Position numbers and translations under genes: made by a program
The notes under the pieces: model-generated
Databases searched by the model: none
Told to the model about the DNA's origin: nothing
Seen by the model: only the letters and a program-made list of their open reading frames with translations
Source: a virus
Lineage: Duplodnaviria > Heunggongvirae > Uroviricota > Caudoviricetes
Virus record (IMG/VR): IMGVR_UViG_3300011242_000001
Span: 50,439 to 114,438 of that record
Strand: one strand, 5' to 3'
Length of the DNA stretch: 64,000 nucleotides
Shown here: piece after piece, positions 1-64,000 of the stretch
Position numbering within the stretch: the stretch's first letter is position 1
Layout of the letters: each line of letters starts with the position of its first letter

Positions 1-120
1 GTCTTCAAAATATGGGGCAATGCCACAACAGGATGCTTTTTCAGCTCGTTCGTTTAATTCTTCAAATGACATATTTTCAATTTTAGCCAAAAATCGTTTG
101 GCTAACTCTGCGTCAAACAT
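1..120 (-). CDS. hypothetical protein, N-terminal fragment (gene continues beyond the left edge)
   Basis: Reverse-strand ATG near 118-120 preceded by AGGTGG RBS; the ORF runs off the window edge; N-term MFDAELAKRFLAKIENMSFEELNERAEK. Confidence 0.4.
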   Translation of the reverse strand, partial: MFDAELAKRFLAKIENMSFEELNERAEKASCCGIAPYFED

Positions 121-144
121 AATACCACCTAAAATAATTTATGA

Positions 145-813
145 TTATATCCTTTTAAAAATATTTTTTGTAAAAATACATTTAATTAAAAAATACACAT
201 ATATCATAAAAATAATTTGACCTAAAATTGGTATTAAAAATATCAATTTATTTTTAATAATTTGACCAAATTCACGATCCATATATTCTGATAATGTTTC
301 ATCAGTAGCCACTATAAGAAAATTATCATCTTGACCATTTTCAAATGTATATGGTCGATCTAATACTTTAAGCGAATCCTTAATAATAACATTATAAAAA
401 TCCTCTAATAAATCTTTATTCTTTAAATGATGTAATATTTCTTGTCCCTTAAGTTTATCATTGTCATAAAAGCATCTAGTTTTATAAAAATTGATATCAA
501 CTCTACATCCATTATTATTAGCTCGAATTAAATGAATAGATATCAATAAATCCCTCATATTAATTACAGAAGGATTTATAGATTTTGCAGGCGCAAACGT
601 TTTAAATGAATAACTATCAGTATCAATATTACCGGTCAAAAAATAAATTGCTTCCGCTACTTCTTTATGATAACCATGAATAACTGATACAATATCATCT
701 TTAAATTGACTTTTTTCTAAAGCCTTAGCCATATCTAAGTTTTCATATTTAGATTTTAAGTCCAGATTCAGCATATAACAGTCTCTTTTTTGTACATATA
801 AGACATTCGCCAT
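145..813 (-). CDS. hypothetical protein with hydrophobic C-terminus
   Basis: 222-aa ORF; C-terminal stretch is TM-like; no recognisable motifs. Confidence 0.45.
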   Translation of the reverse strand: MANVLYVQKRDCYMLNLDLKSKYENLDMAKALEKSQFKDDIVSVIHGYHKEVAEAIYFLTGNIDTDSYSFKTFAPAKSINPSVINMRDLLISIHLIRANNNGCRVDINFYKTRCFYDNDKLKGQEILHHLKNKDLLEDFYNVIIKDSLKVLDRPYTFENGQDDNFLIVATDETLSEYMDREFGQIIKNKLIFLIPILGQIIFMIYVYFLIKCIFTKNIFKRI

Positions 814-1106
814 CCAAAATCATTTTTAGCTTTCATAAAAAAGAATGCACCATCTGGAAACTTGCCCGTTTCAGCCCAGCTATTTATAATATCTGACGCC
901 CGCGATTGCAATGTATCCAATGGCTCTTCCATATATTCAACTAAAAATTTAGTAAATTCATCTATCGCATCTTTTATAGAAATTCGAGTTGCTAATACAA
1001 ATTGTAGTTCTCGAATTTCTATATCATTGGTACCTTTCATAATAAAAGTATGAATTTTAGTTGGCACTGCTGAATCTGACATATTATTTATCCTGTGAAA
1101 GTCCAA
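768..1106 (-). CDS. hypothetical protein
   Basis: 112-aa ORF in a co-directional minus-strand gene run. Confidence 0.45.
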   Translation of the reverse strand: MDFHRINNMSDSAVPTKIHTFIMKGTNDIEIRELQFVLATRISIKDAIDEFTKFLVEYMEEPLDTLQSRASDIINSWAETGKFPDGAFFFMKAKNDFGWRMSYMYKKETVIC

Positions 1107-1354
1107 TCTGGCGGCATAGTAACTAATGTACCTTTATACCGTTTTTTCTCAAACTTTTCTTCATTAACATTTACACGACCTTGATATTCCTGCCGCATAT
1201 ACCAATCAGGCGCAGAACTCGCTGTATTATATTTTTCGTCATATTTACGACAAAATTCTAATGCTAGCTCTTCAGTTGGAAACAGATATTGATCTTCACG
1301 GCGGGATCCCCATCCGCGTTCATATTCCATCTCATCTACTAGATACACAATCAT
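1088..1354 (-). CDS. hypothetical protein
   Basis: 88-aa ORF; start overlaps the upstream gene. Confidence 0.45.
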   Translation of the reverse strand: MIVYLVDEMEYERGWGSRREDQYLFPTEELALEFCRKYDEKYNTASSAPDWYMRQEYQGRVNVNEEKFEKKRYKGTLVTMPPDWTFTG

Positions 1355-1366
1355 ACGACACTCCTT

Positions 1367-1822
1367 TTAATAGTCATCATCTTCGTCTTCGTCTTCTTCA
1401 TACCAATCATCTTCAACATCTTCATCATCTTCTTCTGGACGAGTGTCAACTGTAATATGACCGAACTTCATATTACCATCGTTATTACTACATTGTACAT
1501 TATTTTCAAATGTAACAACTACAGAACAATCGGCATTTGATTTAATTACTTTCTTAGTAAGTACAGATGTCGGAATAATCGCAATCTGTCCACTATCAAC
1601 TAAAATATTATTGTTATTAAAGGTATTTGGGTAACCGCCATCACCATATGCAGTTCCGAAGACAACCATATTTTTACCTTTATAAGTAAATTGATTTTCT
1701 TTCATATGACTGGTACTATAGATAGTATCAACCATATTTTGATAAGCATCATCAGGCATTACATAGCATGGATCAATAATAATATATTCGCCTGCTGGGA
1801 GTGTAATTGTATTTGTAAACAT
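1367..1822 (-). CDS. hypothetical protein with poly-acidic C-terminal tail
   Basis: 151-aa ORF ending EEDDEDVEDDWYEEDEDEDDDY. Confidence 0.5.
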   Translation of the reverse strand: MFTNTITLPAGEYIIIDPCYVMPDDAYQNMVDTIYSTSHMKENQFTYKGKNMVVFGTAYGDGGYPNTFNNNNILVDSGQIAIIPTSVLTKKVIKSNADCSVVVTFENNVQCSNNDGNMKFGHITVDTRPEEDDEDVEDDWYEEDEDEDDDY

Positions 1823-1909
1823 GTTAATATACCTCTATATTTGTATAAAATCATTATATAATATAATTGTTTAAACGTACATACATTTTTATATTTTAAG
1901 GAAAATATT

Positions 1910-2284
1910 ATGCCTATTAAATTAGATGAAGCAGCTGTAACTATTACAGTACCTGACTCTACCAAATATAACATGGATTTAATGATGGATTTAACAATAG
2001 TATTAGCTAGTCGACACTATTGGGATATCAACGGCAAGGCTGTGTATAAAATATTTCATAAAAAATATAAAAATGTTAAAAAATCAAGCCTTGATAATTC
2101 AATAGGTGAACTATCAAACTATGAACACTATAAAGATCTTTGTAAAATTAAAACCGCACTTGACTTTTTTAAAGATAAATCGGAAACAGATATTTTAGAT
2201 TTACAGTTTAAAGCTGAAATGGGTAAACCATATAATAAGTATATTACTCGTCTATTTGTATATCGTAAAATTATGTGGATTTAA
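1910..2284 (+). CDS. hypothetical protein
   Basis: 124-aa ORF; AAGGAAAAT RBS before ATG; followed by a terminator hairpin. Confidence 0.5.
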   Translation: MPIKLDEAAVTITVPDSTKYNMDLMMDLTIVLASRHYWDINGKAVYKIFHKKYKNVKKSSLDNSIGELSNYEHYKDLCKIKTALDFFKDKSETDILDLQFKAEMGKPYNKYITRLFVYRKIMWI

Positions 2285-2305
2285 AAAAAGGACCTCGAGG
2301 TCCTT

Positions 2306-2758
2306 TTAAAATATTAAAGATGTGTAATTAAAATCTATCACTAATGCGGTTATCAATCCATCTGAATTTTTACAAGCACTTACATCAATTTGAGTTTGAT
2401 GATATGGGATTAATGTACTAGCTACCATATATTGAGATGACAAAACAAATTTTATATTATCTTCACGATTTAGTTTAATACCATTACTTCTAAAAAATTT
2501 ATCATCATCACCAATTACAATATAGCTATTGCTATTTGATAAAGTGCAATAAATAGTTTTTAATTTTTCAGGGATAAACAATCCATAATGAGGATGATTT
2601 AAAATAATTTTAGCAATATTTCTATTGTCGTCATAAAAAATATCACAATTATATTCGCCAGGAACACATAGATAACTATTTTCTACATCATATTCATTTA
2701 ATTTAGTAGTAAATGAAATACGTTTTTCTAATTGAATAGATAGCAAAATGAACTCCAA
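2306..2758 (-). CDS. hypothetical protein
   Basis: 150-aa ORF. Confidence 0.45.
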   Translation of the reverse strand: MEFILLSIQLEKRISFTTKLNEYDVENSYLCVPGEYNCDIFYDDNRNIAKIILNHPHYGLFIPEKLKTIYCTLSNSNSYIVIGDDDKFFRSNGIKLNREDNIKFVLSSQYMVASTLIPYHQTQIDVSACKNSDGLITALVIDFNYTSLIF

Positions 2759-2802
2759 AAAATGGGATAATAATATTATTATCCCATTTTTATTAATTTA
2801 AA

Positions 2803-4104
2803 TTATTTTTTCATTGCGATACGTTGGCTATCGGTTTTGACAATCTTTTTATAATTGTCTTGTAAATCTTTTAAGCGAGTAACTGCTTTTTCGCGCTCAC
2901 TCACACCCTGTTGCTGAATTTGAATTACTTCATTAACAGTTTTAATTAATGTACTTTGTACATATTCTAAAGTTGATACGTCAATAACTGAACGTTGGTT
3001 TGCTTTAGCCGTACTTACAGAGTTGGTGTGCAATAAGTCTGCATTACGTTTAAGAATTTCATTTGTAGCGTCATCAATAGTATTCGCTAATTGAACACTA
3101 TTCTTTTGCTCATTCAATGAAATCGCAAGTGTAATCTGGTTTTTCCATGCTGGAATCGTGATATTTTTGATTGCATAGAACTTATCAACAAGCATCAAAT
3201 TGTTTGCTTGAATAATACGAATCATTGGCAATGTCTGTAATGCTGATTGCTGTAATACATGAAGATCGTGTAAACGCTTTTCTAAGTTATTGCAAACATG
3301 GTTCAAGTCATAAATACGTTGAATTACATTTTGATCTTGTTGATTGCCATTAGATAAATCTTTAATTTCGTCTTTAAGTTCTTGTAACTTTAAATGGCCT
3401 GCTGCAATATGTAGACCTAATGAACGATAATCGTTGTTTACATTGTCAAACATATTATCGAGTAAGTGGACACGATTAGTAAGGCCAGATTGATTGGTTT
3501 CAATTTCACTTACAAGCGCTTTAATTTGTTCTTCTGTAGTATTAAATTTAGTTAAGAAATTATTACGAGCTTTTTCAACAGATTTAAATAATCCACCAAT
3601 AATTGGTAAGCGCGAAAATGAGCTTTGTTTACCAATAAAGTTGCTGCTATTAATACCTTTAGCTACATGAATAACCTGGTTTAATTTTTCGCCGGTTTGA
3701 TCAATGTCTTTATTGTTTACTAAACCCAAAATTTCTGATGTACAGTCATTTGTAGCTGATGAAATATCTTTACCATATTCAGCAACTGCTAATGCATCCA
3801 TTGGACCTAATTTATTTTTTAGTTCCATTACATCTTTTACATCAGCGTCAGTCAAGCCAAGATCAACCAAATTCAATTTTGATGCAGCGAGATCCAAATT
3901 TTTAATTGCCGGCAATGCAGGTTCTTCATTTACAGATTTAAGAATTTGATTATTTACATCTTGCTGAATAGCCGATGGCTCGTCTGCAACAATAACGTCC
4001 ACTTTACCAGTCTCAGATTGAGACATAGCAGCGCGTTCTTTCAATAGTTTTTCTAGTAAAGCGTCGGTTTGTTCTTTATTAAGATCGTTAATTGATGATA
4101 CCAT
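2803..4104 (-). CDS. putative TelA/KlaA-like (toxic anion resistance family) protein
   Basis: 433-aa, largely alpha-helical/coiled-coil protein with overall resemblance to the TelA family; assignment from memory is tentative. Confidence 0.35.
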   Translation of the reverse strand: MVSSINDLNKEQTDALLEKLLKERAAMSQSETGKVDVIVADEPSAIQQDVNNQILKSVNEEPALPAIKNLDLAASKLNLVDLGLTDADVKDVMELKNKLGPMDALAVAEYGKDISSATNDCTSEILGLVNNKDIDQTGEKLNQVIHVAKGINSSNFIGKQSSFSRLPIIGGLFKSVEKARNNFLTKFNTTEEQIKALVSEIETNQSGLTNRVHLLDNMFDNVNNDYRSLGLHIAAGHLKLQELKDEIKDLSNGNQQDQNVIQRIYDLNHVCNNLEKRLHDLHVLQQSALQTLPMIRIIQANNLMLVDKFYAIKNITIPAWKNQITLAISLNEQKNSVQLANTIDDATNEILKRNADLLHTNSVSTAKANQRSVIDVSTLEYVQSTLIKTVNEVIQIQQQGVSEREKAVTRLKDLQDNYKKIVKTDSQRIAMKK

Positions 4105-4175
4105 GATACATATTCCATTTAGGTTTTAAGATAAAACAAATATACCATAAAGAAGTATATTTGTATATACATATT

Positions 4176-5711
4176 TTACAATAAATTATAAACTTTGTTA
4201 AATTCATCATTATTGATTTTCATATTCATTTCAATTGCAGGTTTTAAGATTTTTTCAATCGCTGTAAACTTGTCAATCAAAATACCAATATTGTTTTTAG
4301 CTAGCTCATATTGCATTGCTGTTGTACGTGACAATGTTTGAGCCGCCAATAAATCATTTTTTCGTCGTAATAAACGTTGCTTATCACTATCCGAATATTG
4401 ATCATCTTGCATATAAGATTCTAATAATTTGATATCTTCATCAAATTGTGTATGTAAATCTTTTAATGAATCATATAATTTAGCAAATGATTCATATTGA
4501 TTGGATAATACAGTTACTAAATTACTGCCTTTGTCTAATAAATTTTCGAAGTCAATAACTGCAATTGTAATATTGGCCTTAATTTCAATGTCTGATTTAA
4601 ATATTTTGCCCCAAAAGCCAATAGTAGAATACTTTTTATATTTTTCTACTGCAGATTTAAGATTTACAATTACACTACTCATTCTTTCCAGGTTATCACT
4701 AGTAATTTCCATGGTAATTGTATTCATTTTATCGATAGTTGTTACACCAACTGCAAAAATACCGGTATTTGTATCCATATCTATTTCAGCCTTTTCTATT
4801 TGTTCATCAACAACTGTATTGTCGGGCTCTTTAAAAGTACCCATTAAGTTGTTATATTGTAGACTGTTTATAATAAGTTCGTACATACGTGGGCTAACAT
4901 AAAACTTAATTATTCTATCAAATAATTTTTTATGTTGCTCATTTAGCATAAAGTAGTCATATTCAATGCATCTTAATATAAAAACTCTAATGGCAGATAA
5001 ATCATTAGATCCACCTGTCATGTATATAAATGGAATATACTTATTTTGATTTAAAATAGATTCTATCTTATCTGGTCTAATGTCATCATTTAAAAATTCA
5101 GATATAAAGTTACAGTAATCGATGAGACCTTTATAGTCATCATTTACATAAAATCTTAAATTAATGATATCATTAATAATAGCAATATGTTTATGTAAAT
5201 CCCTACTTCTAGTTTGTTGTAAATTTCGCACATAACTTGAAATATATCCATCATTATAGCCAAACCCACTAATTTTATCTAAATTTTTAAATATGTCATT
5301 TATTGAAAGTGTGTTATACGTATGAAAATATGCAACTGTTTCCGAAGTAGGCTTCGTTTCATACATTGGTAAATGTAAAATAAAATCTTTGCTTATAAGT
5401 TTTGAAAATGTATGATATGTATAAATTTGATTAATATAATTGCGATATATTGTATCAGCAACATGATTTAAATCTTTTGCTTTGGTTGTTAAACAATATT
5501 TTAAAATTAAGGCCATACGTTTATGTAATGAGCTATTATCATCATACGAAATCGGATTTACAACAGCTGCATAAATATCGCCTAAAGCGGGCTTTAGATC
5601 ATTAGGTAAAGAATTAAAATGATATTCAATTTTGTCAGTCAAATAAAAGTTTTCATCACGAATATCGTAATGTATAAAAGATAGAAAATAAAAATATACA
5701 TGCATATTCAT
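4176..5711 (-). CDS. large hypothetical protein (511 aa)
   Basis: Long uninterrupted ORF directly upstream of the TelA-like gene on the same strand. Confidence 0.5.
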   Translation of the reverse strand: MNMHVYFYFLSFIHYDIRDENFYLTDKIEYHFNSLPNDLKPALGDIYAAVVNPISYDDNSSLHKRMALILKYCLTTKAKDLNHVADTIYRNYINQIYTYHTFSKLISKDFILHLPMYETKPTSETVAYFHTYNTLSINDIFKNLDKISGFGYNDGYISSYVRNLQQTRSRDLHKHIAIINDIINLRFYVNDDYKGLIDYCNFISEFLNDDIRPDKIESILNQNKYIPFIYMTGGSNDLSAIRVFILRCIEYDYFMLNEQHKKLFDRIIKFYVSPRMYELIINSLQYNNLMGTFKEPDNTVVDEQIEKAEIDMDTNTGIFAVGVTTIDKMNTITMEITSDNLERMSSVIVNLKSAVEKYKKYSTIGFWGKIFKSDIEIKANITIAVIDFENLLDKGSNLVTVLSNQYESFAKLYDSLKDLHTQFDEDIKLLESYMQDDQYSDSDKQRLLRRKNDLLAAQTLSRTTAMQYELAKNNIGILIDKFTAIEKILKPAIEMNMKINNDEFNKVYNLL

Positions 5712-5888
5712 GATAATTGCCTTATGATTTACGAATTTTTGATACGTCTAACTTTTTAATTTTTTCAAGATGATCTGATGCATTAATTGCATCTAAAAGA
5801 TTATTTGCATTTCGATTGCTACGATTAATCGCTTGCTTTAAAATAATTGGACCAGTCCCAATCGCTTGCATCATATTATATGTACTAT

Positions 5889-6353
5889 TCATTTTGATAA
5901 ATCCCGTGATAGTTTAGCCATTTTATTTTTAAAAGCCATATCATAAAGAGCTTCCGACGTTTGACCATATTTTTTAGTAATTAACGTATGAGCCTTAATA
6001 ATTGCTTCTTCATAAGTATAACCGCCACAATCAAGGTCTGTATCATGGGTTAAAGCAAACTTACGACCTTTTGTATATGCATATTCACTACTAGGAACGC
6101 TCCAATCAATTTCAAATGGGACTAATACTTCTACCCAATATTGTAAGGTATCATTTAAAGATGCATCATCTTCAATGCGATTAGTTTTTTTGCAAATAAG
6201 ATGAGGATCAATTAAAACAATAATTGTCTCTTCTGGATAAGCAAACAGAAATTTGTGGTGATTTTTAAGTTCCCACTCTTTTTTAATAAAGTCTTTAATT
6301 TCATCAATAGTCATAATAAAAAAGCTCGCTAAAATGTATATACATAATAACAA
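5889..6353 (-). CDS. hypothetical protein (true start possibly the internal Met MTIDEIK)
   Basis: 154-aa ORF. Confidence 0.4.
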   Translation of the reverse strand: MLLCIYILASFFIMTIDEIKDFIKKEWELKNHHKFLFAYPEETIIVLIDPHLICKKTNRIEDDASLNDTLQYWVEVLVPFEIDWSVPSSEYAYTKGRKFALTHDTDLDCGGYTYEEAIIKAHTLITKKYGQTSEALYDMAFKNKMAKLSRDLSK

Positions 6354-6372
6354 GCTTTTTTATATTTGTAAA

Positions 6373-6924
6373 CTATTTTACTTCAATGTACGGCAACTTT
6401 GAATAATATAGAATAGGTTTACCAGTTGTATCTTTAGTATAGCAATCTTGTTGCCAATCCCAACCTGCCAAAAACCATTTGTCTTCGCCAGTATCGGACA
6501 ATGAATTAAAGCCAATTGTAGTTGTATATAAATCATCCTGGGTACCAACATTTGATGATTCAACTAATACAATATATTGTTCACCATCTTTAATTGAATC
6601 ATCAATGTATCGCCATCCCATCTTCAAATATGTAGTAATTACAGCTTGTCGATGTTGATCATGCATGCCTTGTAATTTAGTATGCATGAGCTTAATAATT
6701 TCCATTGAAACATTATCAGGGTGATCTTTTGAAATATCAATGCCATTAACTAATTCAGGTACCCATTCGGTTGACCATAAATTATATTCATTTCGAATAT
6801 CCTGACCTAATGACGAATGTAATGAAATAAGATCATCACTATCTAATGCTCCCAATTGAATTTTTGCATTATCAGACAATTTATCAATTAAGCCATCTGC
6901 AATTTTATTAATATCTACTTTCAT
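6373..6924 (-). CDS. hypothetical protein
   Basis: 183-aa ORF. Confidence 0.5.
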   Translation of the reverse strand: MKVDINKIADGLIDKLSDNAKIQLGALDSDDLISLHSSLGQDIRNEYNLWSTEWVPELVNGIDISKDHPDNVSMEIIKLMHTKLQGMHDQHRQAVITTYLKMGWRYIDDSIKDGEQYIVLVESSNVGTQDDLYTTTIGFNSLSDTGEDKWFLAGWDWQQDCYTKDTTGKPILYYSKLPYIEVK

Positions 6925-7040
6925 ATTATTCCTAATTCATCATATATTGCGCTGTATCACACTATATCAAAGATGGTTGCGGTTTGTATACATTTTTATT
7001 AAGTATTCCATATGGATCAACCAGGATCAAATATGGAATA

Positions 7041-7412
7041 CTATTCTGGCTTCCAAAGCTTAGCAAACTTTAATACGTTAGGTATATTGCCAGTGCTTAC
7101 GGGTAATGTAACTAAACAAGATTTTTTACCACCCAAGGTATTATTTTCATGACCGGCGTAACATACTAATTGGGATTGTATTTTATTAAATTCTTTTTGA
7201 TTTACCTTAACAACCACCTTTTTAAATGATTCTGTTTTCCATTTTGAATATGTATCGGGAATATTTGTATTACCTAAACAATTAAATTCAATCGAATCTA
7301 AAAAATAGCTATCAGCCGCTAATACAGCATGCGCTACTAAAGTGGGTACCATATAAGATGGGAATTCATCTAATACAGCAATATACATTTTTAAATATGG
7401 TTCTTGGCTCAT
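7041..7412 (-). CDS. hypothetical protein
   Basis: 123-aa ORF; AAGGAGA RBS upstream on the minus strand; start abuts the 5' end of structured element A. Confidence 0.5.
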   Translation of the reverse strand: MSQEPYLKMYIAVLDEFPSYMVPTLVAHAVLAADSYFLDSIEFNCLGNTNIPDTYSKWKTESFKKVVVKVNQKEFNKIQSQLVCYAGHENNTLGGKKSCLVTLPVSTGNIPNVLKFAKLWKPE

Positions 7413-7432
7413 TCTTAATTTCTCCTTTATTT

Positions 7433-8045
7433 GGGTATGACTCGACCTTTATATCCGTGATTTGAGTAAAATTAAATTAAATTTAATAATAAAATTAAGA
7501 ATGATAATAAAAACTTAAAAATATTATTAAAGTAATTACTAATGATGATATACATATGGAAAAATGATAAGAAAACATATTTACAATAATTTGTACTTTG
7601 ATTCTCTATTTCTACAATGAGAAATCAATTTAAATCAGGGCTGGTCCAACAATACCAATATCACCGTGTAGAGCGGCTTATTACAAATTTACATCTCGTC
7701 TCTCGACACATTCTTTGCCGTAGAATGTATATCCCCTAAGAATTTGTTCCGGCTTCTTAGGCACCAAACTATATACTAGTTCAAATGGATCAATCAAATA
7801 TCCATCCTATCAGTTATTATAGAGTTATATTCTATGACGAATATATTGAAACTACGGTTGGTGTGGCGGATTCTAAACTATCTATGCAATTATATAATTT
7901 AGAATCTGTTCTTTACCTCTATAAAAGATTATATTATCTGATTAAAGTAAAGTCTTCGTTTCAAAGTGGTTGATTACCGTATAACCATGATTGGATCACG
8001 TCGCCTGTTGTTAGGTCAAACATTGCAGGCACTTTATTTTTTAAT
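7433..8045 (+). ncRNA. ORF-free conserved structured element A (candidate novel ncRNA or cis element); homologous to the inverted copy at 36598-37298
   Basis: About 610 nt with no conserved ORF. It shares multiple blocks with the reverse complement of 36598-37298: tatgactcNacctttatatccgtgatt, ccaacaat, cacattctttgccgtagaatgtatatcc, ctaaga..cggc.tcttag.cacc, ctatgacga..gttggtNtggcgg, gtggttgattaccgtaNaacca, ggatcac. Perfect hairpin ACATTCT-ttgccgt-AGAATGT. Covarying stem CTAAGA(A)/(T)TCTTAG versus CTAAGAG/CTCTTAG. Confidence 0.45.
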
Positions 8046-8170
8046 TGCAAAGATATTATCAATCTTCATTCTTTTCTCTATTATTTCGCGCCCAAGAAAA
8101 GTAAGGCAGGCTGCAACTTAGGTTGAGACTTATTTATATTTTATATCACATTTGATTATATTTGTAAATA

Positions 8171-8197
8171 AAAAAACTCCCGAAGGAGTCTTTATTT
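8171..8197 (-). terminator. rho-independent terminator (hairpin ACTCC-cgaa-GGAGT with flanking A/T runs)
   Basis: Stem-loop plus T-run on the minus strand immediately after gene 8208..8465. Confidence 0.55.
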
Positions 8198-8207
8198 TAT
8201 AAAATCT

Positions 8208-8465
8208 TTAGTTATAAAATGGATCTTTCATTAATGCAATTAATAATGCGTTATGCTGATCAACCACTAAAAATGTTGTGAACGGTTGATATTCTCTATT
8301 ACATCGTGTAATAAAGTGACCAAACAAGCGTTCGCCTTCTTCGGCACCAAAAATGCTTTGGAATTTACGCAAATCCGATTTATATTGGAATTTAATAATT
8401 CTTCCATTAAATGAGCTCCAATTTCTTAGAACTGTTAATTCATCATTTGATAATTCATTAGACAT
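8208..8465 (-). CDS. hypothetical protein
   Basis: 85-aa ORF followed by a terminator. Confidence 0.45.
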   Translation of the reverse strand: MSNELSNDELTVLRNWSSFNGRIIKFQYKSDLRKFQSIFGAEEGERLFGHFITRCNREYQPFTTFLVVDQHNALLIALMKDPFYN

Positions 8466-8480
8466 ATAATTTACTCACTT

Positions 8481-8924
8481 TTAAACATAATAAACGACAA
8501 TTTCTAAATCTGGTGTAACTTCATTAATAATTTGTTGAATTGTAGCCCAATCACCGCCAGCAAGACCTGCACCAATACGAGGTATACATGCAGTTTTGCC
8601 TTTAAAGTCTTCATTTAATAATGCGAATCCTTTTCGAACAGCGTCATAATCTACTTGAATTTGATGTGTACCAAAATCATATTGTGTATATAAGTTAATT
8701 ACAGTACCAAATTCTGTTACAGCCATTGAATAAAGACCAAGTTTATTTTTTGTACCAATTGGAGTTTTACAATCTGCTTGATAAGCATTAGGGTATCTGT
8801 ATTTTACAATAGCTGCGATTCCACCTCCCATGGTATGGAAGCAATTACAACCATGTACTAGTATATCATATTCTTTCTTTTCAAATGGTACAAATAAGTT
8901 TTCTTTAATTTCAGCAACGATCAT
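8481..8924 (-). CDS. macro-domain protein (ADP-ribose binding/hydrolase, MacroD-like)
   Basis: Motifs VHGCNCFHTMGGGIAAIV and IPRIGAGLAGGDW match the macro-domain Gly-rich loops; start set at the internal Met MIVAEIK, which has an AGGAAA RBS. Confidence 0.6.
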   Translation of the reverse strand: MIVAEIKENLFVPFEKKEYDILVHGCNCFHTMGGGIAAIVKYRYPNAYQADCKTPIGTKNKLGLYSMAVTEFGTVINLYTQYDFGTHQIQVDYDAVRKGFALLNEDFKGKTACIPRIGAGLAGGDWATIQQIINEVTPDLEIVVYYV

Positions 8925-8982
8925 GTGTTTTTTCCTGGCCAAATATAATAATATATATAAGCAATTATATCGGAGATACATA

Positions 8983-9555
8983 GTGATTAAAATAGAAGAT
9001 TTTAAAAAAGAACATTCTACAAATATGAAAATGCTGAATAAGTATCTAAATGATGATTTAATGGGACCTATAGCAGAATGGATTATGGAAGAAAAAGGTA
9101 ATCCATTAGTTTGGATGGATCCTAACTATTATAATCAAATGCGAACTTTGGGTGGTCTTATTAGCATTTTACACAATATTCAACATGCTCTTGTGGATGA
9201 TGGAGAAATGTGCTTTCCAATTGTTGAAGGCGAGCAGCAAATTCGATTCATGGACAAATGGGATTATATTCGTACTATTGGCGAACCTGATGCATGGGCC
9301 GAAGATATTTATGACTTTATTGAAAATATCGAAATAATTCATCGTGAATGGTTACGCAATGCATTTGCGTTTGATGCGGCTGATATTGGGATTGAGTCTG
9401 CAATGGATCAATATTTATCACGATATGCAGACTTTGATCCAGCCTGGGGAACTGAGATTTTAACGCTAAAACGCATTCATATCAAAGCTAAGTTAAGAAA
9501 AAAATTACAATTAATAAATGAACGGAAGGCTAAAAATAATGATCCACAAGTATAG
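8983..9555 (+). CDS. hypothetical protein (start uncertain: GTG ~8983 with GGAG RBS, or ATG ~9025)
   Basis: ORF 8830..9555 overlaps the convergent macro gene at its 5' end, so a later start is more likely. Confidence 0.4.
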   Translation: MIKIEDFKKEHSTNMKMLNKYLNDDLMGPIAEWIMEEKGNPLVWMDPNYYNQMRTLGGLISILHNIQHALVDDGEMCFPIVEGEQQIRFMDKWDYIRTIGEPDAWAEDIYDFIENIEIIHREWLRNAFAFDAADIGIESAMDQYLSRYADFDPAWGTEILTLKRIHIKAKLRKKLQLINERKAKNNDPQV

Positions 9556-9904
9556 TTATGGCAAAGGATATAGCACTGTTGATATAGAAGTTTATGAAAA
9601 AGAACTTACTATTAAAAGTGATGAATACGGTTATTTCTTACAATTTTATAAAGGCGACGAATTCTTAAACATTCTTGAACTTATAGAAATTAACTTTGCT
9701 AAGAATGAATGGGATCAACATACAGAGACTTATTTTAAACATGAATTAGAAGCTTTTAAGATAGATTTTGATATAAATGTACCACATCATGCATATACTA
9801 TTCAAAGTCTTGCAGATGAAGATCATCGGTTATGTGTATCATTGAATGAATGGAATGAATTTTTAGCTACTTTATATACAATTCGTGAAGATTTATTCAG
9901 ATAA
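9539..9904 (+). CDS. hypothetical protein
   Basis: ATG with GGAAGG RBS; 121 aa. Confidence 0.4.
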   Translation: MIHKYSYGKGYSTVDIEVYEKELTIKSDEYGYFLQFYKGDEFLNILELIEINFAKNEWDQHTETYFKHELEAFKIDFDINVPHHAYTIQSLADEDHRLCVSLNEWNEFLATLYTIREDLFR

Positions 9905-9972
9905 TATATGTACTTATGTATGTACATTTGTTATAATGTATATACATTATAACAAAACACAAAGGTGTTAAA

Positions 9973-10308
9973 ATGACAGACTATCCTGAAGGAACAACCC
10001 ATAAAAATCCATGGTTAAATCGTTACGGTTCAACTTGTTTTGACTGGTTTAAGATTGATCAGGAAACTGGAGAAGTTTTCCAATGGTATATTCCGTATAT
10101 GGAACATCAATATCGATGGGCCCCACCTTTATCACAAATGGTTAGTCGCGAAACATGGCACAAGACTTTAATTCCAGTTGACCAGGAATGTAAATTGGAA
10201 CCAAAGCCTTGGCATAAAGCGTCATATTTAGCTGGTGGTATATCTAAAGCTTATGACCGACCAGAAAACCCTTATTACCCTAACAGTACAGGATATCAAG
10301 GAGATTAA
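9973..10308 (+). CDS. hypothetical protein (Trp/Pro-rich)
   Basis: 111-aa ORF; AAAGGTG RBS. Confidence 0.45.
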   Translation: MTDYPEGTTHKNPWLNRYGSTCFDWFKIDQETGEVFQWYIPYMEHQYRWAPPLSQMVSRETWHKTLIPVDQECKLEPKPWHKASYLAGGISKAYDRPENPYYPNSTGYQGD

Positions 10309-10685
10309 ATTTTCTTTTTCTTCTTTTTTGGTTTACTGAAATTAATTGATACTTCATTATCTTCAGTGGTGATAGTAAGTTTTTTAGATTTATCACTTTC
10401 ATAATAAATGGTACCTTCAGACGTTATATCTAATTTATTAGCTAGTGCTTGAAGGGCCGTTTTTATAATATTTTTATGACCTAAACCAGTTACTGACATT
10501 CTATTAATATAAAAAATATTTTCAACATTTGGATGTGTGCTATATGTTTGTATAGTTACACCGCGCTGTTCTAAAAAAATAAAAATATCTTCTAAATCAA
10601 TTATATCATATTCGCTTGATAAAAGTAATTCGTCATTACTTGCAAAATAAGTAGTTGGCCCTTTTAAGAAATTTGTATATCCCAT
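10305..10685 (-). CDS. hypothetical protein with Lys-rich C-terminus and possible HhH-like GLGHK motif
   Basis: 126-aa ORF. Confidence 0.45.
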   Translation of the reverse strand: MGYTNFLKGPTTYFASNDELLLSSEYDIIDLEDIFIFLEQRGVTIQTYSTHPNVENIFYINRMSVTGLGHKNIIKTALQALANKLDITSEGTIYYESDKSKKLTITTEDNEVSINFSKPKKKKKKI

Positions 10686-10687
10686 TA

Positions 10688-10987
10688 TTATTCCTCGATG
10701 TTCAAAATATCTATTAATAGAATCTTTTCATATATACTATGCTTTTCTATTGGAAATATACAAATATATTTTTCATTTTTATAATTTGTATAAATACCTT
10801 CACTAAATGATTCAAATAATTCTTTTGTAATTTGTAGATGTTCAAACTTTTGATTTAATTCCCAATCATTAAATTTGAGCATACTAGCCCAATGTAAATT
10901 TAATGATTTAAAATAATCTGATGATTCAATTAATGCAATATCGGTATTTATTTCTTCATACGAAATAATATAAAGTACGTATTCCAT
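10688..10987 (-). CDS. hypothetical protein
   Basis: 99-aa ORF adjacent to the previous gene. Confidence 0.4.
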   Translation of the reverse strand: MEYVLYIISYEEINTDIALIESSDYFKSLNLHWASMLKFNDWELNQKFEHLQITKELFESFSEGIYTNYKNEKYICIFPIEKHSIYEKILLIDILNIEE

Positions 10988-11049
10988 TCATTTGCCTCGA
11001 CTACTTATATATTCTATTATTTATTCATTAAATGTATGTGCCTAAAATA

Positions 11050-11082
11050 GCTGTACAAACAAATATAAAAATATATAATTCG
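11050..11082 (+). promoter_or_regulatory. promoter-like TGTACA...AAATATAAAAATATATAAT upstream of polB part B
   Basis: TGTACA -35-like element and TATAAT -10-like element; member of a recurring motif. Confidence 0.3.
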
Positions 11083-11104
11083 ATTAAGAATGACAGGAGC
11101 AAAC

Positions 11105-12352
11105 ATGAATACTCAAATTTCAGATTTGAAATTTCAAATAACACAGCTGCAGCAATCTATTAAAGATTTAGATGATGAGTGTGAACGATATTCAGCAATG
11201 GAACAAGCCGTAAAGATTGTTTTAAACGGTGGATATGGAGCATTAGGGGCAGCTGCATTTAGATGGTATGACGAAACAATTGCGGAAGGTATTACTGCAA
11301 CCGGCCGTGTCGGAATACAATATATTACTAAAAAAATTAATGAATTTGTAAATGAGAAAGCCGGAACAGCCGGCATCGACTATGTTGTAAGTTCTGATAC
11401 AGATTCAGTTTATTTTGAAGTTGACGCAATTGTAAAACATAGATGGCCCGAAGTTACCGATAAACAGCAAATTACTGATTTAGTAAATGAATTTGCTGAA
11501 AATGAAGCTGGACCATATATTGATCAATGCTATAAAGATCTTTCCGATTATCTAAATTGCGACGTAAATTTATTAGATATGAAGCGCGAAGCAATTGCTG
11601 ATACATTTATTATCAGGGCCAAGAAAAATTATATCATGCGAGTATTTGATAATGAAGGAATTCGTTATGCTGATCCGTATTATAAAATGATGGGTATTGA
11701 AGTTGTTCGTACATCTCACCCACAAATGATTCGTGACGCTTTAGAGGATACTTTAAAGATGGTAATTGAAGGATCAGTTGAACAAGTTCGATCATATGTA
11801 AAAGAATTTAAAGCAAAGTTTATGAATTCGCCATTAAATCAGATTGCTGCACCCCGCGGTATTTCCGATATTACAAAATATATGAATAGCGAAGATTATT
11901 CAATTAAAGAATTTGAATATGTTACTAATGAATTTGGTAATAAAGTTAAATCTAAAATTACTATTCCAATTCATGTAAGAGCTGCTATTAATTATAATTA
12001 CCTAGTTAATAAATATAAGTTATCAAATAAATTTGAATTTATTAAAAACGGTTCTAAAATTAAATTTTTGCCATTAAAAGAGCCGAATCCAATTAAGAGC
12101 CATGTAATTGGATTCATTGATAATATTCCAACTGAATTTGGTTTAGATGAGTTTATTGATAAAGAAGCTCATTTTAATAAAATGTTCATTAGTCCGCTAG
12201 AAACTTTCTTAATTTATAATGGATGGACAATCCAGGAAAATACCTTATTAGATATGTTCGGATCATCCGATATTGATATGGCGACAGCTGCAATTAATAC
12301 AAAGAAAAAGACAATAAAAAAAGTCGATAAAAAGACAACTTCATTGTTTTAA
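11105..12352 (+). CDS. 43: family-B DNA polymerase, C-terminal fragment (gp43 part B: fingers motif B, palm motif C, thumb)
   Basis: KIVLNGGYGALG (motif B, KxxxNSxYG) and VVSSDTDSVYFEV (motif C, DTDS) align to T4 gp43 INSLYGALGN...YGDTDSIYVS; GGAG RBS before ATG; N-terminal 40 aa heptad-like (QISDLKFQITQLQQSIKDLDDE). Confidence 0.85.
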   Translation: MNTQISDLKFQITQLQQSIKDLDDECERYSAMEQAVKIVLNGGYGALGAAAFRWYDETIAEGITATGRVGIQYITKKINEFVNEKAGTAGIDYVVSSDTDSVYFEVDAIVKHRWPEVTDKQQITDLVNEFAENEAGPYIDQCYKDLSDYLNCDVNLLDMKREAIADTFIIRAKKNYIMRVFDNEGIRYADPYYKMMGIEVVRTSHPQMIRDALEDTLKMVIEGSVEQVRSYVKEFKAKFMNSPLNQIAAPRGISDITKYMNSEDYSIKEFEYVTNEFGNKVKSKITIPIHVRAAINYNYLVNKYKLSNKFEFIKNGSKIKFLPLKEPNPIKSHVIGFIDNIPTEFGLDEFIDKEAHFNKMFISPLETFLIYNGWTIQENTLLDMFGSSDIDMATAAINTKKKTIKKVDKKTTSLF

Positions 12353-12356
12353 AAAA

Positions 12357-12378
12357 AGGTCTTCGGACCTTTTTTTAA
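12357..12378 (+). terminator. rho-independent terminator
   Basis: AGGTCTTCGGACCT hairpin followed by TTTTTTT. Confidence 0.6.
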
Positions 12379-12465
12379 TGTATACACTTAGTTTTATTGT
12401 ACAAATATAAAAAATAATAGTAAAATATGTTCATTGGATTAGTTCAATATAATTGATTATACATA

Positions 12466-12500
12466 TATGTACAAATATAAATTTTAATATGCCTATAATA
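12466..12500 (+). promoter_or_regulatory. promoter-like ATGTACAAATATAAATTTTAAT...TATAAT upstream of uvsX
   Basis: Nearly identical to GTGTACAAATATAAAATTTTAT at 18559-18581; TATAAT downstream. Confidence 0.3.
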
Positions 12501-12561
12501 AAAGCAAGCGTGTAACGATTATAAATAGATGTTTAATTTATAATTCGGAGCATATATAATT

Positions 12562-13644
12562 ATGTCATTATTGGCAAAGTTAAAGAAAAATTCAACTATT
12601 AAAATGTCAAACTCAATGGCCGACTCTAAATTCTTTAATGAAAAAGATGCAGTTACCACTGATTTGCCATTATTAAATCTTGCATTATCTGGTTCTATTC
12701 ATGGTGGTTTAAGCTCTGGCTTAACTGTTGTTGCAGCTCCAAGTAAACACTTTAAATCAAATATTTCGCTATTTATGGTAGCGGCGTATATGAAAAAATA
12801 CCCTGAATCAGTATGTTTATTTTACGATTCAGAATTTGGTTCACCACCTGATTACTTACATTCATTTGATATTGATCTTGACCGCGTATTACATACACCT
12901 GTTGCTACTGTTGAAGAATTACGTTCAGACTTAACAGTTCAGCTTGATAACATTGAACGTGGTAAAGATAAAGTCGTAATTTTTATTGACTCTATTGGTA
13001 ACTTGGCATCTAAAAAAGAAACCCAAGATGCATTAGATGGTAAAGAAAAAGCGGATATGACTCGTGCTAAAACGATTAAATCATTATTCCGTATTGCTAC
13101 ACCACAATTTATTTTGAAAGACATTCCATGTATCGTAATTAACCATACGATTGAAACAATGGAAATGTTCTCTAAAACAGTTATGACTGGTGGTACTGGT
13201 ATTTTGTATTCTGCAAATACAGTTCTATTTGTGACTAAAGCACAAGAAAAAGATGGTACTGATCTTGCTGGATTTAAGTTTACCTTGGTAGCTGAAAAAT
13301 CACGTGCTGTTAAAGAACGTTCTAAATTCCCTCTTATTGTTACTTTCGAAAAAGGTATTAATAAGTATTCTGGTATGCTTGAATTGGCATCTGATTTAGA
13401 CTTTATCAGAAAACCAAAAATGGGATGGTATTCTCGTGTAATTGACGGCGTACAAGAAGAAAAATTGTGGCGTGCTAAAGATACAAGCACAACAGAATTC
13501 TGGAATCCTATTTTCAACGATCCAGCATTTGATGATGCATGTAAAGCAAAATATCGTTTATCTTCAGGCGCGAAAGTTACCGAAGATAGTATCGAAGAAG
13601 AATATGAATCCGATCTCGATTATGTCGATGATATGGACTATTAA
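12562..13644 (+). CDS. uvsX: UvsX RecA-like recombinase
   Basis: Near-colinear match to T4 UvsX (SKFFNEKD, GGLSSGL, FYDSEFG, DSIGNLASKKETQDAL, MTRAKT.KSLFRI, WRAKDT); GGAG RBS. Confidence 0.9.
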   Translation: MSLLAKLKKNSTIKMSNSMADSKFFNEKDAVTTDLPLLNLALSGSIHGGLSSGLTVVAAPSKHFKSNISLFMVAAYMKKYPESVCLFYDSEFGSPPDYLHSFDIDLDRVLHTPVATVEELRSDLTVQLDNIERGKDKVVIFIDSIGNLASKKETQDALDGKEKADMTRAKTIKSLFRIATPQFILKDIPCIVINHTIETMEMFSKTVMTGGTGILYSANTVLFVTKAQEKDGTDLAGFKFTLVAEKSRAVKERSKFPLIVTFEKGINKYSGMLELASDLDFIRKPKMGWYSRVIDGVQEEKLWRAKDTSTTEFWNPIFNDPAFDDACKAKYRLSSGAKVTEDSIEEEYESDLDYVDDMDY

Positions 13645-13645
13645 T

Positions 13646-13676
13646 AAAAAGGACTCTTAATTGAGTCCTTTTTATT
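13646..13676 (+). terminator. rho-independent terminator
   Basis: GGACTC-ttaatt-GAGTCC hairpin plus T-run. Confidence 0.6.
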
Positions 13677-13737
13677 TGTATGTACAATAATTAAATCTTA
13701 CGGCATAATATTTTTATTATATATAGGAATAGCGACT

Positions 13738-14181
13738 ATGAGCGAGCAATTTACAATACAATCAGTTGCACTTACTTCTAATACAAATATTGAAAACCTA
13801 TGTCTTGTCGGTTTTTTAGGCGATCTAGATTTATCAATTGAATACGTGTCGTCTTCTTATATTCATGAGAAAATTAATAAAACATTTTTAATTTTAGATG
13901 AATGCGAGGATTATATCCATAAGTTATTAGATAATAAAAACCGCTATTTTGAATTAAAATATATTTTAACACCTGATGAATTAAAGCTAATATTTAATGA
14001 TCAGATTGATATTTATGAAAGCGGTGAAATTGATAATATTAATGTCAATCAAATTAAAGAAGTTGAACAATTACGTTATATTTTATGGCGTAACGATAAA
14101 AGACATCAATTTAATAGTAAAAATGAACTTATTGGTTATTTGATTGATTATATTGAGTTAGATATTTTTATTAAAGAATAA
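13738..14181 (+). CDS. hypothetical protein
   Basis: 147-aa ORF; AGGAAT RBS. Confidence 0.45.
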   Translation: MSEQFTIQSVALTSNTNIENLCLVGFLGDLDLSIEYVSSSYIHEKINKTFLILDECEDYIHKLLDNKNRYFELKYILTPDELKLIFNDQIDIYESGEIDNINVNQIKEVEQLRYILWRNDKRHQFNSKNELIGYLIDYIELDIFIKE

Positions 14182-14204
14182 TAATCTTTAAATATAATAT
14201 AAAA

Positions 14205-14228
14205 GGATACATTCGTGTATCCTTTTTA
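14205..14228 (+). terminator. rho-independent terminator
   Basis: GGATACA-ttcg-TGTATCC hairpin plus TTTTT. Confidence 0.55.
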
Positions 14229-14258
14229 ATAACAATAAATAAAGCCTGGAGAATTATT

Positions 14259-14645
14259 GTGTCATTTGTAGAATTTTTAAAAAATGAAACTGAACTTATT
14301 AATGAGAGTTGTAAAGTAAAAATTACTGATGAATTAAAAGCATTGGTAACTAAAGAATTACATAATGGATATTTTGGAGCCGAACATCGTCATCTTATTA
14401 AAATTAAAAAAGTTGACGATAGTAAATATTATGCATTAGTCGGCCATCATGTTGATGAGCATCAAGTTAGTTTGTCAAATATAGAAGGCTTAAAAGTCGG
14501 CGACGAAATTTATGAAATATTCGAATTTGATGGTATCGAAGAACATAATATAAGAGCAGTCGATATTATACCTGGTGAAGATGATTCTGGTATCTATACT
14601 AGTAAAACAAAAGCGTTAGAATATTTTAACTCATTAAAAAGTTAA
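14259..14645 (+). CDS. hypothetical protein, GTG start, weak CTS-like N-terminus (MSFVEFLKNE)
   Basis: GGAG RBS 8 nt before GTG; 128 aa. Confidence 0.45.
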   Translation: MSFVEFLKNETELINESCKVKITDELKALVTKELHNGYFGAEHRHLIKIKKVDDSKYYALVGHHVDEHQVSLSNIEGLKVGDEIYEIFEFDGIEEHNIRAVDIIPGEDDSGIYTSKTKALEYFNSLKS

Positions 14646-14672
14646 AAAAAGGACCACACGGTCCTTTTTAAA
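14646..14672. terminator. bidirectional rho-independent terminator (GGACC-acac-GGTCC)
   Basis: Hairpin flanked by A-run and T-run between convergent genes. Confidence 0.6.
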
Positions 14673-14682
14673 TTCTTATATT

Positions 14683-14922
14683 TTATGCAATGATATGGAA
14701 ATCAAAGTGAATACCAAGTGATACTGCTTCAGTGCCAATCGCAACTGGGATAAAACGACCATAATGATTTTTATTATTGCAGTTATCTTCGTCTAATTTT
14801 ACCACGATATAAGAAATATCAACTTGACCATATTTTTTTAAAAACGCGGCACTTGCATTTTCGTATGAAGCATAAGTTTTAGTAGTTGAACATGTATCTA
14901 ATTTACGTAAGGTTGCAGCCAT
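14683..14922 (-). CDS. hypothetical protein
   Basis: 79-aa ORF. Confidence 0.4.
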   Translation of the reverse strand: MAATLRKLDTCSTTKTYASYENASAAFLKKYGQVDISYIVVKLDEDNCNNKNHYGRFIPVAIGTEAVSLGIHFDFHIIA

Positions 14923-15009
14923 GATATTTACTCCATCGAGTCAGTATGTTTATTTGATAAAATCATTATACCACAAAAATTTTATTTGTGTATACGTTTT
15001 TTTAAATTA

Positions 15010-15321
15010 TTATCGAATATAAATTTCGCCATTTAAATGTTTAACAAGAGATAAACAATCTTTTTCGCTAGATACAGTAGGATCTAAGCTTACTAGATTT
15101 TTTACAACGCCAGTTGATTTTTCAACAGTTAATTCTATATAACGAGTATTAATTAATACGTCATGGTCGTTAGTTGTGGCTAATACTGTAATACGACGTT
15201 GACTTCCATCATTAAGAGTCCAATATTCACCATTATCAAGCATTGAAACTACAGTTGAAATTACTAAATTTTCCATATTTTTACTCCAGCAAGTATATTT
15301 GATATGGACATCATACCGCAA
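15010..15321 (-). CDS. hypothetical protein
   Basis: 103-aa ORF. Confidence 0.45.
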   Translation of the reverse strand: MRYDVHIKYTCWSKNMENLVISTVVSMLDNGEYWTLNDGSQRRITVLATTNDHDVLINTRYIELTVEKSTGVVKNLVSLDPTVSSEKDCLSLVKHLNGEIYIR

Positions 15322-15437
15322 TAATTTAATTGTGTATACGTTTTTAATAACTCAAAATAAAATCATATATGTATATACAAATATATGCGTACATAATATA
15401 ATGACGATAACTTAAATGATCCATATGGATAAACTCA

Positions 15438-15713
15438 ATGAAAGACACCGTTTTAATTTTTAAAATTGACGATACTATCTATCACGTAGAGATTCCTGCT
15501 ATGTATAATGATAGAGCTATTCCTGCGAATGTCATAAATCAATTTGACGCTGCAATTTTAGAAGATAAAATTAATAAAGGTCATTTTGTTGATATCCATA
15601 AAATTGAATATGCGTATCGAGTGAACCGTACAAAGCAAATTATGTATAAAGACTTTGATCGTGCAATTCAATTTAAATCATCTGATGTAAAAGAATTTTT
15701 ATCAAAATTATAA
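15438..15713 (+). CDS. hypothetical protein
   Basis: 91-aa ORF. Confidence 0.4.
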   Translation: MKDTVLIFKIDDTIYHVEIPAMYNDRAIPANVINQFDAAILEDKINKGHFVDIHKIEYAYRVNRTKQIMYKDFDRAIQFKSSDVKEFLSKL

Positions 15714-15721
15714 GGTACTAT

Positions 15722-16081
15722 ATGAAAACAGTAAAATTTTTAATTAATGGTAATCTATTTGGATTTGCCACAGATAGTAATGATGAATGGCAACATATAG
15801 TTTGTACGCAGATTGTGCAAATGTGTGAATTTGTATCTATTGGCGATGATATTATTAAATGCCGTTATCCTAATAAATATACAGTACATGCAGATATTAA
15901 TGAACAATATAATCAAGGTCATTTTACGCAATTACCGGTTAATGTATTAAAGCCTTCGAGATTTGATTCTTTAATATATGATAATTTAACTGGCTTCCCT
16001 GAAAGAAATAATCATTTGATGGGATATGATCACATTCGTAATATTTTTGATTTACTCATTAAAAAAGATATTCTTGTTTAA
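15722..16081 (+). CDS. hypothetical protein
   Basis: 119-aa ORF; AAGGT RBS. Confidence 0.45.
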   Translation: MKTVKFLINGNLFGFATDSNDEWQHIVCTQIVQMCEFVSIGDDIIKCRYPNKYTVHADINEQYNQGHFTQLPVNVLKPSRFDSLIYDNLTGFPERNNHLMGYDHIRNIFDLLIKKDILV

Positions 16082-16083
16082 TA

Positions 16084-16108
16084 AAAAAGGACCTTAAGGT
16101 CCTTTTTT
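16084..16108. terminator. bidirectional rho-independent terminator (GGACC-ttaa-GGTCC)
   Basis: Hairpin with flanking A/T runs between convergent genes. Confidence 0.6.
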
Positions 16109-16121
16109 AATTTTAAAACTA

Positions 16122-16556
16122 TTAACACAAAGCACGTAACACTTTGAGCTGTGATGCTAAGATACGTGGAGCACCATCACCTAACTGGATCGATTTAGCG
16201 GTTGCAATTGTTGATACAAACACTAAAGCACCATTGGATGCGGCATCATAAATACCGAGTGAAACCACTGTTCCCCAGTTACCAGTTGGGACTGGAAAGA
16301 TTAATTCAGCTGTATTGTTATATTCCTGGTTAGTACCGGTTGGTCCAGTCCAAGTACCAGCAACGCGAGGCAACTCTACACGTGAATATCCTGTACCTGA
16401 CGCCGAAACCTCTACGCCGCCAGTACCATTTAGGTTAGGTGTTGTAGTAAATAACGCAAGCCATAAGCTTGATGGCATTGAAGGCATCGCGACACCTTTT
16501 AAAAGGTAGTCGAGGAAATTCTGTGAGGTTGTATAAGAGAGCGTACTAGAAGGCAT
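16122..16556 (-). CDS. hypothetical Gly/Thr/Pro-rich protein in a locally GC-rich segment
   Basis: 144-aa ORF; the segment reads clearly GC-richer than its flanks by eye; beta-rich, fibre-like composition. Confidence 0.45.
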   Translation of the reverse strand: MPSSTLSYTTSQNFLDYLLKGVAMPSMPSSLWLALFTTTPNLNGTGGVEVSASGTGYSRVELPRVAGTWTGPTGTNQEYNNTAELIFPVPTGNWGTVVSLGIYDAASNGALVFVSTIATAKSIQLGDGAPRILASQLKVLRALC

Positions 16557-16675
16557 GTATAATTCCTCAATTTGATTTTTTATAATTATATTTATGCAAC
16601 TTATTTATGTACTTTTAATTATATTTGCTTTAATATAAGTATGTTTTGTAACCTTCTAAAATTGGTATTTAAATC

Positions 16676-16858
16676 ATGCATAATAAATTTGCTGACGCCG
16701 CTAAAGCTAAATCTGAATTGCCACGTAAAGAATGTATTCCTTATATTACAAAAGATGATACATCTATTAAATATGATTGGTTCACACAAGAAGAATTTCA
16801 AAAAACTGGATATATCCAGGTTAATTTATCAGGTTTTGCCGATCATAAAGATGAATAA
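16676..16858 (+). CDS. small hypothetical protein
   Basis: 60-aa ORF. Confidence 0.3.
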   Translation: MHNKFADAAKAKSELPRKECIPYITKDDTSIKYDWFTQEEFQKTGYIQVNLSGFADHKDE

Positions 16859-16867
16859 GGACTATAA

Positions 16868-17098
16868 ATGATAAAATGTTTATTAAAATCTCTAGCGTGG
16901 CGCATTTTAGATAAAGAATTGCGTCAACATTATATTCAGCGATCACACTTCAATGAATATACTAAATGGATGAGTCGAGATTTTCCTATCATGGAAGATA
17001 TGTTTGAACATTTTAAAGATGAGCCATATGGACAAGCTCGTCGCATTGATGTTCATAGAGAAGAAATGAAAGAAAAATATTTTCCTAAAGAAAAATAA
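16868..17098 (+). CDS. small hypothetical protein
   Basis: 76-aa ORF followed by a hairpin terminator. Confidence 0.35.
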   Translation: MIKCLLKSLAWRILDKELRQHYIQRSHFNEYTKWMSRDFPIMEDMFEHFKDEPYGQARRIDVHREEMKEKYFPKEK

Positions 17099-17118
17099 TT
17101 AGGAAATATTTTATTAAA

Positions 17119-17145
17119 AGGTCTATTTATAGACCTTTTATTTTT
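17119..17145 (+). terminator. rho-independent terminator
   Basis: AGGTCTAT-ttat-AGACCT hairpin plus T-run. Confidence 0.55.
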
Positions 17146-17210
17146 ACCAATATAATTGTACATACAAATTTATATATGGTATTATTACTTTACTTTAGAT
17201 ATGAGCCTAT

Positions 17211-18236
17211 ATGATGAATATTTTAAATTTATCGGCTAAAGATATTTTAGCGATTAAAATATTTTCTGAAATGTTCACCGGAACAGAAGATGAAAATAAA
17301 AAAACATATCGTATGCTTTTAAAAAAATGGCATCCAGATATGAATAGTACGGATACAAGCGATGTATTTGTACATATTACACAATTGTATGATAGCTTAT
17401 CTATTAATATAATTCCGAAATCTGTAGAGATTAACGGCAAGTCATATGATTATATATATGATGTTGTAAAAGATTTATATACAATTTACTATACTGATAA
17501 TGGTACAGGATTTTTAATTAAGTTCAATCAAAAAGCAGATGGACTTAAACAAAATTATAAATCTAATTTAACTAAGCTTCAATCTTTATTGAAAAATCAT
17601 AAATTTGAAGATCGTTATAAAGATTTGTTATCTTGTAATATTTATGAAAATAAAGAATTTGCAAAAATCAGAGTACCTGCAGGTTATGTTCCTTTAAACC
17701 TGGCTTTAAAATATATTATATCTTTTAAAGATTGGAAAATTTCAGCATACATTATTTCGCGTTTATATGATACAGCGTTATTGTATAAAAATGCAGGTCT
17801 ATCATGTATCGGATTTGATCCTGATTTTATCTTTTTAGATACTAAAAAACATCAAATTATTGATTTATCAGCATTATTTTTCTCTACTGAGAGCAATAAA
17901 TCTTTAAGTCTTGCACTTACTCCAATGCAAGCATCCGCATTTATTAAAGATGACCTACAAAATAAAAAGTGTAGTGATGATTCTATTAATAGTATGATTA
18001 ATTCATTAGGCTTAATGTTATCAGGTGATTTAAATCGATTTGGTAATATTAATGTATTAGATGATTCTGCAAATAAAGAAATGGTTAAAATTATTAGTGG
18101 TATTGGTATTAATGTTCCAATTCGCAATAATTATGAAGCATGGCAAACTAAACTAGTACAACGTATTTTTAATGAAAGATCTTTTTATAAAAAAGAAATT
18201 GTATTTGGTGATTTAACAAAATATATTGGTAATTAA
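17211..18236 (+). CDS. J-domain (DnaJ-like) protein
   Basis: N-terminal segment KKTYRMLLKKWHPDMN...QLYDSL matches the J-domain helix II/III with an invariant HPD tripeptide; 341 aa. Confidence 0.6.
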   Translation: MMNILNLSAKDILAIKIFSEMFTGTEDENKKTYRMLLKKWHPDMNSTDTSDVFVHITQLYDSLSINIIPKSVEINGKSYDYIYDVVKDLYTIYYTDNGTGFLIKFNQKADGLKQNYKSNLTKLQSLLKNHKFEDRYKDLLSCNIYENKEFAKIRVPAGYVPLNLALKYIISFKDWKISAYIISRLYDTALLYKNAGLSCIGFDPDFIFLDTKKHQIIDLSALFFSTESNKSLSLALTPMQASAFIKDDLQNKKCSDDSINSMINSLGLMLSGDLNRFGNINVLDDSANKEMVKIISGIGINVPIRNNYEAWQTKLVQRIFNERSFYKKEIVFGDLTKYIGN

Positions 18237-18237
18237 T

Positions 18238-18552
18238 ATGAATATTCAAATTGATGAAATTATTAAAGCATTAAATTATATCTCTGAAAGTACACGGGAT
18301 ATTAAAGCTTTTAACTTTAATAAATTTATTTCAATTTATCAACGACCAACAATTATGCCTCGGGAAGGTGTACTAGTTGGGCAATATGAAAAATGGTGTT
18401 ATAAAAAGATTTATTTTTTATCATGCTTCGGCGTTAACATTCAGCTGTTTTCATATTGGGAAGATGAGGTTGTATTTACTGAACAACATGCGAATGATAT
18501 TTTAAATCATATCCGCAACACGCTTGAAGAAATTAAACACATTTATTTTTAA
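18238..18552 (+). CDS. hypothetical protein
   Basis: ATG overlapping the upstream stop; the track ORF from 18226 uses a TTG. Confidence 0.4.
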   Translation: MNIQIDEIIKALNYISESTRDIKAFNFNKFISIYQRPTIMPREGVLVGQYEKWCYKKIYFLSCFGVNIQLFSYWEDEVVFTEQHANDILNHIRNTLEEIKHIYF

Positions 18553-18558
18553 AATCGC

Positions 18559-18600
18559 GTGTACAAATATAAAATTTTATAGCATTATATTTGTACATAC
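18559..18600 (+). promoter_or_regulatory. promoter-like motif upstream of the vWA gene
   Basis: GTGTACAAATATAAAATTTTAT...TTGTACATAC. Confidence 0.3.
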
Positions 18601-18630
18601 TTTAAAACAAACGTTACGAGGAGTAACAAT

Positions 18631-19551
18631 ATGGGTGGTTCATCTTTTAATTATGATGATTGGCAACAGTCTTCAGCAACGACTAAAACACAATCGATTA
18701 ATCAAATTTATAGCTCATCTCTACAAGATGATGTAAATCCACTATTAATTAAAAATGGTGTACGTGAATCATGTGATAGCGATGCTAATCCTAATTCAAC
18801 GCCTATTATTATTGGTCTTGATGCAACTGGTAGTATGCAAACTATTCCAGAATACATGATCAAAACCGGCCTGGGTGAAATGTTTAAATCTATTTATGAA
18901 CGTCAACCAGTAACAGACCCACAAGTTTTATTCTGTACAATCGGGGACGTAATTGCAGGCGATCCTGCACCATTGCAAGTCGGCCAATTTGAATCTCAAT
19001 GTGATCTTCTCATTGATGGACTAAAAAAATTCTGGCTTGACGGTTGTTGGGGTGGTGGTAATGATAAAGAAAGCTATGACCTACCATATTATTTTGCAAT
19101 TAACAAAACCCGTACTGACGCATTAATTAAACGCGGCAAAAAAGGTTATCTAATTACTATTGGTGATGAGCCACCTCCACAATTATTAAAACGCGAACAT
19201 ATTGATAAAGTATTTGGCGGTCGAGCTGAAGGCGACTTTACATTTGAACAATTAGTGACACAGGTCCGTCGTTCATATATTCCAATTCATATTGTAATTG
19301 AACAAGGTAGTCATGTTCAATCATATGGATTAGATCATGTATATAGCCCATGGAAACGCTTATTGGGTGAAGATGCGATCGTTTGTAGCGATTATACTAA
19401 ATTGGCCGAAATTATTACTAGTATTTTACAAGTAAAAGCTGGTATTAATACTAACGATGTAATTAATAGTTGGGATGGTAGCACTTCAGTTGCTGTTGCT
19501 AAAGCAATTGGTTCGCTTACAACAACACAAGATACAAGCGTTGTATTTTAA
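18631..19551 (+). CDS. von Willebrand factor A (vWA)-like domain protein
   Basis: IIIGLDATGSM (MIDAS DxTGS), downstream TIGD and ITIGDE motifs; GAGGAG RBS; 306 aa. Confidence 0.5.
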   Translation: MGGSSFNYDDWQQSSATTKTQSINQIYSSSLQDDVNPLLIKNGVRESCDSDANPNSTPIIIGLDATGSMQTIPEYMIKTGLGEMFKSIYERQPVTDPQVLFCTIGDVIAGDPAPLQVGQFESQCDLLIDGLKKFWLDGCWGGGNDKESYDLPYYFAINKTRTDALIKRGKKGYLITIGDEPPPQLLKREHIDKVFGGRAEGDFTFEQLVTQVRRSYIPIHIVIEQGSHVQSYGLDHVYSPWKRLLGEDAIVCSDYTKLAEIITSILQVKAGINTNDVINSWDGSTSVAVAKAIGSLTTTQDTSVVF

Positions 19552-19614
19552 TAATTGAAGGTTGGATGCTGTAATAAATATTATTATGGCATCCAATATT
19601 AAGTGGTATAATAA

Positions 19615-19911
19615 ATGATTACACAATTCTTTAGATATAGAAAAATATTTGTTACATTAGGGACAGAACGCTTTTGTATTATTATTCCATTTTATGAAAA
19701 TAATACATATCTTGCAATGGATCCAACTGGTCAAATTTTTACCTATGATTCACTCCCTGTATTCGATAAATCAGTAAATCAATATATAATTGATGAAAAG
19801 GAACATTCATATGATTTAGTTGCTACCTATAATGGTGACGCATCTAAATTTGTAAATAATATTATTGCAATTGCAGACAAGCAATACGAATATAATTTTG
19901 TGGAAACCTAA
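19615..19911 (+). CDS. hypothetical protein, paralog of 20386..20682
   Basis: 98 aa; shares the LAMDPTGQIFTYDSLP / VAMNKNGDIFMYDSQP block with the paralog. Confidence 0.45.
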   Translation: MITQFFRYRKIFVTLGTERFCIIIPFYENNTYLAMDPTGQIFTYDSLPVFDKSVNQYIIDEKEHSYDLVATYNGDASKFVNNIIAIADKQYEYNFVET

Positions 19912-19913
19912 TT

Positions 19914-20276
19914 ATGAGACTAGAACTGGAATCCGTTATTAATACCGATCAATTTATTGGTAAAAAAGTTTATGTTTGCGCTTATCAAGAGCCAGACTTA
20001 CATAGTCGTCGTGCCGTACAAAATGTACATGTGACAGAATGTATTGTTGCACCAATGGATGAATATTTACAAAACGCATCCACCAAAAAAACTATTTATC
20101 ATAGTAAAAACGCCTTATTAAAGTTAACAAAAACTAGGCGGGTCATTTATAATAATCCAGTTCAGCCATATGCATATAATGCATCATATCATACATGGAC
20201 CAAAACAGGCGGCATCAATATATTTGATGATTTAGATGAATGTAAAGAACATTATATTTCTTTACTAAAAAGTTAA
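19914..20276 (+). CDS. hypothetical protein
   Basis: 120-aa ORF. Confidence 0.45.
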   Translation: MRLELESVINTDQFIGKKVYVCAYQEPDLHSRRAVQNVHVTECIVAPMDEYLQNASTKKTIYHSKNALLKLTKTRRVIYNNPVQPYAYNASYHTWTKTGGINIFDDLDECKEHYISLLKS

Positions 20277-20292
20277 ATTCAATTATAAAAAA

Positions 20293-20314
20293 GAGGCTTT
20301 AAGCCTCTTTTTTA
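20293..20314 (+). terminator. rho-independent terminator
   Basis: GAGGCTTTAAGCCTC hairpin plus TTTTTT. Confidence 0.6.
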
Positions 20315-20385
20315 TTTAAATGTATATACATTAGTAATAAACTTATCTATAATAAAATGTATATACATATTAAGAAGAGATAAAA

Positions 20386-20682
20386 ATGATTAAATCTACT
20401 TATAAGCACACGTTAACTCTTATTGTGGGTGACGAAGAATTAGAAATAAATATTCCTAATTTTGAATATCCATATTTTGTGGCCATGAATAAAAATGGTG
20501 ATATTTTTATGTATGATTCACAACCGGCTCGAGCTGGCTACGATCATAATCCACTTAACTGTAAGCGATATATGCATATTGCAAGCGCGATTGAGGTCGA
20601 TACACAATCATATATCGATCATTGTATTGAAGTTGATATGTTTGATACAATTGTTGATTTTAATAGTGGTACATCTCGATAA
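20386..20682 (+). CDS. hypothetical protein, paralog of 19615..19911
   Basis: 98 aa; AAGAAGAGA RBS. Confidence 0.45.
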   Translation: MIKSTYKHTLTLIVGDEELEINIPNFEYPYFVAMNKNGDIFMYDSQPARAGYDHNPLNCKRYMHIASAIEVDTQSYIDHCIEVDMFDTIVDFNSGTSR

Positions 20683-20747
20683 TTGTATATACAAATGAAA
20701 TATTTACTGTTATAATAAGTTATTAATTAATCTAAATGAGATAACAT

Positions 20748-21941
20748 ATGAACGTTGTTGTAATCGGCGCCAACTATGGTGATGAAGGTAAAGGTCGTAC
20801 TGTTGATTTTCTTGCCAAAGACTTTTGTGGGCTTGAAAATCGACCTACTCTGAATGTAAGATTTTCTGGTTCAAATAATGCAGCACATACCGTATGGCAT
20901 AATAATACATCATTTGTATTTCATATGTTAGGGGCTGCTTCTTTTCGTGGGCATCCAACATATTTGAGTCAACATGTTGTTGTTGATTTTGTTGCACTAG
21001 AAACAGAAATTAATGAATTTGAAAAAATTACTGGATTTAAACCAGTCGTTTATGTCGATCCGCGGTGCCGTATTAATCTGCCATATGATGTAATGAAAAA
21101 CCGTATTAAAGAAATTCTTAAAGGTAATGATAAACACGGTTCAACTGGTAATGGTCTAAATGAAACTATTGACCGGCATCAACGTCTTCCAATTTTAGCA
21201 GGTACATTTGAATTTGCATTACCTATGTTAATTCTCACACAAAGTGATTTTCAGCAATTTGTTGAAACTGAGTTAAAGGATATTGAATTAGAATATCGAC
21301 ATAAAGACTTTATTGAATTTTTATGTGAGAAAAATTCAGTATCGTTTATTTTTGATAAAATTAGACATATCCTTAATAATCATCCTCAAATTGTATGCGA
21401 TACACCAAATCTTAAAATTTATAACTGTATCTTTGAAGGGAGTCAAGGGTTAGCTTTAGATGAATATAGCAAATTTTTTCCTCATGTAACTCGTACACGT
21501 ACTGGTACAACAAATGTAATAGATTTATGCCGTGAGCATGATATTGTAATTGACAATGTATATTATGTATCACGACCGTATTTCAGCCGTCATGGTGCAG
21601 ACAAATACTTTGAAGAATTTGATAGAATTAGTGACGTTTATAACATTGTAGATGAAACTAATATACCAAATGACTGGCAAGATAATTTAAAATTTGGTAT
21701 TTTAAATGTAACTGAAATGGATGAACGTATTAATGATGACTTTAAAATCATTAAAAATTTATTCCCAAATGTAAATAAGCAGCTGGTGTTTACTTGTATG
21801 GATCAATGTGGCGGTGGGTCTGGTATTTATATTCGTAACGGTCGACTATATCAAACAAGCGATCTAATAAATTCATTAAATTTATATTATAGATTTAGTG
21901 ATATTAAACCAATCTTTTTTGATAATAAGGAAAATATATAA
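20748..21941 (+). CDS. adenylosuccinate synthetase (PurA) family homolog; candidate PurZ-like enzyme
   Basis: N-terminal NVVVIGANYGDEGKGRTVDFL matches the PurA P-loop GDEGKGK; GSNNAAHTV matches GGHNAGHT; FEGSQGLALDE matches FEGAQGTLLD; the C-terminal region is divergent; 397 aa. Confidence 0.65.
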   Translation: MNVVVIGANYGDEGKGRTVDFLAKDFCGLENRPTLNVRFSGSNNAAHTVWHNNTSFVFHMLGAASFRGHPTYLSQHVVVDFVALETEINEFEKITGFKPVVYVDPRCRINLPYDVMKNRIKEILKGNDKHGSTGNGLNETIDRHQRLPILAGTFEFALPMLILTQSDFQQFVETELKDIELEYRHKDFIEFLCEKNSVSFIFDKIRHILNNHPQIVCDTPNLKIYNCIFEGSQGLALDEYSKFFPHVTRTRTGTTNVIDLCREHDIVIDNVYYVSRPYFSRHGADKYFEEFDRISDVYNIVDETNIPNDWQDNLKFGILNVTEMDERINDDFKIIKNLFPNVNKQLVFTCMDQCGGGSGIYIRNGRLYQTSDLINSLNLYYRFSDIKPIFFDNKENI

Positions 21942-22714
21942 TGTCATATGATATTATCAGTAAATGGCCACAAATGCTTGTGACCGGTCAAACTATTACT
22001 AATCGTGATACTATTATTGAAATTCTTTTATTAACAGATTCATTTTTAACAGATACATCCCAATATAGTGGTGGTAATAATCACGCATTTAATTTAATGT
22101 ATCGTACAAAAGCCGGCCTAGAATATGTAGGTAAATTTGAAAGATATATTAAAGAAAATAATATTACATTAAATGATGATTTTAAATATTTTTCATATGA
22201 GTTTGAAAAACTTTTAAAAGCTGAATTAGGTGTTATTGATAATGAATATGTATCTAATAGATGGGCGTCATCGTGTTTCATTTATGGTGCATATGGTTGG
22301 TGCTCACCTGAAGGGAAAATATTATATACAGATAATGTTGGTAAATGGCCTTCAACAGAAGAAATTGTTGAAGAATGGGAATTTATTGCAAAAAAATGGC
22401 CCTTCCTTAATATTAATGTTACCATTTTTGATGGTGAAAGTTGCGAAGATAATAAAAACGCATTATTTAATTTAGCTATTAAAGACGGTACTGTTGAAAT
22501 TAAAGCACCTGATACAAGTGTACATTGTCATTTAACAGATATGGATTCTAATTTTAATCAGATTAATCGATCATATTCTGAACGTAATGAACAAGGTATT
22601 CCAGATGATATGATTGATGAAATAGCATCAATTGTTAAAAATAAAGTTCATGAGGTATTAAAGAAAATTCCAGAAAAAGAGTTAGTCAAATATATGGAAT
22701 TAAATCCATTTTAA
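21941..22714 (+). CDS. hypothetical protein, translationally coupled to the PurA-like gene
   Basis: TAATG overlap; 257 aa. Confidence 0.5.
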   Translation: MSYDIISKWPQMLVTGQTITNRDTIIEILLLTDSFLTDTSQYSGGNNHAFNLMYRTKAGLEYVGKFERYIKENNITLNDDFKYFSYEFEKLLKAELGVIDNEYVSNRWASSCFIYGAYGWCSPEGKILYTDNVGKWPSTEEIVEEWEFIAKKWPFLNINVTIFDGESCEDNKNALFNLAIKDGTVEIKAPDTSVHCHLTDMDSNFNQINRSYSERNEQGIPDDMIDEIASIVKNKVHEVLKKIPEKELVKYMELNPF

Positions 22715-22719
22715 ATAAA

Positions 22720-22740
22720 GGACCTTAGGGTCCTTTTTAT
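22720..22740 (+). terminator. rho-independent terminator
   Basis: GGACC-ttag-GGTCC plus TTTTT. Confidence 0.6.
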
Positions 22741-22834
22741 ATTTGTGCACACCAAGTTTTTTACAAATATAAAAAGAAATATAATACAATACTTCATATT
22801 GTATACTTTTATATTTGTAGGAGATAATTAACGC

Positions 22835-24769
22835 ATGTTTTATACATCAGTTGTAAAAATGGGAAATAATATTATTCACCGTTATATCAAAGATGGAAAG
22901 CGTTATCAAGAAATTATTAAGAATTTTGATTATGATTTATATGTGCGAAGCGAATATTCGCGAGACGCTTTAGATGTACATAAAAACCATTTAAAACGTT
23001 ATAATTTTGACAATATTTATGATATGAGTCAATTTATTAATGAAAATGGTAATGACAATGTTTATGGTAATACTGATCCAGTAACACAATTTATAGCAAA
23101 AACATATCCTGATGAAATTAAATTAACTAATGATTATGTAGTTCTAAACTTCGATATTGAGACCGAACACGGCGAAGGCTTTATCAAATATAAAGACCCT
23201 CATATTATCCAGGTTCAAGAAGATAAAAATGAACCAATTAAAATGGCATTGGGTGAATTTAAAAAGATCGATCTAAATGTACATGAATATCATGTATATG
23301 ATGAAGAAAAAAAAGATTGGCTTCTTTATGAAAATTCATGTTATGCGCCGCAACAACTAGGATTCCCAGACCCAAATTTAGCTTTATACCAGGTAATGTC
23401 GGTATCATTAATTTCATCTTTAGAAAATATAATTTATGTATATGGTACTAAAGAATTTAAAGGTGCACGCACAATTGAAGGATCTGATTATACTATTCGT
23501 CATATTTATTGCGCAAATGAAAAAGAACTTTTAGTTAAATTTATTCAGAAATGGCGTGAAATTAAACCTGATATTTTAACTGGCTGGAATGTTGAAGGAT
23601 TCGACGTACCATATATTATTAATCGTATTGTGCGTGTACTTGGTAAAAAGTTTGCTAATATGCTTAGCCCATTTGCTAATGAATCACAAAACTGTATTCG
23701 CGAACGCCAAAAAGAAGATGCCGTTTATTATAGTATTTCAGGTATTACCATTTACGATTACCTGTCTGTATATAAAAAGTTCTCGCGTGAAAAACGTGAA
23801 AGCTATAAATTAGACTGGATTGGTAAAGTAGAAGTAGACCATCAAAAGATTTCATATGACGAATATGATAATTCACTAATGAAATTATGGGAATACGATT
23901 ATGATAAATTCATTCTATATAATGCTATCGATACATTAATTGTTAATAAGCTAGATAAGAAATTAAAGTTTATTAATCTTGCAATTACGATTGCTCATAT
24001 TACTAAATCAGATTTAAGTGATGCTTTAGGTACCATTAAAATTTGGGATAATATGATTTATAACTTACTACGTAAGCGCGATATTCAAATTCCACCAAAT
24101 ATCAAACAAGAAAAATCTAAAGAATTCTTGGGTGCATTTGTAAAAGAGCCATTACTTGGTCGACATGGTTGGACTTTAACATTCGATTTAACATCGCTAT
24201 ATCCAAGTATTATTCGTATGTTAGGTATGTCACCGGAAACACTTATTGATCGTGAAATTGGTAATGATTTCACTGCAAATAGTGCCGTGCGAAAAGTTAT
24301 TAAATCCAATATGGATATTGTTGCCAATATTATTATGGACGGTGAATTTGGCACAGATAATGAATTATCAGAAGATTTATATATTCTTAAACGATTTGAA
24401 TCAGCCGATGTTAATAAAATTAAATCATTAGATAAAAATACAATGATTTATGTTTTACAAGAATTACGTCGGGCAGATGAATATTATAATTCTGGTCATA
24501 ATCATATTCATGGTGTTAAAACAGTATTAGAAAATGTTGAAAACTTTATTAATATGGTGACCGATCTTTCTTGGGCTAAAGAAAAAAATGTCACTGTAGC
24601 AGGTAATGGTTCAACATATGATAAATCCACTGAAGGCGTAATTCCTGAAGCGATGACTCACTTATTCAATTACCGTAAACTACTTAAGAATAAGATGAAG
24701 GAAGAAAAGAAAAAATTACAGCTAAAAATTGAAGAGCTACATAAGTTAGAATCACAGCTAACATCTTAA
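22835..24769 (+). CDS. 43: family-B DNA polymerase, N-terminal fragment (gp43 part A: 3'-5' exonuclease domain and palm motif A)
   Basis: MFYTSVVKMGNNIIHRYI matches T4 MKEFYISIETVGNNIVERYI; FDIETE exo I; LTGWNVEGFDVPYIINRI matches LTGWNVESFAIPYVYNRI; GAFVKEPLLG...FDLTSLYPSIIR matches GAFVKEPIP...FDLTSLYPSIIR (motif A); ends with a coiled-coil-like tail KKKLQLKIEELHKLESQL; GGAG RBS. Confidence 0.85.
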   Translation: MFYTSVVKMGNNIIHRYIKDGKRYQEIIKNFDYDLYVRSEYSRDALDVHKNHLKRYNFDNIYDMSQFINENGNDNVYGNTDPVTQFIAKTYPDEIKLTNDYVVLNFDIETEHGEGFIKYKDPHIIQVQEDKNEPIKMALGEFKKIDLNVHEYHVYDEEKKDWLLYENSCYAPQQLGFPDPNLALYQVMSVSLISSLENIIYVYGTKEFKGARTIEGSDYTIRHIYCANEKELLVKFIQKWREIKPDILTGWNVEGFDVPYIINRIVRVLGKKFANMLSPFANESQNCIRERQKEDAVYYSISGITIYDYLSVYKKFSREKRESYKLDWIGKVEVDHQKISYDEYDNSLMKLWEYDYDKFILYNAIDTLIVNKLDKKLKFINLAITIAHITKSDLSDALGTIKIWDNMIYNLLRKRDIQIPPNIKQEKSKEFLGAFVKEPLLGRHGWTLTFDLTSLYPSIIRMLGMSPETLIDREIGNDFTANSAVRKVIKSNMDIVANIIMDGEFGTDNELSEDLYILKRFESADVNKIKSLDKNTMIYVLQELRRADEYYNSGHNHIHGVKTVLENVENFINMVTDLSWAKEKNVTVAGNGSTYDKSTEGVIPEAMTHLFNYRKLLKNKMKEEKKKLQLKIEELHKLESQLTS

Positions 24770-24774
24770 AAAAA

Positions 24775-24796
24775 GGACCGCAAGGTCCTTTTTTAT
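24775..24796 (+). terminator. rho-independent terminator
   Basis: GGACC-gcaa-GGTCC plus TTTTTT. Confidence 0.6.
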
Positions 24797-24855
24797 TGTA
24801 CTTACAATTATATACGCGATACAATTTATATAAATTAATGATAGAGATCATACAA

Positions 24856-25494
24856 ATGAATATTCCGCACGAAGTATATCAATTATTAGCAATTCTTAAA
24901 GAATATAATCCGCTATTGGTTGGCGGATGTGTGCGTGACTATTTAATGGGTAATGAGCCACATGATTATGATTTAGTTGTGCCACATGTACATCACCAAA
25001 TGCTGCTTGAAATAATTGAAGCTGGATGGCAAACTAAATTAACCGAAAATAATGACACAGAAATTTGGAATGTAACCAAAAAATTTCCGGTATATGATAC
25101 TATCTATTATAAAGGTTCACCTATCAATTATGTTAAAGGCGAAAAATCTTATGTAATTGAGTTGCTTTCATATAGAGGCGAAACATTAAGCGATGATGCA
25201 TCTAATCGCGACTTAACAGTTAATTCGTTATATTATGATTATTTTAATGATAAAATATTTGACCCGACTGGTCGTGGATTGGAAGATATTCAAAATAAAG
25301 TTGTTCGCTTTAATAATAAGCAAGTAGTGGAAAAAGATCCATTGCGTATTATGAGAGCATATCGTTTCGCTAAAAAATTTAATTTTACTATTGAAGATAA
25401 AAGCCTAAAACTATGTAGAAATGGATTTGATTCAATGATTAAAGAAATAAGCCCAACCAGAATACTTAAAGAAATTGAAAAACTTTGTCTATAA
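24856..25494 (+). CDS. class II CCA-adding / poly(A) polymerase-type nucleotidyltransferase, head+neck domains only
   Basis: LLVGGCVRDYLMGNEPHDYDLVV matches GGAVRDxLLG..xDxD; NRDLTVNSLYYD...FDPTGRGLEDI...DPLRIMRAYRFA matches RRDLTINALA...IDPxxGLxDL...EDPLRxLRxxRFA; no HD body domain; start taken at ATG rather than the track's TTG inside the terminator. Confidence 0.6.
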   Translation: MNIPHEVYQLLAILKEYNPLLVGGCVRDYLMGNEPHDYDLVVPHVHHQMLLEIIEAGWQTKLTENNDTEIWNVTKKFPVYDTIYYKGSPINYVKGEKSYVIELLSYRGETLSDDASNRDLTVNSLYYDYFNDKIFDPTGRGLEDIQNKVVRFNNKQVVEKDPLRIMRAYRFAKKFNFTIEDKSLKLCRNGFDSMIKEISPTRILKEIEKLCL

Positions 25495-25509
25495 ATTTGG
25501 AGATATTAT

Positions 25510-26082
25510 ATGTTAACTTTTGATCAAACATTTGAAGATGGCGATGATGTACAATATGTATTAAAGGATAACTCATATCATTGTGGCGTTGGTACTGTAA
25601 AGTTTTCTAATAATGAATTCGCCGGTATTATTGTAAATAGTAAAATATTTTATGCACCACATAAAATTTATGCTATGCATCACCATAGCCGTGACTTTGA
25701 TTTAGGTCGTTATCTTAAAAAAATTGAACTTCCTATTAAAGCACAAGAATATATTTTTGATGAATATAAAAATGTAGATACATCTAAATTACAATTAATG
25801 GACTTTGAATCCGACTATATTCATCATACACCGTTTCAGCGGGTATTATTTGAACAGTCATATTGGGATAAATCTCATTTAGAACATGTCAATTGGTTTG
25901 CTCCATCTGCATGTTATTACCCAAAAGGATGGTATAACCTGGGTGGTGAAAGAAGTGAAGAAAGCGATACTATTGGCGAACAAGTTGATTGGCAGTGGCA
26001 AGCGTGGCGAAATGCACTTTTACAAAATATGTGGCTCGACACTATTAAAGTAGAAAAAGTTACATATCAGGTATTAGTATGA
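25510..26082 (+). CDS. hypothetical protein
   Basis: GGAG RBS; 190 aa; overlaps the downstream gene (ATGA). Confidence 0.45.
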   Translation: MLTFDQTFEDGDDVQYVLKDNSYHCGVGTVKFSNNEFAGIIVNSKIFYAPHKIYAMHHHSRDFDLGRYLKKIELPIKAQEYIFDEYKNVDTSKLQLMDFESDYIHHTPFQRVLFEQSYWDKSHLEHVNWFAPSACYYPKGWYNLGGERSEESDTIGEQVDWQWQAWRNALLQNMWLDTIKVEKVTYQVLV

Positions 26083-26522
26083 AAAATATTGATGTTAGAA
26101 ATTTTAATTTTAAAGTTAAAAATTATTCAATTCATAATGCTATTCAACAAATAGATAATAAAGAACTGTTATTGCAATATTATAATGGTAAAAAATCCAC
26201 TGATTGGGATAATGTTCAAAAAAGCAAATATATTGAATCTATTCTAATTCGGGCGCCTGTTACACCCATTATTTTATATAATGACTTTAATAATCATATA
26301 GTAATTGATGGCCTTAATCGATTAAATGCTTTATATGAATATATGAATAATGAATTCGAACTTACAGGTTTGGATTTTTTGTTGGAGTTTAATAATAATA
26401 AATATTCTGATTTTGGCCGAGCATTCCAACGGCGCATTGAAGAAACTCAAATAATTATTCATGTCATAGAATGTTACAATGAGAATGGATTAGCAAATAT
26501 ATTAATAAATAGATATTTTTAA
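26079..26522 (+). CDS. DUF262 / ParB-like nuclease-domain protein (N-terminal GmrSD-type domain)
   Basis: APVTPIILYNDFNNHIVIDGLNRLNALYEY resembles the DUF262 core (PIP..IDGQQRLTAL); 147 aa. Confidence 0.45.
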   Translation: MKNIDVRNFNFKVKNYSIHNAIQQIDNKELLLQYYNGKKSTDWDNVQKSKYIESILIRAPVTPIILYNDFNNHIVIDGLNRLNALYEYMNNEFELTGLDFLLEFNNNKYSDFGRAFQRRIEETQIIIHVIECYNENGLANILINRYF

Positions 26523-26585
26523 AAATGTATATAGTAGTATAATACATTTACAAATTTAATCCAATTGAAATTAATGAGTATATAA

Positions 26586-27029
26586 ATGAACAATATTGTT
26601 AAAGTGAAATTTATTTTTGAAAATTGTGAATCACTTACTTATGAAGCCGTTGATATTGCTAAAATTGCATTTTTTGGCTTAAGTAAACAATTTTCCAAAT
26701 ATTCAGGTAGTCTTCATAAAAATAACTACGTTTCCGCATTTGAATTTATTTTAAAAAATAAATCAATTCCATGTAATGAAACATTACATTCTCCATTAGA
26801 CAATCCATCCTTTCGATTTGAAGAACACGACGTTGCACAAATTTGTTTTATCTATGAAGATGAATCTCATGAAGCATATTTGGTAGAATGGCCAAACGGT
26901 GATGCATGCACCCATTCTAAACAGCAATATAATATGTCATTAAAAGGCAATATTCATTTTACATCATATATTAAGAAAAAGCATTTTAAAAAGTTTGCAA
27001 CAATAGAAACGGTAGATTATTTTTCTTAA
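26586..27029 (+). CDS. hypothetical protein
   Basis: 147-aa ORF. Confidence 0.4.
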   Translation: MNNIVKVKFIFENCESLTYEAVDIAKIAFFGLSKQFSKYSGSLHKNNYVSAFEFILKNKSIPCNETLHSPLDNPSFRFEEHDVAQICFIYEDESHEAYLVEWPNGDACTHSKQQYNMSLKGNIHFTSYIKKKHFKKFATIETVDYFS

Positions 27030-27099
27030 TTGTATATACACATATAATTTTTTATATTATAATATCTCCATACAATATAAATCTTGATGGAGATATGCA

Positions 27100-27450
27100 A
27101 TGAACATTACTATTAAAGCTAAACCTGTAAAATATTCTGCAGCGACTAAACAAGCGTTACTTAGCAAAATTGATAGACAATTTAGTTACTCTGGTGGTGC
27201 CTTAGTTGGATTGTTTGATTATAACCGTAATGTAGTTCGTGTTTATAATCTTCATAAAATTAATGCAAAATATGATCATAGCGCAAAATTTAAAAGCGGG
27301 CCTCGTAAAGGACAACGTAAGCCAAGCGTAAAAGTGCGCGATAGCCAATGGATTGCCTATGTATATGATTTAGATCGTACATTACTTAATCTCGCTAAAT
27401 TACAAGTTACTCAAAACCACCGCAATTTTACTATTAAATCTCGGAACTAA
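27100..27450 (+). CDS. hypothetical basic protein
   Basis: GGAG RBS; 116 aa. Confidence 0.4.
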   Translation: MNITIKAKPVKYSAATKQALLSKIDRQFSYSGGALVGLFDYNRNVVRVYNLHKINAKYDHSAKFKSGPRKGQRKPSVKVRDSQWIAYVYDLDRTLLNLAKLQVTQNHRNFTIKSRN

Positions 27451-27451
27451 T

Positions 27452-28069
27452 ATGTCATATCATAAATTAAAAATTTGTAAACATCATGTCGGCAGCCCAT
27501 GGAAATTACAAGAAGAAGTTCTTGAATACATTGATGCTGTATCAAATGATAATCCTGTTATGGCAGCTAATGAGTTATCTGATTTATATGGTGTCATTGA
27601 AGAAGAAGCTAAAAAATACGGTCTGACAATGGATAATTTAAAAACCATGTCAGACTTAACAAAGCAAGTATTTAATAGCGGGCATCGCAAAGGCATGTCT
27701 TTATATGAAGATATTAAAGCTAATGCTATTAAAGTTGGTTTTATCGACGATTTAGCTATTGCATTTATGCCAAACGAATTTGTATATCTTTTTGTTAAAG
27801 ATGGACAATCTTATTCAGATGATATTACAGAAATGCAAATTGTAGTAGAAACAATTAAAGGCGAATGTCATATTACAGATGGCTCAAATAATGAAAATCA
27901 TCTAAAATTAAATGTACAAATGCTATTAATTGACTCGCCCACTACAGAGATTTATTTTGCAGACAATACTATTATTAAATTTAAAGCATTTAACGGCCAA
28001 TTATTAAATGCAGAATTTGATGCTGATGAAGAAGCACTTTTTTATATTAAATCGGTATGTGAGGCTTAA
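27452..28069 (+). CDS. hypothetical protein with possible N-terminal MazG/HisE-like all-alpha NTP pyrophosphatase segment
   Basis: LQEEVLEYIDAV...ANELSDLYGVIEEEAKKYGL resembles the EExxE...ExxD MazG signature; weak. Confidence 0.3.
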   Translation: MSYHKLKICKHHVGSPWKLQEEVLEYIDAVSNDNPVMAANELSDLYGVIEEEAKKYGLTMDNLKTMSDLTKQVFNSGHRKGMSLYEDIKANAIKVGFIDDLAIAFMPNEFVYLFVKDGQSYSDDITEMQIVVETIKGECHITDGSNNENHLKLNVQMLLIDSPTTEIYFADNTIIKFKAFNGQLLNAEFDADEEALFYIKSVCEA

Positions 28070-28630
28070 ATGAGTAATATTAGCGCATCATTATTATATT
28101 CAGCAATGACATTTTTTAAGAACGCTGGATATCATTTTATTACTGTTCCAATGTTAATCGATGAAGATGTTATTCGCCTTACATTACCACCTGATCGATT
28201 ACCAAAATTTCATAACAATAAATGTTATGTTGGAAGTGCTGAACAATCAATTTACCAACTTATTAAAGAAGGTAAAGATTTACCTCCTAAATTATTAGCT
28301 ATTACACCATGCCAACGCGACGAAATGGTTCTTGATGAATTACATCAAGAAATATTTTTAAAAATTGAGTTGGCGTGTACTGATAATACTATTACATATC
28401 GTGATATTGCAAATGATGTAATGAATTTTTATAGTCAATTTACAGATAAAGCAAAAATTGTTGATTTTGTAGACTTTGATAATAGCTGCGATATCGAAAT
28501 TGGTGGTATCGAAGTTGGTAGTTATGGACAGCGTGAGTATAAAGGCCGCACTATTCATTTTGGAACAGGTGTAGCATTACCGCGTTTAGCTCAAGCACTT
28601 AATAAACTAATGGTTAATGAAAATGAATAA
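28070..28630 (+). CDS. minimal class II aminoacyl-tRNA-synthetase-like catalytic core (AsnA/EpmA-like ligase)
   Basis: YHFITVPMLIDE (motif 1-like), CQRDEMVLDELHQEIFLKIEL (motif 2-like FRxE...H.EF..E), HFGTGVALPRL (motif 3-like GxGxGxxRL); 186 aa. Confidence 0.45.
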   Translation: MSNISASLLYSAMTFFKNAGYHFITVPMLIDEDVIRLTLPPDRLPKFHNNKCYVGSAEQSIYQLIKEGKDLPPKLLAITPCQRDEMVLDELHQEIFLKIELACTDNTITYRDIANDVMNFYSQFTDKAKIVDFVDFDNSCDIEIGGIEVGSYGQREYKGRTIHFGTGVALPRLAQALNKLMVNENE

Positions 28631-28829
28631 TCATAGAATTATTAGATTTTTAAAAGTATATTCTATTTTTAATGGTGGTATATATGATGAGTCGACAAAA
28701 AATTTGTCGGACCATTATGAAATATATATAGATATATATCCAGAAGAATCTAATAATCCTAAACAAGAATTCGATCAAATGAAAGAATTTATATTAGCAA
28801 AAAAATGGAACACATATGCGAAACGTTAA
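28617..28829 (+). CDS. small hypothetical protein
   Basis: 70-aa ORF overlapping both neighbours. Confidence 0.3.
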   Translation: MKMNNHRIIRFLKVYSIFNGGIYDESTKNLSDHYEIYIDIYPEESNNPKQEFDQMKEFILAKKWNTYAKR

Positions 28830-29343
28830 ACAATTAATTACTAGTATTGAATCTGGTAATGATCACGAATATATTTATTTTTGGGGACACCAAGGTAGTA
28901 AAAAAGGTTGTTTAAGCCAATGGTTTGAATCAAGTTTTGTTATTAATGGTGTAACATATAAAACAGCTGAACATTGGATGATGGCTCAAAAAGCCAGACT
29001 ATTCGGCGATGCCACATTAGCAAATCAAATTGTACAATGCAGACACCCGCGTGATGCAAAACAATTAGGGCGGGCCGTTAGAAAATTCAATAATGATATT
29101 TGGAATAAACATAAATTTGCATATGTTGTCGATGGTAATATCGCTAAATTTCAGCAAAATCCTTCACTAAAGAAATTTTTATTATCTACTGGTAATAAAG
29201 TGATTGTAGAGTCATCTCCTGTTGATTCTATTTGGGGTGTTGGTTTGCATATGACAAATCCTGATATTAATAATCCTACTAAATGGAAAGGCGAAAATTT
29301 ATTAGGATTTGCTTTGATGGAAGTTCGGGAACAATTAAAATGA
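28816..29343 (+). CDS. NADAR (YbiA-like, DUF1768) domain protein
   Basis: FWGHQ...SQWF...TAEHWMMAQKARLFGD...LGRAVRKF...SPVDSIWGVG...GENLLGFALMEVR matches the YbiA/NADAR pattern along its length. Confidence 0.65.
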   Translation: MRNVKQLITSIESGNDHEYIYFWGHQGSKKGCLSQWFESSFVINGVTYKTAEHWMMAQKARLFGDATLANQIVQCRHPRDAKQLGRAVRKFNNDIWNKHKFAYVVDGNIAKFQQNPSLKKFLLSTGNKVIVESSPVDSIWGVGLHMTNPDINNPTKWKGENLLGFALMEVREQLK

Positions 29344-29750
29344 GTAATCGTGAACATTATCAAATAGAAGCAAATGAATATTTTAATAAGCCCTTTAATA
29401 TAGATGACTTTATTGAAAAACTTTGCTCATACGATGATAAATGGGCGTGGGTAATTTTTGTAGGTAATTTCACGCGTTATGTTGATTCCAGAAGTTTTTG
29501 GGAGTTCATGTTCCTGGGTGAAGAGCCTAGCGACAATCATAAGCAAAATACCAAAATTGATATTATCAAAGAATTTATGATTAAAATCATGAATCAAGAT
29601 AATATCTACCTATTACAATTTGTAATTACAGGTCTTGCCCCTATACGATATTATGTTCGTGAAGAATATAAACAAATGCAATTGGATTTTAATAAAATAG
29701 TCAATAAAAACTGTTTTACTAATATACATTTATATACAAGAGTTAATTAA
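29340..29750 (+). CDS. hypothetical protein
   Basis: ATGA overlap with NADAR; 136 aa from this start. Confidence 0.4.
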   Translation: MSNREHYQIEANEYFNKPFNIDDFIEKLCSYDDKWAWVIFVGNFTRYVDSRSFWEFMFLGEEPSDNHKQNTKIDIIKEFMIKIMNQDNIYLLQFVITGLAPIRYYVREEYKQMQLDFNKIVNKNCFTNIHLYTRVN

Positions 29751-29879
29751 ATTAGAATTAGATAATATTAAATCTAAACTAACTCAAATAATACCGCATT
29801 AATAAAATTTAAAAATGTATATACATTTTTAAATTATTGTATTATAATTTCTTTATTATATGTACAAAGAGATTATACT

Positions 29880-30116
29880 ATGACTCGTCAAGAATTTTAT
29901 GAAAAATATAAAGATGTTGAATTTACCTTAAACGGATATAACAAATATGTTTTTACGTTTGTTGGTGATTACAATGGCCAAACGGTTTATGTTGGTGTTG
30001 GCGGTAATTCAGATTCAATTTACCGCCAGGAATTTGCAGTTGATTGTAAAGAATCAATTGAAAGTTTAGAGCCTTTTGAAGGTCAATGCGGCGACGATTC
30101 ATTCTACGATTATTAA
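29880..30116 (+). CDS. small hypothetical protein
   Basis: 78-aa ORF. Confidence 0.4.
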   Translation: MTRQEFYEKYKDVEFTLNGYNKYVFTFVGDYNGQTVYVGVGGNSDSIYRQEFAVDCKESIESLEPFEGQCGDDSFYDY

Positions 30117-30126
30117 GGATTTTATA

Positions 30127-30417
30127 ATGTATATTTTTCGATATAGTTATGAAGGTGCCTGGAATAATACATGCATTAAATATGCGGATGAATTGACCAC
30201 TGAAAATGTTAAAAAGTTTTTATTAAGTCTTCCACCATTTAAAGAAAATTGGACTACTGAATATGAAACTAAATTTATGGATCAAATTGATATATATCAA
30301 GTTGATGAAAATTTTGTTATAAGCTCATACGATGAGGATGGCGATTTATTTTTAAAAATTGAAGATGAAAATTGCGATAATCATTGGTGTTTTGTTAAAA
30401 AAATAGAGCCCGTATAA
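30127..30417 (+). CDS. hypothetical protein
   Basis: AAGGA RBS before ATG; the track ORF from 30076 uses a TTG. Confidence 0.4.
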   Translation: MYIFRYSYEGAWNNTCIKYADELTTENVKKFLLSLPPFKENWTTEYETKFMDQIDIYQVDENFVISSYDEDGDLFLKIEDENCDNHWCFVKKIEPV

Positions 30418-30428
30418 GGAAAAACCCT

Positions 30429-31031
30429 ATGTTCGATTTATTTTTACACCATCAAAACATGCCATTTAGTATTGCAATTGCAGTCGCATTATTAATTGGT
30501 CTTGTTGAAATCATTAGTCTATTATTAGGCGGATTAGTTAGTATTGATAGTATTATCCCTGAAAAAGATATTGGGGTTGATGCAGATATTAATGGATTTT
30601 CAGTTGTCGATTATCTTTGTATCGGTAAAATACCATTATTAATGTGGTTAGTTGTATTTCTATTGTCATTTGGTATTATTGGTATTATTTTCCAATCAAT
30701 ATTTGCATTAAATTCAACAGTTGCTGCTATTATTGTATTATTCATCTCTGCATTCCCTGTTCGATATATATCGTTATTGTTGCAAAAAATTGTTCCTAAA
30801 GATGAAACAACTGCAATATATGATATTGATTTTATTGGATATAAAGCGGAAATTATCCTTGGTACTGCACGTCGTAATTATCCAGCCCAAGCTAAGTTTA
30901 AAGATGTTCACAATCAAACACATTATGTAATGGTTGAACCTTTATCAGATACAGATGAATTTGTTACTGGTGATACTGTTGTCTTATATGAGAAAAAAGG
31001 CACAATTTTTCTTGTATCGGATTATAAATAA
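30429..31031 (+). CDS. NfeD/YqiJ-like membrane protein (TM helices plus C-terminal OB-fold)
   Basis: Three to four hydrophobic helices followed by a beta-rich C-terminus; located immediately upstream of a flotillin gene, as in the bacterial yqiJ-yqiK / nfeD-floT pairs; AAGGA RBS. Confidence 0.5.
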   Translation: MFDLFLHHQNMPFSIAIAVALLIGLVEIISLLLGGLVSIDSIIPEKDIGVDADINGFSVVDYLCIGKIPLLMWLVVFLLSFGIIGIIFQSIFALNSTVAAIIVLFISAFPVRYISLLLQKIVPKDETTAIYDIDFIGYKAEIILGTARRNYPAQAKFKDVHNQTHYVMVEPLSDTDEFVTGDTVVLYEKKGTIFLVSDYK

Positions 31032-31121
31032 ACTTTTTTAAAAATATATGTGTACATATATGTTAAATTATATTATAAATGTACACACAATTTAACGTAA
31101 CTTACAAACAAGGTTAATATT

Positions 31122-32903
31122 ATGCCAAATCTTATGAACATTTTAATTATTGCGGGAATTATCGTCGCTGGTATTATTATCATGGGTGTCATTATCGCCC
31201 GACTATATAAGCGCTCAACAAAAGAAGTTTCTTTCGTTCGTACCGGTTGGGGCGGAGAAAAAGTAATTCTAAATGGTGGTGCAGTCGTTCTACCAGTATT
31301 GCATGAAATTATCAATGTAAATATGAATACACTTCGTCTTGAAGTATCACGTATTAATGAACAATCATTAATTACTAAAGATCGTATGCGTGTTGATGTT
31401 CAAGCTGAATTCTACGTTCGTGTTAAACCAACTGCTGAATCTATTGCTGCAGCTGCACAAACATTAGGTCGTAAAACAATGTCTCCACAAGAATTGAAAA
31501 ATCTTGTAGAAGGTAAATTTGTTGATGCTCTTCGCTCTGTAGCAGCTGAAATGGATATGGAAGAATTGCATGAAAAACGTACCGACTTTGTTCAAAAAGT
31601 ACAGCAAGCTGTTACTGAAGACTTAACTAAAAACGGTCTTGAACTTGAAACTGTATCTCTTACTGGTCTTGACCAAACTGATGTACGTCATTTCAATCCT
31701 CAAAACGCATTTGATGCTGAAGGTCTTACTAAACTTACTGAAACAATTGAAGATCGTCGTAAAAAACGTAATGAAATTGAACAGAATACTGATCTTGCGG
31801 TTAAAACCAAAAATCTTGAAACTGAACAAGCTCGTCTGCAAATTATTCGTGAAGAAGAATATGCTAAGATGGAACAACAACGCGAACTATCTAATCGTCG
31901 TGCTGCTCAACAAGCTGAAATTGCAATGCAAGAAGCTGAAAAGCAACGTGAATCTGAAGAAGCTCGTATTGCTGCACAGCGTGAAGTTGAATTAAAACAA
32001 ATTGCTGCTCAACGTGATATTGATAATGAAAATATCTTAAAAGAGCAACAAATTCAAAAAGCGAAAGTTGAACAAAAGAAAACTATTGAAATTGCTGAAC
32101 AAGATAAAGCCATTGCGATCGCTCAAAAATCACAAGCTGAATCTGAAGCAAAAGCAAAAGCTGACTTGGCACGTGCCGAAGCAGTAAAAGCTGAAGAAGA
32201 AGTAATCACAGTTCGCCAAATCCAACAAGCAGAACGTCAAAAATCTGTAGAATTGGTACAAGCCAAAGAAAAAGCTGAAAAAGAAGCGATTGCAATTACT
32301 GTTGCGGCTGAAGCAGATAAAAAAGCTGCTACTGACCGTGCTGAAGCTACTCAAATTGCATCATCTGCACAAGCTGAATCGATTCGTATTGCTGCTAAAG
32401 CAAATGCTGATAAAGAAGCGATTGCAATCACTGTAGTTGCAACTGCAGAAAAAAATGCAGCTCAAGCTCGTGCTGATGCTCGATTACTTGAATCTAAAGC
32501 TCAATCTGAATCTGAAATTCTTCTTGCTGATGCGGCAGAACGTAAATATGCAGTTGATGCAGCTGGTAAACGCGAATTGAACGAAGCGGATAACTTACTA
32601 TCTGCAGAACAAATCGCAATGAAAATTAAGCTTGAACTTATCAAAGCTCTTCCAGAAATTATCGCTCAAAGCGTTAAGCCAATGGAAAACATTGAAGGTA
32701 TCAAAATTCTACAAGTTAATGGTCTAACTGGTGGCCAATCTGGTGGTGATACTGTTGAAGGTGAATCTACTAACTTGGCAGATCAAATGACTAACTCAGC
32801 ACTTCGATACCGTGCGCAAGCTCCATTAGTTGATTCACTAATGACTGAACTTGGTATCAAAGGTGGTGACATCAACGGTTTTACTAAAGGTCTAAATGAC
32901 TAA
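31122..32903 (+). CDS. flotillin-like SPFH/band-7 protein (YqiK/FloT family)
   Basis: N-terminal TM helix; SPFH core (EVSFVRTGWGGEKVILNGGAVVLPVLHEI...RVDVQAEFYVRV); about 300 aa of Ala/Glu/Lys-rich coiled coil (AEAKAKAD, EKAEKEAIAIT repeats); 593 aa. Confidence 0.7.
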   Translation: MPNLMNILIIAGIIVAGIIIMGVIIARLYKRSTKEVSFVRTGWGGEKVILNGGAVVLPVLHEIINVNMNTLRLEVSRINEQSLITKDRMRVDVQAEFYVRVKPTAESIAAAAQTLGRKTMSPQELKNLVEGKFVDALRSVAAEMDMEELHEKRTDFVQKVQQAVTEDLTKNGLELETVSLTGLDQTDVRHFNPQNAFDAEGLTKLTETIEDRRKKRNEIEQNTDLAVKTKNLETEQARLQIIREEEYAKMEQQRELSNRRAAQQAEIAMQEAEKQRESEEARIAAQREVELKQIAAQRDIDNENILKEQQIQKAKVEQKKTIEIAEQDKAIAIAQKSQAESEAKAKADLARAEAVKAEEEVITVRQIQQAERQKSVELVQAKEKAEKEAIAITVAAEADKKAATDRAEATQIASSAQAESIRIAAKANADKEAIAITVVATAEKNAAQARADARLLESKAQSESEILLADAAERKYAVDAAGKRELNEADNLLSAEQIAMKIKLELIKALPEIIAQSVKPMENIEGIKILQVNGLTGGQSGGDTVEGESTNLADQMTNSALRYRAQAPLVDSLMTELGIKGGDINGFTKGLND

Positions 32904-32914
32904 TAAAGCAAAAT

Positions 32915-32946
32915 AAAAAAAAGGACCGCAAGGTCCTTTTTTTATG
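32915..32946. terminator. bidirectional rho-independent terminator (GGACC-gcaa-GGTCC)
   Basis: Hairpin flanked by an A8 run and a T9 run between convergent genes. Confidence 0.6.
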
Positions 32947-33415
32947 CTTTTTTAATAGATTTAACTATATTATATTCGGATTTAGTCGCTAATAATACAG
33001 TTTGCGGTGTTAAATGACCATTTGAATTTTTATAACTTAAAGATATTGTTCTACTATATCCGTATGTATCAGATGATTTTCCTTCTTGATGAGCAATCAA
33101 TGCGAAAGTATGAGCTCCTTTCTTATTTTCATTTGAGTCAACTAATTCATATCCTTTTTTAAGTAATTCAGCCGGCTTAGCCGATTTTAATACAGAAGAC
33201 TCTTCAATTGAATCTAAGAAATCACTATAATTATCCCATTTTGCATCAGATTTATTTTGTACTTTACTTTGTACTATATAATTAAAACCTTCTACTACGG
33301 CTTTAACTATTGTACCGTCATCTAATTCAATAGTTAATAGATCACCTTTATTGTAATTTGTAAATTTTACACTTTTATCATTCGATGATTCATTTAAAAA
33401 TTGTTCAAAATTCAT
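32942..33415 (-). CDS. putative capsid-targeted internal protein (CTS family), 157 aa
   Basis: N-terminus MNFEQFLNESS matches the window-wide MxFxxFLNE motif, which is analogous to the T4 CTS MKTYQEFIAE. Confidence 0.5.
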   Translation of the reverse strand: MNFEQFLNESSNDKSVKFTNYNKGDLLTIELDDGTIVKAVVEGFNYIVQSKVQNKSDAKWDNYSDFLDSIEESSVLKSAKPAELLKKGYELVDSNENKKGAHTFALIAHQEGKSSDTYGYSRTISLSYKNSNGHLTPQTVLLATKSEYNIVKSIKKA

Positions 33416-33486
33416 TTTTTATTGCTCAATAATATTTATATATATATATTTATATAATAAAATAACTTTTAATTAAGATTTAAAAA

Positions 33487-33510
33487 GGATGCAATATGCA
33501 TCCTTTTTTT
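33487..33510 (-). terminator. rho-independent terminator (GGATGCA-tat-TGCATCC)
   Basis: Hairpin with flanking A/T runs after the minus-strand gene 33512..33763. Confidence 0.5.
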
Positions 33511-33511
33511 A

Positions 33512-33763
33512 TTACTTATCGCTAAAGTGTTCAGCGATATATGATTTTAAATCTTCATTATCATCACATATATAAGTATCAAGATGTTTTTCACCTTTAA
33601 AGAGAATACATTCATATTCTCCTTTGTCAAATTCAGTAATATATAAAGAATGTGTGGAATTAGTAATTAAAGTTGCTTTACCAGTATGTACTTTTGCGGT
33701 GCTAGGTACTGCAGATTTAATAGCCGAAGTTGTAATTTCATTTAGGAAGTTAGTGAAGCTCAT
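33512..33763 (-). CDS. putative capsid-targeted internal protein (CTS family), 83 aa
   Basis: N-terminus MSFTNFLNEITT. Confidence 0.5.
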   Translation of the reverse strand: MSFTNFLNEITTSAIKSAVPSTAKVHTGKATLITNSTHSLYITEFDKGEYECILFKGEKHLDTYICDDNEDLKSYIAEHFSDK

Positions 33764-33856
33764 TTTTTATCTCTTTATTTACGTTATTATATTATTTTAT
33801 TTAATAGAGTTTTTTTTATTAAATAATAAAAAACCCCATACCAAAGGTATTAACAA

Positions 33857-34588
33857 ATGAATTTTGAACAATTTTTAAATGAAGCATCACCCGCGCGTGA
33901 ACGTACTGCTCGACTCACTTTTTCTAAAAAAGTAGCTGACGGGCTTGATAAAGCAGCGGGCGACCCAGAAAAAGAACGTCGCTTCGGTAAAGCTATTTTT
34001 AAAGAAATGTATAAAAAATATGGCGTCGGCTATGATCATTTATTAGATTCACTTGAAGGATCAACAGCTGAAAAATTAGAACAAGCAAATGCATGGGCTG
34101 CTTTAGAAGGTGTTCGCGATTTTTATGCTGAAAAAGGTGATACAAAAACAGCAGAATCTTATCAACGTACAATTGATAAAATGGATCGTGAAACTACTAC
34201 TAAAACCGGATCGGCTGCTTTAATTAAAAATATTATTGCGGCAATTAAACCAGGCGGTAAGTTTAACGAATTTGCCGAATATGATACTAACAAATTTGAT
34301 ATTGTTTTCCCAAAACATAGTCCAAAAACCACTGAAGTTAAAGAATCTGTTAGTAAAGCAACAGCGAACTTATATTTTCAGCATAAAACTACTACATATA
34401 AAAAAGTAAGTACAATATCATATATGGCGAATATTATTATTGCTTATAATGGACCTCGTGCTGGTGAAATTATGCATATCATTTATAATGATAACGGCGT
34501 CACAAAAATTAAAACATTCGGTACGGAAAATTTATTAGATGACGCTTTAAAAGGTACATTTAATAATAAAACGATTACAAAAGTTTAA
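33857..34588 (+). CDS. putative capsid-targeted internal protein (CTS family), 243 aa
   Basis: N-terminus MNFEQFLNEASP. Confidence 0.5.
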   Translation: MNFEQFLNEASPARERTARLTFSKKVADGLDKAAGDPEKERRFGKAIFKEMYKKYGVGYDHLLDSLEGSTAEKLEQANAWAALEGVRDFYAEKGDTKTAESYQRTIDKMDRETTTKTGSAALIKNIIAAIKPGGKFNEFAEYDTNKFDIVFPKHSPKTTEVKESVSKATANLYFQHKTTTYKKVSTISYMANIIIAYNGPRAGEIMHIIYNDNGVTKIKTFGTENLLDDALKGTFNNKTITKV

Positions 34589-34601
34589 AAAGTTTAAAAA
34601 A

Positions 34602-34622
34602 GGACCATTTGGTCCTTTTTAT
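34602..34622 (+). terminator. rho-independent terminator
   Basis: GGACC-attt-GGTCC plus TTTTT. Confidence 0.6.
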
Positions 34623-34718
34623 TTTACTGGTGAAAATCAGTTATTTTATAAAAATGTATATACAAATTTAATTTTATATATTATAATGATATCATATTCA
34701 ATCATAATGGTGATTAAA

Positions 34719-35027
34719 ATGAGATTAGTTCGTGAAGCTGCTGGTAAAGAATATAAAGGTAAACGTCATGCATTTCGTATCATTGGCGCTGCTGAAGATA
34801 AAGCTCGCATTGAGCATATTGAAGATCTACTTGGCCAATGTCTAACTGGTAATATGATGTTCTCTGAATACCACCAAAAAATGGTACCTGAAACTTATTA
34901 TCATCGTTACAGTGATTGGTGTGCCGGATGTGAATATTCTGGTGCTGGATGCGGTTGGTATGTTGATATCGAAGATATTGAAGAATTCAAAGCAAATTGG
35001 AATGATATTAAAAAGCGTATACAATGA
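34719..35027 (+). CDS. hypothetical Cys-containing protein
   Basis: ATG MRLVREAAGKEY; contains CAGCEYSGAGCGW. Confidence 0.4.
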   Translation: MRLVREAAGKEYKGKRHAFRIIGAAEDKARIEHIEDLLGQCLTGNMMFSEYHQKMVPETYYHRYSDWCAGCEYSGAGCGWYVDIEDIEEFKANWNDIKKRIQ

Positions 35028-35464
35028 AACTATTAGAAACTCATATGCATCATCAATATCCGGCACATTTTAAAGAATTGTGCCGTGAGCTTAATACTAA
35101 TACTATTAGTGATATTAATTCGCAATCAAATATATATTATGGTGATACCAATTTTTTACAAGAATTTGGTATCTATAAAAATCCTAAAGCATATGATACA
35201 ATAATTAGTCGTATCATTGGAAATATACCGCCTCATGTAGATAATTTAGAGGATTATTCAAAGAACGCATATCTTCTTGTATTAGATGTTAGTATAGGTA
35301 ATCAATATGTTGATTCTCAAAGTTTACCAATGTTATATCAAAATAAAGAATTTTTAGGCTTACGTAAAGGTGATCTAGTAGAATTTAATCAAAGAGCAAC
35401 ACATGCTTTATTTTGGGATCGGCGCATTGATATCGCCGTATTTTGGAAAAAAATTTATTATTAA
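35024..35464 (+). CDS. hypothetical protein (possible HxD...H double-stranded beta-helix oxygenase-like)
   Basis: PPHVDN then ATHALF about 40 aa later; speculative. Confidence 0.4.
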   Translation: MKLLETHMHHQYPAHFKELCRELNTNTISDINSQSNIYYGDTNFLQEFGIYKNPKAYDTIISRIIGNIPPHVDNLEDYSKNAYLLVLDVSIGNQYVDSQSLPMLYQNKEFLGLRKGDLVEFNQRATHALFWDRRIDIAVFWKKIYY

Positions 35465-35477
35465 GTGAGTATATGAT

Positions 35478-35921
35478 ATGGATCCAAAAAAAGTTGAAGA
35501 ATATTATGAAAAAATTCAAGAAGTAATTGAAAAATGTGGTTATGCAATCCAGGGCGTATTTGGCGACGGAAAACCTGTTTGCTATACAATTGGATTAACC
35601 CCATTACTTGGTGCTGAAATTCTTACCACTGCCCCAATATCATTAGATACATTATATCAAATGTTACGTACTAATATTGATGGCTTTATTAAAAATAATC
35701 AATCAATTCCTGATGATGTATTTTCAGGTGGCTATTTAAAAAATGGCGATGAATTGCGATGTAAATTGGTAGATGTATCTACAAATAAAGATGTACTAAA
35801 CTTTATAACTGTTCGTACTTGTAATGTAGATAAAGTTTATCAATTATATTTTGGCGATATTAATAATATTCTGCCAGGTGAAGACGGTTATGATAATAAC
35901 TTCGATCAAGAACTAAAATAA
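35478..35921 (+). CDS. hypothetical protein
   Basis: 147-aa ORF followed by a terminator. Confidence 0.45.
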   Translation: MDPKKVEEYYEKIQEVIEKCGYAIQGVFGDGKPVCYTIGLTPLLGAEILTTAPISLDTLYQMLRTNIDGFIKNNQSIPDDVFSGGYLKNGDELRCKLVDVSTNKDVLNFITVRTCNVDKVYQLYFGDINNILPGEDGYDNNFDQELK

Positions 35922-35925
35922 AAAG

Positions 35926-35948
35926 AGGCTAAAGCCTCTTTTTAAAAA
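35926..35948 (+). terminator. rho-independent terminator
   Basis: GAGGCTAAAGCCTC hairpin plus TTTTT. Confidence 0.6.
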
Positions 35949-35994
35949 CATTTTTTTCATCTGTATGAATATGATCTTCAATAATAGATATATT

Positions 35995-36411
35995 TTATGC
36001 GTCTTTTTCTTCGGTTGGTTTTAAATCTTCAATCAATTCACCAAGGTAACCATATAATTCATCTTTACCAAATTTCTTCTCTAATTCAGTAATGAACGCT
36101 TCAATATCTTTACCACCACCAGTAATAGGAGCGCCTTCATCGTCATTCACATCAACATCGCCATCTTGTGAAATACCAGCTTCTACTGTTACTGTACCCG
36201 TTTTGCCATCTTCAGTTGTAACTTCAAATTTAACTTTAGCTAAGTGGACTAATTCATCACCACCAAACTCATCATATGCTTCATCAGCATCGCCGTCAAA
36301 TCCACCAACTAAGCCATAACGAATAAATACATAGCTTTTAGCATATTTAAAAGCATTATCAAAAGCAGCGGTTGCACCTTTTGCTTCATTTAAAAAATCT
36401 GCAAATTTCAT
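35995..36411 (-). CDS. putative capsid-targeted internal protein (CTS family), Gly/Asp-rich, 138 aa
   Basis: N-terminus MKFADFLNEAKG. Confidence 0.5.
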   Translation of the reverse strand: MKFADFLNEAKGATAAFDNAFKYAKSYVFIRYGLVGGFDGDADEAYDEFGGDELVHLAKVKFEVTTEDGKTGTVTVEAGISQDGDVDVNDDEGAPITGGGKDIEAFITELEKKFGKDELYGYLGELIEDLKPTEEKDA

Positions 36412-36597
36412 TTTTATTAATCCTAATAATTTTAATAATATTATTTAATAAAAATAATGTACATTTATTTACAGCTATGTTATAAATACAACATGATAAA
36501 AGTCTTATGTAGTAATGCATACAGCCTGTCTTTATTATATCCGGACGCGAAAAATAGGATATAAGATGTGAATTGATAACATTCATGCAATCGAAAT

Positions 36598-37298
36598 TAA
36601 TAAAGTCTGGGCAACGACGACCCCTGTCGACCTAGGACGGTGATCCCACGAAAGTGGTTTACGGTAATCAACCACCTGAAGATGAAGAATCTAATATTAT
36701 TCCATATGAATATAAAATATTAGATTCAGTTATTATAAAGAATGATTGCACAGTTTTTATAATAACCGCCATACCAACAGTAATCTTCATATGATCGTCA
36801 TAGATCATAACTTATATAAGAATGATAAGATAAGCATTTAATTGGTTTATCTGAACTGTCTATATTATTTGGTGTCTAAGAGGCCGTAATAAGCTCTTAG
36901 AGGATATACATTCTACGGCAAAGAATGTGCTGAAAAGCAAGGCAAACTTAAAAGCAAGTCCATCTACAGGATTATGCGAGCATTGTTGGGCTCAACGTGG
37001 TTCTAATTAAATGAATGTGTAGATAATAGTTCATTTAAAGTAATTATCTTTTTATAAATTAAAATTTATAAATTGAATAAAGATAATATGCAATCTCATC
37101 ACTATTTGTCTTCGACAAAATGACACGACTTTCAGTCGGTCAAACTCCATATGAATTTATAGTTTATTAATTGATAATCATTTCTTTTAATATATTTTAA
37201 ATTAATTATATATAATCATTCTTTTTCTATTTTTAAATTCTAATTTTATAAAAAATATATTTTACTAGAATCACGGATATAAAGGGGTGAGTCATATC
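36598..37298 (-). ncRNA. ORF-free conserved structured element B (inverted homolog of element A at 7433-8045)
   Basis: The reverse complement aligns block by block with 7433-8045, including the conserved hairpin ACATTCT-ttgccgt-AGAATGT and a covarying CTAAGAG/CTCTTAG stem; no ORF over 60 aa; the 5' end (element orientation) abuts the divergent gene 37391. Confidence 0.45.
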
Positions 37299-37328
37299 TA
37301 AAAGAAAGTAAAAAAGAATATAAGAATA

Positions 37329-37356
37329 AATGTATATACAAATATAATAAAATATA
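37329..37356 (+). promoter_or_regulatory. promoter-like palindromic motif TGTATATACAAATATAAT upstream of 37391
   Basis: The same core recurs at about 4161, 20683, 27029, 29811, 34651, 38571, 48103 and 61097. Confidence 0.3.
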
Positions 37357-37390
37357 GTATTATTGCCTTTATTTTTTAAAGGATTTAGTT

Positions 37391-37954
37391 ATGCGTTATC
37401 TTGCAGCTTTTTTATCAATGCCTAATGCTGGTTCGTGGAATGGACGTTGGAGTGGTGAATCTAGACCATATGTATCATTAATTCGCGTATCAGAAGTTAA
37501 TAAAGCAAAAATGGAACGTCAATTATCAATCATTGGATCATATTACTATGATTTTGGTGATGGATGGGGTGCAAGCGTAAATATTAAAGAAGTAACCGAA
37601 AGTGAATATAAGCACTATAAAAAGATTACCGCTGGTTTTTCTGGTTATGACTGGATGGTTTCATCAATTATCAAGTATAAGCGTATCGTGAATTCAACGG
37701 AAAAGACCTTTTTAGATTTTAAAGAACTTGCAGAAAAACATTTAAACCATGTTGAATTAACTGATCATAACTGTTATGAAGAATTACGGTTTGATAATGG
37801 TCGTAATAAATTTAGCTTGCGCTTATATAATCAATATAATGATCATGCAAATGAACATATGTACTTATATGTAGATGGTCGTGAATATTGCAAAGTAACA
37901 AGTGCATCATTAAGCTTAATGGAAAGTCTTAAACATATGGCAGATGCGGCTTAA
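37391..37954 (+). CDS. hypothetical protein
   Basis: 187-aa ORF. Confidence 0.45.
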   Translation: MRYLAAFLSMPNAGSWNGRWSGESRPYVSLIRVSEVNKAKMERQLSIIGSYYYDFGDGWGASVNIKEVTESEYKHYKKITAGFSGYDWMVSSIIKYKRIVNSTEKTFLDFKELAEKHLNHVELTDHNCYEELRFDNGRNKFSLRLYNQYNDHANEHMYLYVDGREYCKVTSASLSLMESLKHMADAA

Positions 37955-38040
37955 TCAGTCGCATTTGATCCTAATTGATAAACATAGACAAACATATATG
38001 TTTTATTTAAAACTCCATATAGAGCGAATGGGAAGATCTA

Positions 38041-38247
38041 ATGACTCATAGAAAAATTAATATTAAAGACTTTATTAAATTAAAAGGCGAGCGCAAAGCT
38101 AAAAAGATATTTTTAGGGCGTGGCACATTAACTACATATATGTGGTATGAATATAATTTAGAAACAGGTCAGGGTCAAAATATTTATATTTGTATTGATG
38201 AATTATGTAAATATTTTGAACAGGTAATTAAAAATGAAACTATTTGA
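38041..38247 (+). CDS. small hypothetical protein
   Basis: 68-aa ORF. Confidence 0.35.
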   Translation: MTHRKINIKDFIKLKGERKAKKIFLGRGTLTTYMWYEYNLETGQGQNIYICIDELCKYFEQVIKNETI

Positions 38248-38290
38248 AGAAATTCAAATTTTAATATCTAAAAGTATAGGTGAATAAATT

Positions 38291-38569
38291 ATGTGTAACC
38301 ATCATAACAAATATGTACATTTAAATGTAGATCTTAGTAAGTTTAAAATTACTTATTGCGATAATCAATCAATTATTTTTAATCATATTGATGACACAGA
38401 TATGGAAGATCGTATTCGAGACTCATATGTTGTAATATATTCAGATAGTGCTTGGATGGGCGGCAACATAGGTGTTAATTTATATTTGGATGGATTTACA
38501 CAAGGATCTGACTTGCAATTAGATCAAGCTTTATTGGAACTTGATAAACATTTTATTAATAAAAAATAA
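38291..38569 (+). CDS. hypothetical protein
   Basis: 92-aa ORF. Confidence 0.4.
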   Translation: MCNHHNKYVHLNVDLSKFKITYCDNQSIIFNHIDDTDMEDRIRDSYVVIYSDSAWMGGNIGVNLYLDGFTQGSDLQLDQALLELDKHFINKK

Positions 38570-38570
38570 T

Positions 38571-38606
38571 ATGTATATACAAATACATTTATATGTTTTA
38601 TAATGC
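38571..38606 (+). promoter_or_regulatory. promoter-like ATGTATATACAAATACATTT...TATAAT upstream of the dexA-like gene
   Basis: Core palindrome plus TATAAT 30 nt before the RBS. Confidence 0.3.
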
Positions 38607-38635
38607 CATCAACATATTTATAAAAGGAAAAGAAT

Positions 38636-39184
38636 ATGAACTTTAAAATTATTGTAGATGTCGAGGCAACATGTACAAACAAAGATGAATTTCCACGAGA
38701 TGAAATGGAAATTATTGAAATTGGCGCGGTATGTTTAGATGAGAATGATGAAGTGCGAGATACTTTTCAGTCATATATTCGACCATTAAAACATCCACAA
38801 CTTACAGACTTTTGTAAAGAGCTAACTACGATTAAACAAGAAGATATTGATCTATCTTATACATTTAATACGGTTATGCCACAATTTCTTCAATGGGTAA
38901 AAAATATTACAGGTCGTAATGATTATATTTTTTATTCGTGGGGTAATTTTGATAAAAATATTTTTAAACGTCAATGTATTGAAGATAATATTGACGCACG
39001 TGTATTTTTATCAAAACATAAAAATGCTAAAACATTATTCGCTGCTGAAAATCAACTTAAAAAAGAAGTTGGTGTTGGTGGAGCATTAAAAATCAAAAAA
39101 ATGAAGTTTGTTGGAACTCCACACCGTGCTATTGATGACGCTATCAATATTGCGAATTTAGTTTTAACATTAAAATCTGCTTAA
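38636..39184 (+). CDS. dexA: DEDDh 3'-5' exonuclease (DnaQ-like; DexA-like)
   Basis: IVDVEAT (exo I, D-x-E), YSWGNFD (exo II), HRAIDDA (exo III, H-x4-D); AAGGAAAAG RBS; 182 aa. Confidence 0.6.
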   Translation: MNFKIIVDVEATCTNKDEFPRDEMEIIEIGAVCLDENDEVRDTFQSYIRPLKHPQLTDFCKELTTIKQEDIDLSYTFNTVMPQFLQWVKNITGRNDYIFYSWGNFDKNIFKRQCIEDNIDARVFLSKHKNAKTLFAAENQLKKEVGVGGALKIKKMKFVGTPHRAIDDAINIANLVLTLKSA

Positions 39185-39196
39185 TAGGATAATTGT

Positions 39197-39700
39197 ATGG
39201 GCTTAGATATTAAGTGGATTCCAGAATATAAAGATACAGCTAGTGGCGATTGGCTATTTTTTAATGTGCCTGAAGATCATCCTATAAAAAGTAGAATGAG
39301 CAATCGTGATTATCAAGTATTTTCTTTATTAGGACCAAAATGGAAGGATGAATATAAAGATTATCCTACATTACCACTTTTAAGAGACTTGCCTGTACAA
39401 ACTTTAGACAGATTTGAATCTAATACATTTAAACATAAATACACATCGTTTTCTATGACTGATGTGTATAGAAACATTGAATTATATGATTGTAGTGAAG
39501 AATTTGCTTTACACTACAATCCAATGAATTCAATGTTTAATAGCACTATATATATCGACGAAGCATTATCATTTGATTATAATCAGCTTGCAGTCAATGA
39601 TTTAACCTGGAATGATCTTTTAAAAGATTGGTGGATTCCTATTATGGAATATTTTAAATCAATGGGCGTATCCCAAGTACATATTTCATTTGGACATTAA
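39197..39700 (+). CDS. hypothetical protein; C-terminal block paralogous to 40672..41088
   Basis: IDEALSFDYNQLAVNDLTWNDLLKDWW versus ISDALAFDYDQIAYDDITYRDALHDNYF. Confidence 0.45.
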   Translation: MGLDIKWIPEYKDTASGDWLFFNVPEDHPIKSRMSNRDYQVFSLLGPKWKDEYKDYPTLPLLRDLPVQTLDRFESNTFKHKYTSFSMTDVYRNIELYDCSEEFALHYNPMNSMFNSTIYIDEALSFDYNQLAVNDLTWNDLLKDWWIPIMEYFKSMGVSQVHISFGH

Positions 39701-39702
39701 TT

Positions 39703-40668
39703 ATGACAACTATTACATTAAACGAGTCTTTATCATTTGTAGATACTTCTAATCATCGACAAATTGAAGCAAGTCGTATTGCAAAATATTTCCCAGTAAA
39801 GCGTCATACAAAGCTTGACTATATTAAAGGTTCTATTGACACACTTAATTTAAAAAATCATGGCTTATTTGGTCTTATTTCTCATGCTTATACATATCAT
39901 AAGCCATTAACTATTAATCCAACTGATGTATGGATTTTAATTCTATCTCAATTTAAAACTATTATTAAAGATAATGCGGAAACATATCGCCACTTATTTA
40001 CCGATTCACCGGACAAAAAAACATTGGCTGTACCAACTAATAGTTTATATGAATTGCCAGTTGATCTATTAATTAAAACTCTTAATGAATATATTAATTT
40101 CGATTCTAAATTAATTCAAGTTGAATTTAGTACAGATACAGCCATTGCAAATGAAGTGAAAAACCACTTGCTATTGGACATGGCATCTCCATATTACAAT
40201 TATGCAATGTTTCTATGCGGCATTCCATCTATTAAAATCGGTGGTCATGTAGAAGATTGGGAGCGATTATACAGCGCATTCTTAAAGTTAAATGAAGTAT
40301 TCTATCTTAAAGAAGAAGATGAATATTTGTTATGGCAATGTTCTGTAACTCATATTCTTGATATTCTATTAATGGCGTCTCAAGGCAATTATGATATTGA
40401 TTTTTTCCGCGATATCTTTACACAGAAAAATATTGGTTCTGGTGGAGAATTGGAAATTAAGGGATGGATTACTAATCTATTCTATAAAATGCCGAAAGTA
40501 GCTAAAATTGAAAACTTTAATTCACATGTATCTTGTGTAGAATATAAGAATTTAACAACCCAAAAAGAATATGTAATGATTTCAGGTGGATTTAGTTATA
40601 CACTTGATGAAGATGGCTATCATGCGTTATCTTATTCAAAACATATCTTTGAAATTATAACGGTATAA
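39703..40668 (+). CDS. hypothetical protein (321 aa)
   Basis: Long ORF. Confidence 0.5.
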   Translation: MTTITLNESLSFVDTSNHRQIEASRIAKYFPVKRHTKLDYIKGSIDTLNLKNHGLFGLISHAYTYHKPLTINPTDVWILILSQFKTIIKDNAETYRHLFTDSPDKKTLAVPTNSLYELPVDLLIKTLNEYINFDSKLIQVEFSTDTAIANEVKNHLLLDMASPYYNYAMFLCGIPSIKIGGHVEDWERLYSAFLKLNEVFYLKEEDEYLLWQCSVTHILDILLMASQGNYDIDFFRDIFTQKNIGSGGELEIKGWITNLFYKMPKVAKIENFNSHVSCVEYKNLTTQKEYVMISGGFSYTLDEDGYHALSYSKHIFEIITV

Positions 40669-40671
40669 CAT

Positions 40672-41088
40672 ATGATTAGCTTTATCATTTATTTGGAAAA
40701 ATATGATAACGGTCGTTGGACGGGTATTGAATTATGCGATTTGAATGAAGAAATTGAAGATAATTTCATCGGTTGTAATTCAATATATCCATTCTTTGGC
40801 TATAATAAATATCGTAGCTCATTTAAATATCTTGAATTTAAAGTTGATCCATTACCGTTTATTCAACTTATCCCGCAAGATATTTCACCAGAGTTTGATG
40901 AATATTATTTTGCTGGTTGTGAGCAGTCACCGGGTATGTTCTTAATATCTGATGCATTGGCGTTTGATTATGATCAAATTGCATATGATGATATAACATA
41001 CAGAGATGCATTACATGATAATTATTTTGCTCTATTAGAATTAGCTAAATCAAATAATATGAGCAGAATCCTTTTTTATTTTTCATAA
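40672..41088 (+). CDS. hypothetical protein; paralog of 39197..39700
   Basis: Shared C-terminal block. Confidence 0.45.
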   Translation: MISFIIYLEKYDNGRWTGIELCDLNEEIEDNFIGCNSIYPFFGYNKYRSSFKYLEFKVDPLPFIQLIPQDISPEFDEYYFAGCEQSPGMFLISDALAFDYDQIAYDDITYRDALHDNYFALLELAKSNNMSRILFYFS

Positions 41089-41152
41089 AAATATAAACAA
41101 AAATGGTTCTGTTCGTAGTAAAATATAAACAGAACTATTTTGTGAGAAAAAG

Positions 41153-41704
41153 ATGACACTGCAAATAACAAGTTTAAACGTGGATATTGATGGCGTATTG
41201 TATGACTATGCTGCACAAATGGCATCAATGGACGGTTTTAAATATCAAGGTCGATGGTTTGAATACATTCAAACAGGTGGATATAATTTACATGATTATA
41301 TGAAAATCAAATTTGAAGAGTATGCTGCACATGGTCTATTTTTAAATGGTAAACCATGCGATGGCGCCTATGACTTAGTAAGCATGCTTACTTTATTGAA
41401 AAGCAAATATGATCTAAAACTTAATATTTTAGGTGCATTGCCTTATAATAAATCATATAGTAATACTGTACGTTGTCATAAAATTTCTTTTTTAAAAACT
41501 TATGGCTTATGGGATAAGTTTGACGAAGTTATTTTTGTAAACGGATCACGATCAAAAACAGATTATGCCAATAACCAATCTATTTTAATTGATGACTATC
41601 CTCGCACGAAAAAACGATTTGATGATTTAAACGCACCGATGGTTTTATATAGAAACCCATCAGATACTATGAAAGAACTTGAAAAATTTGGTTTAACACT
41701 ATGA
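41153..41704 (+). CDS. HAD-superfamily 5'(3')-deoxyribonucleotidase-like protein
   Basis: NVDIDGVLYDY (HAD motif I, DxDGxL) and C-terminal ILIDDY (motif IV); GAGAAAAAG RBS; 183 aa. Confidence 0.5.
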   Translation: MTLQITSLNVDIDGVLYDYAAQMASMDGFKYQGRWFEYIQTGGYNLHDYMKIKFEEYAAHGLFLNGKPCDGAYDLVSMLTLLKSKYDLKLNILGALPYNKSYSNTVRCHKISFLKTYGLWDKFDEVIFVNGSRSKTDYANNQSILIDDYPRTKKRFDDLNAPMVLYRNPSDTMKELEKFGLTL

Positions 41705-41922
41705 ATATTAAGGATCAAGAAATTATTGTTTTAAAGCATTTATTTAACGGTACATTTTGGAACGGTTCTAAATGGATTATTCCTAGCACATATGAAGAGC
41801 TAATGGAATGTAAGAATTGTATTTCAGATAAAACGTTAGGTCAATTATGTGAAGATGCCGGTGTAGATTCATTTCGTTGCATCTTTTCATCTATTATTGT
41901 ACAAATGAGATTTATTTTTTGA
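41701..41922 (+). CDS. small hypothetical protein
   Basis: 73-aa ORF overlapping the upstream stop. Confidence 0.3.
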   Translation: MNIKDQEIIVLKHLFNGTFWNGSKWIIPSTYEELMECKNCISDKTLGQLCEDAGVDSFRCIFSSIIVQMRFIF

Positions 41923-41975
41923 CATACTTTGAAATTGTATCACAACAATTTAATAAAGTTAGACCATTATTAAAA

Positions 41976-42293
41976 ATGTATAAAGAGAACTGGAAAAAAG
42001 AAAATAGTGAAATAGAATTTCATGAATATCTTGGATTAACATCTTCTCTTTATACATTGCTTATAACAAATGAAGAAAACTTTTTTAAATTGATGGCTTC
42101 ATATTGGCGACTAACTACTAGTAGCAATATTAAGCTTATTGACGGTTTACCTCATAGATTACGTCGCGGTAACTGGGTGCCTATCAATCTTGATTGGTTA
42201 GGACAAATTACTACTCGCAAAACTATTCGTAATAGGCCGAGCAAACTTACTAATAAATTAAAAAATGGAAGAAAGCGATGCAAGATCATTTAA
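41976..42293 (+). CDS. hypothetical basic protein (start uncertain)
   Basis: Internal ATG of track ORF 41877..42293; no clear RBS. Confidence 0.3.
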   Translation: MYKENWKKENSEIEFHEYLGLTSSLYTLLITNEENFFKLMASYWRLTTSSNIKLIDGLPHRLRRGNWVPINLDWLGQITTRKTIRNRPSKLTNKLKNGRKRCKII

Positions 42294-42673
42294 TTAAATT
42301 TCTTAAAAGCGCCAGGTATTATGACTGTGATTGGAATACTATCTATGCAGATACTCCGCGCCAACAATTTTTAAATGCATTAAATGAAAATATTTTATTA
42401 GTAGATTATTTTTTAAAGAATTATAATGAATTTGAACGCTCAGCCGAAAATATATTTCATTTAATGCGTATTTCAAATAGATCATTGTTTTTTTCTATTA
42501 ATGATATTAAAGAAATCCTTTTTAAAGAAACGGATGATTGTACTATTGATTCCATTTTACAGTTTTTAGAAACATATAATTTAGATTATAAAATTGATTT
42601 ATCATTTTTAAAAAATAAAAAGTATAAATACAAATGGCTTAAAGACTATGCACATTCTATAGCAGATCATTAA
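42278..42673 (+). CDS. hypothetical protein
   Basis: 131-aa ORF. Confidence 0.4.
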   Translation: MQDHLIKFLKSARYYDCDWNTIYADTPRQQFLNALNENILLVDYFLKNYNEFERSAENIFHLMRISNRSLFFSINDIKEILFKETDDCTIDSILQFLETYNLDYKIDLSFLKNKKYKYKWLKDYAHSIADH

Positions 42674-42693
42674 TTAAATATACGAGGTAAATA

Positions 42694-43227
42694 ATGTCGA
42701 TTGAATATTTATTAAGCGAATCATATGAAGGTAAATATTTTAAAATAAAAAGCCCAGATGGCTATTTTAAAGACGGAATTGTTGTTTCAGTTGAAAAAGA
42801 TTTTAATAATAATTATGTATTTGATCCTATTTTGGCAGATGTATATATTAATTCCAATGACCCTACCTGGGAATTATTAGAAGAATTACCTGAAGAAACT
42901 CATATACATCATTGTGATACATGTCGACGCAATTCTATTTCATATATAGATGAATCAGTAGAAGAATATGATTGTGAAGACTGTAGAAATAAACACAAAC
43001 AATTAAGCTCATATTTAATTGCCGACGATATTTATATGTTTAGAACTAATAATGATCTTAAAATTATTCAATCATTATTAGATGGTATTTCATTACACTT
43101 TAATGATGAAGAAACATTATTTAAAACTGAATCTGGTTTAGTAGTTGCTCATACAGAAATGGGTGAATTTGATTCATATCCTACTAAATGGTATAGAATT
43201 ATCCCGAAAGAAATTATTAAATTTTAA
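42694..43227 (+). CDS. hypothetical protein with CxxC pairs (possible Zn binding); N-terminus MSIEYLLSE weakly CTS-like
   Basis: HHCDTCRRN...CEDCRNK. Confidence 0.45.
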   Translation: MSIEYLLSESYEGKYFKIKSPDGYFKDGIVVSVEKDFNNNYVFDPILADVYINSNDPTWELLEELPEETHIHHCDTCRRNSISYIDESVEEYDCEDCRNKHKQLSSYLIADDIYMFRTNNDLKIIQSLLDGISLHFNDEETLFKTESGLVVAHTEMGEFDSYPTKWYRIIPKEIIKF

Positions 43228-43329
43228 TAAAAGTCGTATACATAATTATTATATACGCGTTAAAATGATTTTACTAACGTTATGTTATAAAGACTTTAAT
43301 TAGTCGTATGAAATCTTATAATTGGATAT

Positions 43330-43629
43330 ATGTATTATATTAATTGTAATTGGATATATACAGAAATGTCAAATGTAAGTGAAAAGTCTCGTAAGGTAGC
43401 ATTGAAGCAATCTATTATTGAAATTAGCAATGCTTGGCTGCAAGCCGAGTCGCATAATTTACATGCTAAAGAAGTGATTAAACACGTCGCTGAAGAGTAT
43501 GAAATGGATAAAGCTTTAGTTAACTCTCTTGCGAAAATGTACCACAAGCAAAACGCCAATGAAATTAAAGCGAAAGCTGATACAGTAATTGACGAATATG
43601 AATCTTTATTTGGCTCAACTGACGAGTAA
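43330..43629 (+). CDS. hypothetical protein
   Basis: 99-aa ORF followed by a strong terminator. Confidence 0.4.
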   Translation: MYYINCNWIYTEMSNVSEKSRKVALKQSIIEISNAWLQAESHNLHAKEVIKHVAEEYEMDKALVNSLAKMYHKQNANEIKAKADTVIDEYESLFGSTDE

Positions 43630-43640
43630 AGATTTAAATT

Positions 43641-43668
43641 GGAGGATCTTCGGGTCCTCCTTTTTATT
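43641..43668 (+). terminator. rho-independent terminator
   Basis: GGAGGATC-ttcg-GGTCCTCC plus TTTTT. Confidence 0.6.
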
Positions 43669-43705
43669 GCTTAAATAATAATAAAATTAAAGGAGTGCTT
43701 ATACC

Positions 43706-44053
43706 ATGAGTGCTAAATTGTTTGCGATACAAATTTTTGCTTGGTTAGCGATTATATTATTAAATTCTATTTTGGTATATGCATATTTTAATTTCATTAT
43801 TGTTGATTTATTACCACATTATATGAATTTTCAGATACCTTTAATTGCTATATTTTCAACATTCTTAGGAATATATATTTTTATAAATAATTTACAAATA
43901 CCTTTTTTTGATTATAGTATATTAACTACTGAATCAACTGATGAAGATATTGAATTATGTATACAGCTTGAATTGGCTGATATTACATATCATTTAATGC
44001 AATCCGGTGGACTCACAGCAGGTCTAATCATTTTCATGGGCATATTTGTATGA
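43706..44053 (+). CDS. small multi-pass membrane protein
   Basis: Three predicted TM helices in 115 aa. Confidence 0.45.
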   Translation: MSAKLFAIQIFAWLAIILLNSILVYAYFNFIIVDLLPHYMNFQIPLIAIFSTFLGIYIFINNLQIPFFDYSILTTESTDEDIELCIQLELADITYHLMQSGGLTAGLIIFMGIFV

Positions 44054-44469
44054 CCGATAATTTAATAGATGCATCGGATTTATTAGAAGCGATATCTAAT
44101 AAAGATTTACCGGCAGCCGTACGTTATAATAAGCGTAAAGTTGTTTTCTTAATAACGCCGGATCCATTTGAAAATCATAATAAGATAATGGATTATTTGA
44201 GGTACGGTATGCGATGCGCTACCGATTCAGGCCGTAGAACAGAATGTCCTGTTTTATGCTATACCATAAAATTAGGTCTATATGGATTTAATCAGTGGAA
44301 TTTACAGGCTGGACCATTTTCGCATCAACAGCTGTTTGATATGCAAGTATCACAGATGTTAAGATGTAATTATGTTGCTGTATATGGTAATGAATATACA
44401 GAATCAATGAATAGATTATTAAACGTGGCGAAGCTAAATATACCACGTATAGATTTTAGAACACTTTAG
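44050..44469 (+). CDS. hypothetical protein
   Basis: 139-aa ORF. Confidence 0.45.
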   Translation: MTDNLIDASDLLEAISNKDLPAAVRYNKRKVVFLITPDPFENHNKIMDYLRYGMRCATDSGRRTECPVLCYTIKLGLYGFNQWNLQAGPFSHQQLFDMQVSQMLRCNYVAVYGNEYTESMNRLLNVAKLNIPRIDFRTL

Positions 44470-44479
44470 GAACATACTA

Positions 44480-45217
44480 ATGCTATTAATGACCAAATAT
44501 ATCGATGATCAAGGATTTTTAAAAAATATCTTTTTTAAAATTTCACATAATATTAATAATGCTGAACAGCTTAAAATTTTTAAGCATACTATTTTAAGTC
44601 AATATAATAGTAATGTATTAATTTTACGCGGTATTTCAGACTTTGGTAAATTAGCCACATCAGCATCGCGTTTAATTACCGATCAATATGATATTGATAT
44701 TAACGCAAATAATTTTAATATTCTTACTTTACCGGAACCGGCATTTGGATCGGCCGTTGAATGTATTACTACAAATTTGACATTACAAACACAAATTGAA
44801 TGCCAAAAAGTACAATCTTATTTTGAAAGTATCAGAATTAAGTTAGTACCAATTGATACTAAAGCTGATGCATTAGTTGTTTTATTAAATGAAATTCGTA
44901 GTAACGGTATCCATACACATAAGTATGAATTAAAATTTGAATTTTCTGAAGACTGGTCTCCGACTTGTAATACATGTCAAACTGGCATGCAATATCTTCA
45001 GCAAGAATTAGCTAAGTTATCTGAAGAATTATATTGTGCAAAAGATATGTTTAATTTAGACGGTCGTATTATTACTGATCTTTCCGTAAATAATATTAGT
45101 GTACTTAAAGACGAAATTAAGTTATTATTGACTAATGCGTTATTAAATGCACGGGTACGAGACTTTACTATAACAGATGTATCAGATACAATTGGAGAAT
45201 TTGGAGATGAAACATAA
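44480..45217 (+). CDS. hypothetical protein
   Basis: 245-aa ORF. Confidence 0.45.
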   Translation: MLLMTKYIDDQGFLKNIFFKISHNINNAEQLKIFKHTILSQYNSNVLILRGISDFGKLATSASRLITDQYDIDINANNFNILTLPEPAFGSAVECITTNLTLQTQIECQKVQSYFESIRIKLVPIDTKADALVVLLNEIRSNGIHTHKYELKFEFSEDWSPTCNTCQTGMQYLQQELAKLSEELYCAKDMFNLDGRIITDLSVNNISVLKDEIKLLLTNALLNARVRDFTITDVSDTIGEFGDET

Positions 45218-45322
45218 CTTTGTCGCTAAACACATGAACGATGTTTGTAAACCTGCTGTCATGATCGATCGCAAGAAAGATTCTAAAAAAGGTAAACAAA
45301 AACATAAAGTAAACTACAAAAA

Positions 45323-45343
45323 GGACCTTAATCGGTCCTTTTA
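45323..45343 (+). terminator. rho-independent terminator
   Basis: GGACC-ttaatc-GGTCC plus TTTT. Confidence 0.55.
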
Positions 45344-45401
45344 ACATTTATAGTAAAAGCAAAAAGTCTCATACTAAATAACAATAAAAAGGTATTCTCA
45401 A

Positions 45402-45800
45402 ATGAGTTTTGAACAATTTTTAACTGAAGCAGCTGAACCGCCATATGAAACAGTTAATACGGATCAATTAAATGTTTTACGTCAAGAGATTGATCGCAGC
45501 GCATTACGTGTAGAATTAAATAAAAAGTATATTGATAAATCTGATCTTAATATTAGTTTATTTAATAATGACTATTATATTGGTGGCATGCGATTAGATA
45601 ATGATGATAATGTTATTGTTAAAGTTGCAATTATAGTTGAAGTAACGGAAGAGGACGGTTATTTATATTATAAGATAGCAAATATTGTATATGATATCAA
45701 TCAAAATAAAATTATTAAGATAATTGAAAATGATAAGATTCGTGATGAAAATTGGAAAACAGTTCAAGGCGAAATTTTAAAAACCGCCATTAAATTATAA
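45402..45800 (+). CDS. putative capsid-targeted internal protein (CTS family), 132 aa
   Basis: N-terminus MSFEQFLTEAAE. Confidence 0.5.
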   Translation: MSFEQFLTEAAEPPYETVNTDQLNVLRQEIDRSALRVELNKKYIDKSDLNISLFNNDYYIGGMRLDNDDNVIVKVAIIVEVTEEDGYLYYKIANIVYDINQNKIIKIIENDKIRDENWKTVQGEILKTAIKL

Positions 45801-45865
45801 AATTACATACATTTTAAAAAATACGGCTTATTATATGAGTCGTATTTTACATTTAAGGCGTTATT

Positions 45866-46501
45866 ATGTCATATTCTTCAATATACATTATTGATCAAGA
45901 TACTCATTTATCAAATACAATTGAATATTCAAATAGCTGGCTATTCGCACCAGTTGTATGGGAAATTATTTTAAATTCATATATCCAGGATGAACTACGT
46001 ACATCATATGGTATTGCTAAAAGTTTATTTACTAGTGATGGTGATCACTTATTCAGGATGGCAAATAAAGCAGTTAATAATTCTTCTATTATGTCTGATC
46101 GTGTGGCATGGGAAGTATCTAATCAGCAAATAATATTAGTTAAAGATAAAGAGTTTATTGCCGATTCTTTATTAAAATTTGTAGATGATCATAAAAATGA
46201 TGTAATGCTTTATAATAAAGAAAATAATTTGCAATATGATCATATTGCAAATAGATTTAAAAAAATTGCGGAAGATATAAGAAATATTGATTCAGATAAA
46301 AAATATTTTATTTTTAAAAACACTTCTGTTGATGATAGTATTGAATATTTCTTTACCAAATACGATGAAGAACTTGATGATTGTGTTCCAACCACATTAG
46401 AAGAAGCATCTAAAGAGTATGAAATGGAATTAGTTATTTTTTCAGACGATTATTCTAAAATGAATTTTATTAGTTCAAATAATCCAGAATTTAAACTCTA
46501 A
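45866..46501 (+). CDS. hypothetical protein
   Basis: 211-aa ORF. Confidence 0.45.
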   Translation: MSYSSIYIIDQDTHLSNTIEYSNSWLFAPVVWEIILNSYIQDELRTSYGIAKSLFTSDGDHLFRMANKAVNNSSIMSDRVAWEVSNQQIILVKDKEFIADSLLKFVDDHKNDVMLYNKENNLQYDHIANRFKKIAEDIRNIDSDKKYFIFKNTSVDDSIEYFFTKYDEELDDCVPTTLEEASKEYEMELVIFSDDYSKMNFISSNNPEFKL

Positions 46502-46520
46502 ATAAATATAAAAACTTTTT

Positions 46521-46547
46521 GGGGATTAAATTAATCCCCATTTTTTG
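46521..46547 (+). terminator. rho-independent terminator
   Basis: GGGGATTAAATTAATCCCC hairpin plus TTTTTT. Confidence 0.6.
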
Positions 46548-46762
46548 TATAAATAAAAATAATATGGAAATAAATTAACTTATACTAATACTTATACCGG
46601 CGAACGTGATTCAGTACAAAGTTTTGAACGCGAATTTACAAATATAAATTTTAATAATACGCGTCTTGTTGGATTTAGTAATGATTTAAACTGTCCAATT
46701 AATGATAATTCTGTTATATATACTGCAAAAATCATTAAATAATTGTAAAAAAAGAGAATACT

Positions 46763-47410
46763 ATGAAATTTGCAGACTTTCTATTAGAAGCGCCATTACC
46801 AGATACTTGGGATAAAGACAAGTTTAAAGGCAGGCTTGACTTTAAAGGTATGGTTGAATACGCATTAGAACGCTCAAAATCTTTAGGTGAAGGCTCATCA
46901 CGTGTTGCATTTAATATTGAATATAAAGGTCGTGAAACAGCTTTAAAAATTGCAAAGAATCCAAAAGGCGTTGCTCAAAACGTACAAGAAATATTGTACT
47001 TAAATGATGAAAAAATTAAAAAACTTAATATCACAATCCCTTTAATTGATTATGATACAACCAACCATAAAGCACGTTGGTTACATACAGAAAAAGCTGA
47101 TAAAATTCATGACGCATATTTTGAAGAAGAATTAGGTTTACCTTTGCGGGACGCAATTCTTTATATTAACCGTGATATTAATCCACCAAAGTTGTCAATA
47201 GGTTCTAAATTACAAGCCGAACGAGGCGAAAAGCTTAAAAAAGATTCCCCTATCGTTAAAGCAATCTATAAATTATTAACAGATTTTCCAGAAATTGGTT
47301 ATGGTGATTTAGCTCGCATTCAAAATTGGGGTATGTATAAAGGGCACCCGGTTATTTTAGATATCGGATATGATTCAACCTCGGCAGTATTATATAAGTT
47401 GGCAAAATAA
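46763..47410 (+). CDS. CTS-bearing protein-kinase-like (RIO/KdoK/APH-type fold) protein
   Basis: N-terminus MKFADFLLEA; LGEGSSRVAF (Gly-rich loop), TALKIAK (beta-3 Lys), YGDLARIQNWGMYKGHPVILDIGYD (HGDLxxxN catalytic loop followed by IDFG-like metal-binding Asp); 215 aa. Confidence 0.55.
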   Translation: MKFADFLLEAPLPDTWDKDKFKGRLDFKGMVEYALERSKSLGEGSSRVAFNIEYKGRETALKIAKNPKGVAQNVQEILYLNDEKIKKLNITIPLIDYDTTNHKARWLHTEKADKIHDAYFEEELGLPLRDAILYINRDINPPKLSIGSKLQAERGEKLKKDSPIVKAIYKLLTDFPEIGYGDLARIQNWGMYKGHPVILDIGYDSTSAVLYKLAK

Positions 47411-47847
47411 TGAAATTTGTAGATTTTTTAAATGAAGTTAAGCTTTATAGAGGTGGGGTAATTCCACCTGGTAAAACACTTATTTGGTATACAGAAGATT
47501 CAGATTTTGCAACAACTTATAGTCATTTAAAAGGTGACTTTGTATTTCATGAATTAGATGCCGATTTATCAAAATACAATATATGTGATATTGGCAGAAT
47601 TGAAAATGTAACCAGTATGACATATTTATGCGGCATTTTATGGAAGTATGCTAATATTAAGGATAAAGAAATTTTTGATAAAGCTAAAAAATTGATGCAA
47701 GAAATACGAGGGTCTAGTAAAGATCATTTACATCAATTGATATTCAAAGAGCCTAGATTTATTGACTATATGAAATTATTAAAAATAGATGGTATTAAAG
47801 CAACGGAAAACAAATCTGTAACATATGGTTTTATTAATAAGCTATAA
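47410..47847 (+). CDS. putative capsid-targeted internal protein (CTS family), 145 aa
   Basis: N-terminus MKFVDFLNEVK; ATGA-coupled to the upstream gene. Confidence 0.5.
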   Translation: MKFVDFLNEVKLYRGGVIPPGKTLIWYTEDSDFATTYSHLKGDFVFHELDADLSKYNICDIGRIENVTSMTYLCGILWKYANIKDKEIFDKAKKLMQEIRGSSKDHLHQLIFKEPRFIDYMKLLKIDGIKATENKSVTYGFINKL

Positions 47848-47852
47848 AAAAA

Positions 47853-47870
47853 GGACCGTGAGGTCCTTTA
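47853..47870 (+). terminator. hairpin GGACC-gtga-GGTCC (weak T tract)
   Basis: Same hairpin family as the other terminators, but followed by only TTTA. Confidence 0.4.
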
Positions 47871-47890
47871 CCAAATTACAGTCTCAGATT

Positions 47891-48115
47891 TTATAGCAGG
47901 CCTAATCTGCATCTCTGCATCTCTGCAATACAACCAGGCTCTAAAGGATATTTATCAATATTCCACTCAAAATTCGCCATAAAGGTGGTACCTTGATAGA
48001 TCAAGAAATTTTTAATTAGCGGTTTAAGTATCATTTTTTTAATGTCCTTTTTACTCTTATTTAATAAAAAAGCTATATACTTATATAAAGTCACGTTATA
48101 TAATTGTATATACAA
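47891..48115 (-). CDS. small hypothetical protein (doubtful)
   Basis: 74-aa ORF in an intergenic segment that also contains a CTGCATCT x2.5 tandem repeat. Confidence 0.25.
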   Translation of the reverse strand: MYIQLYNVTLYKYIAFLLNKSKKDIKKMILKPLIKNFLIYQGTTFMANFEWNIDKYPLEPGCIAEMQRCRLGLL

Positions 48116-48133
48116 ATTTAATGGAATAGATGC

Positions 48134-48526
48134 ATGAAATATTTAGCAATTATATTTTTATTATCTAGCATGAATGTAACGGCTAAAGCTGACACGATTT
48201 ATATTGGTGATTATACACAATACCAAGCAAAGTATTTAAAAAACATTGATTTGCATCAATCACCTAAAGGCGTCTTAAATAGTTTAACATCGTTAGATTA
48301 TAAAAAAATTGATAATGTGGTATTATCAACTGGCGTATCTAATAGATGTGCTGATTATAAAGTCGCAGAGGCACAGATTAAATTTTTAGCATCAAAAAAC
48401 ATTAATTTTATAGTTATTAAAGATAAATCATGCTTTGGCGTAGAAAGCGTATTACGAAAAGCATGTGAAGCGTCTACTAAGTGTAAGTATAAAGAGTTTA
48501 ATGAATTAAGATTTAATGAATACTAA
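48134..48526 (+). CDS. secreted/periplasmic protein with N-terminal signal peptide
   Basis: MKYLAIIFLLSSMNVTAKA signal-like N-terminus; Cys-containing mature part. Confidence 0.45.
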   Translation: MKYLAIIFLLSSMNVTAKADTIYIGDYTQYQAKYLKNIDLHQSPKGVLNSLTSLDYKKIDNVVLSTGVSNRCADYKVAEAQIKFLASKNINFIVIKDKSCFGVESVLRKACEASTKCKYKEFNELRFNEY

Positions 48527-48568
48527 ATTGATCGACACACATAGATTTAAAAACATGGATTATATATT

Positions 48569-49189
48569 ATGGTAAAATATTACGCTGGGATTGGTAGTAG
48601 AGAAACGCCACCTGACATTTTTAAATTGATGACAGAAATAGCTTCAATTTTAGAAGTAAATAACTTTATTTTAAGAAGTGGCGCTGCGACAGGTGCGGAT
48701 ACCGCATTTGAATCTGGTATATCTGATTTTAAAAATATGAATTTATTTTTACCCAAGCCAGTATTTAATGATCATAATTGGTATGATAAAGGCTGTATTT
48801 ATATAAATGATACACACCCAAATTATCAAGCTGCATATGATAGTATCATTATTCATCCAGCTGGATTTAAATTATCACTAGGTCCCCGCAATATGATGAT
48901 CCGAAATTATTTCCAAGTAATGGGTATTAATGACGAACCAATATCTTCATTTGTTATATGCTGGACACCAGATGGAGCTGATGGTATTACTAAGCTAACA
49001 TCGCGTGAAACTGGTGGAACGGGTCAGGCCATAAGGATAGCAAGTAAGTATAATGTGCCGGTTTATAATTTAAATAGTGATTATGGTGAAATGGATGCAC
49101 AATCGATTGTTGATATGATTTTGAAAAACCTGAATGAGGGTATTAACCCTCATATCAGAATTCAACGAAAGACAACTTCACTTTTTTAA
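48569..49189 (+). CDS. DprA/Smf-like (SLOG superfamily) Rossmann-fold protein
   Basis: YAGIGSRETP...LRSGAATGADTAFESG matches the DprA/LOG-type GxGSR...SGxAxGxD nucleotide-binding pattern. Confidence 0.45.
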   Translation: MVKYYAGIGSRETPPDIFKLMTEIASILEVNNFILRSGAATGADTAFESGISDFKNMNLFLPKPVFNDHNWYDKGCIYINDTHPNYQAAYDSIIIHPAGFKLSLGPRNMMIRNYFQVMGINDEPISSFVICWTPDGADGITKLTSRETGGTGQAIRIASKYNVPVYNLNSDYGEMDAQSIVDMILKNLNEGINPHIRIQRKTTSLF

Positions 49190-49935
49190 AGTATTTCTAA
49201 AAACTCTTCCCAACGGTCGAGTAAAACAGCTACGCATGGTCCACCAATCCAAAATTCACATTTTCCGTGAATTTTGGATATCTCATTTGACTTAATAGCG
49301 GTAAAGTTTAATTGCTTTGGGTCATATGTATATGACAAATATTTTTCAACATTATTAACATCATGTTTAAATAGTTCTGCCACAAATTCTTCTTGACTAC
49401 TACTATTATCATTAATATTTTCAATAATATGTTTAATATCGCGTACTATTGATTCATAACTACTTGAATCAATATTGCATTCTAAAAATAGGGTGTTATA
49501 TTGTTCTAAATCACCAAAGTCATCACCAATAGATGTTTCAGTCATCCAGATATCAGGCTTATTAACGCATCCAATAATAGTATCGTCATAAGGTAATATT
49601 ACATACATATTATCGCCAAATATTTTTGCTTGACGTTTATTGCTAATATTAGTACAAATAATAGAAGCCGATCTTAATGGTAAATTTGATTTAGTTTTTT
49701 TAATAAAATGATCGATCATTACAGTGTAATAATTACCATTACTATCTTTATTGCGGGATTCACGATTGCCTTTTTGTCCTTCAAATATATAGTATTGTCC
49801 AGTATTATTAGCTCCACGAATAATATAATTATCTTTATCAATATGGGAGCAATGTTTTTTTACAAGCTCAATAGCTTCGGCTTGTGTTATTGTTGTTCTG
49901 TATGAAGATTCATTTAAAAAAGTTAAAAAATCCAT
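49186..49935 (-). CDS. putative capsid-targeted internal protein (CTS family), 249 aa
   Basis: N-terminus MDFLTFLNESSY. Confidence 0.5.
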   Translation of the reverse strand: MDFLTFLNESSYRTTITQAEAIELVKKHCSHIDKDNYIIRGANNTGQYYIFEGQKGNRESRNKDSNGNYYTVMIDHFIKKTKSNLPLRSASIICTNISNKRQAKIFGDNMYVILPYDDTIIGCVNKPDIWMTETSIGDDFGDLEQYNTLFLECNIDSSSYESIVRDIKHIIENINDNSSSQEEFVAELFKHDVNNVEKYLSYTYDPKQLNFTAIKSNEISKIHGKCEFWIGGPCVAVLLDRWEEFLEIL

Positions 49936-50009
49936 TGTATTTTCTCAAAGGTATATACGTTTATTTATTCATAAGGTATAATTGCACCATTATGTAAGGG
50001 TCAATTAAT

Positions 50010-50351
50010 ATGCTTAAAGATATTTATAAACGTTTGGCGGATCTTCCAAACGGAAAATATGCAATTCAATCAAAATTTTTATTTATCAATTGGACACATG
50101 GATATATTTCGGTTGAACGTGATAAAGATGGTAAAATGACATTTATGACAACAAGTCATGAAAATTACCATTACCGTATTGCTGACTTCGCATGCTTTAA
50201 TGTTGTATTGAATCCAGATCTAAGCGAATGTATTTTTGCTCGCTATTATGCAGTCTCATTTTGGGATCAATTAGGCAAAGAATCATATAAGGAAGAAGCT
50301 AGACAATTCTACAATCAGCTTAAAGATAAAACATTTAAAGTGGTGAAATAA
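50010..50351 (+). CDS. hypothetical protein
   Basis: 113-aa ORF. Confidence 0.4.
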   Translation: MLKDIYKRLADLPNGKYAIQSKFLFINWTHGYISVERDKDGKMTFMTTSHENYHYRIADFACFNVVLNPDLSECIFARYYAVSFWDQLGKESYKEEARQFYNQLKDKTFKVVK

Positions 50352-50352
50352 T

Positions 50353-51141
50353 ATGAGAATGACTGAAGAACAATTGAATAAAGCATACTTTGAATGCTAT
50401 ACCGGCATGATTACGTCCACTTCTAATGAAGAACGCGGTATCGGTAACGGTAAAAATATTTCTGTTGCTAAATTACCATATGGTAAATATATTATTAGAA
50501 ATGGTCGAAAAGATATTATTTCTTATAAGATGCCAAACGATGATACTTTATATAATATGGGTGCAAAACATCTTATTTTAAATGAAATACCATCATCATT
50601 TTATGTACATGAATTGGTTACATCTGACGATTTAAAACCAGGATATGATATTACTCCGTCTGAAATATCAGTTAATCATAAAATTAATAAAATCAGTAAT
50701 GATTTAATTTTTAATGTCAAGCAAGATGTTATTGATAGATTTTTTATTACCGATTCATATCAAAATGATATACCGAATGGCTATTTATATAAAGCTGAAA
50801 TTGAAGAAAAATTAGTAAAATATGCGGTATATAACGCGGCAACTAGATCAGTTAATTTTGAATTTTATATCGTAGATGGCGACCCTATACAAGCATATAA
50901 AATACCAAATTCTTTTTATTCATCTGATAATCCTAATGTAATTTTTACAAATAACATTTATAGACTTAAAGGCTCAATGCAATCAGCATTAAATTATATT
51001 GAACGTTATATTGATAAACAATCAATTGTTCGTCGATCAATATTACAAAGTAATGTCAAATCACTTGTAAATAATAAAATTAATTTGATGACAAATGAGC
51101 AAATCGATAATTTAGTAAAATATGTTAATGAATTAGTATAA
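50353..51141 (+). CDS. hypothetical protein
   Basis: 262-aa ORF. Confidence 0.45.
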   Translation: MRMTEEQLNKAYFECYTGMITSTSNEERGIGNGKNISVAKLPYGKYIIRNGRKDIISYKMPNDDTLYNMGAKHLILNEIPSSFYVHELVTSDDLKPGYDITPSEISVNHKINKISNDLIFNVKQDVIDRFFITDSYQNDIPNGYLYKAEIEEKLVKYAVYNAATRSVNFEFYIVDGDPIQAYKIPNSFYSSDNPNVIFTNNIYRLKGSMQSALNYIERYIDKQSIVRRSILQSNVKSLVNNKINLMTNEQIDNLVKYVNELV

Positions 51142-51188
51142 ACGTATGTACAAACTCGTATATATGGTATATATTTTATATATCTTAT

Positions 51189-51989
51189 ATGCGAGTTGTT
51201 GCTATGAAATATTTTACAGTAATTAATTTTGAAAGCTTATCCTCATCTGGTATTGATACATCTAAAATTATTGATGTAAAAATAGATCAATTAAAAGATG
51301 GACAGTATATTAATGATCTTAATAAACCAATAAAACATCTTTGTCTTACTTTAAAGTTTGATAATAACTATATTGTTGACTTTTTAAATAAAAATCCTTT
51401 ATTAAAACATCTTTTTGACTGGGGTGAATTCAAAATTCTACTTGAATCAGTAACACCAGAATTCTTTAAATTTATTGAAAAATTTTATTTGGTGCATTAT
51501 ATTGATAATGAATATCGTGACAACCGCCAATTTGCTCTATTATCTCAATTAAAATATGACCAATATAGTTTTTTGGAATATAATGGTAATTCAGCATTTT
51601 ATAAAAATATGTTTTTTGTTTCTAATGCTACTGAATATAATGTTATTCCATATGATAAAGATCGATATAAATCTATTGATAATTTAATTCCTGACTATAG
51701 TCGTGGCAAAAATTCGCAACCTGATTTTAGAGACTTATGGTTTAAATTATTAGCGTATATTATGAATAATGTAGATCGCCATATGGATCCTACTGAAGGT
51801 CAACAATTTATATTTTGTGATGATCTAATGATGGAAATGACTCATTTTGGATATACACTTCATAAAAAAGGCAAAACTCGCTCTTTTTATGAAACTACAA
51901 ATATCAATAAAGCCGTTAATTATATTACAAATTATTTTTTACAAAATGATGGTCGTTATAAAATATTAAACAATATGTTGGAGAACTAA
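51189..51989 (+). CDS. hypothetical protein
   Basis: 266-aa ORF. Confidence 0.45.
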   Translation: MRVVAMKYFTVINFESLSSSGIDTSKIIDVKIDQLKDGQYINDLNKPIKHLCLTLKFDNNYIVDFLNKNPLLKHLFDWGEFKILLESVTPEFFKFIEKFYLVHYIDNEYRDNRQFALLSQLKYDQYSFLEYNGNSAFYKNMFFVSNATEYNVIPYDKDRYKSIDNLIPDYSRGKNSQPDFRDLWFKLLAYIMNNVDRHMDPTEGQQFIFCDDLMMEMTHFGYTLHKKGKTRSFYETTNINKAVNYITNYFLQNDGRYKILNNMLEN

Positions 51990-51990
51990 G

Positions 51991-52698
51991 ATGGACGCAT
52001 TTATACTTAATTCATGTGATGACCTTAAAACATATATATCAGATGATATATTAATTGGTGATATTAACGTGCAATATGATGAATGTTTTATTATTACATT
52101 GCTTAACTGTAAGGGTCTTAAATCTGTTGCTAAAAATTACCCATTTATGCAACCTTACATTTATAATGGTTACAGTATTAAATTTAAAATTAAGAACACG
52201 CCTTCAATTAAAGAACTATTATCTTTAATTGGGAGATCCGAAACTAAATATGCAGTATTATCTTTAAATCCAACTTATGACAATATAGCATATAAGTCTA
52301 TTTTATTGTCAACCTTGTCTAATAAATCATATACTAAATTGACAAATAGATTATATAAATGGGGCGATATATTTTTAGTTAGTGATGAATCAATTTATAA
52401 TATAAAAGATTATATTGATACATATATTAATTTAAAGTTGACTCGATTATATATTTCAAAGTTTTTGGCTAATTTGTATTCATATAACAAATATAATGCA
52501 AATAATTTGTATATACATCCAGATTTGCGGTATAATCTTACTATTGATACATATCTTAAAGTATGTATAGATGATAAATGCATTGCGTCATTCAATGAGA
52601 TAGAGGATGCAGTAAAATATTTAATGTTTTTAACATTTACTGACAAAGAAATGTACAATAAATATATTGCAACATACCCAAATTTTATAGAAGGTTAA
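51991..52698 (+). CDS. hypothetical protein
   Basis: 235-aa ORF. Confidence 0.45.
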   Translation: MDAFILNSCDDLKTYISDDILIGDINVQYDECFIITLLNCKGLKSVAKNYPFMQPYIYNGYSIKFKIKNTPSIKELLSLIGRSETKYAVLSLNPTYDNIAYKSILLSTLSNKSYTKLTNRLYKWGDIFLVSDESIYNIKDYIDTYINLKLTRLYISKFLANLYSYNKYNANNLYIHPDLRYNLTIDTYLKVCIDDKCIASFNEIEDAVKYLMFLTFTDKEMYNKYIATYPNFIEG

Positions 52699-52701
52699 TA
52701 A

Positions 52702-54060
52702 ATGAATAGTAATAAAGTATTTGAATCATTACAGGAAATCGCACAAACATCTGCGACTAGTCAAAAACAGCAGCTTGTTGCATCATTTATTGAGAATGAG
52801 CAATTTCGATTGGCTGTTGAATATGCTTTTAATCCTCATAAAGTTTATGGTATTATTCCAGAACATAGCTGGATTACTACTAATGGTACTGCTGTATTTG
52901 ACGAAACTACTTATACTTTATTGAATTCATTAATTGAACGCAAATTAACTGGTAATGCTGCTCGTGAGGCTATTCGCCAAGAATTAAGTCGCTTGCAAGC
53001 TGAATCAGCAAATCTTTTAGTTGATATTATTAAAAAAGACTTGCGAGCAGGTTTTTCTGAAAGTACAGTGAATAAGGTATATAAGGATTTAATTCCTGAA
53101 TATAGCTATATGCGTTGTAGCACTTTAACAAAAATTAAGCCGGCAAAATTTAATTGGAAAAAAGGTGTTTTTTCTGAGCTTAAATTAGATGGTATGTATG
53201 CTAACGGTAATATCCTTGATGATCTACAATTTGTATCACGACAAGGTTCGGTTATGCCAATGGAGCATTTCCAAAATATTGCCAATAGTGTTAAACATAT
53301 TAATGGCTATCAAACGCATGGTGAGCTTCTTGTAAAACAAGATGGTAAAATTTTACCCCGTACTACTTCGAACGGTATTTTAACATCTGTTATGAAAGGT
53401 GGTAAATTTGAAGATAATCAAGTACCAGCTTATGTAGTATGGGATATTATTCCAATTGAATTTGCAAAGAAAAAAGGTAAATACAAAGTACCTTATCATA
53501 AGCGTTTAGAATTACTTGAAGAATTATTTGCAGAAAATTCATATATTGACGTTGTAGAATATAAAGTTGTATATTCTCTACAAGAAGCAGTTCAACATGC
53601 GATGGAGCTTATTACTTTAGGTCATGAAGGCTCTGTATTTAAAGACCCAGATATGCCTTGGGAAGATGGTACAAGTAAATGGCAAGTAAAAGTAAAAATT
53701 GAATTTGAAAGCGATTTAGAAATTGTTGAAATCATTCCAGGTCGAGTCGGAACAAAAGTAGAAGGTCGTCCTGCAGCATTATTATGCAGATCATCAGATA
53801 ATGCATTATCAGTATCAGTTGCTGTTAAAAATGATAAAATGCGTGACACTATTGAAAAAGATCCAAGCGATTGGATTGGTCGTATTGTACCAGTGGTAGC
53901 AAATGATTTAATGCTACCAGGCGATAATAATAAATTACATAGCTTATTTTTGCCTCGCTTATCACAAGCTGTATATCGTGTTGATAAGTCTACAGCGGAT
54001 GATATTGGGCGTATTAAAGATAGCTTAGAAGCGGCTAAACAAGGCGTCGTATTAGAGTAA
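52702..54060 (+). CDS. 30: ATP-dependent DNA ligase (T4 gp30-like)
   Basis: ERKLTGNAAREAI matches T4 ligase TRKLTGNAAIEEL; SELKLDGMYANGNI contains the KxDG adenylation motif; AAGG RBS; 452 aa. Confidence 0.8.
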   Translation: MNSNKVFESLQEIAQTSATSQKQQLVASFIENEQFRLAVEYAFNPHKVYGIIPEHSWITTNGTAVFDETTYTLLNSLIERKLTGNAAREAIRQELSRLQAESANLLVDIIKKDLRAGFSESTVNKVYKDLIPEYSYMRCSTLTKIKPAKFNWKKGVFSELKLDGMYANGNILDDLQFVSRQGSVMPMEHFQNIANSVKHINGYQTHGELLVKQDGKILPRTTSNGILTSVMKGGKFEDNQVPAYVVWDIIPIEFAKKKGKYKVPYHKRLELLEELFAENSYIDVVEYKVVYSLQEAVQHAMELITLGHEGSVFKDPDMPWEDGTSKWQVKVKIEFESDLEIVEIIPGRVGTKVEGRPAALLCRSSDNALSVSVAVKNDKMRDTIEKDPSDWIGRIVPVVANDLMLPGDNNKLHSLFLPRLSQAVYRVDKSTADDIGRIKDSLEAAKQGVVLE

Positions 54061-54104
54061 TAAAGAATATGGGGTATAATACCCCATTCTTTTTGGAGAA
54101 ATAA

Positions 54105-54452
54105 ATGCACATTTATGAATTTCAATATGATTTTGGTCCATATGAAGGAAATTATGTTTTCTTTTTAAAACAAGGATCATCTAGCACTAAAGAATTTCGT
54201 CAAAATGCAATTAATCATTGCAAAAAACTTATTGAAGATGAATTAGCATCTGAACAAAATTTAATGTTAGAATATAGTAAACATTATCCAAATGAAGATA
54301 CTACATCTATGTTTAATCATTCTTTATCATCGTTACAAGAAAAATTGGATGATTTAAATAATCATATTGAAGTTTTTATAGAGACTGGTAGTGCTTATAT
54401 TAGTACATACCGCAATATAAGATTAATCCAGCGTGAGCTTTTAATATTATGA
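54105..54452 (+). CDS. hypothetical protein
   Basis: 115-aa ORF. Confidence 0.4.
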   Translation: MHIYEFQYDFGPYEGNYVFFLKQGSSSTKEFRQNAINHCKKLIEDELASEQNLMLEYSKHYPNEDTTSMFNHSLSSLQEKLDDLNNHIEVFIETGSAYISTYRNIRLIQRELLIL

Positions 54453-54943
54453 AAACTATTATTATTGAAATAGATATTCCAGATTTTGAAGAAATTCAAG
54501 CGCCAGCATCATGGAAAACTGATGTTGGTGTATTTGACAATATGTTGGATATTTATGCAATTGAATCCACAATTAATTATTTTAAAAATAATAACGACCG
54601 TGATTATTTAATTAATGCTCACCACGATATCCGAAAATTATTAGTTAAAGGTTTATTGGAACGTAATGCCCCATACGGTTCTACTTTAAGTGATAATCAT
54701 CATTTAGTTGAAGCCATTAGTTCATTGATTTTTGGATTCCGTAATGGAACCGGATATAAAATTGATGACTATACCTTTACATGGGATGAATATTGTAAAG
54801 GAACTAAAATTTCTATTCCTGGTACTAATTATATATATGATAGTGTTGATAAATTAGTAGAAACTGCAGTATCTAATTATACGCGATCCGGTCACTTTAA
54901 TAGTAAAATGTTCAAATATAAATTGATTGAAAAAGAGGCTTAA
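54449..54943 (+). CDS. hypothetical protein
   Basis: 164-aa ORF followed by a terminator. Confidence 0.45.
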   Translation: MKTIIIEIDIPDFEEIQAPASWKTDVGVFDNMLDIYAIESTINYFKNNNDRDYLINAHHDIRKLLVKGLLERNAPYGSTLSDNHHLVEAISSLIFGFRNGTGYKIDDYTFTWDEYCKGTKISIPGTNYIYDSVDKLVETAVSNYTRSGHFNSKMFKYKLIEKEA

Positions 54944-54958
54944 GCCTCTTTTTTTAAC
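54935..54958 (+). terminator. rho-independent terminator
   Basis: GAGGCTTAAGCCTC hairpin plus TTTTTTT. Confidence 0.6.
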
Positions 54959-55025
54959 TATAAATAAATGTTTATTTTTTATAAAATATAGTAAAATTAG
55001 ATATTAGTTGAATAGGAAAAAGATT

Positions 55026-55745
55026 ATGCCGGCAGGACAATATAGTAAAGAGATTACACATAATACAGGTCGTGTATTTGTAATCGGTGATTTACATGGT
55101 GAAATCGATAAACTTTATGCGGCTATGGAATCTGTTAATTTTAATTATGATGAAGATATTATTATTGCGGTTGGTGACCTGGTAGATAGAGGCCCTAAAT
55201 CACTTGAATGCTTTAATTTAATTTATAAATCATGGTTTAAAACTGTTCGTGGAAATCATGAACAATTTTGTTTAGATCGTGTATATGGTAGCACACCCGC
55301 AAATATTCATGAAGGTAATGGCGGAGAATGGTTTAGTTATTTACCTGAAGATGTGCAAGTTAAAATTGCTGATGAAGTAGAACAATTGCCGATCGTATTG
55401 ACATTAAATAGAAATAATAAAAGATATGGCTTTGTGCATGGTGATATTCCAATTATTATTAAAGATTGGAATGAATTAGTATCGTTTTTAAGTGGTCCAT
55501 CAAAAGATACATATGCGACTCAATGCTTATGGGGCCGAACTCGTATTAAGCAAACCATGAACACCCCATTATCATTAAAGGCTAGTATTGATAATATTGC
55601 ATCAGTGAGAAATGTCGACCAAATTTATATTGGTCATACTGTTATTAAAGATATAAAAACATTAGGTAATATGACATTCATTGATACAGGCGCATGTTTT
55701 GATAATTTTGGTTACGGTAAATTAACAATTATAGAGCTAGAATAA
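55026..55745 (+). CDS. Ser/Thr protein phosphatase (PP-lambda / calcineurin-like metallophosphoesterase)
   Basis: VIGDLHGE (GDxHG), VGDLVDRGP (GDxxDRG), RGNHE (GNHE), later HGD and GHT motifs; AGGA RBS; the track start at 55008 is a TTG. Confidence 0.7.
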   Translation: MPAGQYSKEITHNTGRVFVIGDLHGEIDKLYAAMESVNFNYDEDIIIAVGDLVDRGPKSLECFNLIYKSWFKTVRGNHEQFCLDRVYGSTPANIHEGNGGEWFSYLPEDVQVKIADEVEQLPIVLTLNRNNKRYGFVHGDIPIIIKDWNELVSFLSGPSKDTYATQCLWGRTRIKQTMNTPLSLKASIDNIASVRNVDQIYIGHTVIKDIKTLGNMTFIDTGACFDNFGYGKLTIIELE

Positions 55746-56057
55746 ATGGTTATAACATTACTTTTTATTTTATTGTTAGTAAGTGGTTTAGCATTCTTAT
55801 TTCTTAAAAAAAGAAATAAAAAAATTAAAATATCTAATCCACTTAATAATGATTCACAACATTATTATATGTTTAATTTAGATGATTATAATTTTCTTAT
55901 ATATGTAACATCAACAGAAAAAATGCAAGAAGACAAGATTCAAAGCATAAAATATACTATTATAGAGAAGCTAAATATAACTAAAGACGTTAGCAATGAA
56001 ATCGGCGTCAGCTATTTAGGTTATATTTCAGAAACTGAATTTAAGAGTAAAAATTAA
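55746..56057 (+). CDS. small membrane-anchored protein
   Basis: N-terminal TM helix VITLLFILLLVSGLAFLFL. Confidence 0.4.
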   Translation: MVITLLFILLLVSGLAFLFLKKRNKKIKISNPLNNDSQHYYMFNLDDYNFLIYVTSTEKMQEDKIQSIKYTIIEKLNITKDVSNEIGVSYLGYISETEFKSKN

Positions 56058-56248
56058 TGCATCTAGGTTATCTTGTAGTACATAGAAGTGGTACAGATTC
56101 AGAAATTTATAGAATTAGTAAATTTAATGATGATGATACTTGCGAAATAATTTCGTATGTTAATGGTCGTGTAAAAACATTATCTATATCCCAATTACGT
56201 GAAGCTGATGATATTGAAGTCATGATTGGTAGCAGGATGAAAAAATGA
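56057..56248 (+). CDS. small hypothetical protein
   Basis: 63-aa ORF with overlapping start/stop couplings. Confidence 0.3.
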   Translation: MHLGYLVVHRSGTDSEIYRISKFNDDDTCEIISYVNGRVKTLSISQLREADDIEVMIGSRMKK

Positions 56249-56580
56249 AATTTAGTGATTATATTGCTGAAGCAAAAGAACAATATACGTTATACGTAGA
56301 TAAAAAACAAACAGTTGTACTTGATGATGCACCACCGTGGATTGATCATCGTAATGATGATTATGAAAAATATGTTGAAGTATATATTAAAGTAAAAGGT
56401 AATGATAAAGATAAAATTGCTTTATTAGTTGGTGTTAATATTGACGACGGTGAATATACGGTTATTGATACAAATATTCATGTTGATAAAGACAATAAAG
56501 ATCTTTTAAAATTCGTTAAATTAAGCACAGAACAAATTGAAGATTTATCTAAAGAAGAAGCTGAAACCGCAACCTCTTAA
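56245..56580 (+). CDS. putative capsid-targeted internal protein (CTS family), acidic, 111 aa
   Basis: N-terminus MKFSDYIAEAKE (IAE exactly as in the T4 CTS). Confidence 0.45.
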   Translation: MKFSDYIAEAKEQYTLYVDKKQTVVLDDAPPWIDHRNDDYEKYVEVYIKVKGNDKDKIALLVGVNIDDGEYTVIDTNIHVDKDNKDLLKFVKLSTEQIEDLSKEEAETATS

Positions 56581-56677
56581 AATCTTTCTATTTATTTTAT
56601 ATAAATACGTGTTATAGTTAAGTGTCTCTTACGGGACACTTAAATTTTTGTAAATTAAAATATATAATGGTAAATAA

Positions 56678-58498
56678 ATGAGTGAATTTAAAATTCTGAG
56701 TGAGCGTGATCATATCAGAACTAGAAGTGCGATGTATATCGGCTCAATTACATCGGAAGAAATTTCTGGTATTTTAAATTTTAAATATCAGACTAAAAAA
56801 TATATTCCTGGCCTAGTTAAAATTATTGAAGAAATTTATCAAAACTCGGTTGATGAAGCTATTCGTACTAATTTTGAATTTGGCAATGAAATTACAGTTA
56901 CTATTAAAGATGACTTTATTAACGGTTGGTTCGTTGAAGTCAATGATAATGGTCGGGGTATTCCAACTAAACAAATAGATGGCAAATATCAAGCTGAATT
57001 ATCTTGGACTCGAGCTCGTGCAGGTTCTAATTTTAGTGATGATAATCGTACTACAATCGGTATGAACGGTATCGGCAGCTATTTAACAACATGTTTTTCA
57101 AAACAATTTGTTGGCCAATCATGCGATGGAAAAATTAACGTAATTGTTAAATGTCTAAATGGTTGTGAAACAATTGAAACTACAGTTGAAAAGTCTAAAT
57201 CACGCGGTACAAACGTAAAATTTTATCCGGACTTAAAACTCTTTAATACAAAAACTATTGATAAAGAATTAATTGATCTTATTGAAGATCGACTAATGAA
57301 CTTAGCAATTTGTTATCCTAAAGTAACTTTTAAATTTAATGATAAAAAATTATCTATTAAAAATTCTACTCAATTAGCTAAGTCTTTCCATGAAAGTGCA
57401 TTGGCATTTGATGACGAAAATTTTAATATGGTTGTTGCTCCAGCTGGAGATGATGAAGAATTCCGTCATTTATCCTTCTTTAATGGTATTGCTATTAAAA
57501 ACGGTGGTAATCATATTGATTATTTTATCGGTGGTTTATGTAATGAATTAATTCCACTTATTAAACGTAAATGGAAAATTGAAGTATTACCTAACCAAAT
57601 TAAACAACATTTATTATTGGCATTTTGGGTACGTAATTTCCCTAATCCTAAATTTGATTCGCAGTCTAAAGAGCGTATCACAAATACGATTGGTGAAATT
57701 AAAACATTCATGGATTTAGACTTCAATAAAATTGCTAAGAAAATTTTAGCAACTGACGAAATCATTATGCCGGCAATTGATTCAATTCTTCGTAAAAAAG
57801 AAGCTATTGAAAAGCGTGCAGCCACTAATGCATTGAAGAAAGTTCAAAAGAAAAAGATTGCAAATCATATCGCTGCAAATGATAAAGATCCGGAAAAGAA
57901 AACTCTTTATATCGCAGAAGGTTTATCTGCTTCAGGCATGGGCCTTTCTGTACGTGATCCAAAATATCATGGGTTCTATTCTTTACGGGGTAAAGTATTA
58001 AACACACATGATATGTCGGCTTATGACATTCTTAAAAATAAAGAATTAGCTGAATTGCTTGCTATTATTGGATTGGATTTAAGTGATCCAGAAATATTGG
58101 AATCTGAATTGAACTACGGTAAAATTGCAGGCTTACAAGATATGGACCCGGATGGTAATGCGATCTTCTGTTTATTATTAATGTTCTTCTCTCGTTGGCC
58201 ACAACTATTTAAAGATAAACGTATTTTACGTGTTCAAACTCCTTTATTTGTAGCAAAGAAAAAAGGCAAACCAGCAAAGTATTATTATACGTTTGAAGAA
58301 TATGAAAATACGTCCGATAACTTAACTGGATATGAAATTACATATATTAAAGGTCTTGGATCTTTAGAAAAAGAAGACTATAAAGAAACTGTAATTGTTA
58401 ATCCACGCTTTATTGCAGTTACACTAGATGACATTGAAAAATTAAATATGACATTTGGTAATTCCGCTGATGCTCGTAAAGAGTGGATGATGGGATAA
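56678..58498 (+). CDS. 39: DNA topoisomerase II large subunit (GyrB-like; T4 gp39 and gp60 equivalents fused)
   Basis: ILSERDHIRTRSAMYIGS, NSVDEA, NDNGRGIP (GHKL ATPase); Toprim region (YIAEGLSASG, DMDPDGN) in the same ORF; 606 aa. Confidence 0.85.
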   Translation: MSEFKILSERDHIRTRSAMYIGSITSEEISGILNFKYQTKKYIPGLVKIIEEIYQNSVDEAIRTNFEFGNEITVTIKDDFINGWFVEVNDNGRGIPTKQIDGKYQAELSWTRARAGSNFSDDNRTTIGMNGIGSYLTTCFSKQFVGQSCDGKINVIVKCLNGCETIETTVEKSKSRGTNVKFYPDLKLFNTKTIDKELIDLIEDRLMNLAICYPKVTFKFNDKKLSIKNSTQLAKSFHESALAFDDENFNMVVAPAGDDEEFRHLSFFNGIAIKNGGNHIDYFIGGLCNELIPLIKRKWKIEVLPNQIKQHLLLAFWVRNFPNPKFDSQSKERITNTIGEIKTFMDLDFNKIAKKILATDEIIMPAIDSILRKKEAIEKRAATNALKKVQKKKIANHIAANDKDPEKKTLYIAEGLSASGMGLSVRDPKYHGFYSLRGKVLNTHDMSAYDILKNKELAELLAIIGLDLSDPEILESELNYGKIAGLQDMDPDGNAIFCLLLMFFSRWPQLFKDKRILRVQTPLFVAKKKGKPAKYYYTFEEYENTSDNLTGYEITYIKGLGSLEKEDYKETVIVNPRFIAVTLDDIEKLNMTFGNSADARKEWMMG

Positions 58499-58503
58499 AA
58501 AAA

Positions 58504-58525
58504 GGACCGTGAGGTCCTTTTTTAT
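58504..58525. terminator. bidirectional rho-independent terminator (GGACC-gtga-GGTCC)
   Basis: Hairpin with A-run/T-run between convergent genes. Confidence 0.6.
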
Positions 58526-58538
58526 TTTACAAGTTTTA

Positions 58539-58775
58539 TTACTTACTCATTTCTTTTTCGTATTTTTCAATATCTTCCATGGAAAGCCATTCAGGTTTTT
58601 TATCCAATGCGTTCCATAATTCTTTCATTTTTTCAATTTGTTCTTTAACACTGCCAGCCCATAAACTTGACTCAGAACGACCACCAGCTTTTAAAAAATA
58701 TTCACAGTCGCTTCGTAAACGACTCAATAACATATAATCGCCTTTGCTTTCATTTAAAAAGTCTTGAAAATTCAT
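58539..58775 (-). CDS. putative capsid-targeted internal protein (CTS family), 78 aa
   Basis: N-terminus MNFQDFLNESKG. Confidence 0.45.
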   Translation of the reverse strand: MNFQDFLNESKGDYMLLSRLRSDCEYFLKAGGRSESSLWAGSVKEQIEKMKELWNALDKKPEWLSMEDIEKYEKEMSK

Positions 58776-58883
58776 TGATATATCTCACTATTTTATTATG
58801 TATTTATTTAGTCAAATAAAATAAAATAAATAAGATCATATTTGCGTTAAAATAGAAATTCATTTTAAAGGACCTTAATTTAA

Positions 58884-60203
58884 ATGAACCCCGTAGTAAA
58901 CAAAACAGTAACTGAAATTATCGATAATGAATATAAAGCGTATGCAATGTATGTTTTAGAGAATCGGGCAATTCCAAGTTATATTGATGGATTTAAACCA
59001 TCTCACCGAAAAATTTTATATTCGATGCTTAATTATTATAAAGGCAAAAAGGTTAAAGTTGCTGAATTAGGCACTAGTATCAGTCAGTTTAATTATCACC
59101 ATGGTGAAACATCCGCAATGGGTGCAGCAATCACACTTACAGCAAATTGGAATAATAACATGCCAATTTTCCGTGGGCATGGTAATTTTGGTACTCGACT
59201 AATTCAAGAAGCTGCTGCACCTCGTTATATTTTTGCTGATCTAAATCCAGATTTTTATAAATATTTTAACGATTTTGAGGTATGTAATAAACATCTTGAT
59301 TTAGAAAATCCTGAACCACAACAATATTTGCCAACTATTCCATGGATTTTAGTAAACGGTATTGAAGGTATTGCTGTCGGATTTGCTTGTAAATTTTTAT
59401 CTCATTCAACTAAAGATATTGCTAAAGCATGCGCATTAGCAGTAAAAAATAAATTAAAAGATTCTTATGTTTTACCTGTTACCTTACCTGGTTTTAAAGG
59501 TGAAATTATTCAAGAAGATCATAATAAAATTATTACGCGTGGTGTTGTAAACCGTACTAAACGTAATACATGGACTATTACGGAAGTACCATGGGGATAT
59601 GATCGTGAAAAATTCTTTAATCAATTAGATAAGATGCTTGAACAGAATAAGATCGTTGATTTTGAAGATATGTGTGATGAAAGCGGATTTAAATTTGTTG
59701 TTAAAATGGATACTGCAACAGATGCTAAATGCGAAAAAGATCCAATTGAATTCTTTAAATTAGAAAAAGCATTTACTGAAAATTATACGGCATTGGATGA
59801 AAAAGGCCAAATTATTCTGTTTAATAATAAATTAGAAATTATTCGGCGATTTGTAGATTTTCGTATTATGAAAGTTGGCGAACGTATTGCCTATGATTTA
59901 CGAAAATTAGCTGGCGATATTCTATGGCTTAAAACCAAGCATGCTTTTGTTAAAGATGTGGTTGGCAAGAAAATCAATTTAATGAACTTTTCTCGAGCGG
60001 AATTACTTGAGAAATGTATTGAAAAATATAAAGTTGAAAAAGACATCGCTACTAAGTTACTTTCTATTCCAGTATATGATATGACAACAGATATGATTGC
60101 AGAACTTGAAAATAAGATTGCAAAACTAGAAAATGAACAGAAAGAGCTAAGTGAATCAAACGCTACGGATGTTTACTTATCAATGCTTAAATCTATCTCT
60201 TAA
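58884..60203 (+). CDS. 52: DNA topoisomerase II medium subunit (GyrA-like, T4 gp52)
   Basis: AYAMYVLENRAIPSYIDGFKPSHRKILYSM (catalytic-Tyr region); AAAGGA RBS; 439 aa. Confidence 0.85.
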   Translation: MNPVVNKTVTEIIDNEYKAYAMYVLENRAIPSYIDGFKPSHRKILYSMLNYYKGKKVKVAELGTSISQFNYHHGETSAMGAAITLTANWNNNMPIFRGHGNFGTRLIQEAAAPRYIFADLNPDFYKYFNDFEVCNKHLDLENPEPQQYLPTIPWILVNGIEGIAVGFACKFLSHSTKDIAKACALAVKNKLKDSYVLPVTLPGFKGEIIQEDHNKIITRGVVNRTKRNTWTITEVPWGYDREKFFNQLDKMLEQNKIVDFEDMCDESGFKFVVKMDTATDAKCEKDPIEFFKLEKAFTENYTALDEKGQIILFNNKLEIIRRFVDFRIMKVGERIAYDLRKLAGDILWLKTKHAFVKDVVGKKINLMNFSRAELLEKCIEKYKVEKDIATKLLSIPVYDMTTDMIAELENKIAKLENEQKELSESNATDVYLSMLKSIS

Positions 60204-60213
60204 TTCTCATTAT

Positions 60214-60287
60214 TTGAGCCATATCGCATAATTATTGTTAACATATATAAACATATATGTTATATTATATTGCACGATATGGCTCAA
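60214..60287. repeat. long-loop inverted repeat TTGAGCCATATCG ... CGATATGGCTCAA
   Basis: 13-bp perfect arms separated by about 45 nt of AT-rich sequence, between gp52 and the MazG-like gene. Confidence 0.5.
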
Positions 60288-60321
60288 TTCACAAGTCATA
60301 AACATATATAATGGAGTATAC

Positions 60322-61044
60322 ATGAGTATATTTACACATCTTGAATACATCTCAGTTCTTGCTAATAATGCAACAACAGAATCAGATTCAGGACATTTTA
60401 CAGATATTGACGTTTTAAAAAAATATACTGATAATGAAGTAGATACAGTTGTTTTCGGTGGACCAATCCGCTGCTATTCAAAATTTCAAATCACGCCACG
60501 CGACGTAACTTATGGCGATGAAGAGCATACTTTCCGTATTGCTTGTCTTAAAGAAGAACTACGCGAATTGAATGATGCAATTAATGAAAATGATATTCGT
60601 GAGACTATTGATGCATTAGTTGACTTATTAATTTTTGCTATTGGTACAAGCTATCGTGCAGGTAGTGTATTCCGTTCTATGTTTGCTTATAAAAATCACG
60701 CAACATCTGTTGGGTATCTAATTCATCAGCATGCGAAAAACTTGAATCTTTCTCCAGTTAAAGCAGCTCATCATGTTGCTGAAGGTTTTGTAAATGATCT
60801 TCAACATATGGATCATCGCCATTACTTAGCTTATCAAAATAAAATCGATCAAATCATTGCAACAGTATTGACATTCTTGCTTAACGAGTTCGATCGTGAA
60901 ATGATTCTCGAGTATTATGAACGTGTTACACAAGCAAATTTATCTAAAGAATTAGGTTCATTACCAAAGCGTGGATCATTCTCTATTGATCTTAAAAAAC
61001 CTGAAGGTTGGAAAGCACCATCATTTGAAGGTTTATTAAATTAA
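60322..61044 (+). CDS. MazG-like all-alpha nucleoside triphosphate pyrophosphohydrolase
   Basis: LKEELRELNDAINENDIRETIDALVDLLIFAIGT matches the MazG EExxE...ExxD...L core; start moved to an ATG with GGAG RBS (the track ORF starts upstream at 60235 inside the inverted repeat). Confidence 0.55.
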   Translation: MSIFTHLEYISVLANNATTESDSGHFTDIDVLKKYTDNEVDTVVFGGPIRCYSKFQITPRDVTYGDEEHTFRIACLKEELRELNDAINENDIRETIDALVDLLIFAIGTSYRAGSVFRSMFAYKNHATSVGYLIHQHAKNLNLSPVKAAHHVAEGFVNDLQHMDHRHYLAYQNKIDQIIATVLTFLLNEFDREMILEYYERVTQANLSKELGSLPKRGSFSIDLKKPEGWKAPSFEGLLN

Positions 61045-61064
61045 ACTAAATTGTAAGTACAAAA

Positions 61065-61092
61065 GATACACAATTGTGTATCTTTTTTTATG
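61065..61092 (+). terminator. rho-independent terminator
   Basis: GATACACA-at-TGTGTATC hairpin plus TTTTTTT. Confidence 0.6.
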
Positions 61093-61096
61093 TTTA

Positions 61097-61135
61097 TTGT
61101 TTACAAATATTAATGTATATACTATTATATTTTTA
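61097..61135 (+). promoter_or_regulatory. promoter-like GTTTACAAATATTAATGTATATACTATTATAT upstream of cd
   Basis: GTTTACA -35-like element (T4 early promoters use GTTTAC) and TATACTAT -10-like element. Confidence 0.3.
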
Positions 61136-61157
61136 TTGTTTATACGGAATATGATTC

Positions 61158-62273
61158 ATGATTTATTTAAATCGATATGCATTTAAAGATGAAAACATTA
61201 GTGCTGTAAAGGTATTAACTACAAGTCAAATTAAACAAAATGATGTAACAGTTGATGATTTATCTGGTGTGACTGATTTTAGTATTGTTAATACTATTAA
61301 ATTATATTCTGGTATTAAATTTAGCATAACAGCAGATGAATTTAATAATTTAATTATTACGGGCGATTTAACTGATGAACAATATACTTATATTACTAAA
61401 CTATTATGCGAGCCGTTACAACATTTAATTCGTAATAATATTATTAATCTTGTTTGTAATATTGATGAAGATAAACAAGTGACTATATTATATGGCTTTT
61501 GTAATAATGATATATATTTACCACATGATATTAAAGCGATCTTGGGTGATGCTTTATTAGTAGATAATATTTCAATTGCGGCTTCATATCGTACTGCAAT
61601 GTATGATGTAATTCATCGTGCTACAATAGAAAATAGTTATAATCATCTTATTGCAACAGATGAAAAGTTTTTATTAAAAATTATTAATGATAATCCTATA
61701 AATAATACATTTGATTTAATTCGTCAAGAGGTTCCACCTGAACATCTTGATCTTGCAACGCCAGAAGAAATGGATACACTTATTGAATATTATGAAAATG
61801 GCAAAGAACATAAAAATGTAATTGCTGATTATGATATTCGTTATATGCGTCTTGCTCGTGAATTTTCAACTTGGTCAAAAGATCCAAGCACTCAATTAGG
61901 TGCAGTTGCAATTTCCAACGAAAATAAAATTGTTTTGGCACAAGGATATAATGGTTTTCCTCGTGGTATTGAAGATGACTATAGATTATACATTCGTTCA
62001 TTAAAATATTCAATGGTTGTTCACGCTGAAATGAACATGATTTTCAATGCAGCAAGAAATGGTACATCATTAGAAAATTCTTCAGTTTATATTTATGGAT
62101 TACCTTGTTGCTCAGAATGTGTTAAAGGATTAATTCAATCAAAAGTTAAGCACATTATTATGTGTGATATTAAAAATGACCCACGATGGAATGAATCATT
62201 TAAAACTTCAGCTTTATTATTAAATGAGGCTGGAATCGAATATAAATTTATTAAACCGGAATATCTTGACTAA
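61158..62273 (+). CDS. cd: dCMP deaminase with about 215-aa N-terminal extension of unknown function
   Basis: C-terminal 150 aa: LGAVAISNENKIV, QGYNGFPRG, HAEMNMIFNAARNG (HAE zinc motif), GLPCCSECVKGL (PCxxC) align to T4 Cd; the N-terminal 215 aa has no recognisable motif; single continuous ORF. Confidence 0.7.
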   Translation: MIYLNRYAFKDENISAVKVLTTSQIKQNDVTVDDLSGVTDFSIVNTIKLYSGIKFSITADEFNNLIITGDLTDEQYTYITKLLCEPLQHLIRNNIINLVCNIDEDKQVTILYGFCNNDIYLPHDIKAILGDALLVDNISIAASYRTAMYDVIHRATIENSYNHLIATDEKFLLKIINDNPINNTFDLIRQEVPPEHLDLATPEEMDTLIEYYENGKEHKNVIADYDIRYMRLAREFSTWSKDPSTQLGAVAISNENKIVLAQGYNGFPRGIEDDYRLYIRSLKYSMVVHAEMNMIFNAARNGTSLENSSVYIYGLPCCSECVKGLIQSKVKHIIMCDIKNDPRWNESFKTSALLLNEAGIEYKFIKPEYLD

Positions 62274-62539
62274 TGAATTCTCTTATTGAAAAATATAGAA
62301 AAGATTGTTATAAACTTATTAATACTGAAAAAAATATTAATCCACAACAACTTATCGGTGATGAAACTAATCCAATTCATTTATTATGGATGCTTGATCA
62401 AATTGAATATAATAGTGACCAATCTGAAACTAAAAAACATAGATGGCTCGGTTATATTCAGGGTGTATTAGTATGTAAAGGCTCTTTTACGGTTGTAGAA
62501 GAACGCAATTACACCAGAAATATTTTGGATGGTAAATAA
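62273..62539 (+). CDS. hypothetical protein
   Basis: 88-aa ORF coupled on both sides. Confidence 0.4.
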   Translation: MNSLIEKYRKDCYKLINTEKNINPQQLIGDETNPIHLLWMLDQIEYNSDQSETKKHRWLGYIQGVLVCKGSFTVVEERNYTRNILDGK

Positions 62540-63804
62540 TGTCTAATTTTATTTTATTACCTGAATATGCTGAAGCGATTCAGTCAATACAAACGAACCC
62601 AGTTACATATGTAAGTGGAGCTGGCGGGACAGGTAAAAGTACGTTTATTCGTTATATTCGTTCTAAAGTTAAAAATTCAATCCTACTTGCACCGACTGGG
62701 ATTGCTGCTATTAATATTGGCGGTCGTACAATTCATTCTGTATTTAAATTTCCTCCTGCGTTCTTAACACCGGATGATATTAAACGTACAAATAAGACTA
62801 CTCGTCAATATTTACAAAGTACAAATTTACTTATCTTTGATGAAATTTCAATGGTATCATCAAATTTGTTAGATGGTGTGGATGAGTTTTTACGTTTAAA
62901 CATGAATGTAAATAAACCGTTTGGTGGCATTCCAGTATTAGTTGTTGGTGATTTATTTCAATTACCACCAATCGTGTCAGATAATACTAAACCATTATTT
63001 GAAAAATATTATGAATCAGCATTCTTTTTTGATTCAGCTTGTATTAAAGAATTGATTGAAAAAAATCAATTTAAAATGGTACAATTGAAAACAGTTTTAC
63101 GACAAAAAGATGACAAATTTATCGGAATTTTAAACAGAATTCGTACAGGAACAGACGTTGAAAATGCAATCGATGAGTTAAATGATCTTGTTACTTACGC
63201 TAATTCTGCACCAGAAGGGTATGTACAAATTACCCCTTATAATGACGTAAGTGATATAACAAATAGCAGAAAACTTGAAGAAATTGTATGTACACCTCGT
63301 ACATATTATGGTAATATTACAGGACAGTTTAATTCTAAAAACTTTCCAGTTGCACAGGCAGTAATGTTAAAAGTTGGTGCTCAGGTAATGATATCAAAAA
63401 ATATTTCTCGCGAAATTATTAATGGTACAATTGGAACAGTTACACAATTAAAGGATAGTTCAGTTATTGTCAAAACAGACCATGGCAATATTGAAGTATT
63501 CCCTGCAACATGGGAAGAGTATGGCTATACATTAGCAAATGGCAAATATACGTCTGGTGTAGTTGGTACATACTCACAAATTCCTATCAAGCTAGCCTGG
63601 AGTATGACGATTCATAAAGTGCAAAGTGCAACTATTGAACGTTTATATATTGATATGGACAGAGGTTCATTCGCACCAGGTATGCTTTATGTAGCACTAT
63701 CAAGAGCGACTTCATTAGATGGATTAATTTTGTCTAAACCATTAGACTATGAAGATGTGATTGTAGATCAACATGTAATTAACTTTTATAACACATATAT
63801 CTAG
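62539..63804 (+). CDS. dda: SF1 RecD/Pif1-like DNA helicase (Dda-like)
   Basis: SGAGGTGKST (Walker A), LLIFDEISMV (motif II), VVGDLFQLPPI (motif III), VLRQKDD (motif IV), C-terminal ALSRATS; 421 aa. Confidence 0.75.
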   Translation: MSNFILLPEYAEAIQSIQTNPVTYVSGAGGTGKSTFIRYIRSKVKNSILLAPTGIAAINIGGRTIHSVFKFPPAFLTPDDIKRTNKTTRQYLQSTNLLIFDEISMVSSNLLDGVDEFLRLNMNVNKPFGGIPVLVVGDLFQLPPIVSDNTKPLFEKYYESAFFFDSACIKELIEKNQFKMVQLKTVLRQKDDKFIGILNRIRTGTDVENAIDELNDLVTYANSAPEGYVQITPYNDVSDITNSRKLEEIVCTPRTYYGNITGQFNSKNFPVAQAVMLKVGAQVMISKNISREIINGTIGTVTQLKDSSVIVKTDHGNIEVFPATWEEYGYTLANGKYTSGVVGTYSQIPIKLAWSMTIHKVQSATIERLYIDMDRGSFAPGMLYVALSRATSLDGLILSKPLDYEDVIVDQHVINFYNTYI

Positions 63805-63814
63805 GAGATATATT

Positions 63815-64000
63815 ATGACCGACGGTAAAAAGTCTAGCATCCTTAACTTTCGTATTGCTAGTGACCTCAAAGATGAATCTAAAGAAGTTTTAGCCAAATA
63901 CAATTTGGACCATTCTAAAGCAATTCGATTATTTTTAAGTTACGTGGCAGAAAAAGGCCAATTACCTGAATCAATAAATGAATATTTAATTGAGCAAAAA
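63815..64000 (+). CDS. RelB/DinJ-family antitoxin-like protein (5' part; continues beyond the window)
   Basis: ILNFRIASDLKDESKEVLAKYNLDHSKAIRLFLSYVAEKGQLP resembles DinJ (RHH followed by an amphipathic helix); AGGAG RBS. Confidence 0.45.
   Translation, partial: MTDGKKSSILNFRIASDLKDESKEVLAKYNLDHSKAIRLFLSYVAEKGQLPESINEYLIEQK

Follow-up and report, generated by a model that had tools for sequence, protein, structure and literature searches.

Organization of the yqiJ-yqiK locus

The window, as we call the whole 64,000-nucleotide stretch of DNA that was analyzed, encodes a YqiJ-family membrane protein and, directly downstream on the same strand, a full-length flotillin, the stop of yqiJ (31031) and the start of yqiK (31122) being separated by a 90-bp spacer (Table 1). 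The phage that carries the pair is T4-related, encoding UvsX, a split PolB, topoisomerase II, an ATP ligase and a Dda-like helicase.

The run of genes leading to yqiJ is headed by a promoter of a phage-specific class, which lies 61 nt upstream of the first gene. Fifteen copies of this promoter motif were found in the window where 2.9 were expected, 11 of them intergenic and mostly placed about 60 nt before start codons. The second small ORF of the run stops 11 nt before yqiJ and shares 84.5% identity with its counterpart in L001. A variant promoter-like element in the yqiJ-yqiK spacer, 72 nt before the yqiK start by the scan's count, is kept as TTTACA-N17-TATAAA in L001 and L002, and a second TGTACA lies at 31080–31085. 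At the other end, a bidirectional terminator separates yqiK from a convergent ORF (32942–33415, minus strand). We also considered the T4 late-promoter motif TATAAATA, which occurs 24 times in the window against roughly 29 expected from base composition and was rejected as a signal; its copy at 31023 is not kept in L001.

Table 1. Coordinates of the yqiJ-yqiK pair, its flanking elements and TelA in the window
Feature	Position	Strand	Remarks
TelA	4176–5711	-	Acinetobacter-derived; no Pfam match
Promoter, phage-specific class	29820–29848	+	Palindromic TGTATATACA at -35, N17, TATAAT
Small ORF, 78 aa	29880–30116	+	First gene of putative transcription unit; from ORF list
Small ORF, 96 aa (ATG start; 113 aa with TTG start at 30076)	30127–30417	+	From ORF list
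yqiJ	30429–31031	+	200 aa; 3-TM inner-membrane protein with C-terminal NfeD-type OB domain
yqiJ TM1	30450–30524	+	Within yqiJ
yqiJ TM2-3	30636–30791	+	Within yqiJ
yqiJ OB domain	30831–31022	+	Within yqiJ
Variant promoter-like element	31051–31079	+	TGTACA-N17-TATAAA; motif scan; in spacer
yqiK-type flotillin	31122–32903	+	593 aa; full-length: anchor, SPFH, coiled coil, Flot
yqiK TM anchor	31134–31202	+	Within yqiK
yqiK SPFH/Band-7	31242–31667	+	Within yqiK
yqiK coiled coil (about 300 aa)	31707–32591	+	Within yqiK
Tandem duplication, two 44-residue units	32265–32528	+	Inside distal coiled coil of yqiK
Duplication unit 1	32265–32396	+	aa 382–425
Duplication unit 2	32397–32528	+	aa 426–469
yqiK Flot domain	32496–32858	+	Within yqiK
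Bidirectional intrinsic terminator	32916–32943	.	12-bp stem, T runs on both sides; terminator scan and sequence

Domain architecture and fold of the two proteins

The original prediction had described the gene at 30429–31031 as encoding N-terminal transmembrane helices and a C-terminal OB domain, and Pfam, structure prediction and fold matches all bore this out. From the Pfam YqiJ family pair (PF21001/PF07290), YqiJ_N matched the 200-aa protein with an E-value of 2.5e-19 (70 bits against a cutoff of 23) and YqiJ_OB with an E-value of 2.7e-23 (82 bits against a cutoff of 25.4). In the AlphaFold (AF2) model (pLDDT 86), transmembrane helices span residues 8–32, 70–92 and 96–121, followed by a beta barrel at residues 139–198 that is predicted with high confidence. 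The six best Foldseek matches in the PDB were all NfeD-family domains: 8z5g chain AA (YbbJ in QmcA-YbbJ), 3cp0 (TM 0.81, rmsd 2.1), 2k14 (YuaF), 3wwv, 2k5h and 2exd. All invariant and near-invariant YqiJ columns are kept (P123, D125, E126, T127, A129, H165, Y166, E170 and P171), and the PxDETTA linker and the HY..EP motif of YqiJ_OB are present. The profile of NfeD sensu stricto (PF01957) gave no match at E ≤ 1; by sequence the protein belongs to the YqiJ branch and not to NfeD sensu stricto, while its OB fold is of the NfeD type. Neither PHROGs nor a scan of IMG/VR with a YqiJ alignment returned a match for YqiJ.

For the 593-aa protein, an anchor, an SPFH/band-7 region and an Ala/Glu/Lys-rich coiled coil of about 300 aa had been predicted, and Pfam, composition and the AF2 helices agree with this description. 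Residues 5–27 are hydrophobic and are followed by RLYKRSTK. Band_7 matched with an E-value of 9e-20 (71.9 bits against a cutoff of 23.6), and Flot (PF15975) matched residues 459–579 with an E-value of 5.5e-40 (136.8 bits against a cutoff of 27). Residues 196–520 consist of 21% Ala, 15% Glu and 10.5% Lys, and AF2 places a helix at residues 2–32 and then two very long ones at 196–350 and 365–490. Because the AF2 monomer model was poor (pLDDT 62), we used only its local SPFH matches and their ranking. In this fold search, which had been proposed as a check on the SPFH assignment, the best matches were the flotillin cage structures 9bq2 and 9l3g (9bq2_B, 9l3g_A), followed by other SPFH proteins, and the assignment stands. 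The SPFH core aligned with stomatin and flotillin SPFH domains at a TM score of about 0.7, whereas HflK/C structures were weaker matches than flotillins; only one SPFH gene is present here.

Among PDB sequences, human flotillin-1 matched the phage flotillin with an E-value of 2e-6. The FloT equivalog of the B. subtilis type (NCBIfam NF058507) scored 80.5 bits, below its cutoff of 700; judged by its sequence, the phage protein is a flotillin relative and not an ortholog of FloT. In PHROGs, a weak match to phrog_200 ("lipoprotein") covered the SPFH region only (residues 5–184, E 2.8e-9).

Phage context of the pair

Synteny around the yqiJ-yqiK pair is shared by independent contigs of 281, 300 and 393 kb. 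A megablast of positions 29000–34000 against 50,697 phage records returned no match, and the window phage is therefore without a close cultured relative; an exact look-up of the window flotillin sequence likewise returned no record. In the same 50,697 records, Sinorhizobium phage Phosso was the sole match to YqiJK once short host-like fragments had been set aside. The latter were unannotated GenBank "phage" records of 1.5–2.8 kb, which look like host fragments and were not used; the matching "Acinetobacter phage MD-2021a" contigs are similarly fragment-like and were left out as evidence. We regard the phage as an uncultured, giant T4-related virus whose probable host, judged from gene phylogeny only, is Acinetobacter. 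Domains, fold, gene order and phage context all agree with the central claim of the original prediction, and the observation of a phage-borne flotillin and YqiJ pair is confirmed.

Origin, age and selection

The phage flotillin shares about 74% identity (range 70–75%) with YqiK encoded on the Acinetobacter chromosome. The pair is not a chance finding, because the E-values lie far below threshold and this identity is to bona fide bacterial flotillins. In a flotillin tree, with bootstrap support counted as bipartitions, the phage flotillins form one clade (97%), which joins Acinetobacter (100%); Psychrobacter, E. coli YqiK (50% identity) and Phosso (43% identity) fall outside this grouping. Acinetobacter also holds the nearest bacterial relatives of the phage YqiJ, at about 42% identity, and the same adjacent yqiJ-yqiK pair is found in Acinetobacter and likewise in E. 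coli. Both the proposal that the phage reproduces a bacterial nfeD-flotillin operon and the suggestion that phylogeny would identify its donor were thus fruitful, the donor indicated being an Acinetobacter lineage.

GC3 of the phage flotillin gene is 16.5%, in line with the rest of the phage genes, whereas the host gene has 37.7%; this full amelioration points to one old capture of the operon. Values of dN/dS (0.08–0.19 for yqiK, 0.19–0.33 for yqiJ) indicate purifying selection, which is strong on the flotillin gene. Among the genes shared with each of four related phages, the flotillin ranked 4th of 29, 2nd of 10, 1st of 10 and 1st of 5 in conservation, above the polymerase exo domain (PolB-exo). 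Identity between phage and host flotillins reaches 84% in the SPFH domain, 79% in the first coiled coil (CC1) and 89% in the hinge, whereas the TM anchor is divergent, as is YqiJ (42% against 74% for the flotillin).

The distal coiled coil of the phage flotillin contains a tandem duplication, whose self-alignment scored 100 against 35.9 ± 5.6 for shuffled sequences (z = 11.5) and whose two units share 68% DNA identity. It is present in 14 of the 15 aligned phage-clade flotillins (P0043 being the exception) and absent from Acinetobacter YqiK. Together with the fast evolution of YqiJ, the duplication is a hint that the job of the phage version may differ somewhat from that of the host's.

Recurrence in a second jumbo lineage

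A yqiJ-yqiK-xpaC-telA cluster is present in Phosso (PV764938.1, 469 kb) and in the IMG/VR contig 3300034072_000926 (465 kb). As in the window, a YqiJ-family protein is encoded immediately upstream of a full-length flotillin, and TelA is also encoded; indeed, the window's clade carries an Acinetobacter-derived TelA on the same contigs as the pair. The two lineages differ in that the Phosso-type proteins show only 39–46% identity and fall outside the Acinetobacter-plus-phage clade, and the pair was therefore acquired independently. They differ also in arrangement, with four contiguous genes, including the XpaC-like one, in Phosso and 3300034072_000926, whereas 27 kb separate TelA from the pair in the window, where no homolog of XpaC turned up.

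Comparison with known flotillin-NfeD systems

The closest counterpart is the Acinetobacter yqiJ-yqiK operon, which has the same gene order and domain architecture as the phage pair and whose YqiK belongs to the SPFH2 subfamily; E. coli YqiJK is the named prototype of the YqiK-type flotillin with YqiJ. The phage pair departs from the Acinetobacter operon in being carried by a lytic-type T4-related phage (contigs of 281–393 kb) with phage-like codon usage, in having a spacer with its own promoter-like element where the bacterial operon has a tight junction, in the 44-aa duplication, and in the shorter periplasmic or loop regions of its YqiJ. YqiJ has been described as the NfeD partner of the SPFH2 protein YqiK (PMC2636767), and the band-7/flotillin and YqiJ/YuaF pair as an abbreviated envelope-stress operon linked to PspA (PMC11237479). 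In B. subtilis FloT-NfeD2 (YuaG-YuaF) and S. aureus FloA-NfeD, one operon also encodes a flotillin and a small NfeD-type OB membrane partner, and YuaF is among the top fold matches of the phage YqiJ OB domain, yet these Gram-positive systems are distant from the phage pair by the FloT score and the unmatched PF01957. The best functional model at hand is FloA-NfeD, which needs no ATP to stabilize unfolded membrane proteins (PMC11222466).

The E. coli QmcA-YbbJ cage (8z5g) and the eukaryotic flotillin-1/2 cage (9bq2, 9l3g) supply a structural model, a cytoplasmic cage with NfeD docked. QmcA, however, is of the stomatin type (SPFH1) and lacks the long coiled coil typical of flotillins, and the eukaryotic flotillins share only about 19% identity with the phage protein, which is itself represented here by a monomer model.

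Short SPFH ORFs of unknown function have been known since 2006 from T4-like phages and others, among them 44RR ORF098c, Aeh1 ORF064c, RB43 ORF139c and those of phages X1 and GIB1 (PMC1524935, PMC13384950, PMC13239085). These ORFs, like PHROG 200, share with the window a phage-encoded SPFH domain, but their descriptions set them apart, giving SPFH/Band-7 matches only and mentioning neither a Flot domain nor an NfeD partner; they are a different family and not YqiK-type flotillins. In the PMC and bioRxiv full texts consulted, phage full-length flotillin-NfeD pairs were not described, SPFH-domain ORFs being mentioned at annotation level only, and the phage context of the pair is unusual and apparently undescribed.

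Possible functions of the phage-borne pair

The reading that we favor, to which we give about an even chance, is that the pair is a host-derived flotillin-NfeD membrane-maintenance operon, captured once long ago by the ancestor of the clade and kept functional. The ancestor of the T4-related clade with contigs of 281–393 kb would have taken the operon a single time from an Acinetobacter lineage, and promoters of the phage's own class would drive yqiJ and yqiK ahead of the late genes. With its N-terminal helix inserted in the inner membrane, YqiK would form a cage- or dome-shaped oligomer on the cytoplasmic face, held together by the SPFH domain, the long coiled coil and the C-terminal Flot domain; YqiJ, with its three TM helices, would sit beside this scaffold and dock on it through the OB domain, in the way that YbbJ docks on QmcA. 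The assembly may then stabilize membrane proteins and membrane order under stress, as in the bacterium, keeping the inner membrane energized and intact through a long, demanding infection in which the host presumably cannot replace its own copy. The separately acquired Acinetobacter-derived TelA could be part of the same kit. The retention, under strong selection, of a seemingly functional copy of the probable host's scaffold and its small partner suggests that very large phages take care of the membrane of the cell they infect.

In bacteria, flotillins with NfeD partners occur widely, but knockouts often have no phenotype, and their function is debated. Counting against membrane maintenance, no growth phenotype has been reported for deletion of E. 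coli yqiK (PMC2636767), nor any pronounced phenotype for loss of SPFH proteins in P. aeruginosa (PMC13086221); for that reason, the benefit of the module is uncertain even for the bacterium. Should the host possess YqiJK itself, moreover, the phage's need for a copy rests on an assumed host shut-off.

Several other readings deserve consideration, and the original prediction had itself named membrane reorganization, lysis timing and superinfection exclusion as possible roles. That the pair is recent, functionless host DNA or belongs to a chimeric contig is effectively refuted: contamination would also give high identity to a bacterial gene, and the short GenBank records do resemble host fragments, but many independent assemblies place the same pair in the same phage setting, and the pair has fully phage-like third codon positions, dN/dS far below 1 over a deep divergence, and a phage-type promoter and terminator of its own, so that the probability left to this reading is negligible. 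We consider it highly improbable that the phage YqiK interferes with the host flotillin by co-assembling with it, its longer coiled coil poisoning or re-purposing microdomains. The nearly host-like regions relevant to oligomerization and the lengthened distal coiled coil would suit such a role, yet a dominant-negative protein would require neither YqiJ nor the Flot domain to be conserved, the entire protein is under purifying selection, and the bacteria tested can do without their flotillin (PMC2636767, PMC13086221), so that little would be gained by poisoning it. Improbable, too, is a dedicated membrane platform that serves the phage's own membrane-associated steps, whether prohead initiation, complexes for replication or packaging, control of the holin or lysis timing, and not general homeostasis. 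Flotillins are scaffolds, the gene sits among replication-region genes, and the clade-specific duplication, divergent TM anchor and divergent YqiJ suggest altered assembly; nevertheless, we identified no phage partner protein and no conserved co-transcribed membrane gene beyond yqiJ, and cultured T4-like phages, including Acinetobacter ones, lack the pair (50,697 records, Phosso excepted).

Two further readings place the pair in conflict. A remark in the original prediction that such pairs occur in defence islands found no support, as the PADLOC-DB v2 defence models matched neither YqiJ nor YqiK at E ≤ 0.01. It is rather unlikely that the module protects or mends the inner membrane when abortive-infection effectors depolarize or perforate it, so that the phage can finish its cycle: the case is entirely inferential, YqiK-type flotillins are not known to repair membranes, the analysis brought up no connection with a particular defence system, and the idea overlaps heavily with membrane maintenance, differing only in the stress relieved. 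In its favor are the strong selection on the flotillin gene, the repeated capture of membrane-stress genes by jumbo phages, and the action of flotillin/NfeD and PspA-linked modules in envelope stress and membrane protein stabilization (PMC11222466, PMC11237479, PMC8581546). Superinfection exclusion or inter-phage competition, in which the pair and TelA would alter the inner membrane such that later phage DNA cannot enter or establish, also seems unlikely. We know of no exclusion protein from the SPFH or NfeD families and of no report that host YqiJK blocks phages, the PADLOC models gave no match, and an SPFH domain and first coiled coil that are nearly host-like would be odd for a new anti-phage activity. 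Nonetheless, the pair is probably expressed before late genes, sharing its promoter class with replication-region genes, TelA accompanies it in two jumbo lineages that are unrelated, and a long infection cycle would raise the value of exclusion, a role proposed for the TelA/Ter genes of jumbo phages in a 2021 comparative survey (PMC7824862). A broader view that takes in both readings, in which very large phages repeatedly and independently capture their host's flotillin-NfeD operon and TelA as a kit to protect the membrane, with a selected role in conflict and not in housekeeping, is somewhat unlikely. Were it true, the inner membrane would be shielded from pore-forming or depolarizing abortive-infection effectors or sealed against competing phages, the clade-specific lengthened coiled coil would yield a phage-specific cage of altered size, and SPFH scaffolds would be a new class of phage counter-defence or exclusion factor.

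Returning to the maintenance of the host membrane as our preferred reading, the pair is constrained more than the phage's own polymerase exo domain across deep divergence, and infection is evidently a condition in which a flotillin-NfeD module matters. The phage pair offers a tractable system for studying flotillin-NfeD function and the relation of coiled-coil length to cage size, and lets one ask whether active upkeep of the host membrane is a necessity for very large phages. Independent acquisition of the pair by two unrelated jumbo lineages, both with TelA, amounts to a natural experiment; in the GenBank entry of Phosso, its genes bear no more than the labels "hypothetical" and "SPFH domain-containing protein".

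Assignment to the YqiJ and flotillin families

The original prediction had placed an NfeD/YqiJ-like protein, with N-terminal transmembrane helices and a C-terminal OB-like domain, next to a full-length flotillin, and we confirmed that both open reading frames (ORFs) exist where predicted (see table). Pfam assigned YqiJ_N (E = 2.5e-19) and YqiJ_OB (E = 2.7e-23) to the first protein, both well over the Pfam cutoffs, and in a 43-sequence alignment the phage YqiJ retained all positions that are invariant or nearly so across the family, including P123, D125-E126-T127, A129, H165-Y166, and E170-P171. The AlphaFold model from this alignment was confident (pLDDT 86), with transmembrane helices at residues 8–32, 70–92, and 96–121 and a C-terminal beta barrel at 139–198. 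All of its top six matches in a PDB fold search were NfeD-family domains, among them YbbJ of the E. coli QmcA-YbbJ SPFH-NfeD cage (8z5g), 3cp0 (TM 0.81, rmsd 2.1 Å), and B. subtilis YuaF, the FloT partner.

Pfam identified two domains in the second protein, Band_7 at E = 9e-20 and the C-terminal domain of flotillins at E = 5.5e-40, and human flotillin-1 was matched directly at the sequence level (E = 2e-6, residues 48–384). The N-terminus is a hydrophobic helix, and residues 196–520 contain 21% Ala, 15% Glu, and 10.5% Lys, with two very long helices predicted. Using an AlphaFold model that was poor overall (pLDDT 62, shallow alignment), we obtained the flotillin-1/2 cages 9bq2 and 9l3g as best fold matches, followed by HflK/C, prohibitin, and stomatin, and the SPFH core superposed on isolated SPFH domains at TM ~0.7; the original prediction, which a missing SPFH fold would have refuted, was therefore not contradicted. 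On every testable feature the two proteins are members of the YqiJ and YqiK-type flotillin families, and the molecular system thus belongs to a known kind.

Features of the window and of compared loci (window coordinates unless a locus is named)
Feature	Position	Strand	Remarks
TelA (toxic anion resistance family)	2803-4104	-	Pfam E 4.9e-80
511-aa ORF	4176-5711	-	directly upstream of TelA; position of Phosso's XpaC-like gene
polB, palm/thumb part	11090-12352	+	split polymerase
DnaJ-domain protein	17211-18236	+	auxiliary gene
Adenylosuccinate synthetase	20748-21941	+	auxiliary gene
polB, exonuclease and N-terminal palm part	22835-24769	+	split polymerase
NADAR domain protein	28816-29343	+	auxiliary gene; clade-wide just upstream of yqiJ
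Promoter-class copies (starts)	15374, 20325, 20688, 27035, 29820, 34659, 38576	+	motif match
Promoter copy	29820-29848	+	heads tight run of two small ORFs, then yqiJ
yqiJ	30429-31031	+	200 aa; YqiJ family by Pfam
Variant promoter TGTACA-N17-TATAAA	31051-31079	+	within 90-bp yqiJ-yqiK spacer
yqiK-type flotillin	31122-32903	+	593 aa; Band_7 and flotillin C-terminal domain by Pfam
Tandem duplication, 44-residue unit	aa 382-425 and 426-469 of flotillin		distal coiled coil; self-alignment
Bidirectional intrinsic terminator	32916-32943	both	after yqiK
Small paralogous protein	32942-33415	-
Small paralogous protein	33512-33763	-
Small paralogous protein	33857-34588	+
Small paralogous protein	35995-36411	-
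DUF4419 protein	39703-40668	+	auxiliary gene
yqiJ, flotillin, XpaC-like (Halogen_Hydrol), TelA	L006 (Phosso) 4290-8470; L042 5317-9737		contiguous
Hen1-Pnkp	L004 13309-16953; L035 12088-16887; L037 7729-11369		2-4 kb downstream of yqiK
Distant flotillin-like/SPFH protein	L028/L029 9968-11770		IMG/VR, 364 kb

Phage context

The window (30% GC) encodes a T4-type UvsX, a split family-B polymerase, both topoisomerase II subunits, and an ATP-dependent ligase, along with a dCMP-deaminase-domain protein and a Dda/Pif1-like helicase. UvsX shares ~60% identity with its counterpart in Enterobacter T4-like phages, the polymerase is at most ~39% identical to those of cultured phages, and megablast found no related record; the phage belongs to a T4-related lineage that is uncultured and deeply divergent. 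Its polymerase genes lie ~10 kb apart in reversed order, and the exonuclease part is kept in related contigs. Large phages commonly carry host-derived auxiliary genes. Other auxiliary genes of the window are listed in the table. Just downstream of yqiK, small paralogous proteins encoded on both strands have a common N-terminal motif (MNFEQFLNE, MSFTNFLNE, or MKFADFLNEA).

Many metagenomic contigs, the largest of 281, 300, 377, and 393 kb, carry flotillins 71–99% identical to that of the window. A common phage neighbourhood, comprising PolB-exo, NADAR, yqiJ, yqiK, RNase T, and Hen1/Pnkp, was present on all five contigs inspected for it (393, 300, 281, 11.4, and 6.3 kb), and yqiJ and yqiK were neighbours in every related contig inspected, with an extra ORF inserted between them in two genomes (L004 and L035). 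Hen1-Pnkp RNA-repair genes follow yqiK closely at three loci, accompanied in L035 by an RNA ligase, but neither the window nor the compared locus L001 has them close to yqiK. Band-7 proteins have been linked to RNA-repair operons in bacteria, so their closeness to yqiK could be either significant or incidental.

Origin from Acinetobacter

Among cellular proteins, chromosomal YqiK of Acinetobacter comes closest to the flotillin, with ~70% identity by BLAST (~74% over aligned columns) across the full length, and Acinetobacter also has the adjacent yqiJ-yqiK pair. In a neighbour-joining tree with bipartition support from 500 bootstrap replicates, the phage flotillins formed a single clade (97%) joined to Acinetobacter (100%), which points to the donor lineage that the original prediction had left to phylogeny. 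Outside this group fell the sequences of Psychrobacter (63% identity) and of an Immundisolibacteraceae MAG, YqiK of E. coli (50%), and the protein of Sinorhizobium phage Phosso (43%). YqiJ likewise has its closest cellular relatives in Acinetobacter, at only ~42% identity, so the operon was captured as one unit. Third-position GC is 16.5% in phage yqiK and 16–24% in other phage genes, compared with 37.7% in the Acinetobacter gene; the transfer is therefore old and amelioration complete, which also excludes contamination or chimeric assembly as the source of the pair.

Selection and coiled-coil duplication

Against five related phages, dN/dS was 0.08–0.19 for yqiK and 0.19–0.33 for yqiJ, rough values given that dS nears saturation in the deeper comparisons. 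Of all the genes that the window shares with four related loci, the flotillin ranked 4th of 29, 2nd of 10, 1st of 10, and 1st of 5 in identity, and outranked the polymerase exonuclease domain wherever both were present. Relative to host YqiK, little has changed in the SPFH domain (84%), the first coiled coil (79%), or the hinge (89%); the transmembrane anchor (59%), distal coiled coil, and Gly-rich linker have diverged.

Within the distal coiled coil, a 44-residue unit is duplicated in tandem (self-alignment score 100 vs. 35.9 ± 5.6 in shuffles; z = 11.5), the second copy of which is absent from Acinetobacter. This clade-specific duplication is new, and occurs in 14 of 15 aligned phage-clade sequences; the exception, P0043, probably reflects secondary loss, since its sister P0041 has the duplication. 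Another phage sequence, P0051, is 24 residues longer.

Expression signals

A promoter class recurs in the window (15 observed vs. 2.9 expected), consisting of a perfect 10-bp palindrome TGTATATACA at -35, a 17-nt spacer, and TATAAT; 11 of the 15 copies are intergenic, typically ~60 nt upstream of a start codon. A relative with 92% identity retains the variant of the yqiJ-yqiK spacer. The -35 palindrome suggests a dimeric activator, perhaps a MotA-box analogue, over plain sigma-70 recognition. Because replication-region genes are preceded by the same promoter class, we infer that yqiJ-yqiK expression is pre-late, either early or middle (activator-dependent).

Association with TelA

Among 50,697 phage records we found one full-length flotillin relative, in Sinorhizobium phage Phosso (469 kb), where a YqiJ-family gene, flotillin, an XpaC-like gene, and TelA follow one another; the same cluster is present on a 465-kb IMG/VR contig (L042). 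GenBank annotates Phosso yqiJ and xpaC only as hypothetical. The window's TelA is 59–63% identical to chromosomal Acinetobacter TelA, with a ~55-aa N-terminal extension, and its phage orthologs sit on the same 148–377 kb contigs as the flotillin. It is a second Acinetobacter-derived membrane-stress gene, located apart from the pair. Flotillin, YqiJ, and TelA of this lineage all trace to Acinetobacter, and no better indication of its host is available. The ORF upstream of TelA had no Pfam match and no detectable XpaC similarity. Flotillin, an NfeD-like partner, and TelA are thus combined in two lineages of very large phages that are unrelated to each other, and this convergent association in a second jumbo lineage is new; a 2021 comparative survey of jumbo phages nowhere mentions SPFH, flotillin, or NfeD (PMC7824862).

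Possible function of the pair

The SPFH2 flotillin YqiK has YqiJ as its NfeD-type partner (PMC2636767), and a band-7/flotillin with a YqiJ/YuaF three-transmembrane protein constitutes an abbreviated envelope-stress operon that is widespread and has links to PspA systems (PMC11237479). SPFH proteins form membrane cages with docked NfeD (8z5g; PMC13086221), and in S. aureus, FloA-NfeD needs no ATP to stabilise unfolded membrane proteins and is important in energy-depleted cells (PMC11222466). We surmise that the phage module would do the same job as its bacterial relatives at a time when the host cell presumably no longer expresses its own genes, and that the membrane would need to stay energised while very large virions are produced. 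By analogy, such a bacterial-type membrane function under host shut-off is the most economical reading, and we give it about an even chance.

The module might instead exclude competing phages, which we consider rather unlikely; an anti-superinfection role has been proposed for the TelA/Ter genes of jumbo phages (PMC7824862). Protection against membrane-targeting abortive infection is unlikely, and PADLOC related the pair to no known defence system, so the defence connection first suggested found no support. A scaffold for phage-specific membrane steps is improbable, and interference of the phage protein with host flotillin very improbable. That the pair is passenger DNA is scarcely credible. 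In bacteria, knocking out flotillin has little phenotypic effect in either E. coli or P. aeruginosa (PMC2636767, PMC13086221). The context is new: a flotillin-NfeD pair of host origin, under strong constraint, is carried by a virus of a clade of very large T4-related phages not catalogued before, absent from INPHARED and, within reach of our peptide-pattern scans, from IMG/VR. Whatever its role, the phage system could offer a way to test what bacterial flotillins do, a question long unclear.

Other viral SPFH proteins

SPFH-domain ORFs of T4-like phages were listed in 2006 and later in genome notes, without functional analysis (PMC1524935, PMC13384950, PMC13239085). The window flotillin matched the corresponding PHROG weakly and over the SPFH region only, and these ORFs therefore represent a different family. 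Distant flotillin-like or SPFH proteins (22–26% identity) are encoded on other large viral contigs (L028/L029, L030, and L032–L034), and a YqiJ profile detected no YqiJ-family neighbour beside them. Two short (3 kb) contigs, L044 and L045, which carry flotillin P0053, represent a low-GC yqiJ-yqiK branch (GC 31%, GC3 9.7%) in which the two genes overlap and the coiled-coil duplication is present together with a 22-aa insert, and are probably from another phage lineage.

Follow-up and report, generated by a model that had tools for sequence, protein, structure and literature searches.

A probable T4-type capsid-targeting and processing leader on unrelated proteins encoded by an uncultivated T4-like phage

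The internal proteins of the T-even phages (Ip1/IPI, Ip2, Ip3 and Ip4) and their capsid-targeting sequence (CTS), MKTYQEFIAE, are well described (Mullaney & Black 1996; Repoila et al. 1994; reviewed in PMC9026906, PMC3012670 and PMC12373910). An N-terminal leader of about ten residues is common to otherwise unrelated proteins, with aromatic residues at both targeting positions and an (L/I)-x-E end before a small residue; strains are hypervariable in gene content, and the signal sequence has already been used to recognise such genes in genomes. Four further systems are comparable. T4 Alt is a packaged, injected and gp21-processed ADP-ribosyltransferase. Polyvalent proteins of phages and conjugative elements carry LPD domains (PF18824) and deliver conflict-related domains alongside incoming DNA. 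In the promoter-early stem-loop (PeSL) cassettes of RB49 and phi1 (PMC2839356), lone ORFans are bracketed by a stereotyped promoter and stem-loop, and strain indels fall at these elements. The giant phages SPN3US and phiKZ package many head-internal proteins that are cleaved by the prohead protease and ejected.

The 64-kb stretch of phage DNA analysed here (the window) shares all of the T-even features listed above and includes a genuine homolog of Ip4. It differs in having a nine-residue leader (consensus M[KN]FxxFLNE), and in having at least 10-11 members within 45 kb of one phage, compared with three in T4 and about ten reported for all T-evens together. The members lie in dispersed, apparently late single-gene units, often antisense in replication or early regions, whereas the T-evens have two Ip loci, and the cargo includes a predicted kinase-like enzyme and an LPD11 domain, unlike the T-even internal proteins. 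Alt is a precedent for kinase-like cargo, as an enzyme supplied pre-made from the head, but was inexactly credited with MKTYQEFIAE in the preliminary description: the N-terminus of RB32 Alt is MELITELFDE, and hhalign found nothing in the cargo here that resembles Alt (probability 0.2%). LPD11, elsewhere a module of giant multidomain polyvalent proteins, is here a stand-alone mature protein of 69 residues behind a predicted cleavable leader. Lone ORFans, stereotyped flanking elements and strain indels at those elements recall PeSL cassettes; however, the PeSL promoter is sigma-70-like and the element here late-type (TAAATA), and the shared module here reaches into the coding sequence as a leader. 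The SPN3US/phiKZ proteins have another cleavage motif and long, non-uniform propeptides without a short common leader; the common feature, cleavage and ejection of many head-internal proteins, is a prediction for the phage analysed here.

The shared N-terminus

Ten ORFs of 78-249 aa begin with M-x-F-x-x-[FY]-[LI]-x-E, where the preliminary description had placed them, and an eleventh is probable (slashes mark the predicted cleavage site):

32942-33415, minus: CTS gene 1, 157 aa, MNFEQFLNE/S, T-even internal protein Ip4 homolog
33512-33763, minus: CTS gene 2, 83 aa, MSFTNFLNE/I, ORFan (mature 8.3 kDa, pI 5.4)
33857-34588, plus: CTS gene 3, 243 aa, MNFEQFLNE/A, basic ORFan (pI 9.25)
35995-36411, minus: CTS gene 4, 138 aa, MKFADFLNE/A, very acidic ORFan (mature part pI 4.2, 31 D+E per 129 residues)
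45402-45800, plus: CTS gene 5, 132 aa, MSFEQFLTE/A, acidic ORFan
46763-47410, plus: CTS gene 6, 215 aa, MKFADFLLE/APLPD, phrog_4301
47410-47847, plus: CTS gene 7, 145 aa, MKFVDFLNE/VKLYRGG, translationally coupled to gene 6
49186-49935, minus: CTS gene 8, 249 aa, MDFLTFLNE/S, phrog_12810, a very large uncharacterised phage family
56245-56580, plus: CTS gene 9, 111 aa, MKFSDYIAE/A, acidic ORFan
58539-58775, minus: CTS gene 10, 78 aa, MNFQDFLNE/S, LPD11 (polyvalent-protein-associated domain 11)
14259-14645, plus: probable 11th member, 128 aa, MSFVEFLKNETELINE/S, GTG start

M1, F3 and E9 are invariant across the ten leaders, position 6 is F in nine and Y in one, and position 7 is L in nine and I in one; each of the ten start codons is the first one past an in-frame stop. 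Across 98 called ORFs totalling 18,487 residues, the core F..[FYW][LIVM].E was found ten times at exactly residue 3, where 0.016 occurrences are expected (Poisson P ~3e-25), and three times internally. A looser scan, in which GTG and TTG starts were also admitted, found 22 cores in ORFs, 11 of them exactly two codons past the start, and these 11 are the full set originally proposed, 14259-14645 included. The latter is a plausible addition, albeit with a longer leader in which a one-residue insertion disrupts L-x-E at its usual place and leaves I-N-E/S instead (I-N-E being residues 14-16). One other ORF that matches the leader pattern, 46592-46735 on the minus strand, was rejected as spurious (47 aa). 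The claim that the remainder of each protein is unrelated to the others also held, since all-vs-all BLASTP among the mature parts gave no match better than E = 0.15.

Mean pairwise nucleotide identity is 0.74 within the 27-nt leader and 0.31-0.40 on either side. The conservation could conceivably act at the nucleic-acid level, as a translation-initiation enhancer or a cassette-exchange recombination site, with the peptide incidental. The leader DNA is A+T-rich, the leaders of genes 1 and 3 form a perfect 27-nt inverted repeat, and T4-like phages undergo shuffling through PeSL-type regulatory cassettes (PMC2839356). In a relative with a kinase gene 93% identical to gene 6 (L029, a 281-kb contig), three leaders are identical in DNA, which suggests gene conversion. 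However, the peptide is maintained by differing codons (for example ATGAGCTTCACTAACTTCCTAAATGAA in the window and ATGACATTCTCTCAATTTCTAACGGAA in Xoo-sp13), codon positions 1-3 are equally conserved (0.72-0.77), conservation ends exactly at codon 9, and the gene 6 and gene 8 families vary the leader by lineage while always retaining [LIV]xE. A primary role for the DNA is accordingly the least probable of the alternatives considered, and recombination at the leaders may well take place, though as a consequence and not as what they are primarily for.

Correspondence with T4 targeting and processing

Gene 1 links the leader directly to the T4 system. Its product belongs to DUF7412 (Pfam, E 1.7e-25) and to phrog_3155, 'internal virion protein' (PHROG, E 8.9e-25), is a full-length homolog of RB32 Ip4 (BLASTP, 34% identity, E 4e-28), and by tblastn matches 470 T4-like records annotated as Ip4 or internal virion protein. 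In the alignment with Ip4, whose leader is MKTYQEFITE, FEQFLNE is paired with YQEFITE. T4 CTS mutagenesis assigned residues 4 and 7 to targeting and residues 8 and 10 to processing (PMC9026906); these correspond to F3, F6, L7 and E9 here, all invariant or conservatively substituted. The end of the leader also conforms to the T4-type cleavage rule, as had been proposed: RB32 gp23 is cleaved within SFLTE65/A66, the same ending as the F-L-[NT]-E/[AS] leaders, and RB32 gp22 begins MLKEQLIAE/A, so FL[NT]E/[AS] is read as a T4-type protease site. The best explanation for these observations is that M-x-F-x-x-F-L-x-E is this phage lineage's own T4 CTS, one residue shorter than MKTYQEFIAE.

The shared N-terminus might instead be an address or regulatory tag unconnected with the prohead (protease or chaperone recognition, or localisation), with no packaging into the capsid; short N-terminal tags can have many uses, and packaging in this phage is predicted from sequence. 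The leader is, however, positionally homologous to the T4 CTS within an Ip4 homolog and ends in a gp21-type site identical to that of gp23, and virions of Agrobacterium phage Atu_ph07 contain homologs with analogous leaders (below). A secretion signal is ruled out because the leader is too short and acidic and has no hydrophobic core. Such a tag is improbable in our view, though a little less so than a role for the DNA itself.

The 64-kb window does not include this phage's genes for the prohead protease, the scaffold and the capsid. Relatives suggest that a gp21-type protease co-occurs with the CTS genes: a 158-kb IMG/VR contig carries five MxFxxFL[NT]E genes together with a T4-type protease, scaffold and major capsid protein. 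L029 encodes a T4 gp13-like neck protein. The phage is a distant, uncultivated T4 relative; its topoisomerase is only ~46% identical to those of known T4-likes.

Unit anatomy and strain variation

The tagged genes lie in units with common flanking elements:

33433-33454, minus: two canonical T4-late-type TATAAATA boxes 5' of gene 1
33776-33825, unstranded: intergenic region of genes 2 and 3, a putative divergent promoter, with CGTAAATA (33776-33783, minus) and ATTAAATA (33798-33805, minus; second copy 33818-33825, plus)
36442-36449, minus: ATTAAATA 5' of gene 4
45373-45380, plus: ACTAAATA 5' of gene 5
46734-46741, plus: ATTAAATA 5' of genes 6 and 7
49962-49969, minus: AATAAATA 5' of gene 8
54959-54966: TATAAATA heading a four-gene operon (55008-56580), gene 9 last
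58801-58812, minus: ACTAAATA and AATAAATA 5' of gene 10
14234-14241: AATAAATA at the 11th member
32916-32943, unstranded: bidirectional terminator-like hairpin AAAAAAAGGACC-GCAA-GGTCCTTTTTTT, 3' of gene 1
33482-33508, unstranded: terminator-like hairpin separating genes 1 and 2
34597-34620, unstranded: bidirectional hairpin AAAAAGGACC..GGTCCTTTTT, 3' of gene 3
35919-35944, minus: terminator-like hairpin 3' of gene 4
45319-45342, unstranded: hairpin AAAAGGACC..GGTCCTTTT directly 5' of the gene 5 unit
47850-47869, unstranded: hairpin AAAGGACC..GGTCCTTT 3' of gene 7, at a strain-specific deletion junction
47891-48115, minus: truncated remnant of a 118-aa gene

TAAATAA, the most enriched 7-mer upstream of CTS genes, occurs at -50 to -12 in seven of the ten (other ORFs: 2 of 88; p = 3e-7). 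An eighth, gene 1, has the canonical TATAAATA twice, and the other two are operon-internal without a promoter of their own. By enrichment and by analogy the element is a candidate T4-late-like promoter, an assignment that has to be read against the shortness of the TAAATA-type motif and a genome of 70% A+T. In L029, (T/C/A)ATAAATA stands at large structural genes and at an operon with three CTS genes. Half of the CTS genes (5/10) are on the minus strand, compared with 6/76 others, and several units are antisense within early or replication gene blocks.

At the 47891-48115 locus a related strain, L002, has a second CTS-kinase paralog (MKFADFLNE/APLPDNWDK) and a 158-aa gene. The suggestion of cassette shuffling is thus partly supported, by the stereotyped bidirectional terminators that flank units and by this extra CTS gene of a closely related strain, deleted in the window.

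Cargo and its likely role

The cargo comprises the Ip4 homolog, the kinase-like enzyme, the LPD11 domain and at least six ORFans. Gene 6 is predicted, from conserved residues and a structural model, to encode a minimal protein-kinase-like enzyme: 106 homologs were found, K62, E76, D182, N188 and D200 vary little or not at all in the family, and Foldseek matched the AlphaFold2 model (mean pLDDT 89.7) to protein kinases in all top PDB matches. Residues 1-9 fall below 50, i.e., the leader is modelled as disordered. Leaders of the homologs are variable, each ending in [LIV]xE directly before [ASTVG]P[LI]P..WD, and this end abuts the conserved mature N-terminus in more than 100 metagenomic homologs. 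The Xoo-sp13 homolog begins (MP)MTFSQFLTE/APLPD, and that of Alishewanella phage Slickus01, MKIDNLYSTLLE/APLPD, is the last of a set of seven or more genes with the common leader MKIxxLYESLLEE. Homologs of gene 7 neighbour the kinase gene in every relative that has them; its structure model is poor (pLDDT 59).

The gene 8 family comprises 3127 clusters at 50% identity (E<=1e-3). Among its top 147 representatives, 138 have [LIVM]xE inside the first 16 residues, most commonly ending at residue 9 or 10; in 90 diverse members the conservation of L7 and of E9 reaches 90% or more. Two cargo families thus occur elsewhere in the T4 superfamily with different, lineage-specific leaders that, as judged from sequence, still end in (L/I/V)-x-E. 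The Atu_ph07 paralogs gp054-059 are homologous to the 249-aa cargo, begin M[RK]W[EQH]QL[TN]E, and were detected by ESI-MS/MS in purified virions (gp56 with 11 peptides and 46.6% coverage). This is good evidence of virion association, with internal location unproven because the phage sample was PEG-purified and some non-structural proteins are among those listed.

Gene 10 consists of the leader and exactly one LPD11 domain (PF18824, E 2.5e-32, residues 11-76). An Aeh1 LPD11 homolog has no leader (MSYIQEVIATRP...), which marks the leader as an added module. No phage homolog was found for gene 3.

A point against the T4 parallel is that one half of the mature proteins have an acidic pI (4.2-5.5), where IPII and IPIII are basic. 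Several of the others are basic (pI 8.8-9.3). The latter would suit proteins that are packaged and processed but serve mainly as structural or DNA-condensing core components, a role suggested for T4 IPIII in head morphogenesis, and not as anti-host effectors. IPIII mutants have head-assembly defects, internal proteins co-purify with gp22 (PMC9026906), and the leader resembles scaffold N-termini. Against this, the kinase-like cargo has intact catalytic residues, LPD11 is typical of conflict proteins, near-identical strains gain and lose members, which is at odds with essential structural roles, and each of T4 Ip1-3 is an anti-restriction factor (PMC12373910). A mainly structural role is unlikely, albeit the least so of the three alternatives.

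It is likely, then, that these genes encode diversified proteins which are packaged in the head and injected, each with a leader for capsid targeting and processing of the T4 type. The original proposal to this effect is largely supported by the Ip4 homology, the mapped CTS residues, the gp23-like site, the late-promoter-like motif, a modular leader with its junction conserved in more than 100 kinase and ~150 249-aa homologs, and the Atu_ph07 virion data. In its visible anatomy each tagged gene is an autonomous unit of candidate T4-late-type promoter (TAAATA core), Shine-Dalgarno sequence, leader, unrelated cargo and often a stereotyped terminator hairpin, and it would be transcribed late. F3 and F6 would dock the products on the scaffolding core during prohead assembly, and a gp21-type prohead protease would cleave after L/I-x-E9 to leave mature proteins of 8-28 kDa within the head. 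At the next infection these would be ejected with the DNA and act ahead of any phage gene expression. As at least ten unrelated genes begin with a nine-residue version of the CTS, the head is probably pre-loaded with many different proteins for injection, the kinase-like enzyme included. The cargo would form a mixed arsenal (the Ip4 homolog, the kinase-like enzyme and its conserved 145-aa partner, LPD11, the member of a virion-associated family, and acidic and basic ORFans). No resemblance to known inhibitors was found among the cargo proteins; by analogy with T4 Ip1-3, their most likely roles would be host takeover and the neutralisation of first-line defences. The set would thus add a large new case to a mechanism familiar from T4, here expanded and dispersed.

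The shared leader and the T4 capsid targeting sequence

The ten genes that the preliminary description had listed as carrying an N-terminal MxFxxFLNE-like leader were confirmed as real ORFs, and in each (10/10) the leader starts at the first start codon after a stop.

Leader-tagged genes of the window (coordinates, strand, product)
32942-33415 (-), Ip4 homolog
33512-33763 (-), ORFan
33857-34588 (+), ORFan
35995-36411 (-), ORFan
45402-45800 (+), ORFan
46763-47410 (+), predicted kinase-like protein
47410-47847 (+), 145-aa partner of the kinase-like protein
49186-49935 (-), member of the 249-aa family
56245-56580 (+), ORFan
58539-58775 (-), LPD11-domain protein
14259-14645 (+), probable eleventh member

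Residues 1-9 fit M-x-F-x-x-[F/Y]-[L/I]-x-E in 10/10 members, with M1, F3 and E9 invariant, F (9/10) or Y (1/10) at position 6 and L or I at position 7 throughout (10/10); A, S, V or I follows as residue 10. Among the 98 called ORFs the core motif occurs ten times exactly at residue 3 and three times internally, against an expected 0.016 occurrences at residue 3 (P ~3e-25), and the N-terminal placement is thus far above chance. A looser scan that admitted GTG and TTG starts yielded one further N-terminal case only, 14259-14645, whose leader has a one-residue insertion and an I-N-E|S site farther on. Beyond the window, the IMG/VR fragment 3300008122_000197 contributes two more leader-bearing ORFs. 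Of the 124 matches to a strict DNA pattern in metagenomes only 34 lay at ORF starts; the 124 are for the most part due to chance in A+T-rich DNA, and the scan is not evidence alone.

Nucleotide identity among the leaders is 0.74, compared with 0.31-0.40 in the flanks, and the likeness is restricted to 27 nt, within which the three codon positions are equally conserved. An extended DNA repeat or a duplicated 5' region was ruled out, as the similarity of the flanks is background only. Pairwise BLASTP of the mature parts gave no match better than E = 0.15. A secretion signal was likewise ruled out from the sequence, the leader being nine residues long, acidic and devoid of a hydrophobic core.

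Profile searches assign the protein at 32942-33415 to Pfam DUF7412 and to phrog_3155 'internal virion protein' (E 8.9e-25), and full-length homologs annotated Ip4 adjoin gene e in 470 T4-like genomes. By BLASTP it is 34% identical to RB32 Ip4 over the full length (E 4e-28). The N-terminus of RB32 Ip4 is MKTYQEFITE|AA, and BLASTP pairs its YQEFITE with FEQFLNE of the window protein; the window leader is therefore the T4 capsid targeting sequence (CTS, MKTYQEFIAE) minus one residue. According to a review of Black's work, the ten N-terminal residues of IPIII are enough for packaging, and in amber-suppression mutagenesis of the T4 CTS targeting mapped to positions 4 and 7, processing to positions 8 and 10 (PMC9026906). 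When the Ip4 alignment is read with this mutagenesis summary (PMC9026906), residues 4, 7, 8 and 10 of the T4 CTS correspond to F3, F6, L7 and E9, the conserved positions of the window leader. F3 and F/Y6 thus stand where the aromatic or hydrophobic targeting residues Y4 and F7 stand in T4, and the gp21 motif, (L/I)-x-E and then a small residue, is present in 10/10 leaders. RB32 gp23 is matured at SFLTE65|A66, so FL[N/T]E|[A/S] reads as a gp21 maturation site of the T4 type; the RB32 gp22 N-terminus is MLKEQLIAE|A. The AlphaFold2 model of 46763-47410 (pLDDT 89.7) is confident except at residues 1-9, which fits a flexible propeptide.

The Ip4 homology, the mutagenesis-mapped positions, the gp23-like cleavage site and the disordered residues 1-9 of the model link the leader to the T4 CTS. 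The interpretation first proposed, namely a T4-type CTS on a head-packaged and injected set of proteins, is very probably right, the packaging, cleavage, injection and function of the tagged proteins of the window being inferred.

The 64-kb window contains neither a gp21-type prohead protease nor a scaffolding core of the gp22 type, and local tblastn of the Slickus01 head proteins against all retrieved loci gave matches on unrelated contigs only. An IMG/VR contig of 158 kb carries five MxFxxFL[NT]E genes together with a T4-type protease, scaffold and major capsid protein, and the Alishewanella phage Slickus01 and the Agrobacterium jumbo phage Atu_ph07 each encode a T4-type prohead protease, scaffold and major capsid protein. 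Scaffold N-termini resemble the packaged-protein leader of the same phage: T4-type gp22 begins MLKEQLIAE|A, beside the CTS MKTYQEFIAE (RB32 locus L155, 1658-2467 and 2486-4051), and the Slickus01 scaffold (locus L032, 47473-48282) begins MKEDLKQLFESVVLNE, which resembles that phage's own battery leader, MKIDNLYESLLEE. On these sequence comparisons the CTS may be an imitation or a descendant of the scaffold N-terminus.

The proteins behind the leader

The tagged protein at 46763-47410 is predicted to have a minimal, bilobal protein-kinase-like fold. Across 49 sequences G42, G44, K62, E76 and D200 are invariant and D182 and N188 at least 90% conserved, a set that spans the Gly-rich loop, the VAIK Lys, the alphaC Glu, the catalytic Asp/Asn and the DFG-like Asp. 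Pfam gave no match. The top 50 Foldseek PDB matches are protein kinases, save one aminoglycoside phosphotransferase, with E ~4e-4 and a TM of only 0.35-0.43; uncharacterised RaK2 and CBB proteins are also structural relatives.

The family comprises 106 homologs, nearly all with a short variable leader ending in [L/I/V]-x-E, directly followed by a conserved [A/S/T/V/G]-P-[L/I]-P-x-x-W-D. In the Xanthomonas jumbo phage Xoo-sp13 the leader is MTFSQFLTE. In Slickus01, which has a T4-type portal, protease, scaffold and capsid cluster, it is MKIDNLYSTLLE, and the kinase gene closes a battery of at least seven genes with MKIxxLYESLLEE. In this published 141-kb phage the at least seven genes sharing MKI[ED]xLYESLLEE are all annotated as hypothetical proteins (L010 124-4609, L032 302-1267), and the mature parts of several start GISP[IV]V[FY]H[SA]T. 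A look for experimental virion evidence of the kinase family found none: in the published virion proteomics of XacN1 (PMC5852040) the kinase homolog ORF170 goes unmentioned. The 145-aa protein at 47410-47847 is a conserved partner of the kinase; it has close homologs only and its AlphaFold2 model is poor (pLDDT 59). That it might be an R-S-E ADP-ribosyltransferase, from LYRGG...TYS...ENK, is speculation.

The 249-aa protein at 49186-49935 belongs to a family of 3127 clusters at 50% identity, for which Pfam and PDB sequence searches gave no match. An [LIVM]xE lies within 16 residues in 138/147 top representatives, the motif ending most commonly at residue 9 (68 cases) or at residue 10 (29 cases); MITFKQYLQE, an example of the latter, has the leader length of T4. 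L7 and E9 are at least 90% conserved across 90 diverse members. In Atu_ph07, gp054-059 are six tandem paralogs of this family beginning M[RK]W[EQH]QL[TN]E, and all were found among the virion proteins by ESI-MS/MS, gp56 with 11 unique peptides and 46.6% coverage (PMC6102473 Table S5). The 249-aa family is therefore experimentally virion-associated in Atu_ph07. The published virion proteome lists gp53-65, and the array (L154 583-5957) looks like a large set of leader-tagged packaged proteins; the Atu_ph07 paper does not describe gp054-059 as such. An ADP-ribosyltransferase identity for the 249-aa family was unsupported, with no hhalign similarity to Alt.

The product of 58539-58775 is a single LPD11 domain (PF18824) placed right after the leader (111.2 bits against a gathering cut-off of 27; residues 11-76 of 78), and its homolog in Aeromonas phage Aeh1 has no leader. 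The variable leaders of the kinase and 249-aa families and this leaderless homolog show that the leader is a modular, lineage-specific add-on. The cleavage-type junction between leader and mature protein is conserved across relatives. The other five members are ORFans with mature sizes of 8-26 kDa and pI values from 4.2 to 9.3. No phage match was found by tblastn for 33857-34588, 45402-45800 or 35995-36411, and NCBIfam gave nothing significant for any member.

The phage, its late-type units and their turnover

The window (G+C ~30%) encodes T4-type replication and recombination proteins (a split family-B DNA polymerase, UvsX, DNA ligase and the large and medium subunits of topoisomerase II) and a Pif1-type helicase. 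No GenBank phage has a topoisomerase large subunit more than 46-47% identical to that of the window, Yersinia and Acinetobacter T4-likes being the best, and megablast of the topoisomerase region against GenBank phages gave no match. The same species is present in several public metagenome assemblies, and a 281-kb contig (L029) carries a kinase gene copy 93% identical to that of the window and a gene for a T4 gp13-like neck protein. The low topoisomerase identity, the recurrence in metagenomes and the 281-kb relative point to a distant member of the T4 superfamily that is uncultivated and may be a jumbo phage.

Other features of the window
2803-4104, TelA
17211-18236, DnaJ-domain protein
20748-21941, adenylosuccinate-synthetase homolog (PurA/PurZ-like; Pfam E 6.5e-36)
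28816-29343, NADAR domain
30429-31031 and 31122-32903, YqiJ-like membrane protein and 593-aa flotillin/SPFH (YqiK-like) protein, directly upstream of the first CTS cluster
60322-61044, MazG/PRA-PH-like pyrophosphohydrolase
61158-62273, dCMP-deaminase-domain protein with a long N-terminal extension

The adenylosuccinate-synthetase homolog, the pyrophosphohydrolase and the dCMP-deaminase-domain protein hint at a non-canonical base pathway, e.g. 2-aminoadenine, which, if true, would bear on what injected proteins must counter. The family-B DNA polymerase lies in two non-adjacent genes in reversed order, 22835-24769 (+) and 11090-12352 (+), the exonuclease and N-terminal polymerase part being 10.5 kb downstream of the C-terminal polymerase part; the split gp43 genes known in Aeh1, Acinetobacter phages and Slickus01 are adjacent, unlike those of the window. 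In loci of the same phage (L003-L008), a class I ribonucleotide reductase large subunit with an intein (Pfam Intein_splicing), 944-969 aa in length depending on the strain, is encoded ~7.8 kb past the right end of the window, and a RelB-like antitoxin-domain ORF comes after the Pif1 helicase.

No 7-mer is more enriched ahead of the tagged genes than TAAATAA, which lies at -50 to -12 in 7/10 of them, compared with 2/88 other ORFs (Fisher p = 3e-7). An eighth, 32942-33415, is preceded by a pair of canonical TATAAATA boxes; translation of 47410-47847 is coupled to that of the kinase gene, and 56245-56580 is the last gene of a four-gene operon with TATAAATA at 54959. In L029, (T/C/A)ATAAATA precedes large structural genes and an operon with three tagged genes, and the only recognisable structural gene of the window, the gp80-like fibre gene at 16122-16556 (-), has TAAATA upstream. 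The minus strand carries five of the ten tagged genes and 6/76 of the others, echoing the opposite orientation of late genes in T4. Late transcription of the tagged genes is inferred as likely from the motif enrichment, the like motifs upstream of structural genes and the strand bias.

Stereotyped hairpins (AAAAAGGACC...GGTCCTTTTT), often bidirectional, flank the units. A PeSL cassette identity, in which a sigma-70-like early promoter accompanies a stem-loop, was considered: stem-loops number 15 against 6.3 expected, and sigma-70-like sites show no enrichment (116 against 134 expected). The enriched upstream element is the late-type TAAATAA, and the units are unlike published PeSL cassettes because of this promoter type.

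In a nearly identical strain (IMG/VR 3300008122_000194) there is a second leader-tagged kinase paralog, along with two further genes. These are deleted in the window, where a terminator hairpin lies at the junction, a truncated gene remnant is left and the junction sits at AAAAAGGA microhomology. Three neighbouring leaders in L029 are identical (MKFSEFLNE), and their window orthologs differ among themselves, which suggests homogenisation of leaders within a genome. Two of three tandem CTS genes in L029 (10001 and 11096) have TTG starts, the leader DNA being otherwise identical. Being identical, the leaders of 32942-33415 (-) and 33857-34588 (+) make up a perfect 27-nt inverted repeat on either side of 33512-33763, a potential substrate for inversion or gene conversion. 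The cassette shuffling that the preliminary description had proposed thus gains partial support only, from the strain-specific deletion with its hairpin, the identical leaders of L029 and the inverted repeat.

Relation to known internal proteins and significance

T-even phages package unrelated internal proteins through a common N-terminal signal by which the hypervariable ip genes are recognised in genomes (PMC3012670, PMC9026906, PMC9391042, PMC12373910). Ip1-3 are injected inhibitors of GmrSD-type restriction, all three T4 proteins having been shown only recently to be specific GmrSD inhibitors (PMC12373910). T4 has three internal proteins, whereas the window, part of one genome, has at least 10-11 leader-tagged genes. 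In contrast to the T-even ip genes, these are dispersed as single-gene, putatively late units inside replication regions, and their leader is a nine-residue variant in a very distant lineage, the T4 CTS being one residue longer. The battery belongs to a known kind of system, of which it is an unusually large case, and is no new mechanism; new are the degree of expansion, the dispersal, the nine-residue variant and the cargo types, in particular the kinase-like enzyme and the stand-alone LPD11. No paper in the literature searched calls these cargo families leader-tagged or packaged.

A broader and more tentative reading is that the CTS serves the entire T4 superfamily, jumbo phages included, as a general address label that can be tuned by lineage. 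The label would mimic the scaffold N-terminus, be homogenised within genomes and enable plug-and-play cargo capture on mobile late-promoter/terminator cassettes, with the kinase-like and 249-aa families injected. If so, the kinase-like family, with a cleavable leader on every one of its >100 homologs, would be the first family of protein kinases loaded into a phage head in advance and injected with the DNA; the 249-aa family, with its 3,000 clusters, would represent a major and so far overlooked class of injected effectors.

The nine-residue tag could serve cargo-delivery engineering in non-coliphage systems. The leader can be written as the rule [aromatic]-x-x-[aromatic]-[L/I]-x-E, spanning residues 3-9 or 4-10, a simple annotation key that flags thousands of probable head-packaged proteins of uncultivated T4-superfamily and jumbo phages in public metagenomes. 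Injected proteins act ahead of phage gene expression and thus form the earliest counter to restriction and other immediate defences. A single phage with at least ten tagged genes of differing cargo offers a ready list of candidate takeover and anti-defence effectors, including a kinase-like enzyme class with no earlier link to head packaging.

Follow-up and report, generated by a model that had tools for sequence, protein, structure and literature searches.

Large structured RNAs of bacteria and their phages are few (rRNA, RNase P, tmRNA, introns, OLE, GOLLD, ROOL, and raiA), and each has been informative. GOLLD (Weinberg et al. 2009) and ROOL (Weinberg et al. 2017) are both families of Rfam. 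Structured, untranslated RNAs of several hundred nucleotides are also known from origins of replication, namely ColE1 RNA II and the R-loop transcripts of T4 oriF and oriG, T4 having two such origins. Then there are the PeSL ("promoter-early stem-loop") cassettes, each a promoter and a hairpin within about 50-100 bp, which Arbiol et al. in 2010 reportedly described as short conserved strings where T4-type genomes exchange modules. GOLLD and ROOL themselves are large and encoded by phages; pseudoknots and kissing loops occur in both, and beside a conserved part each has a linker that is variable or disordered. Both have recently been shown to be RNA-only nanocages (PMC12286853).

The subject here is a pair of elements, A and B, found in a 64-kb stretch of viral DNA (the window, which is the whole of the stretch that was analysed). 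Element A occupies 7436..8113 on the plus strand (678 nt). Element B occupies 36522..37296 on the minus strand (775 nt) when the whole conserved RNA gene is counted, -10-like hexamer and conserved 3' tail included. GOLLD and ROOL are the closest in kind to this pair. With GOLLD the elements share very large size, an ornate fold, a conserved 3' part beside a poorly conserved 5' or linker part, and the lack of a conserved protein partner in cis. With ROOL they share a length of about 0.6 kb, residence in phages and prophages, many hairpins with conserved loops, loop-loop contacts, and a single unconserved linker.

The differences are as plain. Neither Rfam model matches A or B; the architecture and conserved loops are unlike those of GOLLD, and the helices and motifs are unrelated to those of ROOL. 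GOLLD and ROOL typically lie near tRNA islands, whereas the 64-kb window has no tRNA gene, near A or B or elsewhere. A and B, unlike GOLLD, are two diverged, inverted paralogues in a single genome, and they belong to T4-like jumbo phages. A search of the window against the 4227 families of Rfam 15 (among them GOLLD, ROOL, OLE, HEARO, the group I and II introns, RNase P, tmRNA, and 6S) gave no match at the gathering level. Searches with the elements and their relatives at E values up to 10 or 1 gave only scattered matches of 15-35 bits to unrelated small RNAs and terminators. A and B are members of neither GOLLD nor ROOL, and very probably they are structured RNA genes of a new family.

Two diverged copies in one phage genome

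The original prediction held that the reverse complement of B repeats an ordered series of blocks found in A, and so it does: none of the listed blocks is missing, and their order is unchanged. Reverse-complemented, 36412-37390 is collinear with 7413-8207, and the two elements are 65.8% identical over 670 aligned positions. They share no identical run longer than 28 nt (CACATTCTTTGCCGTAGAATGTATATCC), and a search of the window for repeats finds their core as a pair of 69-nt inverted-repeat arms, 87% identical. The copies stand in opposite orientation, 29 kb apart. According to nhmmer there are exactly two in the window, and A matches B-type contigs by blastn at E = 7e-31.

B sits in a gap of 979 nt (36412-37390) that has no credible ORF, between ORFs at 35995-36411 (minus strand) and 37391-37954 (plus strand). 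The non-coding gap of about 970 nt in the original prediction is thus real, but the element does not stop at the 36598 given there: its conserved part reaches to about 36522, some 75 nt further.

The window has a G+C content of 30% and carries replication genes of the T4 type: a split family-B DNA polymerase, topoisomerase II subunits, an ATP-dependent ligase, and a Dda/Pif1-like helicase. It also encodes TelA, flotillin, and adenylosuccinate synthetase. The polymerase is less than 40% identical to its best phage relatives, and the protein encoded next to element B (exact match P0001) is present, identical, on a contig of 381 kb. The replication genes, the distant polymerase, and the size of that contig assign the window to a jumbo phage, AT-rich and T4-like, that has not been described before. 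The location in phage DNA that marks GOLLD and ROOL is seen here too, in the T4-like genes, in the 381-kb contig, and in relatives of the element that lie on IMG/VR viral contigs.

Relatives of the element

Three more types of the element, C, D, and E, are known from other AT-rich phage contigs, and pairwise identity among the five types is 50-73%. A 187-aa neighbour protein, used as a query, led to close relatives that carry B (L022-L024). Spurious ORFs within the element, called in public assemblies, were used as queries of protein databases and led to short B-type contigs (L070-L077) and to a further type, C, from an ENA contig of 69 kb (L067-L069). A second protein-database search with such ORFs gave nothing further. 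Exact and gapped pattern scans of IMG/VR produced real matches only in L005, L027 (type D), and L004 (type E), the other matches lying in GC-rich coding sequence and so attributable to chance. L005 is from the same phage, its copy of A being 99% identical. L027 and L004 are both IMG/VR viral contigs from a single metagenome, so that a second, distant phage probably also has two copies. Pattern scans of JGI metagenomes gave two matches, both due to chance, those of GTDB genomes gave no real match, and blastn against 50,697 GenBank phages gave no match. So far the family appears to reside in a few AT-rich T4-like giant phages, with two diverged copies in the phage of the window.

With A and C as its only input, a covariance model recovers B at E = 2e-18, and the rest of the 64-kb window has nothing below E = 0.4. 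The same model finds type D at 8e-18 and type E at 6e-5; all three lie on the strand expected of them, and there are no other notable matches. Types A and C are 73% identical, and the sole neighbour protein shared by their loci, a CCA-adding enzyme, is 36% identical between the phage of type C and the window. The loci of D and E have almost no local orthologues in common with the window. Across these phages, the element is much better conserved than the proteins that surround it. A similar comparison within L022, where B is 96% identical in nucleotides and the neighbouring gene product 59% identical in amino acids, was set aside: L022 is a mosaic close relative, most of whose genes are 93-100% identical.

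Anatomy of element B

The conserved core of the element is about 350-400 nt long and contains about 15 helices (P1a/P1b, Hv, H2, H3, H3b, H4, H5, Px, H6, H7, H8, H9, T, and H10). They are described here from 5' to 3' along B, all coordinates being on the minus strand. Comparison of the 5' flanks by eye points to a putative promoter with the -10-like hexamer TATGAC (37291..37296). The hexamer is TATGAC, TATAAG, GTGAAT, or TATAAT in the other types, is preceded by a T-rich tract, and lies 13-15 nt upstream of CCGTGAT in all five. A simple scan for promoter and terminator consensus sequences was uninformative about this 5' promoter. The conserved 5' block CCUUUAUAUCC and the invariant CCGUGAU, the 5' strand of P1a and P1b, occupy 37264..37285. 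CCGUGAU has two competing conserved complements, which could represent alternative conformers, a coaxial junction, or pairing between molecules.

What follows is V1, an AT-rich variable region (37041..37263) that ranges from about 80 nt in type E to about 270 nt in B, where it includes a B-specific insertion of 40 nt with a GAAA-tetraloop hairpin (37108-37148). V1 is closed by P1a, whose 3' strand lies in a segment (36996..37040) together with the 5' strand of P0 and the hairpin Hv (loop UAUUAUCUACA). The hairpin H2 (36977..36994) has an invariant loop, CCAACAAU, the 5' partner of the pseudoknot PK1, in which CCAAC of the loop can pair with GUUGG 200 nt downstream. H3, a conserved linker, and H3b come next (36929..36971), and then H4, a 7-bp stem with UUGCCGU as its 7-nt loop, and H5, an 8-bp stem whose loop ends in GGC (36875..36928). 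The spacing of H4 and H5 is fixed in all five types. Their conserved loops are complementary (UUGCCGU with CGGC) and could pair within a molecule or between molecules; the contact between the two is uncompensated in type C. A candidate pairing of the linker between H3 and H4 with the loop of H5 was rejected, since it is uncompensated in C and D.

An optional domain of about 90 nt (36790..36874) is present in A through D and missing from E; like V1, it varies freely among the types. The helix Px (UGAAGAU/AUCUUCA; 36677..36789) encloses the 3' strand of PK1 (GUUGG, 36774-36778), H6 (36728-36767), and H7 (36687-36727). The apical loop of H6, GUGCAAUC, is the 5' strand of a second pseudoknot, PK2. 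Between 36639 and 36675 lie H8 (GUGGU/ACCGU), whose G-U pairs are conserved, H9 (CCAC/GUGG), and an invariant GAUCAC, which is the other sequence complementary to the 5' strand and makes up P1b with it. The T hairpin (36607..36635) and a U-rich run (36593-36606) lead to the 3' tail (36522..36592), which comprises the 3' strand of PK2, GAUUGCAU (36585-36592), H10 with the loop GUUAUCA (36569-36585), then CCUAUUUUUCGCG, and the 3' strand of P0 (36528-36534).

Covariation and the coding alternative

If these helices are real, then changes on one side should be answered on the other. RNAalifold, given the five sequences, predicts 71 pairs, 36 of them compensatory. Three sets of helices were examined separately. 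For H2, H3, H4, and H5, in the MAFFT alignment of the core, 96.9% of cells are paired, as against 25-42% when the partners are slid, and 18 of the 23 pairs have changed on both sides; not one of 500 shuffles reaches the observed pairing. For H8, both parts of T, and H10, in a MAFFT alignment of nine 3' variants, the corresponding figures are 94.2% against 31-49%, with 12 pairs of 19 changed on both sides, and none of 500 shuffles matches on percentage paired, cells changed, or covariation score. For Px, H6, H7, and H8 the alignment came from a covariance model of these helices, built from A and C only, that located and aligned B, D, and E. Here 96.2% of cells are paired (37-57% when slid), 16/28 pairs have changed on both sides, and 0/500 shuffles reach the observed pairing, counts that lean towards structure because the alignment was fitted to the model. 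In the three tests together, 46 of 70 pairs have changed on both sides.

A table made by hand covers P1a, Hv, H3b, Px, H6, H7, H9, PK2, and P0. The sequence of Px differs in nearly every type, and its strands always pair (UUGAAAC/GUUUCAA, UGAAGAU/AUCUUCA, UUGAAGG/CCUUCAA, CUGAUGAA/UUCAUCAG). For PK2 there are three versions, each with strands that compensate one another: UGCAAUUA/UAAUUGCA in A and C, GUGCAAUC/GAUUGCAU in B and D, and AGCUUACA/UGUAAGCU in E. PK1 is invariant on both strands and so lies outside the reach of covariation. The evidence as a whole comes from five sequence types, which limits its statistical power, and from alignments partly made by hand or fitted to a model.

The strand can be read from the pairs that are not Watson-Crick. 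Cells with G-U outnumber those with A-C by 18 to 6 in one set and by 13 to 1 in the hand-made table (31 to 7 in total), and G-U pairs are kept both at the base of H6 and in H8. This excess, with the conserved G-U pairs, identifies the RNA strand as plus for A and minus for B. The RNA of both copies is under selection and elaborately folded, and its strand is defined. The original prediction of a functional family rather than a recent duplication is supported. The similarity is not that of short promoter or terminator cassettes, as it might have been: it runs collinearly through some 670 nt of A and B, with about 15 covarying helices.

One might ask instead whether the region is coding in some degenerate or unconventional fashion, as a pseudogene, as small ORFs, or with recoded stop codons. 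B does have an ORF of 46 aa and A one of 62 aa, in a common frame and with a common stop codon, and these are called as genes in public assemblies. In types D and E, however, the frame is closed by stop codons, and no conserved ORF spans the element. The substitutions are compensatory in stems and not arranged by codon position. The only database matches to the ORFs are the same elements, and the rest of the window is densely coding in the standard code. Hidden coding is scarcely credible.

The T hairpin, the 3' tail, and the neighbouring genes

The original prediction drew attention to a GC-rich island. It is real, it is the T hairpin, and its stem is of two parts, both of which covary. The hairpin and its U-run resemble an intrinsic terminator, one internal to the proposed RNA, and the next 70 nt look like a promoter (TTATCA, 17 nt, TATTAT). 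An alternative view, then, is that the element is a cis-acting leader, an attenuator, or a terminator-plus-promoter cassette that serves the adjacent genes, with the tail as the promoter. The consensus scan matches the tail of A to the sigma-70 pattern, and genes on the same strand follow B, C, and D.

The tail, however, takes part in the fold. In PK2, the 8-9 nt between the U-run and H10 pair with the H6 apical loop, and the pairing is compensated; the supposed -35 sequence lies in the loop of the covarying H10; and P0, compensated in D and E, joins the end of the tail to the base of V1. PK2, H10, and P0 thus covary across T, and from them it follows that the folded RNA includes the tail. The division into T as terminator and tail as promoter was therefore rejected, although T may terminate a part of the transcripts. 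Three other ideas failed as well: pairing of the 3' tail with the 5' block is inconsistent among the types, the NCCA strings in the tail that might suggest a tRNA-like 3' end have no acceptor stem, and CUGAUGA, as in the core of a hammerhead, occurs in type E only.

The neighbouring genes lead to the same verdict. No neighbour gene is conserved among the five loci, the flanking genes are unrelated to one another, and matches to Pfam are weak or absent. The class of downstream gene, which in a riboswitch or leader should be conserved, differs in all five types. The divergent gene that the original prediction placed at the 5' end is found with A, B, D, and E; in type C the gene upstream shares the strand of the element, so that the arrangement is no trait of the family as a whole. 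On its 3' side A meets a terminator and then a convergent gene. The element is not a cis-regulator, because the flanking genes are unrelated, the upstream gene of C is co-directional, and A faces a convergent gene. The prediction of regulatory RNAs gains no support. A conserved structure of 650 nt, moreover, far exceeds the needs of a cassette, and the cis-acting view is highly improbable.

Alternative readings: origin, recombination site, or mobile RNA

Could the element instead mark an origin of replication, perhaps as an R-loop primer in the manner of ColE1 RNA II and T4 oriF and oriG, or could the inverted pair be a site of recombination or inversion? The copies are indeed two and inverted, 29 kb apart, and the cumulative GC skew of the window is lowest in the bin from 6 to 8 kb, which contains A. 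But the turn in skew coincides with a nearby switch in gene orientation at about 9 kb, a confounder, and there is no turn at B. Neither copy has an initiator gene or iterons beside it. The origin RNAs are defined by a promoter (middle-mode in the T4 type) and a downstream region of unwinding or hybrid formation, not by a conserved pseudoknotted core, and no such origin features are seen here; an R-loop primer has no need of so elaborate a covarying fold, conserved loops included. The idea of replication landmarks has thus gained no positive evidence.

Recombination is another matter, at least at the 3' end of B. The copies of B in nearly identical phages are 98-99% identical to that of the window up to GGGAUCAC, and the next 120 nt or so, their 3' part, are only 58-66% identical, yet H9, T, and H10 stay paired. 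Modules have evidently been exchanged at conserved strings, and this mosaic stretch, with the many assemblies that break inside B, shows recombination activity there. The sharp boundary at GAUCAC in the B-type copies behaves much as PeSL cassettes do. Those cassettes differ from A and B, which are 0.7 kb of covarying RNA, and the window has cassettes of its own, TGTATATACA...TATAAT and AAAGGACCnnnnGGTCCTTT, that differ from the elements in sequence. Exchange between A and B, on the other hand, would have just 28 identical nt to work with. The related contigs that span A or B (L005, L022-L024, L073) all have the parental junctions, and so there is no sign of the inversion of the 29-kb interval that had been suggested. 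As an origin or a site of inversion, the element is very unlikely to have its explanation.

Mosaicism also brings to mind a mobile RNA or its remnant: a free-standing group I- or group II-like intron without an ORF, or some other self-processing RNA, that spreads between phages. The genomic context differs in each phage, 3' modules are swapped between phages, and the build of the element is like that of a ribozyme, with a conserved core, variable peripheral insertions, pseudoknots, and loop-loop contacts. It is too much to ask of an intron, however, that it interrupt no gene: the flanking ORFs are complete, several of them on the other strand for A and B. Even with E values up to 10, the intron and ribozyme models of Rfam give no match; inspection by eye recognises neither a group II domain V nor the P7/G-site signature of group I; and no homing endonuclease or reverse transcriptase is encoded nearby. 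This origin of the family I regard as quite unlikely.

A proposed RNA acting in trans

I propose that A and B are paralogues that each specify a large non-coding RNA, 0.5-0.8 kb long and with several pseudoknots, of a new family that acts in trans, on balance the best explanation and one that I hold with some reserve. Each copy would have a -10-type promoter to itself, a short way upstream of CCGUGAU (the promoter and both ends being predictions), and transcription would read through the internal T hairpin to give a discrete RNA. The RNA would then work in trans, as a self-contained folded particle, and not by controlling a neighbouring gene. Such a particle might serve as a scaffold, as a decoy that binds protein or RNA, or possibly as a multimer, held together by the loop-loop contacts of UUGCCGU with CGGC. 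That the particle resembles those of GOLLD and ROOL, and acts in trans as they presumably do, is by analogy quite possible, though I stop short of calling it probable.

A bolder version is that the RNA is a new and ornate phage RNA with a chemistry or architecture of its own. It could be a new ribozyme, or else an RNA-only multimer of A and B, joined through the conserved loops, with P1a and P1b as a domain swap or switch. This I think rather unlikely. A length of 0.5-0.8 kb, about 15 covarying helices, at least one long-range pseudoknot that covaries, a conservation above that of the phage proteins, and two diverged copies that have been kept imply an RNA-based function in infection. The sequences and the model of secondary structure are enough to begin experiments and a covariance-model search of metagenomes.

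Hints of a connection to tRNA

Some minor observations concern tRNA. Type C adjoins genes for Thg1 and the CCA-adding enzyme, A adjoins a gene with a sub-threshold match to PTH2, and type D lies about 7 kb from three tRNAs. The loop of H4 (UUGCCGU, or UUGCCAU in C) resembles an anticodon loop, with U33 and a purine at position 37. The neighbours of C, the PTH2-like gene, the tRNAs near D, and this loop are weak hints of a tie to the biology of tRNA.

Further copies of the RNA and their 3' ends

It is probable that two diverged copies of the RNA gene occur not only in the phage of the window but also in one distant phage, since the contigs that carry the further homologues of types D and E come from a single metagenome, 3300011947. 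Type D lies at 8129-8862 on the minus strand of an 82-kb IMG/VR contig (L027) and type E at 205-712, also on the minus strand, of one of 58 kb (L004). Type E is without the optional domain, a block of about 90 nt, and its AT-rich variable 5' region (V1) is much shorter.

Relative to element A, element B contains a 40-nt insertion (window 37108-37148, minus strand), which holds a GAAA-tetraloop hairpin, CGACUGAAAGUCG. When the B copies of near-identical phages are compared, identity drops sharply at GGGAUCAC, from 98-99% to 58-66%, a switch seen in the 3' ends of L022 (309-450), L074, L076, L077 and L071. Despite this drop, H9, T and H10, the hairpins in the 3' part of the RNA, are still paired in the B copies. 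The interior of the element is also the end point of many public assemblies (L023, L024 and L070-L077).

Genes around types A and C

The auxiliary genes around element A are unusual: a match resembling peptidyl-tRNA hydrolase (PTH2-like; window 7041-7412), which is weak and does not reach Pfam's threshold, together with a macro domain (8481-8981) and TelA (2803-4104), all on the minus strand. Farther along is an adenylosuccinate synthetase gene (20748-21941, plus strand). The type C copy, on a 69-kb ENA contig (L067), has on its 5' side a cluster resembling RNA repair genes (6689-9234: R2K ATP-grasp, Thg1-like and CCA-adding/PolyA_pol) and a short upstream tandem repeat, GGAGCCGATAT, at about 9455-9495; downstream are a SIR2 gene and a Zeta-toxin/AAA_33 gene.

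Repeated signals and rearranged genes in the window

A palindromic box, TGTATATACA, with TATAAT about 17 nt after it, stands in front of many genes of the window (for example 27024-27061, 29809-29846, 34648-34685, 37324-37361, 38565-38602 and 61107-61144). The box is present in L027 and L004 as well, and the combination probably represents the kind of early promoter that this lineage of phages uses. Intergenic hairpin terminators, AAAAAGGACCnnnnGGTCCTTTTT, form a family of near-identical copies (2282-2325, 14643-14686, 16081-16124, 22712-22755, 24767-24810, 32915-32958, 47823-47869 and 58496-58539).

At least seven otherwise unrelated ORFs begin with a cassette of about 30 nt, ATGAAtTTTgaaCAaTTTTTAAATGAAg (MNFEQFLNE...), found at 33856-33884, 45401-45429 and 47409-47437 on the plus strand and at 33384-33421, 36380-36419, 49904-49943 and 58741-58781 on the minus strand. 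One such ORF is the 138-aa gene directly downstream of element B. Possible roles for the cassette are as a linker in recombination or as a signal for translation.

The gene for the family-B DNA polymerase is divided between two ORFs, which stand on the same strand in swapped order: the one with the exonuclease domain and the start of the polymerase domain (22835-24769, plus strand) lies 10.5 kb downstream of the one with the remaining polymerase domain (11090-12352, plus strand). A flotillin/SPFH gene (31122-32903) contains a 119-nt tandem duplication (32262-32512), whose units are 71% identical at a spacing of 132.
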